From Carcharhinus longimanus (lineage: Eukaryota), in NCBI GenBank assembly GCA_030264375.1, contig JASCQW010000061.1, positions 118,583,046 to 118,647,045 of the forward strand: 64,000 nucleotides of DNA, read 5' to 3'. Both the position numbers and the translations under genes were made by a program. This document shows positions 1-64,000 of the stretch, piece after piece. The number at the start of each line of letters is the position of its first letter. Position 1 is the first letter of the stretch. The notes beneath the pieces were generated by a model, which searched no databases, had not been told where the DNA came from, and saw nothing but the letters and a program-made list of their open reading frames with translations.

Positions 1-1300
1 ACACAGTATTCCAGGTGTGGCCTCACCAGCACCTTATACATCTGCAACATAATCTCCCTGTTTTTATACTCCATCCCTCTAGCAATGAAGGACGAAATTC
101 CATTTGCCTTCTTAATTACCTGTTGCGCCTGCGAACCAACGTTTTGTGATTCATGCACAAGGACACCCAGGTCCCTCTGCATAGCAGCGTGCTACAATTT
201 GTTACCATTTAAGTAATAGTCCATTTTGCTGTTATTCCTGCCAAAATAGATGACCTCACGTTTACCAACATTGTACTCCATCTAGCAGGCCTTTGCCTAC
301 TCACTTAAACTATCTGTAATCCCTTTGCAGACGTTTGGTGTCTTCTATACACTTTGCTCTACCGCTCATCTTAGTGTCATCTGCAAACTTTGACGCACGC
401 TACACTTGGTCCCCGACTCCAAATCTTCGATGTAAATTGTAAACGATCGCAGTCCCGACACCGATTTCGAAGGCACGCCGCTAATCACTGATCGCCAATC
501 AGAAAACACTTATTTTTCCCAATTCTCTTTTCTGTTAGTTAACCGATCCACTTTCCACGTTAATACATTACCTTAATGGCGTGCGACTTTATCTTTTGTG
601 CGGCACCTCGTCGAATGTCTTCTGAAAATCCTGATACGCCGCATCCACAGGTTCCCCGTTGCACACCAGGCACGCAATGTCCTCAGATAATTTCACTAAA
701 TTATTTAACGTGCCTTTTGTTAAGCCGTGCTGTTTTCCCAACGGGACAACTTCTATCCCGACGTCTCGCTATTTCTTTCTCGGTGATAGATTCAAGCGTT
801 CTCCCCACTACAAAAGTTAAGCTAACCAGCCTATAGTTACCTGCCATTCATCTACCTCCTTTTTTTAAACGGTGGCGTCCGTTTGCTGTTTTCCAAACTG
901 CTGGAACTACCCCAGAGTCCAGCAAATTTTGGTAAATTGCCACGAGTGCATTTGCTACGTCCCCCGCCATCTCTTTTAGTATCCTGAGATGCAATCTATC
1001 AATGCCAGGAGACTTGTCTACCTTCGGCCCTATTAGCCTATCTAACGCTGCTTCTTAGCGTTAACGATGGTTTCTAGGTCCTTAGCTGCCGTAGCTTTCT
1101 TGTCATCGGTTTTTGGCATGTTATTTGTGTCTTTCGCTGTGAAGACAGACACAAAATACATGTCCGATGCCTTGGCCGTTTCCTCATTTCCTATTATTAA
1201 ATCCCCCCTCCCGTCCTCTAAAGGATCAACGTTTACCTTAGCTACTCTTTTTCGTTTTATATGTTTGTGGAAACTTTTGCCATCTTATTTAAGTTCCTGA
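1..1300 (-). mobile_element. CR1 LINE ORF2 remnant
   Basis: Homologous to 41288-42516 (KFADD region at 370-390). Confidence 0.85.
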
Positions 1301-4300
1301 CAACATAAATTTCCTATGGGACAATGTCATAATAAATCATAAATGATTTCATAATAAATCATGAAACTGACAATTTAGTTAATACCCCTAGTATATACAT
1401 TTAGCCACCTAATTAACTGAGGCTGTCTCCCAGGTGAAATTCCATTTGCCTTCTTAATTACCTGCTGCCCCTGCGAACCAACATTTTGTGACGGTTTCCC
1501 AGGTGCAACAGTCCCCGTTATGAACAGTTTCCTGCTGTTGAAAATATGCAATTATTCATTGCCATGTGATTCATTAGGAGAAATGGTAGATCTACCTCAA
1601 CTGTAAATAGCTTTGGTTGAAATAAAAAGCCGTAAGTGTGCAGCACAACATAGTGGCTACCTGTCACTGGGTCAAACGCCTAGAACTCCCTTCTTAACGG
1701 CAGTGTGGGTGTACCTACAACAGACAGACTGCAGGTCCAACACCACCATCTCGAGGCGATTAGGGTCAGGTAACAAATGTTGACCTTGCCGGCGACGTTC
1801 ACACCGTATGAAAAAATAACTTAAAAAACGTAGAGGCAAGTGCAAGTACCGAGAAACGATGAACGTATTTCGTGCCTCGGTCACGATCTTTGGAATATGT
1901 CTGCGATTAGCAATAATCACACCTGTGGTTAAGACGCCTACAAGAATTGCATACAGTAATACGCACACTTAAAGTGTCACATTTCTCAGTTTCAAAAGAT
2001 TGAGAGAAACTCCACCACAATTAGCAAATAACAGGTTTTTAAACAGGAAAACCACACGAGGCACTGGAAGAGCCCCGCGTTATTTCACGTTGTGCCAAAT
2101 TCCAAGGCTCAATGCTTCATTTAAGTCGCGTTAGCGGTTCTGGGCCAGATCAGCCATCTGAATTGTCCTCAGCGCCTCTGGGCTAGCAAGAGAGAAAACT
2201 AAACGAAATGACAAGGTCAGCAGGTTTTCTATCCCTTACAGCTTTTCAGAGACTGAATTTGGTCCAGGCAAAATTCAGATGACGAGTTCACATTACTTAA
2301 TTTGCCACAATTTTAGACTTAAATATCAATCGCCGTTTATATTCAATTATTCCATTTGGAACGAAAGACGACAACTTGTATGTGAAACTTAAACCCTAGT
2401 GGAGCGCCCAGCCCTTCCGTCGGGCCTCTCCCAACCCCTTTTATCCACTCCAGCTTACTTCTGTCGCTTGTTTAATTGTTCCCAATTACCAGCTGGTTCT
2501 CCACTTACTGCACAAAATGTTTACAATCGCTTTCATTTTCCCTTTCCATTCGTCTTTTTTTTAAAAAGTTCCTAAATTAAGTGTCCTGACTTCCACCACT
2601 ACTTCCCTTAGCCAGCTGTCACAGTGCTGCGAAAGTACCTTGGGATGACTTGTCCTCTGATCGTACCTCCCTGCAGAAAAATATAAAGCTTTGAGCTTGA
2701 CACCTCCTACAGATAGCATATCCAAGATCAGGAATTCACTGAAACTAATTAAAGTAAGCGTTTTGACAAAATGAAGTTAATAAATAGTACAGGCACTCGC
2801 GTTAATCAGGAGTGAGTTAACTGTATGAGCATTTGCTTCTGAGAACCCGTGTCACCCAATTAAGTTGCGGCAGAATTCCATTAAATTAATCTTTCTTTTT
2901 ACAAATGTTAAAAAACGCATCCACGAAATGCAAAGGTATGCACCTTATAATAACTCACATTGATCAAAATGTCACAACTTCTGTTATTTTCTTATACTTC
3001 GCCCCAAAACAGAAACCAAAATTATCTTTCAGATAGATTTGAATCTAGTCATCTATCTTACATTGATAGCGTTGTCAGCCATTGTGCTGTTATCATGATG
3101 TCCCTCTTTAGAGCTAAAACTATTTACTACTGCAAAGCTCCAGTCTTATGCATTGATAATGACAGGTCCTCCTGTCAGCTACAAAACCTAAAGGCTGCAA
3201 TAAATATTCTCCAGGCCTCTGGAATTATCTTATCTGGAACTCTAAGGCACCGTAAATCTCTAAACATCAAAAAAGTCTTGCACGGGAATGTTGTTTAAAC
3301 TTCCACCTTTTGTGGAATGTAACTACGTTACAGTTAGAAGGGAAATGATGTTGAATATTCCAGTTGACTAACTGGTATCCGTGATGTAGCAGATTCCAAA
3401 AAACCCCAGCAAAGTTTATGGAAAGCCATATAAATATTTGTTATTGTTTTTATGTAAATCGACGTTTCAGTTTGCGATTTGGGCTTTAATGCTCCCGCTA
3501 ATGCAAATATCTTTTTCTTTATCTTCCAAGATCATTGTAAAGTAAAACAATATATTACATTCAATTAATATTGTGCTGCTGGCCTTGGACCGGGTAGGGG
3601 GGTTTTAGAGTTGGTCGTCTGGTTAAGAGAAATTTTCAAACGTCCGTCAATTAATAAGTTGATATTTTTTCAATGTTGGAGCTTCCGCGTCTGTACGTTA
3701 CGACGGTGCAAGGATCTATTATTCCAGTGCGACAATAAAGATGTTTTAAATGATCTTGGTAGACTCGGGTTAAGTGTCATTAGGAGGAGGCAAGACAGAC
3801 AAAAGGAAAAAAAAAATAAGCTCGGCTAAGGACCAGATTGCATTCGAAGACCAAGAACGTGAGGACAAAAACCAAGCTCGGCAATAACGGTCAAATGGGT
3901 TAATGTCAATATCTATGCCGATGAGCCATTCCTCCTGTGTGAATCAAGCATCAGAAGGCATCTACAGAACCTTTTCCTCGAGTCACCACTTTCAACAAAG
4001 AAAGAGCTGAGCGCGTTGAAAAAGAAAAACAAACTGCTCGCTTGAAAGTTTCATAAAAACTCCTGCAGCTTTACTAAAGGTTCGGCGGCTAACGAGAAGT
4101 TACGACGCTACTACCGATCAAGTTTCCTGGAGTACGAGTCAAAATATAGTTTGAAAACTTCAGTATTTTGATCGTATACATTTTGAAGACCTCAGCGTTT
4201 TGAAAGCTTTTACACGTCGATGAAAAGGCAGGGATTAATCTTTGATATTTCAGACACAGCACAAGTTATAAACATGAAGCAGTTAGCCTTCGCGTCCACC

Positions 4301-6326
4301 GCTAACATTCTAAACAGAAAGGCAAACCGTTTCAGAAAAAGAAATATTCCTTGCGTACTTCTCGTCTTTGACGGTCTGGTTTATATTTGTGATATACGCA
4401 ATATTTAAAATAAAAGCTCTACAGACAGATTTACGAGTGTTATCAGCAAACTGATGGATCTGAATTTCAAACTGAAAAATGTATTAACTGCTTCAGCCCA
4501 ATTTAACATTCTGGAAATGTCTGGTCAACGCTTTGCAATTCCTGGAATGCCATTAGCAGAGAATGATGGATTGCGACTGCTCGGTGACATGAACAGATGT
4601 TTAAACTTCACATGCATTTAAAACATTTTAATAGCTGCTGAACAGACTGGACAACTTTTTAAACAAAGATCACTTTCGTGTAATAAATTAGCTTCAATTT
4701 ATACTTAACGATATGTCTGTTTATCTTTAAAGTGAGACAGTACAAATGAATGCATACGTTTCGGTATATGTCATATCTAATACTCTCAATTATGATTTTT
4801 GAAGAGCGAGTTATATTTTTAATAGAAAAGATGAAATTTCATGATTTGCATAATTATTGTGCTTATCTTCTGGTCATTATGGGCAACATCTGCAAATTGA
4901 AAACCTGTGGGCTCTTAATTAGCCACAAATTTTCATCCCCCACCGAGGTACCAGCTCTGTGACAGATAATGGGGTCACTGAAATCTTGGAGTGAAAAAAG
5001 TTGTGTCATTTCTAGCCAGAAGATGTTGACCGACTGTCCAAATAATTTATTATCCTCAAGCGTGAACTTATGAAGAAAGTCACAACAACTAAATCTTTTC
5101 CTGGAGGCTGAGAAAAAACAGAACTCTGTTTGCATTGCTTTTACATGGATGATATGGATAAGGTCAAAATAAACAAGCTGTGTAAGTTAGATAAAGAGCT
5201 TGCGACTGGAGTCCACAGTTCAAAATCTACAAGCCTCAAGCACAGCTGAGGTGAGGGAAAAGGCTCTGCCGCAGGCTAGCGGACGAGAGGACAAAATTGT
5301 TTTGGGGTTAGCCGATGTATTTAAAAAGGGACCCGAGCTTTCCTCTCAGGGAGGAACTTAAAATGCGATCGAAAGTAAATGGAGGTACGAGGGGCTGAAG
5401 GCGCGACAGAATTTTAAGGACTGTGGACGGAATCGATCGATGTTCCGAATGGCTTTTCTCACTTTAAAGTTTCTCCTGGAACTTCTCTGATTGTTTAAGG
5501 TCGAATGAGAATGTTCTTTGATCAGAATACGCTTTCATCAAAAATAATCCAATTTTATTTTTGTTATCAATTATCTGCACGAAAGCACATAAATCGGTCA
5601 CTTATGTGGCTCCAGAATGTAAAAGATATNNNNNNNNNNNNNNNNNNNNNNNNNNNNNNNNNNNNNNNNNNNNNNNNNNNNNNNNNNNNNNNNNNNNNNN
5701 NNNNNNNNNNNNNNNNNNNNNNNNNNNNNGCTCCCTGTTACTGATATCACTGGAATCGCTGGAATGGTGGGAAATCCAGTTTTAAGATCTCAGTGAGCAG
5801 AAACGCATCAAAACTTTATTCTTCCCATAAAACGTCAAGTACTTTGAACCAAGGGTAATCTCCCTAGACCTAATTTCACTTTAAGCACAGTAATAAACTT
5901 TAACAGCTTCGATTAAAAGGGAGCAGATACGGCACCTTGGAAAGTGAATTCGCTTTCTTCTGACTTCTGGAATTTCGTCGAGGCAAATGAGATGAAATTG
6001 TTCTCCCTCCGCCTGCCACAATCTCAATCAGAGTCTACAGCGCAGCTCATGCAGGAAATGGAAATTCCACACTGGAGCAGCAGATTGCTTTTCTGAGGCT
6101 GGTGTTGTTTAGCTCATAATTTCCAGCTTAAGATTACACACTGCAGACACCGGGTGCCTGTAGTGGATAAACTTTCTATCGCCCACAGCACAAAGCTTCA
6201 CCAAACATTATGCTCTGTTTCACTTGTGCGTTCACGAACATTAAACCGTGACTTAAAACCGGCAAAACGTACACAAATATATTTTAACAAAACTGTCAAG
6301 AAAAGAATAAAAAAATGTTGATGTAC

Positions 6327-6437
6327 CTTATTTACTTCTACAATTTCCCGCCTCTCTTCGTTTGCTAAGCGGAGTTGATTCGCCAAGCTACGATCTTCGT
6401 GTTTTGTAGTATCGTCTTCCACGTAAGGAATCAGTTG
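6327..6437 (-). CDS. MED30: MED30 third coding exon (111 nt)
   Basis: QLIPYVEDDTTKHEDRSLANQLRLANEERREIVEVNK. TAG acceptor and AAG|GTACAT donor; phase 0/0. The final exon (KLKQKNQQLK...-like) was not found in the window. Confidence 0.95.
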
Positions 6438-7949
6438 CTATGGACATATAATGACACTTGAATAAAATCATGCTCTCTCTGCCCTTCCCACCCACTCAGG
6501 AGCGGCATGCCGAATCTTTGGCTTCGTGGGTACTGTTTTCACTTGAGTTGCGTCCTCAAGTGCCATCTGGAGGATTCCTAACATGCGCCTATAATTTCAG
6601 TACTGTTAGAGGTACCGTCTTTAGACTGATGCATTAAACGGAGGCCCTGTTTGCCCGTCCTAGATAACTGCAGATTAGCCCTGGTAAATATGCTCCTCAA
6701 ACAACCCACCCAATAGGAATAATATTTCAAATTTCTTGCGTTACCTTGGACAAAGGAAAATGGTCTGATCCTTAGATACTTTGCTAGTATCTGTAAGCCA
6801 GTGTAATGAGACAAAGTACTTCAGTGCCTAGCCTCAGTCTACCAGCAAATCTCCACTGCTGCTCAGTCACAGAAAAAATTCTTGTTCTTTAAAAAGACTA
6901 GTTTTATGTTACCGTTTACCTATTTTGAGATGCCATTAAAACAGACCGAGTTAAACTCTGAAGTTAAGGTTTCTTTTTAAAATGTACTTTACACTCCAGC
7001 AGAATTAGAGAAATACTTATTCAGGTTTCTGCATCATTATCGAGTTGAGACTTTTGTTGCTTTTGAACTTAATTTAGATGCAAGTCAGGATTCTTCCAAA
7101 AAGATGTGATGTTCCCAACATACGGGAAAACACGAGTAAACCCCACTGGTTTTTTCAGTGTGATTTCCAGAATGAATCTCCGACCCATGCATCAGTTGTG
7201 ATTCACTTTGGAAATCTGGGAGGCAGGGCCTGTTCTCGTCGGAGAGGCTGGCAACACGGTGCTGAGTGGGCCACTGCACATGCACCAATCTATCTGCGTG
7301 GAGATCAGCGTATGTGCACTGGTTTCCCCTCCCCCCCACCCCATTGCCAACCTCTGGATTGCTAGTACAGCGACCCTGCATTGCTGGCTTGCAGAAGTCC
7401 CCCACCCTCTGATCGCTGGCCTCCCGGACGTTTCCGGCAAGCTCTGATGTCGCTTCTGCGCCCCCTGCCCCGCCTTCGGTCAGCCCCAATCTCCCCAACA
7501 TNNNNNNNNNNGGCCTCCCTGACTTCCAGTGCTGAGTTGACTACATGAAAAACAAAAATTAGTTCTGGAAACGAGCAGTGGCCACGACATCCGCAGAGAA
7601 GCCAGCAAAATGGTTCCCCTGAGGTCACCCCGCCCACTGTGCTATTGGAGCGGCATAGTGGGCTGGGAGAATTGCCCTCCCCTCATCTGTGCTGTAGTGG
7701 CTTGTCAAAGAGGCCAAAATGTGCACCAAACCACCAAGCAGATGATTCTAGTTTAATCTGGTTTGTGATGCAGGCCAAAATACTCTAATGGTCTAAAAAA
7801 AAAGAGAATTGTTGTTTTTAATCTCTCGAATGCTTTTTTGAAAGACAGGAACTTCCAGGCAGTATCCTTTTAAAGAGACAGTCTTGGTTCCAAGCCTTTT
7901 ACTCTAATTTGCGTTTTGCTAAAGGTGACAATCCAGTTCTCTGTACTTC

Positions 7950-8870
7950 GGGGGGGATTATTCACTCAGCTTGTTCTGCTGCTCAAGTTGTTTTTTGGCC
8001 CGCTGCACATCAGCAGAGGCCGTTTTTCAGGCTTCCTGCTGGGTGCCACATCCGCCACAAGTTTCCGAGGTAAATATTTCCAGAGTAATCAGCTCCGTGC
8101 CGATTACCAGATGGAAATCAGGATTTACATCTGATTAGTGGGCCTGGGACTGAAGTCTCCTGGCCTGCCAGCATCTCCTAATTCCATCACCGCCCCCCCC
8201 CCCTCCCCCTCCCCCGCCAACATACAGGTCAGCAGAGTTTACTCCTGCTCCCCGCCAGTGGGGAACAGGCAGCCAACCCTGCTGGAGAGAAGAGAGGCAT
8301 TAAGGTCCCTCCAGGAGGCCGGAGGTAACGGGAGGTTTTCCCTGGGCAATGCCAGCCTGGCCCCTGGCACCGTCCAAAGGGGCAAACTGACACTAGCAAG
8401 GGGGATGGGCCAGTGNNNNNNNNNNNNNNNNNNNNNNNNNNNNNNNNNNNNNNNNNNNNNNNNNNNNNNNNNNNNNNNNNNNNNNNNNNNNNNNNNNNNN
8501 NNNNNNNNNNNNNNNCTAGCAAGGGGGATGGGCCAGTGCGGGGCAGGGGTGAGAAATCGGTAGGTATTGGGGTGGGGGGGCGGGGGGGGTGGTCCTGCTG
8601 CAACTTTGCACTTGGGATCACAGGCAGTGGGACGGAGGATGGTGATCAGGGCTGGTCATCTGCACGGATGGTGGGGCGAGAGCGAAACTGGGAGATTAGA
8701 GCTGGCTGGGGGAACATCGGGACTGGCCAAGAGTTGCAGGAGGCCGGCAGTTGAGGGGTGCACAGAGTGTTGGAGGTTCATTCTGGAAATCATACAAAAA
8801 AAACTGGCAGCATTTACTCCTATTTTCCCATAAATTGGGGACTTAGGACTTTTTTGGGAGAATCCTAGCT
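7950..8870. mobile_element. GC-rich non-autonomous TIR element, related to 44170-44930
   Basis: Shares internal blocks with the 44170 element (CTGCTGCxACTxTGCAxTTGGGATCA; GGGCAAA..GCAC); ends GGGAGAATCC. A similar end GGGAGAATTGCCC occurs near 7665. Confidence 0.55.
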
Positions 8871-9269
8871 CTGGTCTTTGTTATTAGTGAAAGGTTTGCC
8901 TCAACAAGCATAAAACCACCTCAAAAACTGAAGAGCTCTAATGTGAGGGGCAAACAATACAATTTCATTAATTATATGTCGAGTGAGTTTATTAAAACAT
9001 AAACATCCTACTCTATTTCTAAAATGAAGTTTTCGTATCTTTAAAAAGTTTGCAGGGTGTATGAAATTCGATTACACGTTTAGGGAATTATTGATAGATC
9101 AGGTTACTGTATTGAAGGATGCTAATTAATAGATCCTAATATTTAAAATTAACTTTCTCTGCTTTTAGCTTTAACTCTAATGAAAAATGTAAGAAATGAA
9201 ATTTTCATTCATGCAAATCTGAATTCATTAAAAAAAAGCTTGTCTACAAAGTCTTGAATAAAACCATCT

Positions 9270-10470
9270 CATTTATTTGGCATTTTTAATGCAATAAAAC
9301 TTGAGAAGGCATTTCTAGGAGTTACAAACAACATATGAGACTGAATTGCATTAGCAGATATTTGGTCAGATGATCATAACTGTGGTTAAGAAATGCCTTA
9401 AAAAGGATAAAACAAGGTAGTGAAGGGTAGAGATGGAATTTCCAAGCATTGGGCCTCGCAACTGAAGGCGTGGCCATCAATGGTGGTGCAATTAAAACAG
9501 TGGATGCTCGAGAGGCCCGAGTTAGATAGATGCAGATATGTCAGACTTGTGGGATTAGAGGATATTAGAGAAACAGGCAGGGACGAGGCCCTGGAAGGAT
9601 TTTCAAATAAGGAGAAAAAATTTTAAAATAAAGACATTGCTTGAATGTGTGCCCAACGGAGGTTAGTAAGCCAGGAGTGACAGATGAACAGGGCTTGGTG
9701 CAAATAAAGACACGAGCAGCAGCGTTTTGGATGACCTCAGGATTACAGAGTAGGATATGGAAGACTAACCAGGAGTGCATGGGAGCTATTAAGTCTAGAC
9801 AGAAAGGAACAAATGAAGGACTTCAATAGCAGATGAGCTGAGACAGGAGCACAGTCAGGTGATGTCAGGGGCATGAAAACTGACAGGGTTAGTAATGGAG
9901 TGAACGACAGCCTGGCCCCTGGCACTGTCCAAGGAGCAAACTGGCACTAGCAAGGTGATCAGGGCTGGTCATTTGCGTGGATGGTGGGGCGAGAGCGAAA
10001 TTGGGAGATTAGATGAATTTTTAGATCAATTCGTCGAGGAACCAAAAAGGGAACACGCGACCCTAGATTTGGTATTGTGCATATATATAGTGAAATATAT
10101 AGTGAAAAGCTCATCTCAAGGTCAAATGCAACACTGAATTTGCAGATGGTCTTGTTTGTCTCTGGTTTGCCAGGGAAAGGAATGGAGTCAATAAATTTGA
10201 AAGGGAGTTTGGACCAAAAACAGTGACTTCAGTTTTCCGAATACTTAATTGGTGGAAATTTCCAGAATATTGGATAGTCTGATAGTTTAGCAACAGTGGA
10301 GGAATCGCAAGAGGCGGTGGTGAGGTAGAGTCGGTGTGATTGGTGTTGATGTAAAAGCTAATGCTGCTCTTTCAGATGATGTCACCAAGGCGTAACAGAT
10401 AGATGAGAATAAGAGGGGAGCAAAGGATGAATCTTTGGGGGCCACCAGAGATAATGGTGCAGTAGCCGGA
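9270..10470 (-). mobile_element. L2 LINE 3' remnant
   Basis: QLSIRKTEV and IQNAAARV..SVTPGL motifs. Other L2 pieces at 30140-30705, 37900-38450 and 47050-47545. Confidence 0.75.
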
Positions 10471-11859
10471 GGAGTAACCATAGAAATCAATGTACTAAAA
10501 TCAGAATTATATTGATTTCAGATCCAATGCAAAGAAACTATAAAAGCAAAGGAGCTCATTCCTTTGGAAGGAAATCATGAACAGAACCTAGCAGAATCTT
10601 TGGTGTGTCAAATGTGGTGAATGTCATATTTATTTAAAAGCACCCCAGTTTTAAATCACACAACCCTTCAAACTATATTACGGGAAACTTCTGTACAATA
10701 ATCAACGAGTTCCCAAATTGCTGAATGTTTTATTACATAAAAATAATACTTTAAATTGGGGACAATATCGGAGGGTTGCTTTGGGCTGCATTGGAGTGCT
10801 TAAGTTGGAGCTTGGCGAGTGAGGGAGTTTGGTGAAGAGGGGAAGGAGGTGCTCCTTCATTTTTCCACCTTTCCTCAGAAAGAAGAGGAACTTTCTTGAT
10901 TAAGTAGAGCCTGGTGAGTATTTCTGCTGCCCGTAATATTCTCTGAGCTAGAGAAGGCAAAAGTTTAGGGAATAATTTAAGGGTAAGTCGTGGCACAGCA
11001 GCTCGGCCGTGTGGAATGCTCCTCCTGTGATGTGGGAATTCAGGGTGACTACGTGTGCTGGAAGTGTCTCCAACTGCAGTTACTTGGAATCCGTGTTTCA
11101 GAGTTGTGGGTGGAGTCGCTCTGGAGCACGTGCAATGATAGCATCCTCGATGATTGCATGTACAGCCAGTTGGTCACATTATAGGTAGACTGCACAGACA
11201 GAAAGGGAACAGGTGACTGCCAGACAGAGTCAAAGTACCAGCAAGGTAATGCAGGAGCTCTCTGGATCTAACTCCTCCTTCAACAGATTTCCTGTTTTGG
11301 ATACCACTGGGGTAGATGGTTTCTCAGGGAAATCGAGAAAGATCCAACTCCACGGGACAGCGAGTGGCTCACTCTGCAGCAGAGTTTTGGGGGTGGGGGG
11401 GATAAAAAGTGGGAGAACAATAGTAACAGGGGATTCTACTGTAAGGGGAACATACAGAAGTTCTGCAGCTGCAGATGTGACACCAAGATAGGAGAGCGCC
11501 TCCTTGGCGCCAGGGTCAAAGATCTCACTGAACAGCTACAAGATATTTGGAAGGGGAAGGGTAAGGGTGAACAGCCAGAGATCACGGTCCACATTGGTAC
11601 TAACAACATAGGCAAAAAGAGGGATGAAGTCCTGATGGTAGAATATAGTGAACTAGGAAGTAAATTTGAAAGCAAGATTCAAGGGAAGTAGTCACAGGAT
11701 TATACCCAGTGCCACATGCAGGCGAGATCAGGAATAACAAAATAGACCAGATGAATGTGAGACTGGAGGGATGCCATAAGGAGGGAGGGATTTAGATTCC
11801 TGAGGCACTGGGACTGGTTCTGGGGGAGATGGGAGCTGTACAGCTGGAAGGGTTGAACC

Positions 11860-11930
11860 CAGTAAAAAGTCTGACAACACCAGGTTTTAGTCCAACCGAT
11901 TTATTTGATAGTAAACGCACATCCACATCA
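11860..11930. mobile_element. Mini Penelope insertion (inverted pLTR piece plus forward terminus) with 13-bp target-site duplication
   Basis: Direct repeat AGGGTTGAACCCA at 11849-11861 and 11930-11942; interrupts CR1 ORF1. Confidence 0.78.
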
Positions 11931-12819
11931 GGGTTGAACCCAAACAGGATTGGGACCAATATCCTCGTGGAGTATTCACGAGCATTCAAGGGAAGTGTTT
12001 CAGTTAGTGTGGTAGGGGATGGGAACTTGAGCAGGGAGACCCCGTGAGATGGAAACAAAGAAAGAAAAGCAGAAAGCAGAAAGTGGATTCAGAGAAAATG
12101 AGAGCTAGCAGAAAATAGTGTTCCAGGACAAAAAAAAGAGTGTAAAAAGGTTTTAAAAATAGTCTAAAATTTACGGAGCATTTGCAATAAGGTAAACAAA
12201 TTAAGAGCACAAATAGCTGTAAACGGGTACGATGTCACTGCCAATCCAGAAACCTGGCTGCAGAGTGACAAGGGGTGGGAACTGAATATGCAAGGGTACT
12301 CAACGTATACAAAGCACGAGCAAAATGGAAAAGGAGGCGATATGGCAATGTTAGTTAAGGATGAAATCAGTGCAATAATGAAAACCTAGATATAGAATCA
12401 GTCTAGATGGAACTAAGAAGCAACAAGGAATGTAAAATATTAATGGGACTGGTCTTCAGGCCTCCAAACAGTAGTGGAAAGGTAGGGGACGACATTAAAC
12501 AGGAAATAAGAGATGCAAAGATAACATAATAAAGGTGCCATATTAGTCGTGGGTAACTTTAGTAGACACACAGACGGGCAAACATCATTAGCAACAATAC
12601 CGTGGTGGATGAATTCTTGATGTGTACACGAGATGAATTTTTAGATCAATTCGTCGAGGAACCAAATAGGGAACACGCGACCCTAGATTTGGTATTGTGC
12701 ACTCAAAGTGTTAATTAATAATCTTGTTGTGCAGGATCATTTAGGGAACAAGTGACCGTAAGATGATAGAATTCTTCATCAGCCCAGAAAATGAACAAGT
12801 CCAACCTGAAAGTAGGTCC

Positions 12820-13148
12820 ATAGAAATCACAGAAACTCTACAGTACAGAAAGAGGCCATTCAGCCCATCGGGTCTGCACCGACAACAATCCCACCCAGGC
12901 CCTAAAATATGTATCCCTACATATTTTACCCACCGATCCCTCTAACCTACCCATCACAGGACACTGAGGGGCACCTAACCTGCCCATCTTTGGACTGTAG
13001 GAGGAAACCGGAGCACCTGGAGGAAACCCATGCAGACATGAGGAGAATGTGCAAACTCCACACAGACAGGGACCCAAGCCAGAAATCGAACCCAGGTCCT
13101 TGGAGCTGTGCAGCAGCAGTGCTAACCACTGTGCTACTGTGCCACCCA
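12820..13148 (-). mobile_element. V-SINE (HE1-like, tRNA-derived), full length
   Basis: A box TAGCACAGTGG, B box GGTTCGATTTC, V-domain GTGGAGTTTGCACATTCTCC, CR1-like tail. Other copies near 13650-13885, 14415-14606, 26425-26700, 32675-32930 (+), 34280-34550, 36860-37030, 47545-47740, 50240-50375, 52948-53145, 59450-59760. Confidence 0.88.
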
Positions 13149-15145
13149 GGTTCTGAAATCTAAACAAAGGAAACTACAAAAGGAAGAGGTGTGAGTTTAC
13201 TAAGGTAAACTGGTGCACTTCATTAAAAAGGAAGATGGTGATAGACAATGGTTACTATTTAAGGAACGAATGTTTGCATTGCAACAATTATACATGCCTT
13301 TCTGGTGCAAGAACACAATAGGAGAAGTGATCCAACCAGGGCTAACAAAAGACATTAGATAGTATTACATCCAAAAAGGAGTCATATAAAGTTGCTAGAA
13401 AAAGTAGCAAGAACTAGGAGCAGTTTAGAGTTCAGCAAAATGAGAACCAAGAAGTTCATTAAGATGGAAAATATAGGGTAATAAAGAATAAACTTGCGAG
13501 GAACATAGAAGTAGACTATAAAAGCATCTATATGTAAAAAGAAAAAGATTAATCTAGACAGATATAGGTGTCTTACAATCTGACAGAATCCATTTTTTAA
13601 ACATTCTTAATCTTCTTCCAATTTATTACTGATATACCTCAAAAATGTCACAGAATTCCTACAATGTAGAAGGAAGCCATTTGGCCTATCAAGTCTGCAC
13701 TGACAACAACAATTCCACCCAGGCTCCATCCCCATAACCCCACCATGTATTTACCCCGCTAATCCTCCTGACGCTAAGCAGCAATTTAGCACGGCCAATC
13801 CAGCTAACCCGCACCTCTTTGGAGTGCGGGAGGAAACCAGAGTGCCCAGAGGAAAGCCACGCAGACGCGGGAGAAAGTGCAAACGTGGATGTGTTGGTTA
13901 TCGTCTTCCAAAATTCTCTAGATCGTGGAAGTGTTCCAGCAGATTGAAGGTCGGCAAACGTAAATTAACTATTTAAAATGGAAGGGAGGGAGGCAGACAG
14001 ACAGAAAAGGGAGAAAACAGGAAATACCAGACTGGTTAACCTAATATCAGTAATAGGGAAACTGCTAGACTCTATTATGAAGGATGTGACAACAGGACAC
14101 GTAGAAAATATCAACTGGATTAGACAAAGATATATAAAAAGAAACTAATGTTTGACAAACCTACTGAAGTTTTTTTTGAGCCTATAACTAGAAGACTGAC
14201 GAGAGTGAACCAGTGGATGTGGTGCATTTGAATTTTTATAGGCTTTTGATGAAGTTCCATGTAAGAGGTTAGTGTGTAAAATTAAAACACATGGGATTGA
14301 GGGCAATACATTTTCACGAGCTTTGGCTCAGACAGGAAACAGAGTATAGGAATAAATGTGCCTTTTTCAGAGTGACAGTGGAGGCTAGTGAGGTACTGCT
14401 GCCACTGAAAGCTTACTTAAGTTTATTTATTAGTGTCACAAAGAGGCTTACATTAACATTATAGTGAAGTTACTGTGAAAATTCCCTAGTCACCACACTC
14501 TGGTCTGTTCAGGTACACTGAGGGAGAATTTAGCATGACGAATGCGGCTACCTAGCACGTCTTTCAGACGGTGGGAGGAAACTGTAGCACCCGGAGAAAA
14601 CCCATGNNNNNNNNNNNNNNNNNNNNNNNNNNNNNNNNNNNNNNNNNNNNNNNNNNNNNNNNNNNNNNNNNNNNNNNNNNNNNNNNNNNNNNNNNNNNNN
14701 NNNNNNNNNNNNNNNNNNNNNNNNNNNNNNNNNNNNNNNNNNNNNNNNNNNNNNNNNNNNNNNNNNNNNNNNNNNNNNNNNNNNNNNNNNNNNNNNNNNN
14801 NNNNNNNNNNNNNNNNNNNNNNNNNNNNNNNNNNNNNNNNNNNNNNNNNNNNNNNNNNNNNNNNNNNNNNNNNNNNNNNNNNNNNNNNNNNNNNNNNNNN
14901 NNNNNNNNNNNNNNNNNNNNNNNNNNNNNNNNNNNNNNNNNNNNNNNNNNNNNNNNNNNNNNNNNNNNNNNNNNNNNNNNNNNNNNNNNNNNNNNNNNNN
15001 NNNNNNNNNNNNNNNNNNNNNNNNNNNNNNNNNNNNNNNNNNNNNNNNNNNNNNNNNNNNNNNNNNNNNNNNNNNNNNNNNNNNNNNNNNNNNNNNNNNN
15101 NNNNNNNNNNNNNNNNNNNNNNNNNNNNNNNNNNNNNNNNNNNNN

Positions 15146-15470
15146 NCGCGGTAGAGGAGCAGACAGTCAGTAGGGACGCCCCCCCCCCTCCCCCCGGACC
15201 TATTGATCGATGGCGCGTCACGCCAGGCCCAGGAGCAGGTTCACGAGGAGATCGGCATCCTGGCCCTCCCCTCTCCGCACCAGGTGTCCGTAGATCAGGA
15301 GCGTGGGACTGAAGTGCGAACAAAACATCAATAAAAGGTGTTTGAGAAAATCAAAAAGGGTGTGCAATCGATAACATGAAACGTAGACGTGGTCCACGGA
15401 CTCCACGAGGCCGCAGAAAAGGCAGTCTCGGGAGCCCGTGAACCGGAAAAACATACGGTTGTAGAACTGC
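15146..15470 (-). mobile_element. Tx1/L1-clade LINE ORF2 C-terminal fragment
   Basis: CLFCGLVESVDHVYVSC zinc knuckle, followed by FSPTLLIYG...LLVNLLLGLA. Confidence 0.75.
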
Positions 15471-15489
15471 TATGCTATCGCTCCATCTC

Positions 15490-15895
15490 TCGCAAAGGTG
15501 TCAGTTTTGGTTCCGTTGAATCAGAGGTTGAGAGTTCAAGTCCTAAAACGGAGATCTGAGCACATGATCTCGAGCACAACTTAGTACAACACCGAGGGAG
15601 ACTTATATTAATGGGGACACCATCTTTCACGTAAGATGTTAAACAGAGATAAGACGGATGTAAACGATCCCATCTCACTATTCTAAGAATATCAGGGGAC
15701 TTCCCCCCAGGATGCGTAGGCAACACATTCTGCAAACATCATTAAAACAAATTATGTGGTTTTACCTCATTGCTGTGCACAAATTTGCTGCTGCAGTTTT
15801 GTCCATCACAATGGCAGCACTTAAAAAGTGCTTCATTGGCCGTAAAGTGCTTTGGGATGACGTGAGGCTATATAAACGCAAGTCTTTCTTTATTA
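15490..15895 (+). mobile_element. Deu-domain SINE (SacSINE1/AmnSINE1-like)
   Basis: GATGTAAACGATCCCATCTCACTATTCTAAGAA..AGGGGA Deu-like core, and L2-like tail GCTATATAAACGCAAGTCTTTC. A further fragment lies at 6597-6667. Confidence 0.65.
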
Positions 15896-16699
15896 ACAAT
15901 ACCTAAATCACTACTAAGTTTGCTGCAATCACATGAAAACATTTCTGTTATTTCTTAATGCTTTCAATAAGTTAATCCATATGTTTTTTGACCTCATCCT
16001 AATAAAAAAGTAAAGCCACCATAGCCCCAGATGACCAAAGGCTGCTCTCCCCTTTTGAGAGAGAGAGCCAACTGGTAGTGATTTCACCAGAGGATCACCA
16101 CACCTCAAGCGAGATGCAAGACTGAGAAGGCAAACTTTCGTGAACAACCTCATCTTTAAACTGTTACTTGGCCACACTGCTTGGCGCAATTTAGCAAATC
16201 ATTTCTTCCAATTTATTTATGGTCAGAGTGAACAGCAGTGACCATTAGATTCTTATAGAATCTACCATTCACGGTCCTGCAGAGTGCATTTCCTACTGCC
16301 AAGTCAATTTTCAAACAAGCTAGTTAATTTGGTACTAATTATACAAGTTCAAAAAGACCCATGGGAGAAGGCTCTCAAATAATTTATTTTTGCTGGAAAT
16401 CTGCTCAAAGAAGTCTAGCAGATTAGCAAGGCATAATCTACTGCTTTGAAATTAAAACGGTCCAACCGATTAGGGTCTCTTCTTAAATTAGAGGGCTGTG
16501 GATAGAATCTGTAAAATCTGCACCAGCATTAACCATCACAAACTTTGGTCTGAAATGCCCAAGTTTGTGTATCACTCAACATTTATGTATCAGGATAGCA
16601 CTGTGTGGACTACTGCCCAAAAGTAGTACAATAATTGCACAACACATGGTTCAATGGAAAAGATAGAAGTTTATGAATAATCTATTGACGAGAGAACAT

Positions 16700-16860
16700 G
16701 ATCCAAAAACAGAAAATGCTGGAAAACTTCAGCAGGTCTAACGGCATCTGTGGGGAGAGAATAGAGTCAATGTTTCGAGTCTAGATGATCCTTTGTCAGA
16801 GCTGCTGAGAATTGCCAGCATTTTCTGTTTTTCATTCAGATTCCAGCATTTTGCTTTTAT
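16700..16860. mobile_element. Second Penelope-like family remnant with inverted ends and a decayed hammerhead
   Basis: Inverted repeats AAAAACAGAAAATGCTGG / CCAGCATTTTCTGTTTTT. Minus strand reads CTGACAA-A-GGATC atcta GACTC-GAAA-CATT. A related, more decayed copy lies at 63325-63460. Confidence 0.6.
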
Positions 16861-17028
16861 ATTAGAGAATATGAGCAGTTACTTCCTCTCACTGAAATAT
16901 TTTTGATATGACTATGTTCCCCTCTTCAAATCTTAGAGTTACCCGGGGTGTGCCAAACTCAAAATGCTATTGTGCCTCTGTCGATTGCTTTTTAAACACA
17001 ACACAAAAAGATTCCAGATATTTCTTAC

Positions 17029-17187
17029 CTCCATTGGGACGGGATCTAAGCCAGCACAATTTTCATTACATTTATCGTAGACTAGTCGCAACTTCCTGAA
17101 AAGCACAGACAATTGGCGAAGATGTTCTTGCAGCTTCCCCTGCCTATCCTGGTGTGTGGCAGTGTGATACGATACACCATTTGGCAA
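17029..17187 (-). CDS. MED30: MED30 second coding exon (159 nt)
   Basis: LPNGVSYHTATHQDRQGKLQEHLRQLSVLFRKLRLVYDKCNENCAGLDPVPME. Poly-T/CAG acceptor and GAG|GTAAGA donor; phase 0/0. Confidence 0.97.
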
Positions 17188-18185
17188 CTGAAAAAAAAAG
17201 CATAATTATTTATTTTAGGATAAAAATTTCAATTCACCACATCACGATGTTAATCCGTGAACAAATCCTTCAGACCAACCAAAATACCACTCTTGATAAA
17301 TTAAGTGATGTTATCATAGAAGTCATAAGGTGCTAGCAAAGTTATTTCTTGACTAAGATTTCTTAGGTTTGCCACTACAGCAGGGTTTAGGTTCAACTTA
17401 AGCACAAGGCGCTTTAGTCACAAGGTTTGCCAAGTCATTATGGAAACTAAAACACTTTCCTACCCAAGGAACAGGATGTTTTACTTTGCTGAGCTACTGG
17501 AAGCAGGAAAACTTATGATCCAATTGTGGTCACAAAATTACATCTTTTTCTGACAGGTTAGGCATGCCAGATTTAACTCAATATTTCAAAAGCAAAAACT
17601 GTCTGCGTTCAAGCAGGGAGGAAAGAGAATCGTGGAGATCCAGACAGAGGACAGGAGGTGAACAGAAACAAAAATTGAGATCGAGACAAAGAAAAAAGGT
17701 AGAGATAAAAATCGTGATCCTTCTAAATAAATAATGCAATAATGAGTTGTCGGCAAAATCCTTCCCATCTCTAAAAACCCTGGCAGGTAAATGCCTCACC
17801 TGGGGGAGAGGGGTTAGCACTTTCACAGTAAGATTCACTTTGCTACGATACAAAATGTTTTCCCCGACATACACAGTTTAAAAAGTTACATTAGTTGAAT
17901 ATCAGGAACAAATATATCAATGGCATTTTCCTTCATTGTTTTAATGAATCATCTTAAATGCATGTCCTCTGGTAATGGATCCTCCCTCCAGTGAGAACGG
18001 TTTCCCTCCCATCTCTTCTTTGGTCTGAATTTTGCACCGTTGGACACGCGCACTCAATAGTCATGAAATTGTTTTGACGATGGGGTAAAAACACCATGGA
18101 ACTGTACACAAATACTGGATGTTACAAAGGACTGGAGCTTTATACTATAAAATGGACACAAACTCCAAAGATGGCTGAGAATGTA

Positions 18186-18735
18186 CAGTGAGAAGTCTCA
18201 CAACATCAAGTTAAAGTCCAACAGGTTTATTTGGTAGCACAAGCCACTAGCTTTCGGAACGCTGCTCCTTCATCAGGTGAGTTGGATTTCAGTTCACAAA
18301 GAGGGCATATAAAGACACAAACTCAAATTTACAAAATAATGGTTGGAATGTGAGTCTTTACAGGTAATCAAGTCTTGAAGGTACAGACAATGTGAATGGA
18401 GANNNNNNNNNNNNNNNNNNNNNNNNNNNNNNNNNNNNNNNNNNNNNNNNNNNNNNNNNNNNNNNNNNNNNNNNNNNNNNNNNNNNNNNNNNNNNNNNNN
18501 NNAATTTACAAAATAATGGTTGGAATGTGAGTCTTTACAGGTAATCAAGTCTTGAAGGTACAGACAATGTGAATGGAGAGAGGGTTAAGCAAAGGTTAAA
18601 GAGGTGTGAATGGTCTCCAGGCAGGACAGTTAGTGAGATTTTGCAAGTCGTGGGGATTACAGATAGTGTGACATGAACCCAAGATCTTGGTTGAGGCTGT
18701 CCTCATGTGTGCGGAACTTGGCTATCAGACTCAGA
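18186..18735 (-). mobile_element. Penelope-like element 3' part (end of GIY-YIG ORF plus pLTR with hammerhead)
   Basis: Minus-strand translation ...LIAKFRTHEDSLNQDLGFMSHYL*, followed by the pLTR shared with other copies; contains a 100-N gap. Confidence 0.8.
18244..18280 (-). ncRNA. Minimal type I hammerhead ribozyme in Penelope-like element (intact core)
   Basis: Minus strand: UCAC-CUGAUGA-A-GGAGC agc GUUCC-GAAA-GC-UA-GUGG. Stem I (U)CAC/GUG(G), stem II, palindromic AGCU stem III. Confidence 0.8.
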
Positions 18736-18739
18736 CGCT

Positions 18740-19160
18740 GTACTTCCCCCCCTACTCCCCCACCACCACCAGAAAAATGTGACCCACATCCTCCCCCCAC
18801 CCCCACCCAGAGAACGATCTGACCCGCCACCCTTCTGCCCCCTACATCTGAGTCAGAGAGCCGTTGGAAGCACTGTACGGGCTTCTTCAGCAGCTGGAGC
18901 GCCCGATTCAGACTTTCATTTAGCAGGTCCGTTACGGCGCGGTTCCGGATTGGCAAACGCGGTTATAAAGGGGGAAAGGCTGATAAAGTTGGGCGGGCAG
19001 TTCATTAATTCAATTTAAATGCAAATACATTTAAATTGCTGTTGCGCAAAGCGGATCGCCGCCATTCCCGGGTTTCGGTAGAGTGGCAATCCGGTAAAGT
19101 CCTCACATCTGACTTTACCACACTTTCGCGCCCAAAACGGCAATGGTAAAATCAGGCCCG
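18740..19160. mobile_element. GC-rich TIR/MITE-like element
   Basis: AT-rich near-palindromic core (CAATTTAAATGCAAATACATTTAAATTG) and end GGTAAAATCAGGCCC abutting a CR1. Confidence 0.5.
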
Positions 19161-19849
19161 TAGTGTCCCGACTCCGATACCCAATGCCCTACCTGATGAA
19201 GACCAAACGCCTTCTTCGCCACTCTGTTTACCTGTGACGCCACTTTCAACAAACTATGTACTTGTATTCCAAGGTCCATTTGTTCCTCGACACTCTCCAG
19301 GGTACCACCGTTCACTGTGTAACTCCTACCCGGTTTGACTTTCCAAATTGCGATACCTCACACTTAGCTGCATTGAAATCCATTTGCCAATCCTCGGCCC
19401 ACTTGGCTAACTGATCGAGATCCTTCTGTAATTTTTGATAACCTTTGTCACTATCAAATGATATCCCATATCTCCACCTGGAATACTATATCCGGTTTTG
19501 GTCTCCTTATTTGAGGAAGGAGGTGCAATGGATGCAGTTCGGAGGAGGTTCACCATGCACGTGTTTTAGCATTTCTCCTTACATTTTAGTAGTTAATAAA
19601 CTTATTGCATCTTTACTCAAGAAAGCCCAGTTAAATTGGCTACTTTTTAAACATAACAGGTCTGGAAAAGGGAAAGGGAGCCTTGTTAGATTAAAACTTG
19701 TTACTACCAGCAGAGGCTGGGTCGAATAAAGACACAAAGGCATCCAGGTTGTAACAATTTGGGGTTATCCTAGCTCGGTGGTGACAAATCGAGGGGTCTC
19801 ACCCAGAACAATTTTTGTGGGACTTCACCTATGATTGATCATAGCAAAA

Positions 19850-21068
19850 TACACATCTGGCCATGATCGGCCACAGAACACAGGAGTTGCCCTCAAGTCA
19901 ATATTGACTTCACACGCTATCAAGTTTCATGACATCGGGTCAAATACGGACAAGGAAATATCTCTCCCCCGACCTCAGCTGACGAATCAGGGCTCCTCCA
20001 TATTTAACATCAATTGGAGCAAGCGTGACATGACAAAGGGCACAGAACGTACACTGGGTGGGGGAATTAAAATCTCCATCACCAAGGGTGACTTGACAGT
20101 ACCGTTACAGACTGAGCTGGTCGACTCTAAAGGGCATAAGCTGCGTACTGGGTCTGCGGCAGGTAGTAAGGGAACCAATAAAAGAGAAAACGTATTTGAC
20201 CTCATCTGCACTAACCTGCCTGTCATAGATGCAGCTGTCTCGGCCAGTGTTGGATATCAGTAGGGCACAGTCCTTATGGAGATGAGGTCTCACCTTCACG
20301 TAGAGGATACACCCAACTGTGTTGTCTGGCACCACCATTGTGGTGAATGGGATAGATTTCAAACAGCGACTCAAGACTGCACAACTATGAGGCACTGTGG
20401 GCCATCAGCAGCAGGAGAATTGCACTCAACCACAATCTGTAACCTCACGGCCTGACATATTTCCAAACTAACATTACCGCCAAGCCGGGGGATCGACCCT
20501 GGTTCAATGATGAATGCAGGAGGACGTGCCAGGAGCAGCACCAAGTTTACCTAAAAATAAGATGTCAACCTGGTGAAGATACAATACTGGACTACTTGCA
20601 TGTCTAACAGCATAATCAGCAAGTGGTAGATAGAACTAAGCTCTGCAATCGTGCCATTTCCAACTGTAAATGGTGATCAATAATTGAACAACTCACTGGA
20701 GGAGACGGCTCCACAAATGGGTCAATGGGAATTGGGGGCAAAACTCTCTGCTGGTTGGATTCGTAGCTAGCACAAAGGAAGACAGTTGTTGCTGTTGCTG
20801 CTCAATCATCTCAATTCTAGATTATCACTGCAGTAGGGTAGAATCCCAGGCCCATCCATCTTCAGCTGCTTCATCAATGGGCTTCCTTCCATCAGAAGTG
20901 GAGATGTTCGCTGATGAATGCGCAACGTTCAGCACCTTGGGAGACTCCTCAGATACTGAATCAGTCCATTTCTGAATGCAACAAATCTAGAAAATATCAA
21001 GGCTTGGGATGGACAATAAATGCTGGCCTGGCCAGTGAACCCCACATCCCTTCAATGAATACAAAAAG
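19850..21068 (+). mobile_element. Decayed CR1/L2-group LINE ending in GGACAATAAATGCTGGCCTGGCCAG..CACATCCC
   Basis: Endonuclease-like DLICTNLPV and RT remnants. Same family at 61760-62340; isolated tails at 1720-1830 and 30320-30418. Confidence 0.65.
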
Positions 21069-21519
21069 ATCTTTGCTGGTCTTATTTCCTCCTCATTTCT
21101 TCAGTTCCTCTTTGCACCTAAAATATTCTACTCGATTGCCTATTGTATTAGGATCCTGACCTTTATCACAGGCCCCCTTTGTCTGTTTTATTTTAATTTC
21201 AATTTCTTCAGGCATTCAAGAATTTCTAGTTTTGGATGCCTTTCCCCCTAACCCTCAATATCCAGTCTGTACCCAAATTAGCATTTCACTGAAGGCCTCC
21301 CATTGCTCAGCTATGGTTTAAACTTTGTTTCCATCCCAGTTGAGACAGATACCTTTGCAACACCGTGAAATGAACCGGCTTCCAGCTTATACCATGACTT
21401 TTTCGGTAACTATTCCAAATGTAATTGTATTTTGTGTTCCTCGACTGGAAGAGAACAGTCTTGCCTGGTGATTGTAGAGTGGTGTTCATTCATTTGTTGT
21501 CATAGCATCTACATGGCAT

Positions 21520-21962
21520 TTGGCCTCTGATCTTCAGTTAAGCGTTCTCCAAGGCGGCCCTCACGACATACAACAGCGCAGAGTCACTGAACAGAAACTG
21601 ATAGCCAAGTTCTGCATACATAACATGGCCTCAACCAGATCTTGCACGTCACACTATCTGTAACCCCCACAACTTGCCCAGACTTGCAAAATCTCACTAA
21701 CTTTCCTGTCTGGAAACAATACACATCTNNNNNNNNNNNNNNNGCTTAACGCTCTCTCCACTCACATTGTCTGTACCTTTAAGACTTGATTAGCTGTAAA
21801 GACTCACATTCCAATCATTAGTCATGTAAATTGAGTTGGTGTCTTTGTGCCCTGTTTGTGATCAGAACTCCCACCCAGCTGATGAAGGAACACCAGTTCC
21901 GAAAGCTTGTGGCATTTGCTACAAATAAATCTGTTAACCTGGTGTCGTGAGACTTCTTACTG
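21520..21962 (+). mobile_element. Penelope-like element 3' part
   Basis: ASDLQLSVLQGGPHDIQQRRVTEQKLIAKFCIH... (GIY-YIG C-terminal region), then pLTR and hammerhead, ending GAGACTTCTTACTG. Confidence 0.8.
21875..21912 (+). ncRNA. Minimal hammerhead ribozyme in Penelope-like element
   Basis: CCAG-CUGAUGA-A-GGAAC acca GUUCC-GAAA-GC-UU-GUGG. Core intact; closing pair of stem I mismatched. Confidence 0.7.
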
Positions 21963-24900
21963 AGTCTCAGTGTTCTCAGAGATCCATTTCCAGGGTGTCC
22001 ATCCTCTTTCTTCAATGGTGGGTCAGTGAAATGGGTCAATATGGCACCCAGATATGATGACAGAACTAGCGCCATCATGCCTGCCCCACCGTGGAATATA
22101 GCGTTAAGCTCCCGGTTGCATAATTAATGAGATCGGAGCTGGAAGATACGGCATTGTTTCTTGCCAGCCTTCAGTCGGAAGCGTACCTTGTTCCTACCCC
22201 CGCCACAGGACTTGTCCCCTGTGGGAGAATGCCACCTCACGTTCCCAGTTCTGATTGACATCATTAACTCTGTGGCATTGTTCCATGCCAATGTTTTCTT
22301 GGCAATAATCTATCGAAGTAACTATTCAGTGACTGCGTACAACTCTATTATTGTAAGGCTTACTGTGTTTGCCAATATTTGTCTAAATGAGATTGGAACA
22401 TGGTGCTCAAGGCCAATGCAGCTTATCGTGTCATTTTTTTTTTCTAGGTTGGTATTCTATGCAACCACACATAGATGACATTCTAACTCATACAGACCGA
22501 GCTTGTATCGTTGAAACAAGTCAGACCACAACATCCGAACGTAGCCCAGCGCTCAAAATTTCTATTTTTCATACTCTGTTCCCTATGGATGCTTATTTTT
22601 TGGTGCTTGCTCCATTTGCTCTCTCAATGGTTTAAAAAAATGCATACTATCTCAATGGTGTAACACTGCATTACTGGTCAACGGTGTAAAGAAAATAATT
22701 GATCTCAGCTGGCTGTCCTTTCCCTGGTTCCTTCCCTAATGTGCAAATCAGCCAGAACGCCCATTTCTGTTACTTGTATCCCCTGCTAAAAAGTGTATCT
22801 GAGTCAGGACCGACGATAGTTACGATCCTCCTGTAGTCAACCAGTCAAGACCATCGGTCAGGCTAACTCAGATGCCACCTGATTGATGTACCAATGGTGC
22901 TGCGTTTCTGTCTTCCTGCCCATCAGTTACTGACATTTCAGGCACCGTTGTGAAAAACACAAAAGAAAGTGAGCAAAACACAAGTTTGACGGACAGAAAT
23001 TGACAAAAAGATAGCTTCAAAATCATTAAAAACATTTTGGAATAAAGTCAACAATGGATCAAATCAAATGTTAACATGCTCGTGATAACACAAGTTGGTG
23101 GAGTCTGTTTAATAAAGTTGCTACGAATTCAAGTCTGACGTTAGCTACCTTCTGTGATGTGGCAAGAGCCACTGCCATCAGTTAATCCTCCAGCCTTCGA
23201 GATTCCAGGCGCTGAAGTGGCAAATGTAGCAAGTCCTGGAAAATGGTTTTTTTCCAGGCAGAGAGAAAAATTTTCAGGGAAGCTGCGAACTCACCAACAT
23301 TTCCCCATATCTTTACGACCGGCCATGTACAGAGATGGAGACAGATAGATCCGACCACTTTTCTCTGGCCATAATTTCAAGGGCCAATCGAAATGACTGC
23401 TTCGTTAGACGTTTAAATTACTTTTTCTTCACTTATAGTTTCTTCCCTGTTTGTATCCTGCAGAATTCTGACTTTCTCCTCTGTAATATTATGGTTATGG
23501 TAGATAATAGCAAGGGATGGTCAGTAAAATCCTATATTTTTAGCAGTCCAAAAGCCCCTTTAATCTGTCACAGCATATTCTTAGACTGCTTTCCGGTTTC
23601 TCTGATCACTTTTGTTTTAAAATGTTTCCCTTCATTTAATTCCATTTTAATTGACCTATTAATTCATTTTGAAGACAAAATATTTAATTTACTTTTCTTT
23701 TCTTGGGCATATATTGATGAACAATTTCAGCTAAATCAGTATGTGTGTTATCAGGAGTTTTGTGTCTACAGTGTATATGGTACATAGCCACGCGATTAGT
23801 CAGTCAATTTTCTCAGACTTCGCTATTCCAATCTCTGTGATTGCTGAGACAATTAATCATGAAAGAGGGGTGAGAGGTCAGAGATGTAACAGACAACAAA
23901 CCAATTATGTATTTGCAGTGCCACTTTTCCAGACAGCTGCCAGAGTTAAGTTCTTCCTGCTCACAAATACATTCCACAGCTTCAACAGCCTTAATTTACC
24001 TCTGGTTTAAAGGGTGGGGAGTTTACTCATAATTTTGTACTATAAAACAAATAATGTAAATGACATAACAGCAAATTAACTGACAGGTGAACAAAATTCC
24101 AACTTTATTTGCAGTCAAGAGCTACAATAAATTAACAGGTTGCTCGTACAAGAAAACGTCAGCTGCATATAGAATCTAGTTACAACAGTGAATTTAACTG
24201 GTGGCTACTTTATTTTACAGAATTCTAATCAAGTGTAACAAACACCAATTTGGACAATAAAATACACAAACTGAAAATGTGAAAATATCTCATGGAGAAC
24301 AGGTAAAGAGAAAAGATGGTGTTAGACTGGAAAGTACCCAATTCCACTGAGGTGAAAGAGAATTTATTCCATGCAAATTGGTTGGAAAGCCCCCTGGAAC
24401 TTATAATCTAATTGTATTGGTGCAAAATTGATCGTGTGTGGGTTTTCTGAGTTGTCTGAAGGACCCAACTGGAGGGCACATTCCCTAACGGTCAATTTTA
24501 AGTTACTGAGCAACAAACAAAACAAGAACAGATCATTTCCTGCTGCACAAGGGCTGTTCTTTGGATGCCAAGAAAAGCTGTTTCCAATTGCAAGAAGATT
24601 AATGTTTTTAAAGCTACTGACATGACCTGATCAATGTCTGTGAATGAAAAGATTTATAGACAGTTTTGAGCTTGTGTATTTTCAAACAAATCCAGTGTTC
24701 AAAGGAAGTCATACGAAGTTTTGTAAAAACTGGGTAAAACGTTCATAGTTTTTAACGAGCAGAAAAAAAATTTAGCCACCGAAAACTGATGACACATTTA
24801 TGCACAGAGTTAGCAATTATTTTAAGGCTCATAAATATAACTATTTTGTTTTTGTCATGTTCTAGTTGTACAAACAGCAAAATCTCACTCCATTATAAGG

Positions 24901-25375
24901 CATGCAAATACAGCAGCTCCCAGGACAAAGGAACCAGATGACTGATTATGCAGGCATTTTTGAGATGGAAAGTTTGAAATTTCAGAACTATTTCTTCAAC
25001 ATATACCTTGCTGCAGTTATCCAAAGTCTTGGTGAGGTTCTGGAATATCGTGTGCAATTTTGGTCTCCTTATCTGAGGAATGATGTTCTTTCTACAGAGG
25101 GAGTACAGCAAAGGTTTACCAGGCTGATTCCTGGGATGGCGGGGCTGATGTACGAGGACAGACTGGGTCAGTTAGGATTATATTCGCTGGAGTTTNNNNN
25201 NNNNNNNNNNNNNNNNNNNNNNNNNNNNNNNNNNNNNNNNNNNNNNNNNNNNNNNNNNNNNNNNNNNNNNNNNNNNNNNNNNNNNNNNNNNNNNNGGTGT
25301 TGGGATGGCATAGAAACCTATAAAATTATAACAGGACTGGACAGGGCAGGAAGGATGTTCCCAATGGCGAGGGGC

Positions 25376-25529
25376 CTGTTTGTGAACAGAACTCCCACCT
25401 ACCTGATGAAGGAGCAGCGCTCCAAAAGCTAGTGGCTTGTGCTACCAAATAAACCCATAGGACTTTAATCTGGTGTTGTGAGACTTCTTACTGTGTTTAC
25501 CCCAGTCGACTGCCTGCATCTCCACATCA
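25376..25529 (+). mobile_element. Penelope pLTR fragment inserted in a CR1
   Basis: Hammerhead relic plus terminus ...GCATCTCCACATCA; the CR1 resumes at GGGGAGTCCAGAAC. Confidence 0.8.
25399..25435 (+). ncRNA. Hammerhead ribozyme relic (GAAA changed to AAAA)
   Basis: CUAC-CUGAUGA-A-GGAGC agc GCUCC-AAAA-GC-UA-GUGG. G12 lost, consistent with CpG decay. Confidence 0.65.
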
Positions 25530-27789
25530 GGGGAGTCCAGAACTAGGGGTCACTATCTGAGGAGACCATTTAGGACCGAAACGAGGAGAAATTTCTTCAC
25601 CCAGAGAATGATAAGCCGACGGCATTCTCTACCACAGAAAGCAGTCGTATGTTTTCAAGGAGGAGTTAGATGTAGCTCTTGGGGCTAAGGATATGGGAGG
25701 GAAAGCAAAAAGAAGGGTTACTGAGTTGGATGGTCAGCCATGACCATAGCGAACGGCAAAGCAGGCTTGAGGGGACGAATGGCCTACTCCTGCTCCTATT
25801 TTCTATGTTTCTACACGAAAAGGTTCAAGAGCCAAAACAAAAGAGTGGCTGCAGGCCAATTACTGTGCCATGTTGCTGGACTGTTTATACTGCTGCAGCA
25901 AGACCCTGGATCAGTAATTGCAAAGTCCACAGGAGGTGGTGCAGAAGGTGGTCATTCGGTCCACAGAGAGTTTTTTGTGCCAACTTCGTCTGCTTTATTG
26001 ACAGTTGTTCTTAATTTTATTCAAGAGGAGCCGATACAGATTTCAGCCCACAAGAATTAACAAAATTGCAATTTAAAGAACATAGGAGAAATATCCACAA
26101 TTCACCCTAACCAGCAATAAATGAAGCCATCCCTGCAAAACATGACACGAAATGTTGTGAAGTAAATACACTCAAAAATTAAAGAAATTGCAGATTATAT
26201 CTTGGAGTTCAACACACCCTAGTGGCAAAATCTAAAACTACATCAGAAAACATTTCATAGCTTTCATCAATCAAGACAGTTGTACCCCGTCATTTTTTTT
26301 AACGACCTGCGTATTATTTGTACGTTAATACGCCGTTTATTTATAATATTCAGGTCATGGGCATTAACAGAGACGTTCACCCAGTGCTCATGCATATAGG
26401 ATGTGATTGTAGGGTTGAAGATCATGGAATCCCTACAGTGCAGAAGGAAGTTATTTGCCCATCAAGCTTGCACAAACAACAATCTCACCCAGGCCCCTGT
26501 CCCTGTAACCCCATGTATTTATCCTGCTAATCCCCCGACACTAAGGGGTAATTTACCATGGCCAAGCAACCTAACCCGTACATCTTTGGAGTGTTGGAGG
26601 AAACCCAAGCAAACACGGAGATAATGTGCAAACTCCACACAGACAATGACCTGCAGCTAGAATTAGAACCAGGTCCCTGGTGCTGTGAGCAGCAGTGATG
26701 CAGATATGTAATGTGTATCTTTGTAAATAAGAAGTCCTGAGTGCATAAAATCTAAGCTTCAGTTCTATCCTTCACTGCCTGACTTTCAGAGTTCTAACCT
26801 CGTGTTTCAATGCCTGCATTCATATAAAGATTTCATGTAAAAATCAATGAGTATAAAATAGTCATGTTGGCAAGAAAGAATATTTTATGAAATCATGCAT
26901 AATTAAAATTAATGGACATAAAATACTGCAGAGCTCATTGCACGATATCCCAACATGTAACATTATTGTGCACATTTGTACGAAGAACGTAAGAAATAGA
27001 AGCAGCAATAGGTACTGTTAAAGGAGTATAGGATTACTTGGGACAAAATGACTAATAGATTAAAGTAATTTAGAGTGAATATAGGACAGAAAAAGGACTA
27101 AGTACCTGAAGTTACAAAGGTGCTGTTTTGCATAAAAATACATAGAAGCACTGTTAGAGAATTTAAACATATATTTTTCAATATTCTGTACACCTTGGCC
27201 AACTACACGCTTCCCCAAGGCATGGTGGAATATAGCTAAGTAAAAAAGAACCATTTTCCTTTGAAACAATACAACTACTAAGTGAAATAGAAAAGCACTC
27301 TCTTACTAGCGCGGGTCTCAGATAGTTTGGGCAATCCCGGACAGCCAAATGAATAGAGTAATACAATTTTTCCGAAAAAGAATTGCTCAGTACATAGTGA
27401 GACGGTCGGAAAAATGTTCCGGATTTACGTATTGAGGTTGCTAGGACACGGTGGGCAACAACTTCCAGACTGTACGGACCTATATATTTTCATGCTGCCA
27501 GATGGTGGGATATTATTGGTCAAGGTAAAAAATTCATACTAACATGATTGGCTCACCTGGCTAGGATGAACAGAATAGGCGGGCAGATGATTGCTGAAAA
27601 ATGTATAAATGTAATACTGATAATGTAAATTAGAATAATTTAGGGCTGCCCTAAAGCGTTCTCGCACACGTGGACCAGGCTCGGGCAACAATAGAACACA
27701 TCTTCAACCAGAATTACTGTCTCCGTGAGCTCTTTGTATTTGCTAAGTTGCAATTAATTACGTAAAAGCCAGCAAGATACTTACATCGA

Positions 27790-29226
27790 CGAAAAGCTCC
27801 TTCAGCCATTAAACAAGATCATAGCTGATCCGATCTGAGCTTCAACTCTACTTTGCTGTCTGTTCCCCATAACTTCTGACTCCACTATTGTTCTAGAACG
27901 TCTATCTCAGCCTTGAACATAATCAACAGTTCCGTCCCCACAGATCCCTGAGATAGAATTCTAAAGGTTCCACAACTCCATCTTAAAATGGATTAGTCCT
28001 TATTCGGAAATTATATCTCTTGTTTGAGATTCTCCCATGAAGGGAATCAGCCTCTCAGTATTTACTCTATCAAGACCCCTCAGAACCATGCGTTCTATAG
28101 ATCACCTCTCGTTCTTCTAAACACCAATGAGTATACACTGTAGTTGTTTAATGCTTCCTCAGAAGACAAACCGCTCATCCCAAGGATTAACCTAGTGTGC
28201 CTTCTCTGAACTATCTCCAATGCAAAAATATCCTTCCTTAAATAAGGAGACCAAATGACATACAGTACTCGAGGTGTGGTCCCACCAATATCCTGTACAG
28301 TAGCAAGACCTTCCTTCTTTTATACTCCAAACCATGCATTAAAGCTTAACATTCAATTAATTACTTTCAGTATTGGCATGCTAACTTTTCGTATTTCATG
28401 TACGAGGACACCCAGACTGCGCTGTATTGCAGCATTCTGTAGTCTATTTCCATATAATATTCAGCATTTCTATTCTTCCTAACAAACTGAATACATCACA
28501 TTATATTGCATCTGCCTAAACTTTGCCCACTTAATTAGTCTATCTCATTCCCTTTGTAGATTTTGTCCTCCTCACAACTTGCTTTCCTATCTATCATTGT
28601 GTCATCAGCAAACGACTGCAAATAGTTGAGGCCCCATTAGTGATCCCTGCAACACTCCACTAGTTAGTATGGCAACCTGAAAGTGACTCATTATCCCAAC
28701 TCTGTTCATTAATCAATCCTCTATCTATGCTAATACATTACCCCTAACACTATGAGTTCTTATCTAGTATAAAAAGTATTTATGTGGCACCTTATCAAGT
28801 GGCTTTTGGAAATCTAGATGCACTGCACAGCCACCTGTTCTCCTTTATCTACCCTGCATATTAAATCCTTAAAGAAATCTAATAAATTTGTTAAACATGA
28901 TTTTCCTTTCACAGAAGGACGTTGACTCTGATCAATGGGATTATGAATCCCCTTCACTAATAATTATTTACAGTATTTTTCCAATGAAAGATTAACTGGT
29001 GTACTGTTTTCAGTCATGACATCTGCAGTTTCCCAAACCTTTCCAAACTCGAGAGAATTAGTTACAACCAATACACCCACCATCTTTGCAGCCACTTATT
29101 TTAATAGCCTAGGATGCAGGAGATCAGGTTGAGGGGACTTGTCAGCTTTTAGTCCCAATAAATTGCTGATCACCTCTTCTTTACTGAAAATGGTTGTTTT
29201 AAGTTATTTCCTTCCTTTGGCCTCCT
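27790..29226 (-). mobile_element. Old CR1 LINE remnant
   Basis: Colinear with other CR1 3' halves. Confidence 0.75.
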
Positions 29227-31020
29227 NNNNNNNNNNNNNNNNNNNNNNNNNNNNNNNNNNNNNNNNNNNNNNNNNNNNNNNNNNNNNNNNNNNNNNNNNN
29301 NNNNNNNNNNNNNNNNNNNNNNNNNNGAACTTCTTCACTCAAAGGGTGGTGAATCTCTGGAATTCTCTGCCCGTTGAAGTGGTGGAGGCTACCTCGCTAA
29401 ATAGATTTAAGACGCGGGTAGATAGGTTTTTGGTAGGCAAGGGGATTAAGGGTTATGGGGAGAAAGCAGGAAAATGGAACTGAGCCACTTCAGATCAGCC
29501 ACGATCTCACTGAATGGCGGGGCAGGCTCGAAGGGCTAGATGGCCTACTCCTGCTCCTATTTCTTATGTTCTTATGTTTAACAAGGATCTGTTGTAATGG
29601 CCTCGCTGCTAGGACTGGAGGCAAATGGAGGGCCCCTTGGGCAGTGTCAGCATGGTATACCGGCAGTGCCCTCTGGGAATGGCCTGAGGAGGGTGGGGCC
29701 TAAGGCTGTACACTCTGAAATTGAGGGCGGAGGGGGTGAAATCAGCCGTGGAGGCCAGGAGTAGCACACAGCAGAGCAATCTGTGCAAATGCAATGGCGA
29801 CTTCTGCTGCAATCTGCCGACTTTTGGTGAGCCTAGGCCCTGTTCCCATCCTGCTGCTGGGAAACAGATCTTGCCTTTTTTCTCCCTGACTCGCCCAAAC
29901 AAAAAGGGCAATTTTGTCCCATTTTCACACTCGTTCGGCTCTTAGAATTCTTTTGGTAAGATGGTTTCCCCTAGCTCTTCCTCATTTTCCATTATTAACT
30001 TGCCAGGCGAGTATGGGGTAAAGGGAGAAAAGTGACCACAAGAGGAGAAGATAGATGTGTGCCTCTGACCATCATATCAATCAAGAGGAAGTTCCCTGTC
30101 TTCAAATCCTTATGCCTTCAAACTCACTGGTGGAGGAGTGTAAGATGCAGCCTCCAGTTGCCCCTTTCATCTATCTGTGCCCGCCGACCTACATTCATTC
30201 CTGGTGAAGCAATGGCTCAATTTTAAAATTCCCATCCTTGTTTTCAAATCCCAACCGGAGCGTGGCTCCTCCTATCTCTCATCTCCTACAGCCTCACAAC
30301 CGTCCAAGACTGCAGCTGTTAAAAGGTGGTGGTTCAAGCTTCCCAAGGCCAAGTAAGGATGGGCAACAAAACACTGGTCTTACTAGCGACACTCACATCC
30401 CATGAAAGAATAAAAAAGACAAAGTCACTGTATTCCTCCAATCTGCCCTTGAGCATCCCACATTTTGATTAATCCATTGATGACTGTGTCCTTAGTTGCT
30501 GGACCCTGAGCTCTTGAATTCCTTCCTGAACCTCCCATTTTCTCTACTCCACCCTTATCCTTTAGGATGCTCTTGGATCAAGCATTTGGTCATCTGTCCT
30601 AATAGCTCCTTATCGTGTTGGTGTTTTGTTTTGTTTTATAATGCTCCTGAGAAACACCCTGTGTTGTATTAATACGTTAAAGGTGCTATATAAATACACT
30701 TGTTAGCCAATTTTAAACAGTTACATGTCACCGTGTTTACAGCTTTTGAAAAATAATTTCACATCAGTATAATATAGATTGACTGTCTATCAAAATGTTA
30801 CAGAACATATAATGTCACATCATTTACTCACATCAAAGCCTCTTATTGGGTATTATTTAGACTGTGTATGAAAGATGATCTTATTCATAAGTAATGAAAT
30901 CCTTAAAACAAAACCTATGAATAATTCTCATGCGAAGCAAAGGATGTTGCGGTTTCTAGTCTTGTTTCATTCACAGCGCCTACTGCAATGACATCATACA
31001 GGCAAAAGACAATCACTAAC

Positions 31021-31191
31021 CTGCATGTTCCTCAGGAGCTGGAAGATCTCCATTGTTCTTGAAACAATGTCTTGCACCGTCTCTTGGCCGATTCGACAGA
31101 GAGAAGCTGTATTAACTTCACGTCCAGCCTGGGCCTGGGGTCCAGAAAATGCGCCAGACATTCCAGCACCAGGCACTGGGGGCGTTGCCAT
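31021..31191 (-). CDS. MED30: Mediator subunit 30, first coding exon (57 codons)
   Basis: MATPPVPGAGMSGAFSGPQAQAGREVNTASLCRIGQETVQDIVSRTMEIFQLLRNMQ matches the vertebrate MED30 N-terminus. Phase-0 donor CAG|GTTAGT at 31020. Upstream acceptor (pyrimidine tract, TAG at 31229-31231) suggests the exon begins at 31228. Confidence 0.97.
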
Positions 31192-32949
31192 GACTCCCTT
31201 TCTTCTTACACGTCAATGATACGAAATTCTAGTAGTAAGGGAATTGCACAGAGAAGACAGGAATATTTCAAGCCATATTTAGTAAAGAAATGAAGAATGC
31301 CATATGCATGCATTGTGTAAAATGTCTGCACTAATTTGTTTAGCGATTGATAAAGCATATAAACTTTTTGATGTAATCCCACTAGTCAGAATCAAATTTG
31401 TGACACGCTCAGGAGGTTCAGCTGATGCCATTAATGAACAGAAAAACATTTGTTTGTAACGATACCAGAATCCCATATGTGCTGTTGAATCACAAAATCA
31501 TCCCATGAGGCTTATTATCCATATACACAAATGCAATTTCATTCTCATTTGTTAACCACACATGGAAGCCCTCCAGCTGCTGCCTGTGTGATCAAGGTCT
31601 ACTTTTTTCTGAGTCAACGAACTGCAAATTTGTGTTATTTAGTGACATAAATGTTTGCACGTATTGCAATTTATAATGCCAAGGACTTAACCATTTCAGA
31701 CGCTAAAAGAAACAGGATTTTACTGAGAATCGAGGAGTCTTACAGCAGTACAGGTCGAATTTCCTTTATTTGTCATTTCAAACACATCCAAAAAGTGCAT
31801 TTGTTTTGAAACTCATCGATCTTCATTGCGGCAAGTCTGTGACTTAAGCTGCCGCGAACCTCACCGACTGCACTGCAGCGTGGGAAGTTGAGTTATTTGA
31901 CTGCACTGTTTTCCTTGCAGACCCTCTCCAAGCACAATTGCAAATGGTGCCACAGGTGGAAAATTATTGTCGGTTCCCCATATTATTCATTCAGTGGCAC
32001 ATCTTACTTTTCTAACCATTTTATTAAACTATATAGCTAGCCTAAGCTTTGGCCACTGCAACGCAAGGAGGCCGAGGCCCATATGCAGTATGCAAAAACT
32101 GAATTCCGTAACTTTATCAGCTCCAAGGGTGTCAGATAAAGGATACTCAAACTGCAGCACGCCACAGTTTAATAAAGACATTTTAACAGCAAGCCAGTTA
32201 GAGGAAAAAATATTCTAGTGGTAGGTTTCCTTATTTTCAAGATGGTGCGAGACACAGGCCCATGAAAGAGCGGACCGTAACTAAAAATCCATCTACCATA
32301 CCCTTGGCTGACTAAAATATCACGCTCATATTCAAAATGATCAATTCAGGTAGCATCTATGCCTGCAATTTGTGACAGCATTCTACACTTCTACCACCCT
32401 TTTCGTGAATAAGTCATAAGTCATAAGAAATAGGAGCAGGAGTAGGCCATCTGGCCCTTCGAGCCTGCCCCGCCATTCAATAAGATCATGGCTGATNNNN
32501 NNNNNNNNNNNNNNNNNNNNNNNNNNNNNNNNNNNNNNNNNNNNNNNNNNNNNNNNNNNNNNNNNNNNNNNNNNNNNNNNNNNNNNNNNNNNNNNNGCCT
32601 AGTTCATTCAGCCTCTCCTCATAGCTCAACCCCCTCAACTCCGGTATCAGCCTAGTAAACCTCCTCTGCACTCATGAGTGGCATAGTGATTAGCACTGCT
32701 TCGTCACAGTGCCAGGGACCTGGGTTCGATTCTCTGCTTGGCTCACTGTCAGTGTGGAATCTGCATGTTCTCCCCATGTCTGTGTGGGTTTCCTCCCACA
32801 GTCTGAAACTCGTGCTAGTGAGGTGCATTGACCCGAACAAGCGCCCGAGTATGGCGACTAGGGCAATTTCACAGTAACTTCATTGCAGCGTTAATGTACG
32901 TCTTACTCGTGACACAAATAAATAAACTTTATCTTCTGTCCTGCCAGGT

Positions 32950-35460
32950 TACAAGCACATGAATTAAAATCAAGAGTAGTCCATTTAATCCCTTCAGCAT
33001 GGTCTGTCATTTGATAACATGATAGCTGTTCTGATTATAGTCTCAAATCTACTTTCCTAGCTATCCCCACTAACCTCTGACTCCCTTGTCGATCAACAAT
33101 CTAGCTAACATCGCCGTACAAATATTTAAAGAGCCTACCTCCACTGCTCTCTGGGAAGGGAACTCCACAGACTAACAGCCCGCTGAGAGAAGACTTCTCC
33201 TCATCTCCATCCTTTTTAAACCGTGCCCTCTAATTCTAGTCTCTCCCACACGAGGGAGCATCGTCTAAGCATCAATTGTGTCAAGTCCCCTCAGGAACGT
33301 TATATCTCAATAAGATCACCCCTCATTTTTCTAAACTCCAATGAGAATAGGTCCAACCTTTCTTCATAAAACCACCCTTCAGCCCAGGATTCTGTGGAGT
33401 GAATCATCAATGGATGCAAAACCTTCAAGTAAGGAAGCCAAAACAGTACACAGTACTCCAGATTCCTTGTACAACTATCACGAAACTTATGTACTTTCAT
33501 TTTCCATTCCTCTTGCAATAAACATTAACATTCCATTTCCTTCCCAATCACAAGCTTTTTGAGATTCATGTATTAGGTCATCCATTCCCTCTGTTCCACA
33601 TAGTACTGTAATCCCCCTCCAATTAAATGATATTCTTTTCTAGCCAGAGTGGACAACATTATATGCCAGCTGCCATTTATTTGCCAAGCCTCTTAACCTA
33701 TTGATATCCCTTTGTCACAACTTACTCTCTCTATATTTGCATCATTAGCAAACTTAGTAACTATGCACCCAGTCCCCTCACCCTCTCATTGTAAATATTT
33801 GAAACACCAGCACTGATCCTTGTGCAGTCCACCAGCAACAGTTCGCCAATCTGAAAATGACCCAATTATCCCTATTCTCTCCTTCCTGTTAGCTAACCGA
33901 TCCTAATTTGTTACTCCCTGCTCGATGAGCTCTTGTTTTCTGCAGCAAACTTTGTTGTGGCATCTTATTGAATGTCTTTTGAAAATCCAAAAAAAGCCAC
34001 ATCTACAAGTCCCAATTTATGCACGTTAATTTAATGAAACATGATTTCCCTTTCAGTAAACAAGGATAATACTGGCTGATTATATTAAGCTTTTCCAAAT
34101 GCCTTGCTATAACCTCCTTAATAATAGATTCAAGCATTTTCTCTATGACATATATTAGCCTAACCGGCTAGTAGCTTCCTGACTCCACACTTTCTCGAAT
34201 AGAGGACTTATATTTATTATTTACCAATCTGATTGGTCCTTTCCAGAATTTAGGAAATTCTGGAAAATTAAAATGGTTTATTCATGAGTCACAAGTGAGG
34301 TTTACATTAATACTGCAATTACGTTATTGTGAAATTTCCCGAGTTGTCACAGTCTGGCACCTGCTTGGGTACACTGAGGGACAATTCAGCATGGCCAATG
34401 CACCTAACCAGCACATCTTTCAGACTGTGGGAGGAAACCCATGCAGACACGGGGAGAACGTGCAGACTCTGCACATACACTGACCCAAGCAGTAATTGAA
34501 CCCGGGTCCCTGGCAGTATGAGGCAGCAGTGCTAACCACTGTGTCACCTTATTACCAGCAAAACATTTCCTATCTCAGCAGAAACTAATTTTAAAATTCT
34601 AAGATAAAAGTCCGTCAATTCGTAGAAACTTGTTAACCTTCAGTTCTAAGTTCTCTCAGTATCGCTCATCCAGTGATTGTAATCATATTAATTTCCTCTC
34701 TCCCTTTCATCTCTTGATTTGCATCTTCTCCAATGAAGGGAGACACACACACTATCTGGTCAACACTCTGCTCTTTCCTTATTTCCCATTCTTACTCTCT
34801 GGAGGACCAACACTTGCTTTAGTTATTCTTTTCCTTATTAAATACTTTCTGAAATTCATTATCTATTTTTACATTTCTGGCTACCTTCCCCTGATTTCTC
34901 CCTCTTTTTTTTGCTACATCATTCTTTGCTTGTTTTAAATTGTCTCCAACCTAGTGACCTACCACTAACCTTTGCAGAATGACATGCTTTTTCATTCAAT
35001 TTGATACCATCCTTAACTTCTATACGTAAATTAGCTAAGGATGGCACACTCTACTCACTGGAATGTATCGTTGCTAAGTGTTATGAAATACGTCCTTAAA
35101 TATCTGGCACTATATTTCTACTTGCCCTACCATTTAACCTAATTTCCTACTTCACTTAAGCCAGTTCTATCTTCCCACCACTGTAATTGCCTTTAATCAA
35201 ATTTAAAATGATAGTCTTAGACCCACACTTCCTTTCTTGAAACTAATTGCAAATTTCAACCATGCTATGATCACTACTACCCAGAGGATCCTTCACTACG
35301 AGATCATTAATTTATCCTGTCTCCACGTACATTATGAGATCCAGAATAGCCTGCTCTCTAGTTAATCCTACAACGTGCTGTTCTAAGAAATTGTGCTGAA
35401 AACACTTGATGAACTCAGCTTCCATGGCACATTTGTCAATCAGATTTGTCCAATCAATAC
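32950..35460 (-). mobile_element. Old CR1 LINE remnant with nested V-SINE
   Basis: LEYCVLFW..LFSLEFRKMRGDLIE translation; continues 5' toward the endonuclease region. Confidence 0.78.
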
Positions 35461-38400
35461 AAGAGATTTTAAGAGGTCAACTTCCCTAGGCTCTGCCACC
35501 ATCAGAACAAAAAAACCTTCATCACGATCCTAAAAGTATCAAATGATCACACAATCTTCCTTCTCCTATGAAATGCAAGCCTAGTTTGTACAGTTCTCAT
35601 CTCATAATTGAGCTATTGGGAGTCCTGGTATCATTCTGGTAAATCTGTGCTGCACTCCTTCCAAGGCTAATTAATCCTTTCTGATCTGCCGTGCCCAGAA
35701 TGGTACACGGTATTTCAGTTGCGGCCTAACTGGGGCCTTGTGCAGTTGCAGCAAAACTTCCTCCCCTGGAAATCTTTCTTTGCATCTACTATAACTCAAT
35801 GATCTCAGTACACGAAAACCTTTCTGGATTGCCGTTGTTTCCAGCATTTAAATAATACTCAAGTCCAGCCTTTTAGGATCCAAAATGGATAATTACATGC
35901 ATTGAAATTCATCTGGCACAGTTTTGCCCAAGAATCAACATCTCATTGCAATTTTATGCTCTCATTTCATCAATCTGAGCCATAATTTCCACCCAGCAGT
36001 GTAAAGAGATGTCCTGCTGGAATTACAACAGTAAGCACACTGACCTGCTCGAGAAAACTTTGTTCAAACATCCATTAGCTGGAGCTGCTTGGGGCCTGCA
36101 ATGAAAGAGGCCTCTGTCCAGTGCAACACCAGTGAACGCAGGAGACCGTGCCCCCCTTTTTTTAATGCACTGCCAGCTGTAAAGCAGGCATGTTTAAAGG
36201 GGCCAGTGAAACCGACAGGCCAAGAAGATAAGTGCTTGGAATTTGAGGTCAGGTTCGAATCAGGGCAAGTTGGGTGGTAGGGCACACTCGTGCAAGTGTC
36301 ATCAGGGTCAGGTTCGATTGCATGGGTGTTGGGTTGGGGTCAGGTCCACTGGCACAGGTGTCAGATATAGTCTACTCAAGCCAGGTCCACAGGTTGGCAA
36401 CGAGGGGGTAAGGGAGCGGTACTCCCATGCAGCTAGGGTCTGTGGGGCAGGACGGGCAGTCAGAATGGAGAGGATTGGGTATTTCATTGGGTTGATTAGT
36501 CGATTGCCGGGGTGACCCGTATGTATCTTGGTCTGGGAGTTTAAAGTAGTAACTTTGAAAATGAGAAGTGTTTTACTTCTTCTAACTCTTCCAGAATAAC
36601 TGGGAGAACCACCCAGAGTTAGCAATTTCAATTGCTTTTTCAGATGGTTCCGAGCACAGTGTAATCGTGCAAGGGAAGTTCATGCTTCTGGACAACGCCT
36701 GCGTGGATTCTTACCTGGGAAATTCCAAGAAGGATTCCCCAGTGGATCTTTGGAGTTCCCCCTTAAATCTGATGGTGAGCCTTAAAAGTACAGACCTTCA
36801 TGTTGTTATGAGCAACACTGAATATGAAGGTAATGCACATATACACACAATATATATTACATACAGAATCATAGAATCCCTACAGTGTAGGAGGCGACCA
36901 TCTGGCCTAGCCTGCACCGACAATTCCACCCCCAGGCCCTATCCCTGTAACCTGACACATTTACCCTGCTAATTCCCCTGACACTAAGGGGCAATTTAAC
37001 ATGGCCAATCAACCTAACCCGCACATCTGGCTGCATGCATCTACCTGCTTAGACTACATTCAAACCCATCTTATTCCCAACTATCAACCATAGAATCACA
37101 GAAACTTAGAACAGAGAAAAAAGCCATTCAGTTCACCATGCTCATGAGCAGCTGTGCTTATCCAATACCCTCACTTTTTGCATTTAACTCTAAATTCCTC
37201 ATCCTTTTCACACACCAGCCCAATTTCCTTTTAAAATTATCTATGGAATCACTCACACCCCCTTTCCAGGTATAGCATTCCAGATTCCAACAACTTTAAC
37301 TATTATAATCCATTAGGCCATACTGTACATACTAGTGTGGCTTTGCCTTTTAAGAATACAGATTTTCCTGTCAAATGTTTTACGGCAATTTCGTAAAGCA
37401 AAATTCTTGATTAGGCGCATTATACATTTTTATTTGATTCGTCCTTTCAGAGTATAAGAATTACAACGAGTTACCTATTGTAAATTACATGAACTCACTG
37501 AGTGTTTTCAATCACATAAGGAGATCAAGTACAATATCACCATAGTCTAGAACCTTGACAAGGTTCGTGAGATGAAGATTTACTGACAATTGAAAGGGCA
37601 CAGAGTAGCAGGGGAAACTATATACCAGGCAGCGCAAAAACGAACTATAAATTTTCCAAAGGGGTCAATTAGCTTTTTCAATGTTGTGAGCAGAAAGAAA
37701 ATTTTAAAAAGTTACTTTTTCTTCAGCAAAGTAATACTCCAGGCAAAACTTTATCCCTCAGACCCTCCTGCATGCAGGCTGCTTCAATGGTGATCAATTT
37801 CTCTCTGCCATTTTGTAAAGTGATAAACAATGGTGAATGTGAAATAAAATCCAAGGCAGAATCTTAAATATTTAAATAGTTAACATCCATACATCTGGCC
37901 GATGATGATCAATCCTCACACACCACAACTACCAAATCTAGAGTTGCTGCTATCATAGACAACATCGTGTACATCAAGGTCAGCATCAATTAAGCCATAT
38001 GGCTCATTTTTATCATCAACTTGTTTCCATAAATTTCCTTGTCGCCCAAGTACAGCCGAGTCCTGTACAACCTCAAACGTTTACCCAGTTCTACTGGCCC
38101 CATATCTGATTTGGCACATATCTCTTCTTCCAACTTATCTAGCTCACCCCTCTGCCAGTGAAATCTTTACAGATCTTCACTAATCAGGGATGGACTCTTT
38201 ATATGTTCCTCGATAGGCTTCCCAGTTCCAGCCTTTGCACTTATCAAGTGTGGAACTCGATGCTCAAGTTCTTTGCTCCATCCAATGGCTCCTTGTGTCC
38301 CAGGAAACTTCAAGATACGTTTCTTATCCTTCAAATTCACAATGGGCTCCTCTCACCCAATGCAATCAGCTCCTCCAGCCAGAATATACCTATTCTTGCA

Positions 38401-38479
38401 ACTCCAGATTTCCCTTCATTACTTAGTAAGTTTCTGGCAACTTCCCACATCACTCCAAAAAGGGTCAATCTTTTAATTG

Positions 38480-38830
38480 GGAGAGATGGTGACAGTGCTA
38501 ATGTCACTGAGCTAGAAATCCAGAAGCCCCAGGAGCATGGGTTTAAATCCCACTATGGGCACGGGTGGAATTTAAATACAGTTAATAAAAAAAAACCCTG
38601 GAATTTAAAGCTAGTTTTAGCAATGATGACTGTGAAACTATTGACGGTCACAAAAAAAACCTCTCATTTAGGAAAGGAAATCTGCCATTCTTAACTAGGT
38701 CTGGCCTACACGTGACTCCAGAGCTACAGTAACGTGGCTGACTCTTAACCACTCTCCAAGACAATTAGGAATGGGCAATAAATGCTGGCCTCGTCAGTGA
38801 TGCCCTCATTTCATGAGCAAATTTTAAAAA
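38480..38830 (+). mobile_element. tRNA-derived SINE (SlmI/Meta-SINE-like) with LINE-derived tail
   Basis: Core GGAAATCTGCCATTCTTAACTAGGTCTGGCCTACACGTGACTCCAGA; tail GGGCAATAAATGCTGGCC. Copies at 51095-51410 (+) and 49930-50135 (-). Confidence 0.65.
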
Positions 38831-40067
38831 ATTATGACCCTGTCCTTTGGGATTTTCTTCCAAAATAACATTGCTCTCTGTCTCTCTCGCTCTCATCTTC
38901 AAAAACAAATCACTTATTCCTTTAGTTTTTTTCCTTGTCCAGATCTGCCTATCAGTAAAATACTCTTTTCTGTGATGAATATTATACTAATGCCTAAAAT
39001 TAATAACAATCAAGATTGTTATTTCAATGAAAATACAGTCAGAATTAAAACAAACAGCAGTATCTCCTCTCAGGTAAAAAGATCATTAAGTGTTTTTTTA
39101 AAAAATCCTAATTGTTTTTCAACTATTTTGATGTCCCTGCTTCCATGTAATTCAGAGCGGTCTGACGTACAGCAGTGACTCGCTTCTCAGTCTATGAGCT
39201 ATAACTAATGTGCAGCCTGGGAAATTAAACACAAGGGATTTCAGACCCTCAAAAGAAAAAGATAGGAGACAGCAGATGCCAAGCACATACTTCCTTTAGA
39301 CATGCTGTGTATGGAAGCCAAACAACAGGCATTCCTCAAGGGGTTTACCATCGCCCGAGAAACTGGGTCAGAAACACTTAGCTGCAATTCCTTTGGGATA
39401 CTTACAATTAAAATGGTGGCAGTGGCAATTTAATGCTGAGCTGATACAGTCTATTAGAAAACTATGTCAACAATTCCTCTAAGATTCTGTGGGCTGCTTA
39501 GCTGACCCTGAGCTGCTGCAAATACTGCTCATCAGGCAGTAAATAAGGAAGCTGGAACTACCTGCAACCCTGGGGCAGAGAAAGAGAGGAAAATTTCACC
39601 TTTTAGCAGATGGAACATAAGAGATGTTCTTGTTTCTATATAATCAATAACTTATAAAACTTGCAGCTTCAAAGAGTTTGCAGTAAATAGTTGGAATTAC
39701 AACGTACGTGTCCACAAGGATAGCTGACCACAGCTTGCATCGCACAGTGAGGACCCTCATGGAGTGAACTCTTTCACTCGTTCATCACACTGCAAGGGAA
39801 AAACTGTCGCTTTAAATGGGAGTACCACTTTAAAACACATCCAAACCTTTGGCTGGTTGACACCAACAGAATTAGTCTCCCGGACAAATGCCACACGAAC
39901 CCTTTATTTCACAATACTGGGGCTTTTGAAAGGTAAGTGATGTTGGCATCTGTCTAAATGTCATTCCTTCAGCCATGATAAACAAGCCGGAAAGGCCGGC
40001 CGCAGCAATGCAGGAGCACACATGCCTCAGTACCGTCTCGCCAACTGTTACTCGCTTCAATACTCAC

Positions 40068-40200
40068 AGCCCGGCCTCATGCCAGTTTCCCAGTCGTCAG
40101 GAAGGCGCCCCGACCGCAGCTCATTGAGACAGGCACTCAACAGGGAGACAGCCAGCCCTGCAGCCCGCGCCTGCGCACACGCCGAACAGCCTGACGGTCA
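40068..40200 (-). other. MED30: Candidate non-coding first exon of MED30 (5' end uncertain)
   Basis: Consensus donor GCT|GTGAGT at 40067-40062 at the downstream edge of the CpG island; would splice to the acceptor at 31228. Confidence 0.5.
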
Positions 40201-40219
40201 CACCTGAGCCCAGACTACC

Positions 40220-40672
40220 AGACTGCGCTTGCGCCGGGATCGGAGCGTCCGACATTGCGCCTGCGCCCGGATCGGATAATACGACATCGCGCCTGCGCAC
40301 AAAATCTCGCAACCTGACATCGCGCCTGCGCACAAAATCTCACATTCTGACATCGCGCCTGCGCCCAAAATCTGAGAACCTGACATCGCGCCTGCGCACA
40401 AATTCTGAGGGCCTGACATCGCGCCTGCGCACAAAATGAGAACCTGACATTGCGCCTGCGCAGTAAGAAGTCTGACAACACCAGGTTTAAGTCCGACCAA
40501 TTTATTTGATAGTAAACTCACTATCAAATCAAACTTCTTACTGTCTTTACCCTAGCCCAACGCCGGCATCTCCACATCATTGCACCTGCGCGCAGACCGC
40601 GCCTGCCCCAAAACCTGATAACCTGACACTGCGCCTGCGCGCAGAACCGGCAGCCGGTACACGCGTCTGCGC
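40220..40672. repeat. ~33-bp minisatellite (core TGACATCGCGCCTGCGCACAAAAT plus variable linker), interrupted by a Penelope fragment
   Basis: GCGCCTGCGC at 40257, 40289, 40322, 40355, 40388, 40421, 40452, 40631; degenerate units near 40224, 40581, 40598, 40662. Confidence 0.92.
40461..40579. mobile_element. Mini Penelope insertion inside the promoter minisatellite
   Basis: CAGTAAGAAGT...ACTTCTTACTG inverted pair plus terminus GCATCTCCACATCA. Flanking CATTGCGCCTGCGC / CATTGCACCTGCGC is a 14-bp duplication with one mismatch. Confidence 0.78.
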
Positions 40673-41080
40673 AGCAGCCTCTCAAGGGCTGAGTGAGTGA
40701 CAGGCAGTGGATTTAGTTCAACCATTTGGAGAATAGAGTCATGGTCATTATATCAATGAGGCAGGCAGAGAGAGACTGAGGACAACTGGTGTGTTTCAGA
40801 CAAGTAGAGGAGACTAAAACAGAATTCTTTAAAACTGTATTCAGTATGTAAACAGCAAACCCAGCTGGAAAAGGGGCAGCTGTGGATTTAGTTGTAGATC
40901 GTAAATCAGGGCAAGTGGAAGAACATTTTGGTGATAATATTCATAATTCAGTCAGGTTTAGCACAGCTATTGAAAAGGATAAAAATAAACCAAGAGTAAT
41001 AATTTTTAAATTATGGAAAGTTCTGTTTTAATAAATTAAAGTGAACCGGAAGCCTCTAATTGAAATTTGATGAGCGTCGG

Positions 41081-42516
41081 AACATAAGAACATAAGAAGT
41101 AGGAGCAGGAGTGTTAGTTTTGTCACCGGCCGTATCCGCCAGATACCCGCTAGCGTGGCAGCCACCAGACAACTCTTGGTTTCGTTGNNNNNNNNNNNNN
41201 NNNNNNNNNNNNNNNNNNNNNNNNNNNNNNNNNNNNNNNNNNNNNNNNNNNNNNNNNNNNNNNNNNNNNNNNNNNNNNNNNNNNNNNCCTCACCAGTACC
41301 CTGTACAGTTGCAGCAAGACCTCCCTGCTTTTATATTCTATCCCCCTCGCTATAAAGGCCAGCAAACCATTTGCCTTCTTGATCACCTGCTGCACCTGCA
41401 GACTGGGTTTTTGCGATTCGTGCACACGGACCCCCAGGTCCCTCTGCACCGTAGCACGCTGCTGCTTTTCACCTTTTAAATAATAATCCCTCCTACTACT
41501 ATTTCTGCCAAAGTGGATAACCTCACACTTGCTTACATTATACTCCATCTGCCAGGTCCTCGCCCACTCACCCAGCCTATCCAGATCCCTCTGCGGACTT
41601 TCCACACCCTCCACGCAATTTGCTTTTTCACTCATCTTCGTGTCATCAGCAAATTTCATCACCCTACACTCAGCCCCCTCCTACCATCTATATAAATGGT
41701 AAGTAGTTGAGGCCCCAGCACCAATCCCTGCGGCACTCTACTAGTCACCAACCGCCAACCAGAATAGCACCCATTGCTTCCAACTCTCTGCTTCCTATTA
41801 GACAACCAATCCTCTATCCACGCTCACACCTTACCCCCAATCCACCCTAACCTTCTGTAGCAACCTTTTATGAGGCACCTTATCAAACGCCTTTTGAAAA
41901 TCTAGAAACACCTCATCCACCGGTTCCCCTCTGTCTACTGCATGAGTCACATCCTCATAGAAATCCAATAAATTCGTCAAACACGACTTCCCTTTAACGA
42001 ATCCGTGGTGCGTCTGCTCGGCCAAACCATTCTTTTCTAGGTGCCTCGCTATTTCTTTGATGATGGATTCTAGCATTTTTCCAACTACAGATGTTAAACT
42101 ATCCAGCCTATAATTCCCTGACTTTTGTCTGCTACCTTTTTTAAACAGCGCCGTAACATTAGCCGTTTTCCAATCTTCCGGCACTTGCCCAGGATCCAGC
42201 AAATTTTGCTAAATAATTACTAAGGCATCCATTATCACCTCTGCCATTTCCTTCAGAACTCTGGGATGTATTCCATCCGGTCCCGGGGACTTGTCCACCT
42301 TCAGTCCCATTAGCCTATCAAGCACTACGTCTTTAGTGACAGTAATCACATTCAGGCCCTCAACTCCTACCATCCTTCTATCTTTAATATCCGGCAAACT
42401 ATTCGTGTCCTCTTCCGTGAAGACCGAGGCAAAAAACTTATTTAAGGCCTCTGCCATTTCCTCATCTCCCACCACTAAATCCCTCCTCTCATCCTCTAAG
42501 GGTCCAACATTCACTC
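41081..42516 (-). mobile_element. Young 5'-truncated CR1 LINE (ORF2 RT)
   Basis: KSPGPDGIHPRVLKE, FLDFQKAFDKVPH and KFADD motifs; (TTCTTATG)n tail at 41081-41100. Confidence 0.92.
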
Positions 42517-44169
42517 TAAAACTGTATTCAGCCTGTAAACAGCAAACCCAGCTGGAAAAGGGGCAGCTGTGGATTTAGTTGTAGGTAGTAAATCTGGGCA
42601 AGTGGAAGAACATTTTGGTGACAGTAATCATAATTCAGTTAGCTTTAGCACAGTTATTGAAAAGGATAAAGATAAACCAAGAGTAATAATTTTTAAATCA
42701 TGGAAAGTTCTGTTTTCATAAATTCAAGTGAACCGGAAGCCTCTAATTGAAATTTGATGAGCACCAGGGCAATGGGAAGAGTTTAAAGAGAACGTGAAAA
42801 GCGTTCAGAAAAATATCCACAAAGAAAAGGGTAAACTTCCAAGTTCTCTGCCCCATCCATGTCACAGAGGATAGACAGTGGGCAAAAACAGACCGCAGAA
42901 AGTAAAAAAAAACTAGCAGCAGGAGTAGGTCATCTGGCCCCTCAGGCCTGTACCACCATTCAATAAGATCATGGCTGATCGTTTTGTGGACTCAGCTCCA
43001 CTTGCCCGCCCGCTCACCACAATCCTTAATTCATTCACTGTTCAAAAATTTATCCATCTATCTTTGCTTTAAGAACGTTCAATGAGGTAGCTTCAACTGC
43101 TTCGCTGTGCAGGGAATTCCACAGATTCACAACCCTTTGGTGAAGAAATTCTTCCTGAACTCAGTCCTTAAGTTGCTCCTGCTAATTTTGTGGCCATGTG
43201 CCCTATGTCTAGTTTCACCTGCCCGTGGAAACAACCTCCCTGCTTCTATCTTATCTATTCCCTTCATAATTTTATATGTTTCTATAAGATCTCCCCTTGT
43301 TCTTAATTCCAATGATTATAATCCCACTCTACTCAGTCTCCTCATAAGCCATGAAGTCTTAGAGGAGTATAGAAGGTACAGGAGTGAAATTGAAATGGTA
43401 ATTATGAGTGGAATATTCTCTGTCCTGTGGATGAATGCTTGAAGGTGGGAATGGAGCAAAAATGGAAAGGAGGGTCAGGTCAGTTGGCCATATATTCCTA
43501 CCTTCAGGTACTTCTTTTCTGATACCAACCAAATAAACTAACTCAAATTAACATAGGGATTCCACCTCCAGGTAACATTGCTGGAGATGGATCATTGTCA
43601 GTTGCTGCTTCCCACCTGGCAGAGTCAGATCGCCAATAATGTATTAATTAGTGAGGATAATTGGAGTAACCTCCCAATGAGTGACAAACCCTACAGCTCC
43701 GTGGAGGCAAGCTCTCAGTGCAGAAGGCTCCACACCCCAATTATGGGGCCACAGGCAGGAAAGGTCAGAGTCATGGCCCAAACAATTCCTCTGAAAATGT
43801 TTCCCCTCCATCCCAAAGGAGCTTTCTGGCTTCAGTCCTCACTTGGTTTGATATTTTGGTGTGCCTTTAAGGGGACTTGCATTTTGAGGCCTCTGATTGG
43901 GACTGCTGCCTCAGGAACCCACCCACCATCCTTAATTGGAGTTTAGAAGAATGAGAGGGAACCTTATAGAGACATGTAGGATTCTCAGGGGTCTTGACAG
44001 TGTAGATGCTGAGAGATTGTTTCCTCTTGTGGGACAGTCTAGGACCAGAGTGCATAATCTCAGAATAAATGTTGCCCATTTAAAACAGAGATGAGAAGAA
44101 AGTTCTTCTCTCATGGGCTAGTGAATCTGTGGAATTCTCCACTGCTGAGAGCTGTAGGGGCTGAGTCAC

Positions 44170-44930
44170 GGGCCACGATTCTCCCATTGTGGCCTGCCAC
44201 CTTTCTGGCGGGTCTGGCCAGGTGACACATGCCTGCGGCCTGGAACAGGGATTTGTGCACGCACTGGGAAAGCATGCGCATCTCCCAGAGCCGGGGAACG
44301 GTTGCTGTCCAGACTACGCTAGAAACTGGTGGGAAGGCAGATAACTAATTTAAATCTGTTTTTAATCCACTTTAGATATATATTTTTGTTAATTATCAAA
44401 TCTCCCATTCCACCAAGGTTACTTCATTTTGGCGGGATTCAGAATAGCTTCCCACGTTAAGGGAGTTTGTGGGAGACCCTGCTGGAATGAAGGGGGCAAT
44501 CGAGGGGCCCCCCCACTGTCCCTCGCTGGCTCTGCCCAAGGGGCAAAATGCCCATGCCCAGAAGGCACCTTAGCACTGCCCACCAGGCATCGGGTCGATT
44601 GTGAGTGGGGCCTAGGTTCAGTTGGTGAGGGTGGGAGTCCTGCTGCCACTCTGCATTGGGATCAGTCCAGGATGGGGAGAAGGCAGCGATTGGGCTGGCC
44701 AGCAAACGGGTGTTTGACAGTTTGGGGCCACTGCGCGTGCACAGAGCTCCAGAACTATCAAACTCGGACGTGAGTAGACCCAGTTGCCCTTGGGTTTTTA
44801 ATGAGATTCCCGACTGGGACCTCTTCAATGCACAAAGTGCAGAGATTCAGGTGAGAAACTGAACTGTCAGAACAGGCGGGATTTAGAACAGTTTTCCTGC
44901 CAATTCAGCACTTTTGGGAGAATTGCCCCT
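44170..44930. mobile_element. GC-rich non-autonomous TIR element inserted in a CR1 3' region
   Basis: Ends GGGCCACGATTCTCCC / GGGAGAATTGCCCC; AT-rich core at 44340-44400; the CR1 sequence is continuous on both sides. Confidence 0.7.
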
Positions 44931-47741
44931 GTTAAGTCTGTTCATGACTGATTTTTAGTCAATAAGGGAATCAAGAGTTATGGGGATAAGGTGGGAAAAT
45001 AGAGTTGAGGATTATCACATTAGATCAGTCATGATCTCTTTGAATAGCAGCAGAGCAGGCTTGATGGACCAGATAGCCCCCTTCTGTACTGTAGGGATTC
45101 CTAAGGAAGAGTTGAGGTCAAGTAAAGATCAAGTAACGTGAGGAAGAGCAAGATGGAGTAGTTCTTAGTGAATAATTTGTTCCAGATTTCACAAAAGAGT
45201 GGGACAAAACAGACATTGGAGTGTCAGGAAAAATAGTGAAATCTAATGAGGTGGAATACATTCCGGTTATATAGTCTTAAAAACTATCAGAAAATCTAAG
45301 CTGCCTAACAGCAGGGGCAGTTTAGTTGTGTTAATGGAACTAGTGTTTTTTGCGATGTTGATGAGCCGAACAGCCCTACAAACAGATGTTGACCTCAGGC
45401 ACGCNNNNNNNNNNNNNNNNNNNNNNNNNNNNNNNNNNNNNNNNNNNNNNNNNNNNNNNNNNNNNNNNNNNNNNNNNNNNNNNNNNNNNNNNNNNNNNNN
45501 NNNNNNNNNNNNNNNNNNNNNNNNNNNNNNNNNNNNNNNNNNNNNNNNNNNNNNNNNNNNNNNNNNNNNNNNNNNNNNNNNNNNNNNNNNNNNNNNNNNN
45601 NNNNNNNNNNNNNNNNNNNNNNNNNNNNNNNNNNNNNNNNNNNNNNNNNNNNNNNNNNNNNNNNNNNNNNNNNNNNNNNNNNNNNNNNNNNNNNNNNNNN
45701 NNNNNNNNNNNNNNNNNNNNNNNNNNNNNNNNNNNNNNNNNNNNNNNNNNNNNNNNNNNNNNNNNNNNNNNNNNNNNNNNNNNNNNNNNNNNNNNNNNNN
45801 NNNNNNNNNNNNNNNNNNNNNNNNNNNNNNNNNNNNNNNNNNNNNNNNNNNNNNNNNNNNNNNNNNNNNNNNNNNNNNNNNNNNNNNNNNNNNNNNNNNN
45901 NNNNNNNNNNNNNNNNNNNNNNNNNNNNNNNNNNNNNNNNNNNNNNNNNNNNNNNNNNNNNNNNNNNNNNNNNNNNNNNNNNNNNNNNNNNNNNNNNNNN
46001 NNNNNNNNNNNNNNNNNNNNNNNNNNNNNNNNNNNNNNNNNNNNNNNNNNNNNNNNNNNNNNNNNNNNNNNNNNNNNNNNNNNNNNNNCATCCTTCCTGT
46101 AGTGAGGCGACCAGAACTGAGCACAGTCCTCCAAGTGGGGTCTGACCAGCTTATAAAGCTGCAGCATTATCTCCCGACTCCTAAACTCAATCCCTCAATA
46201 TTAGCGATACCTGGAAAGGTGGAACACAGACAGTGACCTAGGCTGAAGTACTTAAATCGTTTTGATGTACGATCAGATAAACACCGGTTTGTTTACTTGT
46301 TCTTTTCAACAATTGATATGATGAATATCAATTATTTAAAATAAATTTGCAAGATGGTTGTAAGTTTGTAAAATGAAGCACAAGGACAAAGTTATTCCTT
46401 GAGCTTGCGTATCGAGTATAGTGAGAAATCTGTACATTAAAGCAGCACAACTGAGGATATTTTTAAACAATCATTGATAGCTGCAGCTTTTTTTTACAGT
46501 ATAAAGAGTGAGGGATTTGAGACATTTGGCCCATGGCAGTTAAACCTTTTGTAACTCCCACACTGTGGGTTAAGGTCCTTGAAACAGCCGAATAGCCCTG
46601 CTGAATCTGGGGNNNNNNNNNNGTTCCCTCCTGTGGGAATTATTTCCCATTCCTTCTCCAGTACTGGCAAAAATTGGACCTTTTGGAAATGGGAGTGGGA
46701 TTTCCACATCCAGGTCCTGCCCATCATTTTCAAAGGTCCAGGAAGTCTTCCCAATTCCATGAAGATCCTGTCCCCACAAGCTGATTGTGTTAGCTCCGTG
46801 CTTTTGTGCAGTAATATCTTCAACCCATAGATGGCACATGAGAACAGCTGACAAACAAAAGGCATACAACAAAAACCTTGTGTCCTTTGCAACCTGTTAA
46901 ATCAGGTGAGGTACAGCATAACTGATTTTAATAGTAATATTTGAATGCAAGAACTGAGCTATGCATCATGTCGTTTCCTCTGGTAAAGTGATTAGGGCAA
47001 GAGTGTGAGACTGCTTGCAACCTTGGTGTCATTTGTGACTGACTTGTTTTTATTAACTCTATAACCTGCACCATCGGTGGGACTGCTTATTTCCACTTGC
47101 AGCCCAGCTCTGTCCCTGCGTGAGCTAACCTGCTACTGAAACATTCATCTGTCCCTCCATCACCTCCAGTCCTGACTACTCCACTGTACAATCTCTCTCA
47201 CTCTGCCCACGAAAAACTTCAAAAGGTGGTCCAAAATTCGATTCCCCCATCACGGAATTGTTATGGTTCAGAAGGGGGCCCTTTGGTCTTTTGTGCTTAC
47301 ACCGGCTCTTCAAACGAGCATAATGTATCGTATCTGAACTCGTTCCACGCTTCATTCACCTCTCACCCCAGTGCTTGCTGGCCTACATTGGCTGCTGGTT
47401 AAACAGTGCCTCAGTTTTAACACTCAAGTTCCTGCATGGCCTTGCCCCTACATGTCACTGTAGCCTCTAGTGCCACTACTGTCTTAGATATCCTCCACTT
47501 CTGGGCTTCTGAGTGTTCTGACTTAATGACTCCTGCGTTGGTGCCTATAGAATCCCTACGGTGCAGAAGGAAATCATTCAGCCCATTGAATCTGCACTGA
47601 CCACAATTCTACCCAGACCCTATCCCCATAACCCCATGCATTTACCCTAGCTAGTCCCCCTGACACTAAGGAGCAATTTAGCACGGCCAAACCACCTAAC
47701 CCGTTCGTCTTTGGACTATGGGAGGAAACCCACGCAGACAA

Positions 47742-47884
47742 GTTTTTAGAAGTCCAGATCATCATCAACCTGTTCTGGTTCCCCCATGCCGACACTCTAG
47801 TTAAGAAAGCCCACCAACGCCTCTATTTTCTCAGAAGACTAAGGAAGTTTGGCAAGTCGGCTACGACTCTCAACAACCTTTACA
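47742..47884 (+). mobile_element. Rex1/Babar-like LINE fragment
   Basis: NLFWFPHADTLVKKAHQRLYFLRRLRKFG. Confidence 0.7.
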
Positions 47885-48331
47885 NNNNNNNNNNNNNNNN
47901 NNNNNNNNNNNNNNNNNNNNNNNNNNNNNNNNNNNNNNNNNNNNNNNNNNNNNNNNNNNNNNNNNNNNNNNNNNNNNNNNNNNNNNNNNNNNNNNNNNNN
48001 NNNNNNNNNNNNNNNNNNNNNNNNNNNNNNNNNNNNNNNNNNNNNNNNNNNNNNNNNNNNNNNNNNNNNNNNNNNNNNNNNNNNNNNNNNNNNNNNNNNN
48101 NNNNNNNNNNNNNNNNNNNNNNNNNNNNNNNNNNNNNNNNNNNNNNNNNNNNNNNNNNNNNNNNNNNNNNNNNNNNNNNNNNNNNNNNNNNNNNNNNNNN
48201 NNNNNNNNNNNNNNNNNNNNNNNNNNNNNNNNNNNNNNNNNNNNNNNNNNNNNNNNNNNNNNNNNNNNNNNNNNNNNNNNNNNNNNNNNNNNNNNNNNNN
48301 NNNNNNNNNNNNNNNNNNNNNNNNNNNNNNN

Positions 48332-48557
48332 TGCTATCTCCACTCACATTGTCTGCATCTTTAAAACTTGAATAGCAGGTTAGCTGTAAAGACTTGCATT
48401 CTAATTAGTATTCTGTAAACTGTGTGTAACTTTATATGGCCTTCTCTGATCAGAACCTTCCACACGCCTGACGAAGGAACAGCGATTCCGAAAGCTTGTG
48501 GGATTACTATCAAATAAACTGGCTGGACTTTAACCTGGTGTTGTGAGACTTCTTACT
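48332..48557 (+). mobile_element. Penelope pLTR fragment
   Basis: Homologous to 21750-21962. Confidence 0.78.
48464..48501 (+). ncRNA. Minimal hammerhead ribozyme in Penelope-like element
   Basis: ACGC-CUGACGA-A-GGAA cagcga UUCC-GAAA-GC-UU-GUGG. Core intact. Confidence 0.72.
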
Positions 48558-48564
48558 CTATTTG

Positions 48565-48870
48565 GTGGAAAATACCATAGGGGTCCTGAAATTACAGTTC
48601 CAACACCTGGGCAGATCTGGTGACGCATTTCAGTACTCTCCTGCGAGGGAGTCGCACATCATCGTGGCTTGCTGCTCCGCACAGTGGGGAGAACCCAGCA
48701 GACAAGGAAATCGAAGAACTGCATGTCTCTTCTGATGAGGAGGAAGGGGATGACGGTGATGAGCCCTGGGAATCTGAGAAGGCTGGTGAACAGGCCATTG
48801 CACTTGCTAGACAAAGCAGGCATGCTCCCGAGGCCCTCACTGCCAATAGATTCCAGGATAAGGATGGCCA
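48565..48870 (+). mobile_element. PIF/Harbinger DDE transposase C-terminal relic
   Basis: Frame from 48565: VENTIGVLKLQFQHLGRSGDAFQYSPARESHIIVACC, matching the Harbinger/HARBI1-type ERTIGxLKxRFRCL..GGALQY..CCxLHN block. After a frameshift, an acidic tail EELHVSSDEEEG...ALTANRF. Confidence 0.8.
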
Positions 48871-50381
48871 CATTTTGCCTCCTTGAGGGAGAATCCCAGT
48901 CCAAAATTTCCTGCAAATCCGTAAGTCAGTGCGTTCAGAAAATGAATGCCTCAACAGAGATTGACAATTCGAGCTATTGACGTTCGGCTCAGTCAATTTG
49001 AACTTTTGATTGTCAGGTGTGGTATTGTTAGATTCTTGTCCTGCATAGACACAGAGCAGTGCAATGAAGTGAAACTTTTATGGAAAGGAAACAAAGGAAT
49101 CATTCAACACTTTGGAAATTACTTCTTTTCTATTAGATATGTTCATTTAAACTTGCAATTAATGGGATTGAAACAAAACAATGGGACCTTTCACAGTATT
49201 TGCTTCAATTCACTTATGTAAAACTAATCTGAAGTTAAAATGATGACCCTCCTTTATCATTTTACAGTGGAAGATTCTTAATGACATAATTGATTTTATT
49301 ATCAAGCCCATGATTAATTTTTTTATGACTTGCAATCATTAGTGAAGAGCAATAAACAATACTCAGTTGAAGCGTTTAGTATCTTGCTGAGTAAGGATGA
49401 TAAGTTTTCTGCAGATCCATATGCTAATTGGAATAACAATGGTCTTCTTGTCTGATACTTTCACCACAAAGATTTAAGGTCCATGGTATTTGGGTAACAG
49501 CCTTTAAAAGAAAGGTCGCCCTCTATTAGAAAATAATATATTAAGCTGTAGCTTAGTCAGACACGGGGTGCTGTAGCACTTCCATTTTGTAACTCATGCC
49601 TAAACATCAATGTTATTCTTAACAGAGTCTCACTGTGACTTAAGATGCTATCCTTCCACCCTGGAGACAACTCAATTGCAGCCTGGTAGAATGAAAATTT
49701 TCACCTGATGCTGTTCACAGTGTAATGTAGTCATAAGTCATGAGTGAAGAGCATACATTTCCATCTTTTACTTCTGATATTGAGCTTCATATTGCCTTTC
49801 CAGGTTTTCTGGCCAATAAAAGAAGACAGCAATGACATGTTGAATCTGTCAAGGGTGGAATATGTAGTTAAATATAATCAGAATAAAATTACATTAACAG
49901 CACCTCTGGGGATGTTCACTAGATTAATTATTGGGATGAATGGTTTCTTTCATTCTTTCGTGGGATGTGGGCATTGCTAGTTGGGGTAGCATTTATTGCC
50001 CATCCCTAGTTGCCCTTGAGTGGCTTACTAATGGTAAATTTCCTTCCCTAAAGGAAAGTGAGCCAGGTGAATTTGTGCAACAATCAACATCATGACCATC
50101 ATTAGATTTTAACTGAATTCCAATTTCACCATGCTCCCATTAAATATTTGGGAGGATCAGATGTTGAGAGTCCAACTGGCAATATGCCAGATACTGTCGC
50201 ACTTCATAGCAAACCAACCAAGTTGGCAGAATGGCTCAAGGGAGCCATCTTTGGAGTGTGGGAGGAAACCATAACACCCAGAGGAACCCCACACAGAACA
50301 AGGAGAACATCCACACAGATAGTCACCCAAGGCCCGGGTCCCTGGCGCTATGAGGCTGCAATGCTAACCACTAGTAAACAC

Positions 50382-50842
50382 TGTTATCGGACAACAAATT
50401 TTATGAAATTGGGCACACAAAATGGAAGCAGACTAAAGCTATCNNNNNNNNNNNNNNNNNNNNNNNNNNNNNNNNNNNNNNNNNNNNNNNNNNNNNNNNN
50501 NNNNNNNNNNNNNNNNNNNNNNNNNNNNNNNNNNNNNNNNNNNACCATTGATAACCAACCAGACAAAAACAATTAACACACACTTAAAACAATTGCTCCA
50601 ACACTCGAAAACGTCGAAACAGGATGGCTGAAGTCAAATACTGTAAATAAAGGATTAGCATTTGAAACACGAAGTTCAGGTATAACTATAGCCCATTGCG
50701 GGGGAGTCTTTAGAGCACTTTCTGGACAGTCCGATTGTATGTCCTGACTGTGCTACTCCGTCGACGTAAAGAAAATAAAGCTGTGCCGTTATTGAACTTC
50801 ACCCTGAGTCCGTAGTGGTCGTTTCGCCCACCCGTGCTAACA
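50382..50842 (+). mobile_element. Solo LTR
   Basis: Termini TGTTA...TAACA, 4-bp target-site duplication ACAC (50378-50381 and 50843-50846), TATAA near 50681, AATAAA near 50774; internal N gap. Confidence 0.8.
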
Positions 50843-53800
50843 ACACCAATTTTGTTTTTGCAGCAACAGTGCCAAAATAAACTGATTGAACAATATTAAG
50901 GGAATTGTTTTACCCTGGATACTTTAGATGCCAATGGTCTTAGGATGTGGTCAAGATGGAATCTTCAGCTGAAAGATCAGTTCAGCCCCTGTTAAGTACA
51001 AGAACTCAGCTTGGTTAAGTTTTTGATGTTTATGCTGGGAAAGGCTGCCTGGAGGATCATTAAGCAATATTGCCTGTCAGCATTCATTAAGGGGCAGCTG
51101 GAGATGTAGTGGTAATGTCACTGGACTCGTAAACCAGAGGGCCCAGGCTAATGATCTGGAGTTCAAATCCAGCCACATCAACTAGTGGAATTAAAATTCA
51201 ATTAATAAATATGGAATTAAAAGCTAATCACAGTAATGGTGACCATGAAATTATCATTGATGCAAAACCCATCTGGCTCACTAATTCCCTTTAAAGATTG
51301 TTATCTGCCATCCTTACCTGATCTGGCCCACATATAACTACAGTAACCTGTTACATATTTCTACTTTTAAATGGCCTAGCAAGCCACTTTGTTCAAAGGC
51401 AATTAAGATCAATATGATTTTTTTAAATGAGGCTGCATTGCATATTGGTTGCTACAATTTGACCTAATGCAACTAACTGGGAGTAAAGTAGTCATTAACC
51501 TTTTAATTACTTTTTCTGTTTCTGTCTGTTAGCTTTTAGTGATTTATGCACTTGGACCCCTAAATCATTTTACTTCTCAGTTCCTTAACTTGTCACCATT
51601 CAGACAATGTTCTGGTTTATTTTTCTTTTCAAACTCTAAATTGCAGATTTTAAAAGAGATAACAGATAACAAATGTGGAGATTTTGATCTTTCAGAATTA
51701 TTTAGATTCTGTAACAATTCCCAATGATTAGAAACCAGCAGATGTAACCCTGACTTTTAAGAGATGAGCTTGATAAAGAAAGTGGAGAAATATAGAACAG
51801 TGAGCCGATCATCGGCGGGCAAAGTGTTAGATTCTATTATTAGGAACAAGGTAACGGGGCATTGGGAAAATGCTAAAATGATTAGAGTCAACCCAGATTT
51901 ATGAAAAAGAAATTGTGTTTGACACAACTTTGCTAATGATACAAAGTTAGGTGGGAAAGTAAGTGGCAAGGAGGATGCAAAGAGATCATAGAAAGACAAA
52001 GACAAGTTGAGTGATTGGGCAAGAACATGACAGGTGAAATTTAGTGCAGTGCAATGTGAACTCCAAAAGCCATGAACCCCAAATAATGAGAGGGAGGCCA
52101 AAAGGCAATGATTCTCTATATGAGGGGATGATGTAATCTTGGTCCATAAAGGAACCCAGTTTTTCCTTGGCAATCATATGTTCTATGTATACAAAACTAT
52201 TGTACTGGTTGAAGAATGACCTGCCAGAAAAAAGCTGCTGAGTTAAACTTCCTCTCTTCCAAAGTGTCTTTCAGGTGCTCTGTTAATTACCCAACTTTCT
52301 GATTGAAGGAGATGCCCAGAAGTATCCTGAAGTTATACAAATCATGGACCTCTCTCCCGGATCCTATGAACGTTGAATCTTGTGCCAACATTTGTTGCAG
52401 AGTGGATTTTCATTATATTAGCAATCTGCTTTTACTCTGTGTAACATATGTTCCAAAAGTTACTTATTAAGTGATTAGTTAACTAAAATTTTTTATTCCA
52501 AAGTATTATGGAATTATCAGTTGTATTTTCAATTCAAATAATGCAATGATGTCAGTACTTCTGTAGCGATTGTAAACGTGTGACTTTAATCATCAAATCC
52601 ATTGAGACTATAGAAATATTCACTCAGAATTACATTAAATTGTGACAGTACAGCTATTATTATTCATCTATCTTTCCATATACAATTGAGCCTAATCTTT
52701 CTGTACATGCACACATGCCCTTTTAAAGAAGCGCTCCCAATTTTTTAACCCAGTAACAGGTAAGTTTAGGACTGATATCAGGAAGCTCTTTAAAGATGAA
52801 GAATCCATTTCCAGAAGCGGCAACAACAACACTTGGACCATTTAGGAAATGATTGCAGTTTTGAGGGCAGGGAGAATGTCAAGATAAGTTGAATAGTCTT
52901 CCTCGTCCATAATCTTTTGTGAATCCTGATTTACTCCAAATAGCTGGTCATAGAATCCCTACAGTGCAGAAGGAGGCCATTCGGTCCATCAAGTCTGCAC
53001 CGACCACAATCCCACCCAGGCCCTATCCCCATAATCCCATTGCATTTACCCTAGCAGATTCCCCTGGCATTCGGGTCAATTTAGCATGGCCAACCCACCT
53101 AACCCACACATCTTTGGACTGTAGGAGGAAACTGGAGCACCCTGTCAAAGGAATATCTATTTCCGCAGGCGTTCACTGCATTGTATTTGTGGTGGGAATG
53201 ATGGGATTCATCATTCCTTCATTAAATCTTCATTAAATTCTTTGCAGAAGGATCTAGATCGGCTGGGCGAATGGACCAGGAAATGGCAAATGGAATTTAA
53301 TGTTGGCAAGTGTGAGGTGGTCCACTTTGGTAGGAATAATGGTAGGAAGGANNNNNNNNNNNNNNNNNNNNNNNNNNNNNNNNNNNNNNNNNNNNNNNNN
53401 NNNNNNNNNNNNNNNNNNNNNNNNNNNNNNNNNNNNNNNNNNNNNNNNNNNCATGATCTTATTGAATGGCGGGGCAGGCTCGAAGGGCTGGATGGCCTAC
53501 TCCTGCTCCTATTTCTTATGTTCTTCTGTTCTAAATGCTGCATTACATGATCCTGGCAACTAAAGGGACATCTTACAGCCTGACATGCTAAAACATACTT
53601 CCTTTATTTTGATCCTACGACAAAGCTGCCTCAAAACAGCTGAGAAAAATGCAGATTTTTTGAGCTCGCGACCTTGTTTTTTTTGTAAATCTCAATCTCA
53701 TCTGTCACTGGTTGTTTTATTTTAAAGAACATGAATACATACAAAGGAGTTGGAGAATATTCCACTGTATTTCACAAGGGAACATTAAAATAGTAATTTA

Positions 53801-54460
53801 TATACAATAACCCAATCACCGACAGATCAAAATATCAGATATGCAAATAGGAATGAAATCCCTGTACAAGATTACACATGCGTGGTAAAGAAGACCAAAG
53901 ACTCATAATCACAAGTGGATCTAACTATAGTGGACAACAAATGTGCCAAAAAAGAAGAGCTAATGATTTCTTGGTCTTATAAGTAGATCTAAGGAAACAT
54001 CCCTCATAGTGGAATTCAATTACAAAATCTGGAATTAATTGATTAAGTTTAAAGGCCAATGGTCCTCAACGATTTATGCTTTATCGCGTTTCTATCAATC
54101 TCCTGCTGGAGGTGACCTTCGATACCTGACTGTTTCAGAGTTAAGGAGCAGTTAGTTACTTTTTCTACATTATAAATGTTAATTATATGGTTACATATTC
54201 AGCTGGGTCAGAAATAAAAATCGGAAGCACTTTGAAAACAAAAATACAGTGATGTAACTGCAGAAAGTGCAGCTTTCACGAGTCCTATTGTTAGCTTATG
54301 TAGCATATTTTCATATACGAATTTCAGCAAAAAGTGAACGGATAAGTTGGTATGGTAAACCATGATAGTTGATTCAGTGTGTGACACGTTAGTTGCAAGA
54401 GTTTTAATTCAAAACTTTCTTGGATTTTGCTGTGGCTCATAAAATGACAGTGGATTTGGC

Positions 54461-54466
54461 TTTATT
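54461..54466 (-). terminator. Candidate poly(A) signal of SLC30A8
   Basis: AATAAA on the minus strand about 58 nt after the stop codon; other candidates lie further downstream. Confidence 0.35.
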
Positions 54467-54523
54467 GCTTTTGCCAAACATATTGCATGCTAATAAAAAT
54501 GGGTACTGTCCCTGAATGCAGCT

Positions 54524-54669
54524 TTAATCTTTGGGTTCCTGGCAAAACAAACATGTTGGTTCTTGATCCGAATACTGTTCCACTTGAATTGTGATAGAAT
54601 GAAAATTGAAAGTGTCAAACATTCTCTGTGTCATTTCCTTCAGTACTTGTTGAGGATTCACTTCATCAG
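54524..54669 (-). CDS. SLC30A8: ZnT8 terminal coding exon (146 nt including TAA)
   Basis: (A)DEVNPQQVLKEMTQRMFDTFNFHSITIQVEQYSDQEPTCLFCQEPKD*. CAG acceptor; C-terminal CLFC as in ZnT8. Confidence 0.95.
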
Positions 54670-55198
54670 CTGTGAATAACAGGACAAGTAGTGATTCTTA
54701 ACGAAGTACAATCGATTTATTAAGTATATGCAAATAGATGGTTCTTAATATGCTAGCTGATAAATAAACAGGATGCATCACAGTGCCTTCATCACACTAT
54801 TATTAGACTGACAGCTTCAATGTCCGCACCCAATAATTTCTTGTAATTTTTCTTACTGTTCAGGAAAATTAAATATCCTGCTAGTTGCATGTGATTCTAA
54901 TGCATATGGCCACAGGGAAGACCAGCAACTGCGAAGACACCCAAAAAGCCTTTTGTAGAATGGAAAGAGGAAAGTCCGAGATATTTGGACCAAAGTGAGG
55001 ATTCAGGATTTAATGAAGTAGGGCAGAATTGGAAAAGGAGGTGCAGGACTAAGGAACATCAAAAGAAGGGCAGAGAAGTCAGACGTTATGTCTGAGACCA
55101 GCAAGGTAATCTCCTGTCTTGTATATATGCAGATTGCATTGGTTCCACGAGGGCCTCTCTGAGGAACTGTACATCTATGAGTTGTACTGCTCCAAGAA

Positions 55199-55265
55199 CA
55201 GTAAGACCTCTCACAACACCAGGTTAAAGTCCAACTGGTTTATTTGGTAGCACTAGCTTTCAGAG
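55199..55265 (-). mobile_element. Truncated Penelope pLTR end
   Basis: CAGTAAGACCTCTCACAACACCAGGTTAAAGTCCAAC...CACTAGCTTTC, homologous to 18186-18255. Confidence 0.7.
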
Positions 55266-56412
55266 TCTCGAGCTCCTCGAAGAGAGGCTGCACTCCTCCC
55301 CCCCACCCCGTCCCAACCCCAACCCCAACATCTACACTGCTTCTGCAGGAAATTCTATACCATCACCGACAAGATTGATTCATTTCTGCATGCCTAACTT
55401 ATCGTGTGAAGTAAGCATCACTAGAAAAGTAAATTTTCCAGCATTGGTTTTCAGCCCACCAATCTCGGCGCGGGCTCGTTGGGCCGAAGGGCCTGTTTCC
55501 CGTGCTGTGTTGTTCTTTGTGTTGTCCTTTTTATCTCCATGATGGAGGACCTCATGGACTTTGATTCTGGAATCTACATGAAAGTGTGCAGGATTTACCA
55601 CCAAGCAGCCTAGCACGTGTTTTGCCACCGTGGGAGGTGGCCCACCATTGGCTGGTCCCACTGTTAATAACGGGGTTTCCTACAGAATGCTCTCCTCAAT
55701 GCCAGGAAACCCGCAATGGGGGTACATAGTTGGTGGGACCGGAAGATCTCGCCAGCGTGAAGGGCTGGAAAGTTCCAGTCAATATTTATTTCCTCTGCGG
55801 TCTCTGTATTGTAGAACGTTTATTTCTCGTTACTCTTGCATGTGGAGGCAGCGGTGCAGCCTGTCTTTCGTGTTTTGACTGTGTGCAACAAATAACCATG
55901 TTTAGTTCATCATTAATAAAATTTGGATCACACAAAACCAAGAGACTCGGAAATATACCACCACTTATAAAGAAGGAAACAAATCAAAATACCGTCATGT
56001 TTATGGGTGGATGCTGAGAGGAGAAATTAGTATTGTTAAAATTAACCCCCCTCCTGTCTATCTCAGTGATCTGCTTTAAGAGGATGGAGTGCGTGGTGTT
56101 CAGGAGGAATGGGAGAGTGACCTGCTCCTCTTGTCTGCTCTCTGCACTGTTGATCAGTCCTTGATTTCAGGGAGTCAGTGTCAGTGCTTTCTCCTTGCAG
56201 GTTTAATAAATGGAAAAGATTTCAGCCTAAAGCTTATCTTGTGCAGCTCTTGGAAGAAGGTTGGGTTGTGCTCATTGGAGAAGAGAGTTGTGCTTCTTTT
56301 GCCTGCTGCTCTGGCATGGTGGTCATTTGGCACAGCTTGAAACTAAATGGGCACGACTGTCTCGTATGCAATCAGAGGTGAGCTGGCAAGGTGGATACAG
56401 AACTGGATACAG

Positions 56413-56548
56413 AATGTGTCTTTATATGGCTTTTCTCTGACCAGAATCTTCCACGCACCTGACGAAGGAACACCGTTTCCGAGAGCTTGTGGGATTACTA
56501 TCAAATAAACTGGTTGGACTTAAACCTGGTGTTGTGAGACTTCTTACT
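56413..56548 (+). mobile_element. Penelope pLTR fragment inserted in a CR1
   Basis: Close to 48421-48557. Confidence 0.78.
56455..56492 (+). ncRNA. Hammerhead ribozyme relic (GAAA changed to GAGA)
   Basis: GCAC-CUGACGA-A-GGAA caccgu UUCC-GAGA-GC-UU-GUGG. Confidence 0.62.
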
Positions 56549-58071
56549 CAATCACAGAAGACAGAGGGTAGCAGTGGAAGGGTGTGTTTCTGAATGGTGT
56601 TCCTCAAGGATCAGTGCTGGGACCTTTGCTGTTCACAATACATATAAATGATTTGGAAGAAAGTATAACTGGTTTGATTAGTAAGTTTGTGGATCTCACA
56701 CAAGTTGGCGGATTTGCGATGAAGACCATCAGAGAATACAGCAGGATATCGATCGGTTGGAGGCTTGGACAGAGAGACGGCGGATGGAATTTAATCCGGA
56801 CAAATGTGAGGTAATGCATTTTGGAAGGTCTAATAAAGATAGCAAATATACAGTAAATGGCAGAATCCTTAAGAGTATTGATAGGCAGAGGGATCTGGGT
56901 GTATAGGTACACTGGTCACTGAAAGTGGCAACGCAGATAGAGAAGATAGTCAACAAGGCATGCTTGCCTTCATTGGCCGGAACATTGCGTTTAAAAATTG
57001 GCAAGTCATGTTACAGCTTTATAGAACCTTTGTTAAGCCGCAGTTGGAATATAGTGTTCAATTCTGGTCGCCACACAATCAGAAGGATGTGGAGGCTTTG
57101 GAGAGGGTACAGAAAAGATTTACCAGGATGTTGTTTGGCATTGAGGGCATTAGCTTTGAGGAGAGATTAAAGAAACTTGGTTTGTTCTCACTGGAACAAC
57201 GGAGATTGAGGNNNNNNNNNNNNNNNNNNNNNNNNNNNNNNNNNNNNNNNNNNNNNNNNNNNNNNNNNNNNNNNNNNNNNNNNNNNNNNNNNNNNNNNNN
57301 NNNNNNNNNNNCCTGAGAGAAGTTACAAGATTGTGAGAGGCATGGACAGAGTGTATAGTTAGAGGCTTTTTCCCAGGTGGAAGAGTCAATTACTCGGAGG
57401 ACAGGTTTAAGGTGTGAGGTTTAAAGGAGATGTATGAGGCAACTTTTTTTTTACACAGAGGGAGGCGGGTGGATGGAACTCGCTGCCAGGGGAGGTATTG
57501 GAAGCAGAAACGATAGTGAGTTTTAAGAGGCGTCTGGATAAATGCATGAATAGGATGAGAATAGAGGGATTCAGACCCCACGAGAATAGGGGTTTTTAGT
57601 TCAGCCGGGCAGCATGGTTGGTGCAGGCTCGGAGGGCAGAAGGACCTGTTCCTGTGCTGTAATTTTCTTTTGTTCTTTGTGTCAATCTTGAAAGATGCTT
57701 TGGTTGAGAGATGGCATCAAATGATTTGCTGGAAATAACCATCGAAACTACTTCCCAACCTTGCTGTTGACCTTCTGGAGAGTGCCTTTATATACACTTG
57801 TATGATGGAAGTTGCCCGGAAAAGGAGAGGTGGCAGCAACGTGCGCTGTTTTTACATTCAGAATGCACCAGTTACAGCAAAAGTATTTAAACTAACTTAC
57901 CCGGGATATCTGTGTGATCTGCTATGCTGCTGCATGGTGTAACTTGGTGGCACAAAAAGCTATAACTGGCATTGAGGAAATTCAGAGCCCATATCTATTA
58001 CTAACTAATAGACAAGAAGCCAGTTAATTGACTCAATTAGGAATTGCCTTTGAAAGTATTTCTTTACTGAC

Positions 58072-58206
58072 CTGTGGCAACATGAGCTGAAAGAATGACC
58101 TGGTTGGTGGTGAGAGCCCAGAGATAAAGGTTGTGCACTGTTTTCACTCCATTAACATCTAGAATCTTTTCCTTCACATCATTGTAATTCAGTCCAACTG
58201 GTACAC
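58072..58206 (-). CDS. SLC30A8: ZnT8 exon (cytosolic C-terminal domain; 135 nt)
   Basis: (G)[47 protein letters not shown] acceptor and G|GTCAGT donor; phase 1/1. Confidence 0.95.
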
Positions 58207-58769
58207 CTTGATGAGAGCCAAAACAAGAGAAATTAAATACTAATATTTGATGTATTTTACATTACAGTCATATTTATACATACATATATATACACATTTA
58301 AAGTATATATTCATAACATGTTCATAGTGCATCTAAGCAATACAATATCTACCTACCGCAGACAACAAAAATGCTCAGCATAATTCATTTTTTCACACTC
58401 ATTTGCTGACTATTGTGCTGTTATCATGTTCCACCACGCACATAGCTTCATACGGTTCAGGATGTGTGCTTTGATTATGAAAAAAATACTGGAAGTTAAA
58501 AAGCAATAGCGTGTTTTCTCATTTGACTCTCGATCATTATGGTATCTATTCTTTCACCTAATCGCAGATCTTCTCTTTTGTTCTTTCTTCCCTCGCCCTT
58601 TCCCTGGCTCTGTACTTGTTTAAATTTGCTACATGGCTACTTTACAACAATTTTGATGAATGTGGGTCAGAAAGGAACAATCCGAGTAACAAAGGTAATA
58701 GGGAATGAATTGTCATTGTTGATTCGAAGATGATGCCTACTCAAGGTTACAGGTTTCTGTCATGGGTTT

Positions 58770-59040
58770 CCAAAATGCCTGGACATGAAGCTACCCATGT
58801 TAATACGTAGGGACCTGTCCTCTGCAAGCACAAAGAACATGACCAGATACAATTTTTGAATTAAACAAAAATCATGGGATCGATGTTTCCCTGCTGAATT
58901 CTCCATTTCAACTTGCCAAGCAGTCACCATCCTTTTCTCATGCAATATAAACTGTTGCTCCTTTTAAAATTTGTATTCTTGCCTCTGTCCTGATGAGTGC
59001 AAGGTGAAAAGCTCCAGCAACATTTTTCTCAGCAATACTC
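58770..59040 (+). mobile_element. Third, older Penelope-like family remnant
   Basis: EATHVNT*GPVLCKHKEH resembles the GIY-YIG C-terminal EAxxI...PxLCxQK motif. Followed by CTGATGA-GTGCAAGGT-GAAA-AGCT at 58990-59013. Confidence 0.55.
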
Positions 59041-60514
59041 TAGAGTAGCATAGTGATCATGGGGAAATTTTAATCTTTATATAGACTAGGCAAACCAAAT
59101 TTGCAGTAATTCCTGGAGGACGAGTTTGTGGAATAGATACAAGATGGGTGTCTAGATCAGTAATTTGAAGAACAAATGGGGAAACAGGCTATTTTGATCA
59201 AGAAGAAAGGGTTAGTTAAAGCCTTATTGTAATGGAGTCTTTAGGGAAGAGTAACCATAAAATGATCGCATTTTATATTGAGTTTGAGTGTGATTTAGCA
59301 AAGTATGAAACTAATGTCTTAAATCCAAATAACTTCGGGGCTTAATGGAAATTTCACTAAAGTTGGAAAACTACATTTAGTTTATTGCGAAAAAGGAATG
59401 GCTAGCATTTCAACAATTAGTGGGACTAAGATGACAAATGTGATGGACCTTATAGAATCCTACAGTGCTGAAGGAATCCACTCAGCCCATCTTGTCTGCA
59501 CTGACTGCAAACCCACCCAGGCCGCACCTGCATAGCCCCATGCATTTACCCGAGCTAGTCTCCTGACACTAAGGGGCAATTTAGCATGGCCAATTCACCT
59601 AACCCACGCATCTTTGGAGTGTGGAAGGAAACCCATGTAGACGTGGAGAGAATGTGCAAACACCACAGACAGTGACCTGAGGCTGGAATCAAACCCGGGT
59701 CTCTGGTGTTATGAGACAGCAGTTAGTACTCTGGTTAGTCCCACTGTACCACCATGCCACCTCAATGACCTACATCTTAGGGTTTTAAAAGTGCAAGTGA
59801 AATTAGCTTTCAATTTCCAAAATTTATCAGATTCTGTAACAGTGCCCAAGCTTAAAAGATAGTAAACATAACTTTGCTATTTAAGAAAAGAAGAAAGAAA
59901 GAAAATGGGGAACTGGAGGTCATATTGGCCTAACATACTACTTAGAAGCAGGAATAGGCCACTTGATCACTCAAACTCGCTCTGCCAATTAAGATCATGG
60001 CCTCAACTTCACTTTCCTTCCTATGCCCTTTGAATCCCTTGCCAATCCAGAATCTAACATCACATGTGGGCAATCTGCTGGAACTTATTATTAGGGATAT
60101 GGTTTCAGAGCACTTCAGAATCACTGAATTGTTACAGTAAATCTTTCCATTTTTCAAAGTTCCGACTGTTAGAAAAACAAGCAGCATGTAATCATACACA
60201 CAAAAAGATCAATGGGTTCAAAAGATTAGTGCCTTTTGATTGATACCATCTTTGTGCAACACTCTTCAATCACTTTGCTCTTCAGATACACATCTCTTTA
60301 CTCTTTGAGCTCATATGCAATTTTTTTTCTTGTGCCGTCTCTTCTGGTGACTTATTCCACAAGTTCATTATTTTTTATGTGAAAATAATTCCCTTCTGAC
60401 TCCTTATGAGAAGTTCTAGGAGAACAGCATGAATTCAAACTGTCTCTAATCAGAACAGAGTCACTAGAATTGAAATGACAATAGAGCTACAATGAGAAAT
60501 GTAGAGATACTTAC

Positions 60515-60620
60515 CTTCCATCAGCACCAAGAAAATATTCCGCAGAACTGAGATTGTTGTTCCCAACACAAACACAGAGAAAATAAATGTGCAGATAGGA
60601 TCAGCTATTTTGAATTCAGG
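60515..60620 (-). CDS. SLC30A8: ZnT8 exon (TM6; 106 nt)
   Basis: PEFKIADPICTFIFSVFVLGTTISVLRNIFLVLME(G). CAG acceptor and G|GTAAGT donor. Not in the ORF track. Confidence 0.95.
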
Positions 60621-60774
60621 CTGGAAGAGACAAAAATAATAAGGCCAATTCTAAATGTTTATCAAATGCCTCCATGAAGCATAAAATGGAATAAAGAACA
60701 AAGAACAAAGAACAACCCAGCATAAACAGCGATGAATTATAACTTTCATGCTTTGTACTAATTTCTCTCTCTTT

Positions 60775-61468
60775 AGATCTCCATGCAAGTGTGCAGGTCC
60801 CTAAAGGTAACAGAACAGATAGACAAGATGGTAAAGAAGTCACATGGAATGCTCTCCTTCATTGGCAGAAGTATAGAGTACAAAAATAGGGATATAATGA
60901 TGAAATTGACACTGTTGAGGCTACAGCTGGAGTGGTGTGTGCAGTTCTGGTCACCTCTTGACAGAGTGTATTTTTCTGGAGAAAACGCAGAAAAAAGTTA
61001 CTAGAATTTTGGCTGGACTGGAGAACTGTAGTTATGAGTTTAGACTGAAGAGGTTGGGGTTGTTTTCCTTGGAACAGAGAACGCTGAATCGTGGCATGAT
61101 TGAGATGTACAAAATTGTGAGGGTAGAGATAGACAAGAGAAACCTGTTTCCCTTGGCAGAGTGCTCAAAAATCAGGGGTCATCGGTTCAAGCTAAGTGGC
61201 AGAAGGATTAGAGGGGACATGAGGAAAAAACATTTTTACCCAGAGGGTGGGGGTGTCTGGAATTCACAGCCTGAGTTGGTGGCAGAGGCAGAGACCCTAA
61301 ACTTATTTGAAAACTATCTGGATCTGCACCTTAAGTGCTTTAAGTTGCAGAGCTATGGGCTGTGTGCAAGAAGATGGGATTAGAAAGGACACCTAGATGT
61401 CTTTGGGTCAGCATGAACAAGATGGGCCAAACGCCCCTTCTGTGTTATATCATTTCTATGGTTCTATG
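60775..61468 (+). mobile_element. CR1 3' end
   Basis: LEWCVQFWSP and LKRLGLFSLEQR; tail TTCTATGGTTCTATG. Further CR1 pieces at 19160-19555, 29327-29578, 32340-32672, 42915-43350, 43940-45090, 46090-46200, 53235-53525. Confidence 0.85.
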
Positions 61469-63743
61469 ACCCATTTACCCATGATAAGACCTCTGCCTGT
61501 GCTTTGCATCACCATATCACAATGTTTTTGTTACTGGATTATCTCATTACTAATGCCTAGATGATTATTAGCTCCCTGCAATGAGATGTCACAGCTTCAT
61601 TNNNNNNNNNNNNNNNNNNNNNNNNNNNNNNNNNNNNNNNNNNNNNNNNNNNNNNNNNNNNNNNNNNNNNNNNNNNNNNNNNNNNNNNNNNNNNNNNNNN
61701 NTCTAAAATGCAATGTGGAAAATTCCCCAATTTTGTTCTTCCGAGAAAAAGCAGGACAAATCCAGTCCAGCCATTTTTGGCTCCATCAGTCTTCTCTCAA
61801 ACATCAGTGAAGTGATAAAGGGTTTCACAAGACTTACTCAGCAATAACTTGCTCACCAATACTCAGTTTAGGTTCTGCCAAGGCTACTCAGTTTGAGCTC
61901 TTATTGCAGCCTTGGTTCAAACAAGGACAAAATAACTGAATTCTGGGAAATGAGATGAGGGTGAATGTCCTTGATATCATAACAACATTTGACCAAGTGT
62001 GACATCAAGGAAGCCTAACAAAAATTAAGTAAATTGGAATGGAGGAAAATAATTCTCCACTGATTGGAATCATTCTAAGCACAAAAAAAAATGGTTCTGG
62101 TTGTTGAAGGCTGAGCATCCCAGCCCCAGGACATCCATTGCAGAGTTCCTCAGGGTAGTTTCCCGGACCCAACCATTTACAGCTGCTTTATCAATGATTT
62201 TTCCTTCGTCAAAGGCAAGAAGTAGGGATGTTTGCAGATGAGTGCAGTGGTCAGTACCATTTGCAGGGTCATCAGATACTGAACCAGTCCATACCTACAT
62301 GCAATAGGACCCAGGCAACATTCAGGCTTGGACTGGAGGTGGACAGACTCTCGATTTCGTGCTGCTAACCTGCCAATCTCCCGTCTCTGCACAATTAGCA
62401 TGGAGCCAGGATCACTCCACACACGGTGACTGCAATTCTCCAGTCAGCATGTAAACTCCCTTGAGGCCAAAACATGACCGAGGGATGAGACAATCTTCTA
62501 GTGGCAAACTGGAGGAGGAGTGAGGTGGGGAGGATAATCGCTCCGTCCAGCTAGGAGACATCCACCCTTTCCCCACCCCAGCACCATTATAGCCATAGAA
62601 CCACACCTGTGGCCACTGTCTTTCCAATGGATTGCTGGCCTCCAAAATTATGGTCAAGCAGCTGTGGCCTCTTTGATTTTATAAATTTGTAAATGCGTTT
62701 TGAAGAGTGTCTAATCTGTCGGCGTCCTCAATTTCTACCTACATCAGCAACTCCAACCTGTGACAAGGGGCTGTCAATTTGTTAGTGCTGGAGGGCTTTA
62801 AATTGGGCCTCCGGCCTCAGGACCTGCCTGCTGTCCTTAATTGGAGGCAGCCACTTTAGAAATCATTGTCTGGGCCTTGACACCAGCATACACCAGTCCC
62901 TGACCTGCACTTCTTCCTGATGGCAGCACAGGGATCCACAAATGAAATTCCAGCCCGTGGTATTTTACAGCAATGTTTATATAAACAGGTCATTGAACAA
63001 GTCATTGAGTGAGTAGAAGGAAATAACAAGAAAAGGATGGTGTTCACAATGAGCTTTGAGAGACTTGGAGCTTCACGTGGCCCAATCCCTCTGTCATTGG
63101 CTGAAGGAATTTAAACATGAGTTGTTCAAAATGACTGGTCAACCTGAATTAGCATACCCCCTTCTGTGTGACTGCCTGACCGTTAGGTTTCACTTTTAGA
63201 AGCAAGGAGAGAGAAAGCTTGAAACACTGGGAATTTTAAAAAGTGTACAGAGAGGCATCCATGTTCATTCTGTTATGGAGCTTGTACGCGAGTCAATGTT
63301 AGCAGGTTGTGTTGTAGACTTAAACAAAATACTGTGGATGCTGGAAATCGGAAATAAAAATAGAGAGAGTGCTGGAAACCGAGCTCTGAAGTTATATTCG
63401 ACTCAAAACCCTAACTTTGTTTCTCTGCCAAACCTGCTGAGACACCAAACTGTTTTTATTTGTGTTGTAAACTTGATTTACAAAAGCATCTTTTTAAATA
63501 GGCAGGCAACAACATTCCCAGATCGAGGTAACAGAATGTAGTGTTCCCTCCTGCATTACGGGTGTGTAAGTGTAGCTTGGAGAGAGTGTTTCTTGTAAGT
63601 TTAGCTTGCAGTCTCAGTCACGATGTACCGGGGGCAGCATGCATAATTTGTCCATGTACTTGGTACAACAAAATAAACCAAGATCGAACTGGAAAAGTTT
63701 TACTGACCCAGAATTATTACCAAATTGTAATATAGTAACTGAC

Positions 63744-63930
63744 CTTGAAGTAAATTATAAGGGCACTGACTAGCACGCTAAGACTTTGTAAGAAATCTCC
63801 CACAACATGGATGAAAGCGGCTTGAATGCTGATATTTTGCTGATGGTTATGAACAGATTCTGCTGAATGCTCAACGTAAGTTGCGCTGTGGTTGTGACCG
63901 TGACCACCCTGATAAAGTACCAATCCCATT
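63744..63930 (-). CDS. SLC30A8: Zinc transporter ZnT8 exon (His-rich loop plus TM5; human exon 5 equivalent)
   Basis: MGLVLYQGGHGHNHSATYVEHSAESVHNHQQNISIQAAFIHVVGDFLQSLSVLVSALIIYFK, with the TM5 HxxxD motif. CAG acceptor and AAG|GTCAGT donor. Adjacency to MED30 favours SLC30A8 over SLC30A2/3. Confidence 0.93.
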
Positions 63931-64000
63931 CTGGAAAAGATAAGATTAAATTAGACGTGTTTGGCCTTTAGGTTTCATTAGGAAACTGTAAATGAATAGC

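Follow-up and report, generated by a model that had tools for sequence, protein, structure and literature searches.

We suggest that the five hammerhead motifs in the window, a 64,000 nucleotide stretch of the Carcharhinus longimanus genome analysed here at its full length, lie in broken terminal repeats of Penelope-like elements (PLEs), and that the one copy in sense orientation within MED30 is a passive relic with no meaningful cutting of the pre-mRNA. Judged from sequence comparison and folding predictions, we put the probability of this reading at roughly 0.88. The shark family is an additional member of the PLE minimal hammerhead class described in 2014, and not a new class.

The motifs follow the pattern CUGAYGA-A-stem II-GAAA-GC-UH-GUGG, with C3 at 18276 on the minus strand and at 21879, 25403, 48468 and 56459 on the plus strand. 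All five had been reported in a preliminary description and were recovered in the window with the stem sequences given there, as were the extra A after CUGAYGA (5/5) and the reduction of stem III to the palindrome AGCU (5/5), which occupies positions 15.2-16.2 in the absence of a helix III. Both features match the published PLE minimal hammerhead consensus (PMC4209133). Every motif has one nucleotide between A9 and 10.1 and a G10.1-C11.1 pair. The two catalytic boxes (CUGANGA; GAAA-N-N-UH) follow type I order; they are exact in three motifs and carry a single substitution in two. The three intact cores thus stand as described, but the other two have not lost a GAAA base as had been stated; they carry the substitutions G12A (25424) and A14G (56483). 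Similarly, the 5' strand of helix I reads NCAC in two motifs only (UCAC and GCAC), the others being CCAG, CUAC and ACGC.

In brief, the motif at 18244..18280 (minus strand) has an intact core, helix I UCAC/GUGG and helix II GGAGC/GUUCC, and its anatomy predicts a cut between 18248 and 18247. The plus strand motif at 21875..21912 has an intact core and a broken helix I, the closing pair being G against G; helix I is at least 3 bp in the other four. The motif at 25399..25435 (plus) is predicted to be dead from its G12A substitution, given the catalytic role of G12 (PMC6155905). The remaining plus strand motifs are at 48464..48501, with an intact core, a 3 bp helix I that includes a wobble pair and a 4 bp helix II, and at 56455..56492, which carries the A14G substitution.

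Our own descriptor demanded an exact core, a helix II of at least 4 bp and a helix I of at least 3 bp, and 40 first-order Markov resamplings served as control. The window has 2 matches, whereas the resamplings average 0.0 (maximum 0). These are 18276 and 48468 only, because the closing pair of 21879 is broken and the other two cores are substituted. Permitting one core mismatch gave 4 matches against 0.05, dropping helix I with an exact core gave 3 against 0.05, and the loosest descriptor gave 6 against 0.625, one of the six being unrelated (37726). Another hammerhead-like string, at 25557, was rejected as a sixth motif; it misfits the descriptor and sits in the reading frame of a different retroelement remnant. 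A search of the whole window against Rfam, whose hammerhead models had been proposed earlier as a check, returned four matches at E<=10, none of them to a hammerhead family; the motifs have the minimal form without helix III and are not recognized by the Rfam covariance models. Scanning viral contigs and metagenome contigs with the hammerhead pattern gave 0 hits in each.

Stem II had also been described as covarying. Two-sided change is seen in 1/9 pairs, the single pair 10.4-11.4 (A-U in three motifs, G-C in one, G-U in one). With five sequences only, the same score was reached by 216 of 500 shuffles, and stem II covariation on these five copies is not significant.

The motifs belong to a repeat family with eight copies in the window, the five long ones being 76-90% identical. 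All eight are solitary, 5'-truncated and of differing length, and share a common 3' end (8/8). The copy hosting the 18244 motif (18184..18728, minus strand) begins with the last 22 codons of a GIY-YIG-type ORF (18728-18663), followed by the terminal repeat. A 100-N gap (18403-18502) breaks this copy, and the sequences on either side of the gap share 77 identical bases. The copy at 21434..21965 (plus) consists of an inverted 5' ORF piece (21434-21514, minus strand), a broken GIY-YIG-type C-terminus (21517-21660) and the terminal repeat. A short end with a tail of approximately 35 nt (25375..25529, plus) is inserted in another retroelement remnant, the reading frame of which resumes past the insertion. 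The ends hosting the 48464 and 56455 motifs are at 48333-48557 and 56415-56548, both on the plus strand. We considered whether a single full element is bounded by 21875 and 25399, 3.5 kb apart on the same strand. This was ruled out because there is no ORF homology between them and because 25375-25529 interrupts a different remnant.

The preliminary description missed three 5'-truncated copies that lack a core, at 11860, 40461 and 55200. All are on the minus strand: a 3' end at 11850..11921, in sense in MED30 intron 2; a 3' end at 40461..40579 with an inverted tail copy (40533-40579) on its 5' side; and a 3' end at 55192..55267 that keeps only the GAAAGCUAGUG half and lies in sense in the last intron of the zinc transporter gene.

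That minimal type I hammerheads reside in Penelope-like terminal repeats, as had been proposed, is supported by the ORF remnants, the tail, the inverted pieces and the anatomy of the motifs. A GIY-YIG-type C-terminus lies directly upstream of the terminal repeat in two copies. An exhaustive search of 1.84 billion proteins with the ORF remnant gave 8 matches (best E 3.2e-12), five of them with shark source names, and two of the eight have weak Pfam GIY-YIG matches below the cut-off (E 0.0017 and 0.012). These relatives align back to 21517-21657, to 18728-18663 and, inverted, to 21514-21434. For the 47-aa ORF remnant, word-indexed searching of proteins gave one candidate and none that scored, but the exhaustive search did find relatives. 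A PDB sequence search with P0004 gave a weak match to I-MsoI (E 0.015, 0 passing stretches) that we take as chance. The tail is found at 25495-25529 and, inverted, at 40533-40579, and it also forms the loose end in 512-897 contigs of each sequencing run. The reverse transcriptase part of the element was not found in the window. The family may be Neptune-like. PLE insertions are typically 5'-truncated, with inverted 5' pieces and a tail of 30-40 nt (PMC8557442), and all three features are present among the window copies.

The family is very abundant. All four public runs contain family contigs, 33,157-61,192 per run, and their summed depth in run X1 is approximately 1-2 x 10^5 times that of unique flank, an order of magnitude only and not a copy number. 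The copy number nevertheless looks higher than the 4,000-9,000 given for coelacanth and Xenopus (PMC4209133). The shark motifs resemble the minimal hammerheads in metazoan PLE terminal repeats (Cervera and De la Pena 2014, PMC4209133) in being type I, with CUGANGA plus an extra nucleotide, G10.1-C11.1, GAAA, a palindromic 15.2-16.2 and a short helix I, and in their position in a terminal repeat downstream of the ORF, mostly in solitary truncated copies. Their helix II, of 4-5 bp, is among the shorter ones. Among the entries compared in Fig. S3 of that paper, the painted turtle shares the G-C-U palindrome and the downstream CAAAUAAA with the shark family, and no cartilaginous fish is named among those entries. 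PAc, a Poseidon-clade PLE of Anolis carolinensis (Frangieh et al. 2024, PMC11167929), likewise carries its minimal hammerhead close to the 3' end of insertions, with a tail after it; protein-assisted cleavage has been shown for PAc.

The type I hammerheads of animal non-LTR retrozymes are related to PLE terminal repeats and depend on dimers (PMC7229834; bioRxiv 10.64898/2026.07.22.740005). Published work derives animal retrozymes from such repeats and found them in one sampled chondrichthyan, yet it is scarcely credible that the window holds non-autonomous tandem retrozymes making circular RNAs in place of PLE fragments: retrozymes form tandem arrays, of which none is seen in the assembled sequence, whereas the eight shark copies are solitary ends of varied length with a common 3' end, two of them with ORF remnants.

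We place the first and second coding exons of MED30 at 31021..31191 (Pfam Med30 E 3.5e-13, with a donor site) and 17029..17187 (E 4.4e-19, with splice sites), both on the minus strand. The penultimate exon of a zinc transporter (ZnT/SLC30) is at 58073..58204 (minus; Pfam ZT_dimer E 4.5e-09), and its last coding exon, at 54524..54670 (minus), was placed by translation and a ZT_dimer match below the cut-off (E 0.0044). From synteny, this gene is presumably SLC30A8. Gene orientation, Pfam-placed exons and splice sites bear out that 18244-18280 is in sense in MED30 intron 1, and it is the only one of the five motifs that is in sense within a gene. The 21875 and 25399 motifs are antisense in the same intron, and the 56455 motif is antisense in the last intron of the zinc transporter gene. 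Copies had been placed inside introns of both genes, which is true of these four but not of the 48464 motif; that motif lies 6 kb beyond the zinc transporter stop codon, past several AATAAA sites, and is probably intergenic.

The MED30 copy keeps every core base and a 4 bp helix I. The family has a competing helix I register, which is removed in this copy by a private change at 18283. A second sense core was not found on the minus strand of the assembled window; a tandem partner could lie within the gap at 18403-18502 or another gap. The predicted share of folds with helices I and II is 0.016 in 57 nt, 1e-4 in 120 nt and 2e-4 in 190 nt, and the AGCU helix forms in none of five predicted homodimers. 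Duplexes with the two antisense intron copies are predicted at -269 and -185 kcal/mol, versus -42 for the lone sense copy. It should be noted that folding programs ignore tertiary contacts in the core and proteins. In published work the PLE minimal hammerhead is inactive as a monomer and weak as a dimer (PMC4209133), the anole PLE hammerhead requires protein and has no RNA-seq ends at its cut site (PMC11167929), and 1/9 Xenopus dimers cut. The proposal that 18244-18280 cleaves the MED30 pre-mRNA is unsupported: no sense partner is seen in the gene, the active-like fold is predicted to be rare, antisense pairing is predicted, family cores decay at CpG sites, and published monomers and protein-free RNAs are inactive.

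Decay was compared at CpG sites only, weighted by contig depth. Over the four runs, G12>A makes up 20-23% of depth and C11.1>U 25-30%; the next CpG shows 16-21% and 29-42%, and a CpG outside the motif 12-40%. The family cores decay at CpG as neighbouring sites do. Depth drops upstream of 18240, but subfamily differences and collapsed contigs account for this equally well, and we did not take it to mark 5' ends made by cleavage.

We propose that the copies are broken, independent insertions of a very abundant Penelope-like retroelement. In the active parent, cleavage after UA/UU would occur only when a tandem transcript brings together two motifs whose AGCU palindromes pair to form helix III, probably aided by the protein of the element, as published PLE work suggests. 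After a 5'-truncated insertion each copy would be alone, and would then decay.

Another reading is that sense, intact intronic copies cut in the presence of element protein or abundant element transcripts, as might be the case in the germline, lowering host pre-mRNA and being selected against. The protein-assisted cleavage of the anole hammerhead (PMC11167929), the intact core and helix I at 18244-18280 and the published depletion of Xenopus retrozymes from introns are consistent with this, as is orientation in the window, where 3/4 of the intronic core-bearing copies are antisense and both intronic core-less copies are sense. However, neither Fisher (p 0.4) nor binomial (p 0.625) testing finds this split significant. 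The 3' end of the MED30 copy recurs at this site in a genome that is 1.7% diverged, and probably also in one that is 6% diverged, so the insertion has been tolerated. The antisense copies are predicted to sequester the MED30 motif, and the anole protein binds RNA downstream of the motif (PMC11167929), a part that the truncated copies would largely lack. We consider such conditional damage unlikely. The wider view, in which the PLE hammerheads of sharks number around a hundred thousand and those that are sense, intact and intronic act as latent cut sites fired by element protein or transcripts, coupling transposon activity to host pre-mRNA cutting and shaping the survival of copies, is somewhat more doubtful still.

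It is very improbable that the MED30 copy has been retained as a regulatory intronic ribozyme, for which the type I hammerheads in amniote introns of RECK, CTCL and DTNB are a precedent (PMC6155905). The sense orientation, the intact core and the insertion, probably old as judged by the shared 3' end, fit this idea. However, the amniote motifs are few, canonical and conserved across species, whereas the MED30 copy belongs to a vast, decaying repeat family and is built without a helix III and with a loop 2 of 3 nt. Its helix II is weaker than that of the family, with G-U at 11.4 where 88-92% of depth is G-C, and in a family of tens of thousands chance alone would give one intact sense copy. Contigs of the two related genomes enter the 3' end of the element by 31 and 25 letters and end at 18208-18214, short of the motif.

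The passive relic reading, which we favour, would be of little consequence; the shark family simply joins a class of transposon ribozymes known since 2014. Were the MED30 copy to cut, it would place a core transcription gene under the action of a transposon ribozyme. The scale of the family means that intron orientation and decay statistics could test whether solitary PLE hammerheads cut host transcripts.

A CUGANGA scan of both strands of the window recovered five hammerhead motifs, at 18244, 21875, 25399, 48464 and 56455, with C3 at 18276 (-), 21879 (+), 25403 (+), 48468 (+) and 56459 (+), respectively. All five have a single A between A9 and helix II, the extra A after CUGAYGA noted in the preliminary description, as well as a G10.1-C11.1 pair and A-G-C-U spanning positions 15.1-16.1. 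The core is exact in motifs 18276, 21879 and 48468. Two cores were thought to have lost a GAAA base; two cores are indeed altered, but by substitution (G12A in 25403, A14G in 56459). The helix I 5' strands are, in the same order, UCAC, CCAG, CUAC, ACGC and GCAC, and the NCAC strand described earlier thus fits the first and last copies but not the other three; the helix I closing pair is broken in motif 21879. The full descriptor matched twice in the window and in none of 40 first-order Markov resamplings. With one core mismatch allowed there were four matches against a mean of 0.05 in such resamplings, and the loosest descriptor gave six against a mean of 0.625, one of the six (37726) being unrelated. 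The five-motif feature is real. An Rfam search of the window gave no model reaching the five motifs.

In PMC4209133, minimal hammerheads of metazoan Penelope-like elements (PLEs) are built in the same way, down to the extra nucleotide and the palindrome. Judged from sequence, the shark motif is by all testable features a PLE minimal hammerhead, and the preliminary description was largely right in what it observed and right in this assignment.

Self-comparison of the window gave eight repeat copies with a common 3' end and different 5' truncation points. Five are long, with 76-90% identity and at least two types; core-less truncated copies lie at 11850-11921, 40461-40579 and 55192-55267 (all -). 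Copies 18244 and 21875 are preceded by the last codons of an ORF. In an exhaustive protein search, the 47-residue ORF remnant had eight matches (best E 3.2e-12), five with shark source names (Mustelus, Rhincodon (three) and Chiloscyllium) and three unnamed. Two of the eight match Pfam GIY-YIG weakly, below cut-off; for the part corresponding to the ORF remnant, no Pfam match passes cut-off in any of the eight. The homologues align back to 21517-21657 and 18728-18663, and on the opposite strand to 21514-21434, an inverted 5' piece. A tail of about 35 nt extends past the common 3' end of one copy and is found inverted at the 5' side of another. In PMC8557442, PLE traits include truncation at the 5' end, 5' copies in inverted orientation and a tail of 30-40 bp. 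Based on the homology of the ORF remnant and on the truncation, inverted piece and tail, we read the repeat as most likely the 3' end of a PLE with an endonuclease, and the named homologues point to a shark as its most likely host. No PLE reverse-transcriptase part was found in the window. The PLE copy at 25375-25529 splits another retroelement remnant, the frame of which continues beyond.

The C-terminal end of a Mustelus FAM210B isoform model (P0002) is an endonuclease remnant of this PLE, which suggests exonisation or mis-annotation of the same PLE family in another shark. A short CpG-rich tandem repeat with units of about 36 nt (40248-40460) abuts the 40461 copy at its 3' end. A 100-N gap is flanked by 77 identical bases (18326-18402 and 18503-18579), which probably reflect a contig overlap left unmerged and not a true duplication.

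The minus strand encodes MED30. Exon 1 (31021-31191) and exon 2 (17029-17187) both match Pfam Med30, and a probable exon 3, recognized by translation only, lies near 6330-6437. Two zinc transporter exons with Pfam ZT_dimer matches, the second below cut-off, are located at 58073-58204 and 54524-54670 (both -). The zinc transporter (54524-60620, -) is upstream of MED30 (17029-31191, -) on the same strand, the order of SLC30A8-MED30 in human. Within MED30 intron 1, motif 18244 lies in sense orientation, as previously described, and motifs 21875 and 25399 in antisense orientation; 56455 is antisense in the last zinc transporter intron. The description of copies in introns of both genes holds for these four but not for 48464, located 6 kb beyond the zinc transporter stop codon and past seven AATAAA sites. 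Three of four core-bearing intronic copies are antisense and both core-less intronic copies sense, a difference that is not significant (p 0.4). Opposed copies flank MED30 exon 2, 11850-11921 (-) versus 21751-21965 (+) and 25375-25529 (+). With about 60 bp at 76-79% identity, they form a weak example of a layout that can promote back-splicing.

Stem II had been reported to covary. In an alignment of eight repeat copies, five of which cover the motif, only one of nine pairs showed a two-sided change, a score equalled or exceeded in 216 of 500 shuffles; on these copies the claimed covariation is not significant and does not count as evidence. We also aligned contigs from four of 22 listed public sequencing runs to 17800-18402 at 80% likeness. 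Position 11.4 is C in 88-92% of depth across the family in the four runs, and the G-U pair counted as covariation is therefore a minority change in the 18244 copy.

When a tandem transcript of the parent element carries two repeats, their AGCU palindromes would pair with each other to form helix III, and the hammerhead completed by the dimer would cut after UA/UU. This dimer model is reviewed in PMC6765202. PMC4209133 reports no cleavage for the monomer and low cleavage for dimers and trimers, and one of nine Xenopus dimers is reported to cut in vitro (bioRxiv 10.64898/2026.07.22.740005). For the anole PLE hammerhead, PMC11167929 reports that cleavage required the element's protein and that no RNA-seq reads ended at the cut site.

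The MED30 copy (18244-18280, -, in the PLE copy 18184-18728, -) had been proposed to cleave the pre-mRNA. It has every core base and has lost a competing helix I register, which both speak against its being inert. However, a descriptor scan detected no further core in sense on the minus strand of the window, where assembly gaps, including the adjacent one, could hide it. The helix I + II fold has a predicted ensemble share of 0.016 in 57 nt and of 1-2 x 10^-4 in 120-190 nt, since the 3' strand is predicted to fold preferentially into a local hairpin, and none of five predicted homodimers contains the AGCU helix. Predicted duplexes with the two antisense copies (21875 and 25399), transcribed earlier in the same intron, reach -269 and -185 kcal/mol versus -42 kcal/mol for its own fold. 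These fold predictions leave out tertiary contacts and proteins. Based on these observations, we infer that the MED30 copy would cut little or not at all; with published monomers inactive as well, the proposed cleavage is unsupported. It is very improbable that intact sense copies in host introns are latent cut sites triggered by element activity.

An invariant CAAAUAAA, which is a canonical poly(A) hexamer, is common to all eight copies and lies 16 nt downstream from the predicted cut (18226-18231, -, in the MED30 copy). In the sense intronic copies 18244, 11860 and 55200 it could serve as a cryptic poly(A) signal, independent of the ribozyme.

Each of the four runs yielded 33,157-61,192 aligned contigs, of which nearly all fell on the repeat. 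In run X1, summed depth was 0.9-1.9 million on the motif versus 8 on unique flank, a ratio of order 10^5 that is no copy number; the window holds eight copies in 61 kb. Among the variant rows listed, 20-23% of depth has A in place of G12 and 25-30% has U in place of C11.1; the CpG next to this site is changed in 16-21% and 29-42%, and a CpG outside the motif in 12-40%. G12 is the general base of the hammerhead (PMC6155905). Since these rates resemble one another, G12 decays like any methylated CpG, as neutral copies should. A run X2 contig (7 differences in 415) extends from the unique flank 31 letters into the MED30-copy element, and a run X6 contig (25 differences, 18 gap letters), below the bridging rule, reaches 25 letters into it; both stop before the motif. 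Related genomes therefore probably carry the same insertion.

A family sub-type without one 7-nt unit just past the cut site (18245-18251) is found in 345-594 contigs per run and in the copy at 55192-55267; with this unit gone, helix I would be shorter and the competing hairpin on the 3' side would be lost. In each of the four runs, the strand-switch joints with the best support connect the two flanks of the hammerhead (18233-18244 to 18280-18282), a single joint being backed by up to 9-30 contigs per run. They may be inversions between helix I arms, or alignment ends set by private changes of the MED30 copy. Adjoining the 3' end of this element, 18115-18183 is a low-copy repeat (about 20-28 contigs per run, depth 50-100 times unique flank).

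The painted-turtle motif is the closest entry to the shark motif that we found in Fig. S3 of PMC4209133, and no cartilaginous fish is named among the entries of that figure that we covered. A literature search found no publication on this shark family, which may be in print, as Lunse et al. 2017 and the supplements of the 2026 preprint (bioRxiv 10.64898/2026.07.22.740005) were outside the search; one chondrichthyan is sampled in that preprint. PLEs are described as common in shark introns, with 30% of whale-shark PLEs intronic (10.1101/443036). The shark family adds a member to an already known class, the PLE minimal hammerheads.

Follow-up and report, generated by a model that had tools for sequence, protein, structure and literature searches.

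An old tandem array of NRF1-type motifs in the likely MED30 promoter of Carcharhinus longimanus

Results

The window analysed here, a stretch of 64,000 nucleotides from Carcharhinus longimanus, contains a homotypic array of NRF1-type motifs (40167–40672) inside its sole stringent CpG island. Our explanation as a whole, which we hold to be probable, is that these motifs are the product of old tandem duplication and that the island which they occupy is the likely MED30 promoter.

A motif scan located 13 copies of GCGCCTGCGC at 40167–40672, nine exact and four with one mismatch, in agreement with the initial annotation (nine exact and about four degenerate). One further match at up to one mismatch, at position 125, brings the window total to 14; the chance expectation is 0.56 ± 0.76 per window, and 14 was reached in none of 100 shuffles. 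The published NRF1 consensus, GCGCNTGCGC (PMC10810270), has 10 matches in the window, every one within 40167–40640. This exceeds the nine exact matches to GCGCCTGCGC because the copy at 40225 deviates at a free position only. The proposal that the motif is an NRF1-type site gains support from human TFAM, where an identical 10-mer in the promoter is reported to give almost the full NRF1-dependent activity, which falls about 3-fold with any alteration of a half-site (PMC10810270). In the array, four outer copies carry half-site changes, and three of the seven substitutions within motifs are CpG-to-CpA.

The seven core motifs (40257–40452) are spaced 32, 33, 33, 33, 33 and 31 bp apart, exactly as first reported. 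TRF detected a 33-bp array at 40283–40462 (5.5 copies, 87% matches) and a second, 32-bp array at 40224–40298 (2.3 copies), which bears out the suggested origin by tandem duplication. On TRF and unit alignment, the core tandem repeat (40224–40462, forward strand) consists of two 32-bp-type units followed by five 33/31-bp-type units. A 14th, decayed unit at 40200 has three mismatches and lies 33 bp from the first motif. The distal units (40592–40672, forward strand), with motifs at 40599, 40631 and 40663, were joined to the core before an insertion, described below, came between them; with the insertion removed, the spacings across the array are 33, 25, 32, 32, 33, 33, 33, 33, 31, 17, 32 and 32 bp. 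As in a regulatory VNTR, the repeat runs head to tail with a TF site in each unit. The hexamer (T)GACAT, initially placed ahead of every motif, precedes seven of the 13, namely the seven core ones (TGACAT in five, CGACAT in two); GACAT is absent from the other six.

Among the seven core units, none of the 10 motif columns varies, versus 17 of the 23 linker columns. The conserved block is 16–18 bp long and so exceeds the NRF1 10-mer; it includes CTGACAT, which falls outside the NRF1 consensus, and each core unit can be written as this block, CTGACATYGCGCCTGCGC, followed by some 15 bp of variable linker. A block scan over the seven units, allowing any position, gave P = 0.007 for a block of 10 bp and P = 0.0002 for one of 16 bp, with related, motif-selected units counted as independent in this and the following tests. 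The core also merges two unit subtypes whose linkers are just 43–61% alike. Within the 33-bp subtype alone, conservation of the 10-mer did not reach significance (P = 0.41 for four units, 0.24 for five), but that of the 18-bp block did (P = 0.012 and 0.035, respectively). Preservation within units is thus likely, though moderate, and takes in more than the NRF1 site.

This pattern raises the alternative that the whole 18-bp block is preserved and bound by another factor, or by NRF1 with a partner, such that NRF1 alone would be insufficient. In the four gap-free units all nine changes fall in the 15-bp linker (the scan P of 0.012 above), and the decayed unit at 40200 retains CCTGAC while its NRF1 motif is lost; TGACAT may be compared with a TALE/MEIS-TGIF core or with a CRE-like half-site. 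Yet six of the 13 copies lack GACAT, among them the proximal copy at 40167, and patchy gene conversion may account for the block. We regard this alternative as rather unlikely.

A coding origin of the repeat (33 bp being 11 codons) was considered and rejected: over six frames the variable codon columns comprise 3 synonymous versus 25 non-synonymous ones, three frames contain stops, the 31- and 32-bp units break the frame, and the two Pfam matches to array frames are both far below the cutoff.

No two units of the array are identical. The 33-bp units differ from one another at 3–6 positions and the longest exact repeat is 26 bp, which suggests that the array is old rather than an active, hypervariable VNTR. 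Near-identical units favour ongoing copy-number change in minisatellites; here the units are diverged and an insertion interrupts them.

The insertion, like the decayed unit at 40200, had been overlooked in the initial annotation. It is a 119-bp fragment of a dispersed repeat (40461–40579), recognised by self-comparison and by its target-site duplication, and it accounts for a motif spacing of 130 bp. Inverted arms (40461–40475 and 40529–40543) are followed by a 36-bp tail (40544–40579) that one sibling shares; the first 52–61 bp match seven siblings in other parts of the window, at 81–93% identity. An 11-bp target-site duplication flanks the fragment on the forward strand. Its left copy (40450–40460) contributes to the intact motif at 40452 and its right copy (40580–40590) makes up the 'degenerate' motif at 40582, so the latter is a copy of the former; the two differ at one position, a CpG-to-CpA change. 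The array is older than the insertion, and no homogenisation has taken place since then. The fragment contains 1 CpG per 61 bp versus 0–2 in its siblings, numbers too sparse to read. At the junction of its opposed halves there is a short inverted repeat (40501–40532; 13-nt arms, 6-nt loop), and its second half lacks about 30 bp that the siblings have.

From its sequence, the fragment is likely to derive from a Penelope-like element. Such elements are described as leaving inverted truncated copies with a 30–40-bp tail at one end (PMC8557442), and they typically carry hammerhead motifs (PMC6155905). The insertion matches the first description, and a pattern search found a hammerhead-like core with a 5-bp stem in three of the seven siblings. 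These cores belong to the siblings at 18276 (reverse strand), 21879 and 48468, with a variant near 25403. Three sibling copies were folded; one centroid structure contained the core, and the z-scores were non-significant (0.20, −0.06 and −0.82). Unlike Penelope-like elements, the inserted piece itself has no hammerhead core, RT or GIY-YIG domain. Rfam gave no match in the whole window at the gathering threshold and none at E up to 1 in 18000–26000, and no master ORF with RT and GIY-YIG was seen in the window.

The step of about 33 bp had been read as three helical turns, a claim that did not survive calculation. At 10.5 bp per turn the seven core sites fall at 0, 17, 69, 120, 171, 223 and 206 degrees, a drift of more than 200 degrees, so that they rotate round the helix and share no face. 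The resultant length is 0.20 at 10.5 bp per turn, 0.10 at 10.4 and 0.49 at 10.6. The best alignment requires 10.89 bp per turn, a 33-bp step being 3.14 turns. The spacing is regular because the units were duplicated in tandem, and placement on one face does not follow from this.

These data bear on the possibility that the array is a helically phased minisatellite whose copy number varies and tunes MED30 expression between individuals. Such a reading would draw on the 33-bp unit with one site in each, on the 33-bp VNTR of human TRIB3, where stimulated reporter activity is stated to rise about 5-fold from one to five copies (PMC7425993), and on the importance reported for rotational position of NRF1 near the TSS (PMC11269187). 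Against it stand the scatter of the sites around the helix at 10.4–10.6 bp per turn, the lack of identical units, and an insertion, with 8–19% divergence from its siblings, that still splits the array. In addition, most copies would lie outside the −120 to −40 zone that NRF1 is reported to prefer (PMC11269187). We consider this reading improbable.

The array occupies the sole stringent CpG island of the window (39771–40730; thresholds 500 bp, 55% GC and 0.65 o/e). A lenient scan returned 20 segments, the longest at 39876–40830. Over the array the CpG o/e reaches 1.20, versus 0.43 window-wide, a high value that the array owes partly to the repeated motif itself. Towards MED30 the island fades out into unique sequence, in which 280 bp contain 13 CpG, a number reached by 4 of 881 background windows; on the other side it ends abruptly, with a CpG o/e of 0.16 at 40681–41075. 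From CpG retention only, we infer that the island is unmethylated.

The continuation of CpG richness into unique flank also argues against the unit being left over from the internal tandem promoter of a transposon, or being a dispersed satellite that landed at this site, with no role for MED30. Some LINEs have promoters built of tandem monomers, the region is rich in repeats, a LINE fragment lies 400 bp from the array, and a repeat fragment lies inside it. However, the unit has no second copy within the 64 kb, self-BLAST found no repeat in 38810–40247, and none of the 77 stop-free segments of 36500–41187 matched a TE protein family in Pfam (75 had no match, and two had weak, sub-cutoff matches to non-TE families). 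On the evidence of the window, an origin of this kind is improbable.

The LINE fragment (41081–42513, reverse strand; RVT_1, E = 1.6e-10), which we take to be of the CR1 type, belongs to the upstream flank (40827–42762), outside the array. It sits between direct repeats of 249 bp (40827–41075 and 42514–42762) that are 93.6% identical and form an unusually long target-site-like duplication at the LINE junctions, 150 bp upstream of the array. Each repeat copy contains an ETS-like CCGGAAG.

The assignment of the array to MED30 depends on the genes around it. MED30 was correctly named in the initial annotation: its first coding exon (31021–31228, reverse strand; ATG at 31191) matches Pfam Med30 over 31021–31191 with E = 3.5e-13, and its second (17029–17187, reverse strand) with E = 4.4e-19. 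The third (6327–6431, reverse strand) was recognised by eye and its 5′ boundary is approximate. Upstream of MED30, on the same strand, lies a ZnT8 (SLC30A8)-like zinc transporter gene (54524–64000) with three exons (63809, 60605 and 54524–54669); ZnT8 is the best of nine PDB matches to the last coding exon (54524–54669; E = 8.6e-11). The order SLC30A8–MED30 is found in other vertebrates. Since this neighbour ends upstream on the same strand, with poly(A) hexamers at 54466–53301, the MED30 start must lie between 31229 and about 53.3 kb.

Within this interval the first coding exon looks internal by its sequence. A pyrimidine tract and an AG acceptor precede 31228, an in-frame stop lies 5′ of the ATG, and the 300 bp upstream have 35% GC and 3 CpG. 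When 11 promoter motifs were scanned in 31021–32200, a CRE half-site alone was found, inside the exon. The in-frame stop rules out that an upstream exon lengthens the MED30 protein at its N terminus; for the same reason, a protein database search could not confirm the splice.

The main MED30 start might instead lie elsewhere, next to the coding exon or in an assembly gap, with the array serving as an NRF1-bound enhancer, an lncRNA promoter or an alternative promoter. Human MED30 starts in its coding exon, the array is 8.8 kb from the exon with the ATG, and the lenient scan also marks 31026–31275, over that exon, as a marginal CpG patch (merged GC 0.49, o/e 0.54). Furthermore, seven assembly gaps (1,541 nominal N) between MED30 and its neighbour could conceal another island. 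Counting against this are the clean acceptor of the coding exon, the AT-rich, motif-poor DNA upstream of it, the gap flanks, which are never island-like (at most 9 CpG per 200 bp), and the lack of a second stringent island in the window. A start elsewhere is unlikely. On the sole stringent island, the acceptor on the coding exon and the limits set by the neighbour, the array is likely to be the MED30 promoter, as had been proposed.

If the array is the promoter, MED30 is predicted to begin with a non-coding exon 1 (40068–40160, reverse strand) with start sites at about 40090–40190, placed according to the position preference reported for NRF1 (PMC11269187). A candidate splice donor, GTGAGT (40062–40067, reverse strand), lies 100 bp from the proximal motif; it is suggestive only, with a weak consensus (6/9) and nine GTRAGT in 22.7 kb of the same strand. 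The array itself is unlikely to lie within the 5′ UTR because every core unit, when read along the MED30 strand, contains an ATG. In the predicted leader, which begins left of the array, ATGs at 40124 and 40080 (reverse strand) would open at most two short uORFs, with 15 and 4 codons respectively. The poly(A) hexamers are uninformative about direction (AATAAA at 39908 on the sense side, at 40984 and 41030 on the other), and the GC-skew switch at the far edge of the array (about 40660) is one that the motif's own strand bias can produce; U1/poly(A) asymmetry and GC skew thus leave the direction of initiation undecided. A donor-like GTGAG at 40693 (forward strand), just past the array, could together with the AATAAA at 40984 and 41030 mark a short divergent transcript. 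In consensus scans, no SP1, YY1, BANP, ZNF143, E-box, TATA or E2F site was found in 39800–41100, and single ETS-like, CRE half-site and CCAAT matches were near chance.

Elsewhere in the window, positions 1–6750, which span MED30 coding exon 3 and the following intron, have a CpG o/e of 0.82 at 41% GC, compared to 0.32–0.42 elsewhere, and a LINE copy at 21–1236 has an o/e of 0.99 versus 0.08–0.59 in four other copies. By base composition, the region looks like a large low-GC unmethylated domain of a kind that standard island scans miss. Two smaller CpG-rich patches are located in MED30 introns, at 15151–15600 (o/e 0.85, adjoining a 540-N gap) and 18746–19335 (o/e 0.84).

Discussion

We propose that several NRF1 dimers would bind the array and hold the island open, with transcription beginning immediately to the left of the array. 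NRF1 is reported to activate starts downstream of itself, with a rotational preference at −120 to −40, and to hinder starts upstream of itself, preferences described as conserved across vertebrates (PMC11269187). Because of these preferences, the proximal sites (40167 and 40225) alone would set the start site, and starts inside the array would be suppressed by the next site along. MED30 would then begin in a short non-coding exon, at about 40090–40190, and be spliced from 40067 over an 8.8-kb intron to 31228. The distal copies would provide redundancy and occupancy, protecting the island from methylation and keeping it open; being redundant, they should make output saturate rather than scale with unit number. 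NRF1 is methylation-sensitive (PMC6600276, PMC5087959), and in the elephant shark the starts of expressed genes are reported as hypomethylated in an otherwise methylated genome (PMC5437953).

As for the origin of the copies, human germline NRF1 sites are described as strongly enriched for short motif-duplicating insertions, and homotypic clusters can, the authors suggest, arise neutrally (PMC8559717). The copies at MED30 may have come from repeated motif-containing duplications at a germline-bound site, after which the 16–18-bp block would have been preserved better than the linkers, by partial selection, and a Penelope-like insertion would later have split the array and duplicated one motif. 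A more adaptive version, to which we give a small chance, is a selected composite element, an NRF1 site plus a partner site in CTGACAT, that multiplied to a dozen copies through its own duplication in the germline, acting as a methylation shield and strength amplifier that keeps MED30 on beside a tissue-specific neighbour.

If confirmed, the preferred reading, an old duplicated array in the likely MED30 promoter, would place that promoter 8.8 kb from the ATG, with a non-coding first exon that looks unannotated, and would supply, from a non-mammalian genome, a natural NRF1 array of unusual regularity located at a coding housekeeping gene. Its diverged linkers, conserved block and datable insertion make the array a test case for neutral germline duplication versus selection. 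Should such arrays prove common in the lineage and variable in copy number, they would offer a natural test of neutral by-products versus dosage tuners, in which the extra site made by the transposon would be a built-in neutral control.

Open-licence text, surveyed non-exhaustively, contained no report of an NRF1 array at MED30 or in sharks. In human, the MED30 promoter is grouped with the lamina-domain 'escapers' (PMC6506275 Table S1; cf. PMC11535540), a class that fits, by analogy, the need for a robust promoter; it pertains to human only and is silent on the present species. No new mechanism is involved, since repeat-built NRF1 promoters, 33-bp regulatory VNTRs and a bias towards motif duplication have all been published.

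Several of these published systems share features with the array. Human TFAM has the identical GCGCCTGCGC motif but one intact site and no array (PMC10810270). Germline NRF1 clusters resemble it in that NRF1 is listed among the most affected factors and the insertions are often motif-containing tandem duplications, but these are shown in human with insertions of 5–20 bp (PMC8559717), whereas here the units are of 31–33 bp, in 13 copies and in a non-mammalian genome. The TRIB3 promoter VNTR is likewise built of 33-bp units with one TF site each and overlaps a promoter; it differs in that the site is a C/EBP-ATF site rather than an NRF1 site, and it is described as recent and human-specific, with a polymorphic copy number of 1–5 and a demonstrated dosage effect (PMC7425993). 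The MED30 units, in contrast, are diverged and interrupted.

A close counterpart comes from the human TERRA promoters. These are reported as CpG islands in which every 29-bp tandem unit carries an NRF1 site, and their activity is NRF1-dependent and methylation-sensitive (PMC6600276, PMC5087959). In both cases a CpG-island promoter, a predicted one at MED30, is made of tandem repeats of about 30 bp, and the 29-bp-repeat oligo given in PMC6600276 holds the reverse complement of the same 10-mer. The TERRA repeats are, according to these sources, subtelomeric (61-29-37 repeats), present at some twenty chromosome ends, methylated in telomerase-positive cancer lines and drive a non-coding RNA, whereas the array described here occupies one interstitial locus in the window, has other linkers and lies upstream of a coding housekeeping gene; no homology is implied. 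By analogy, then, the array resembles the TERRA type of NRF1 CpG-island promoter, built from repeats, but at a coding housekeeping gene.
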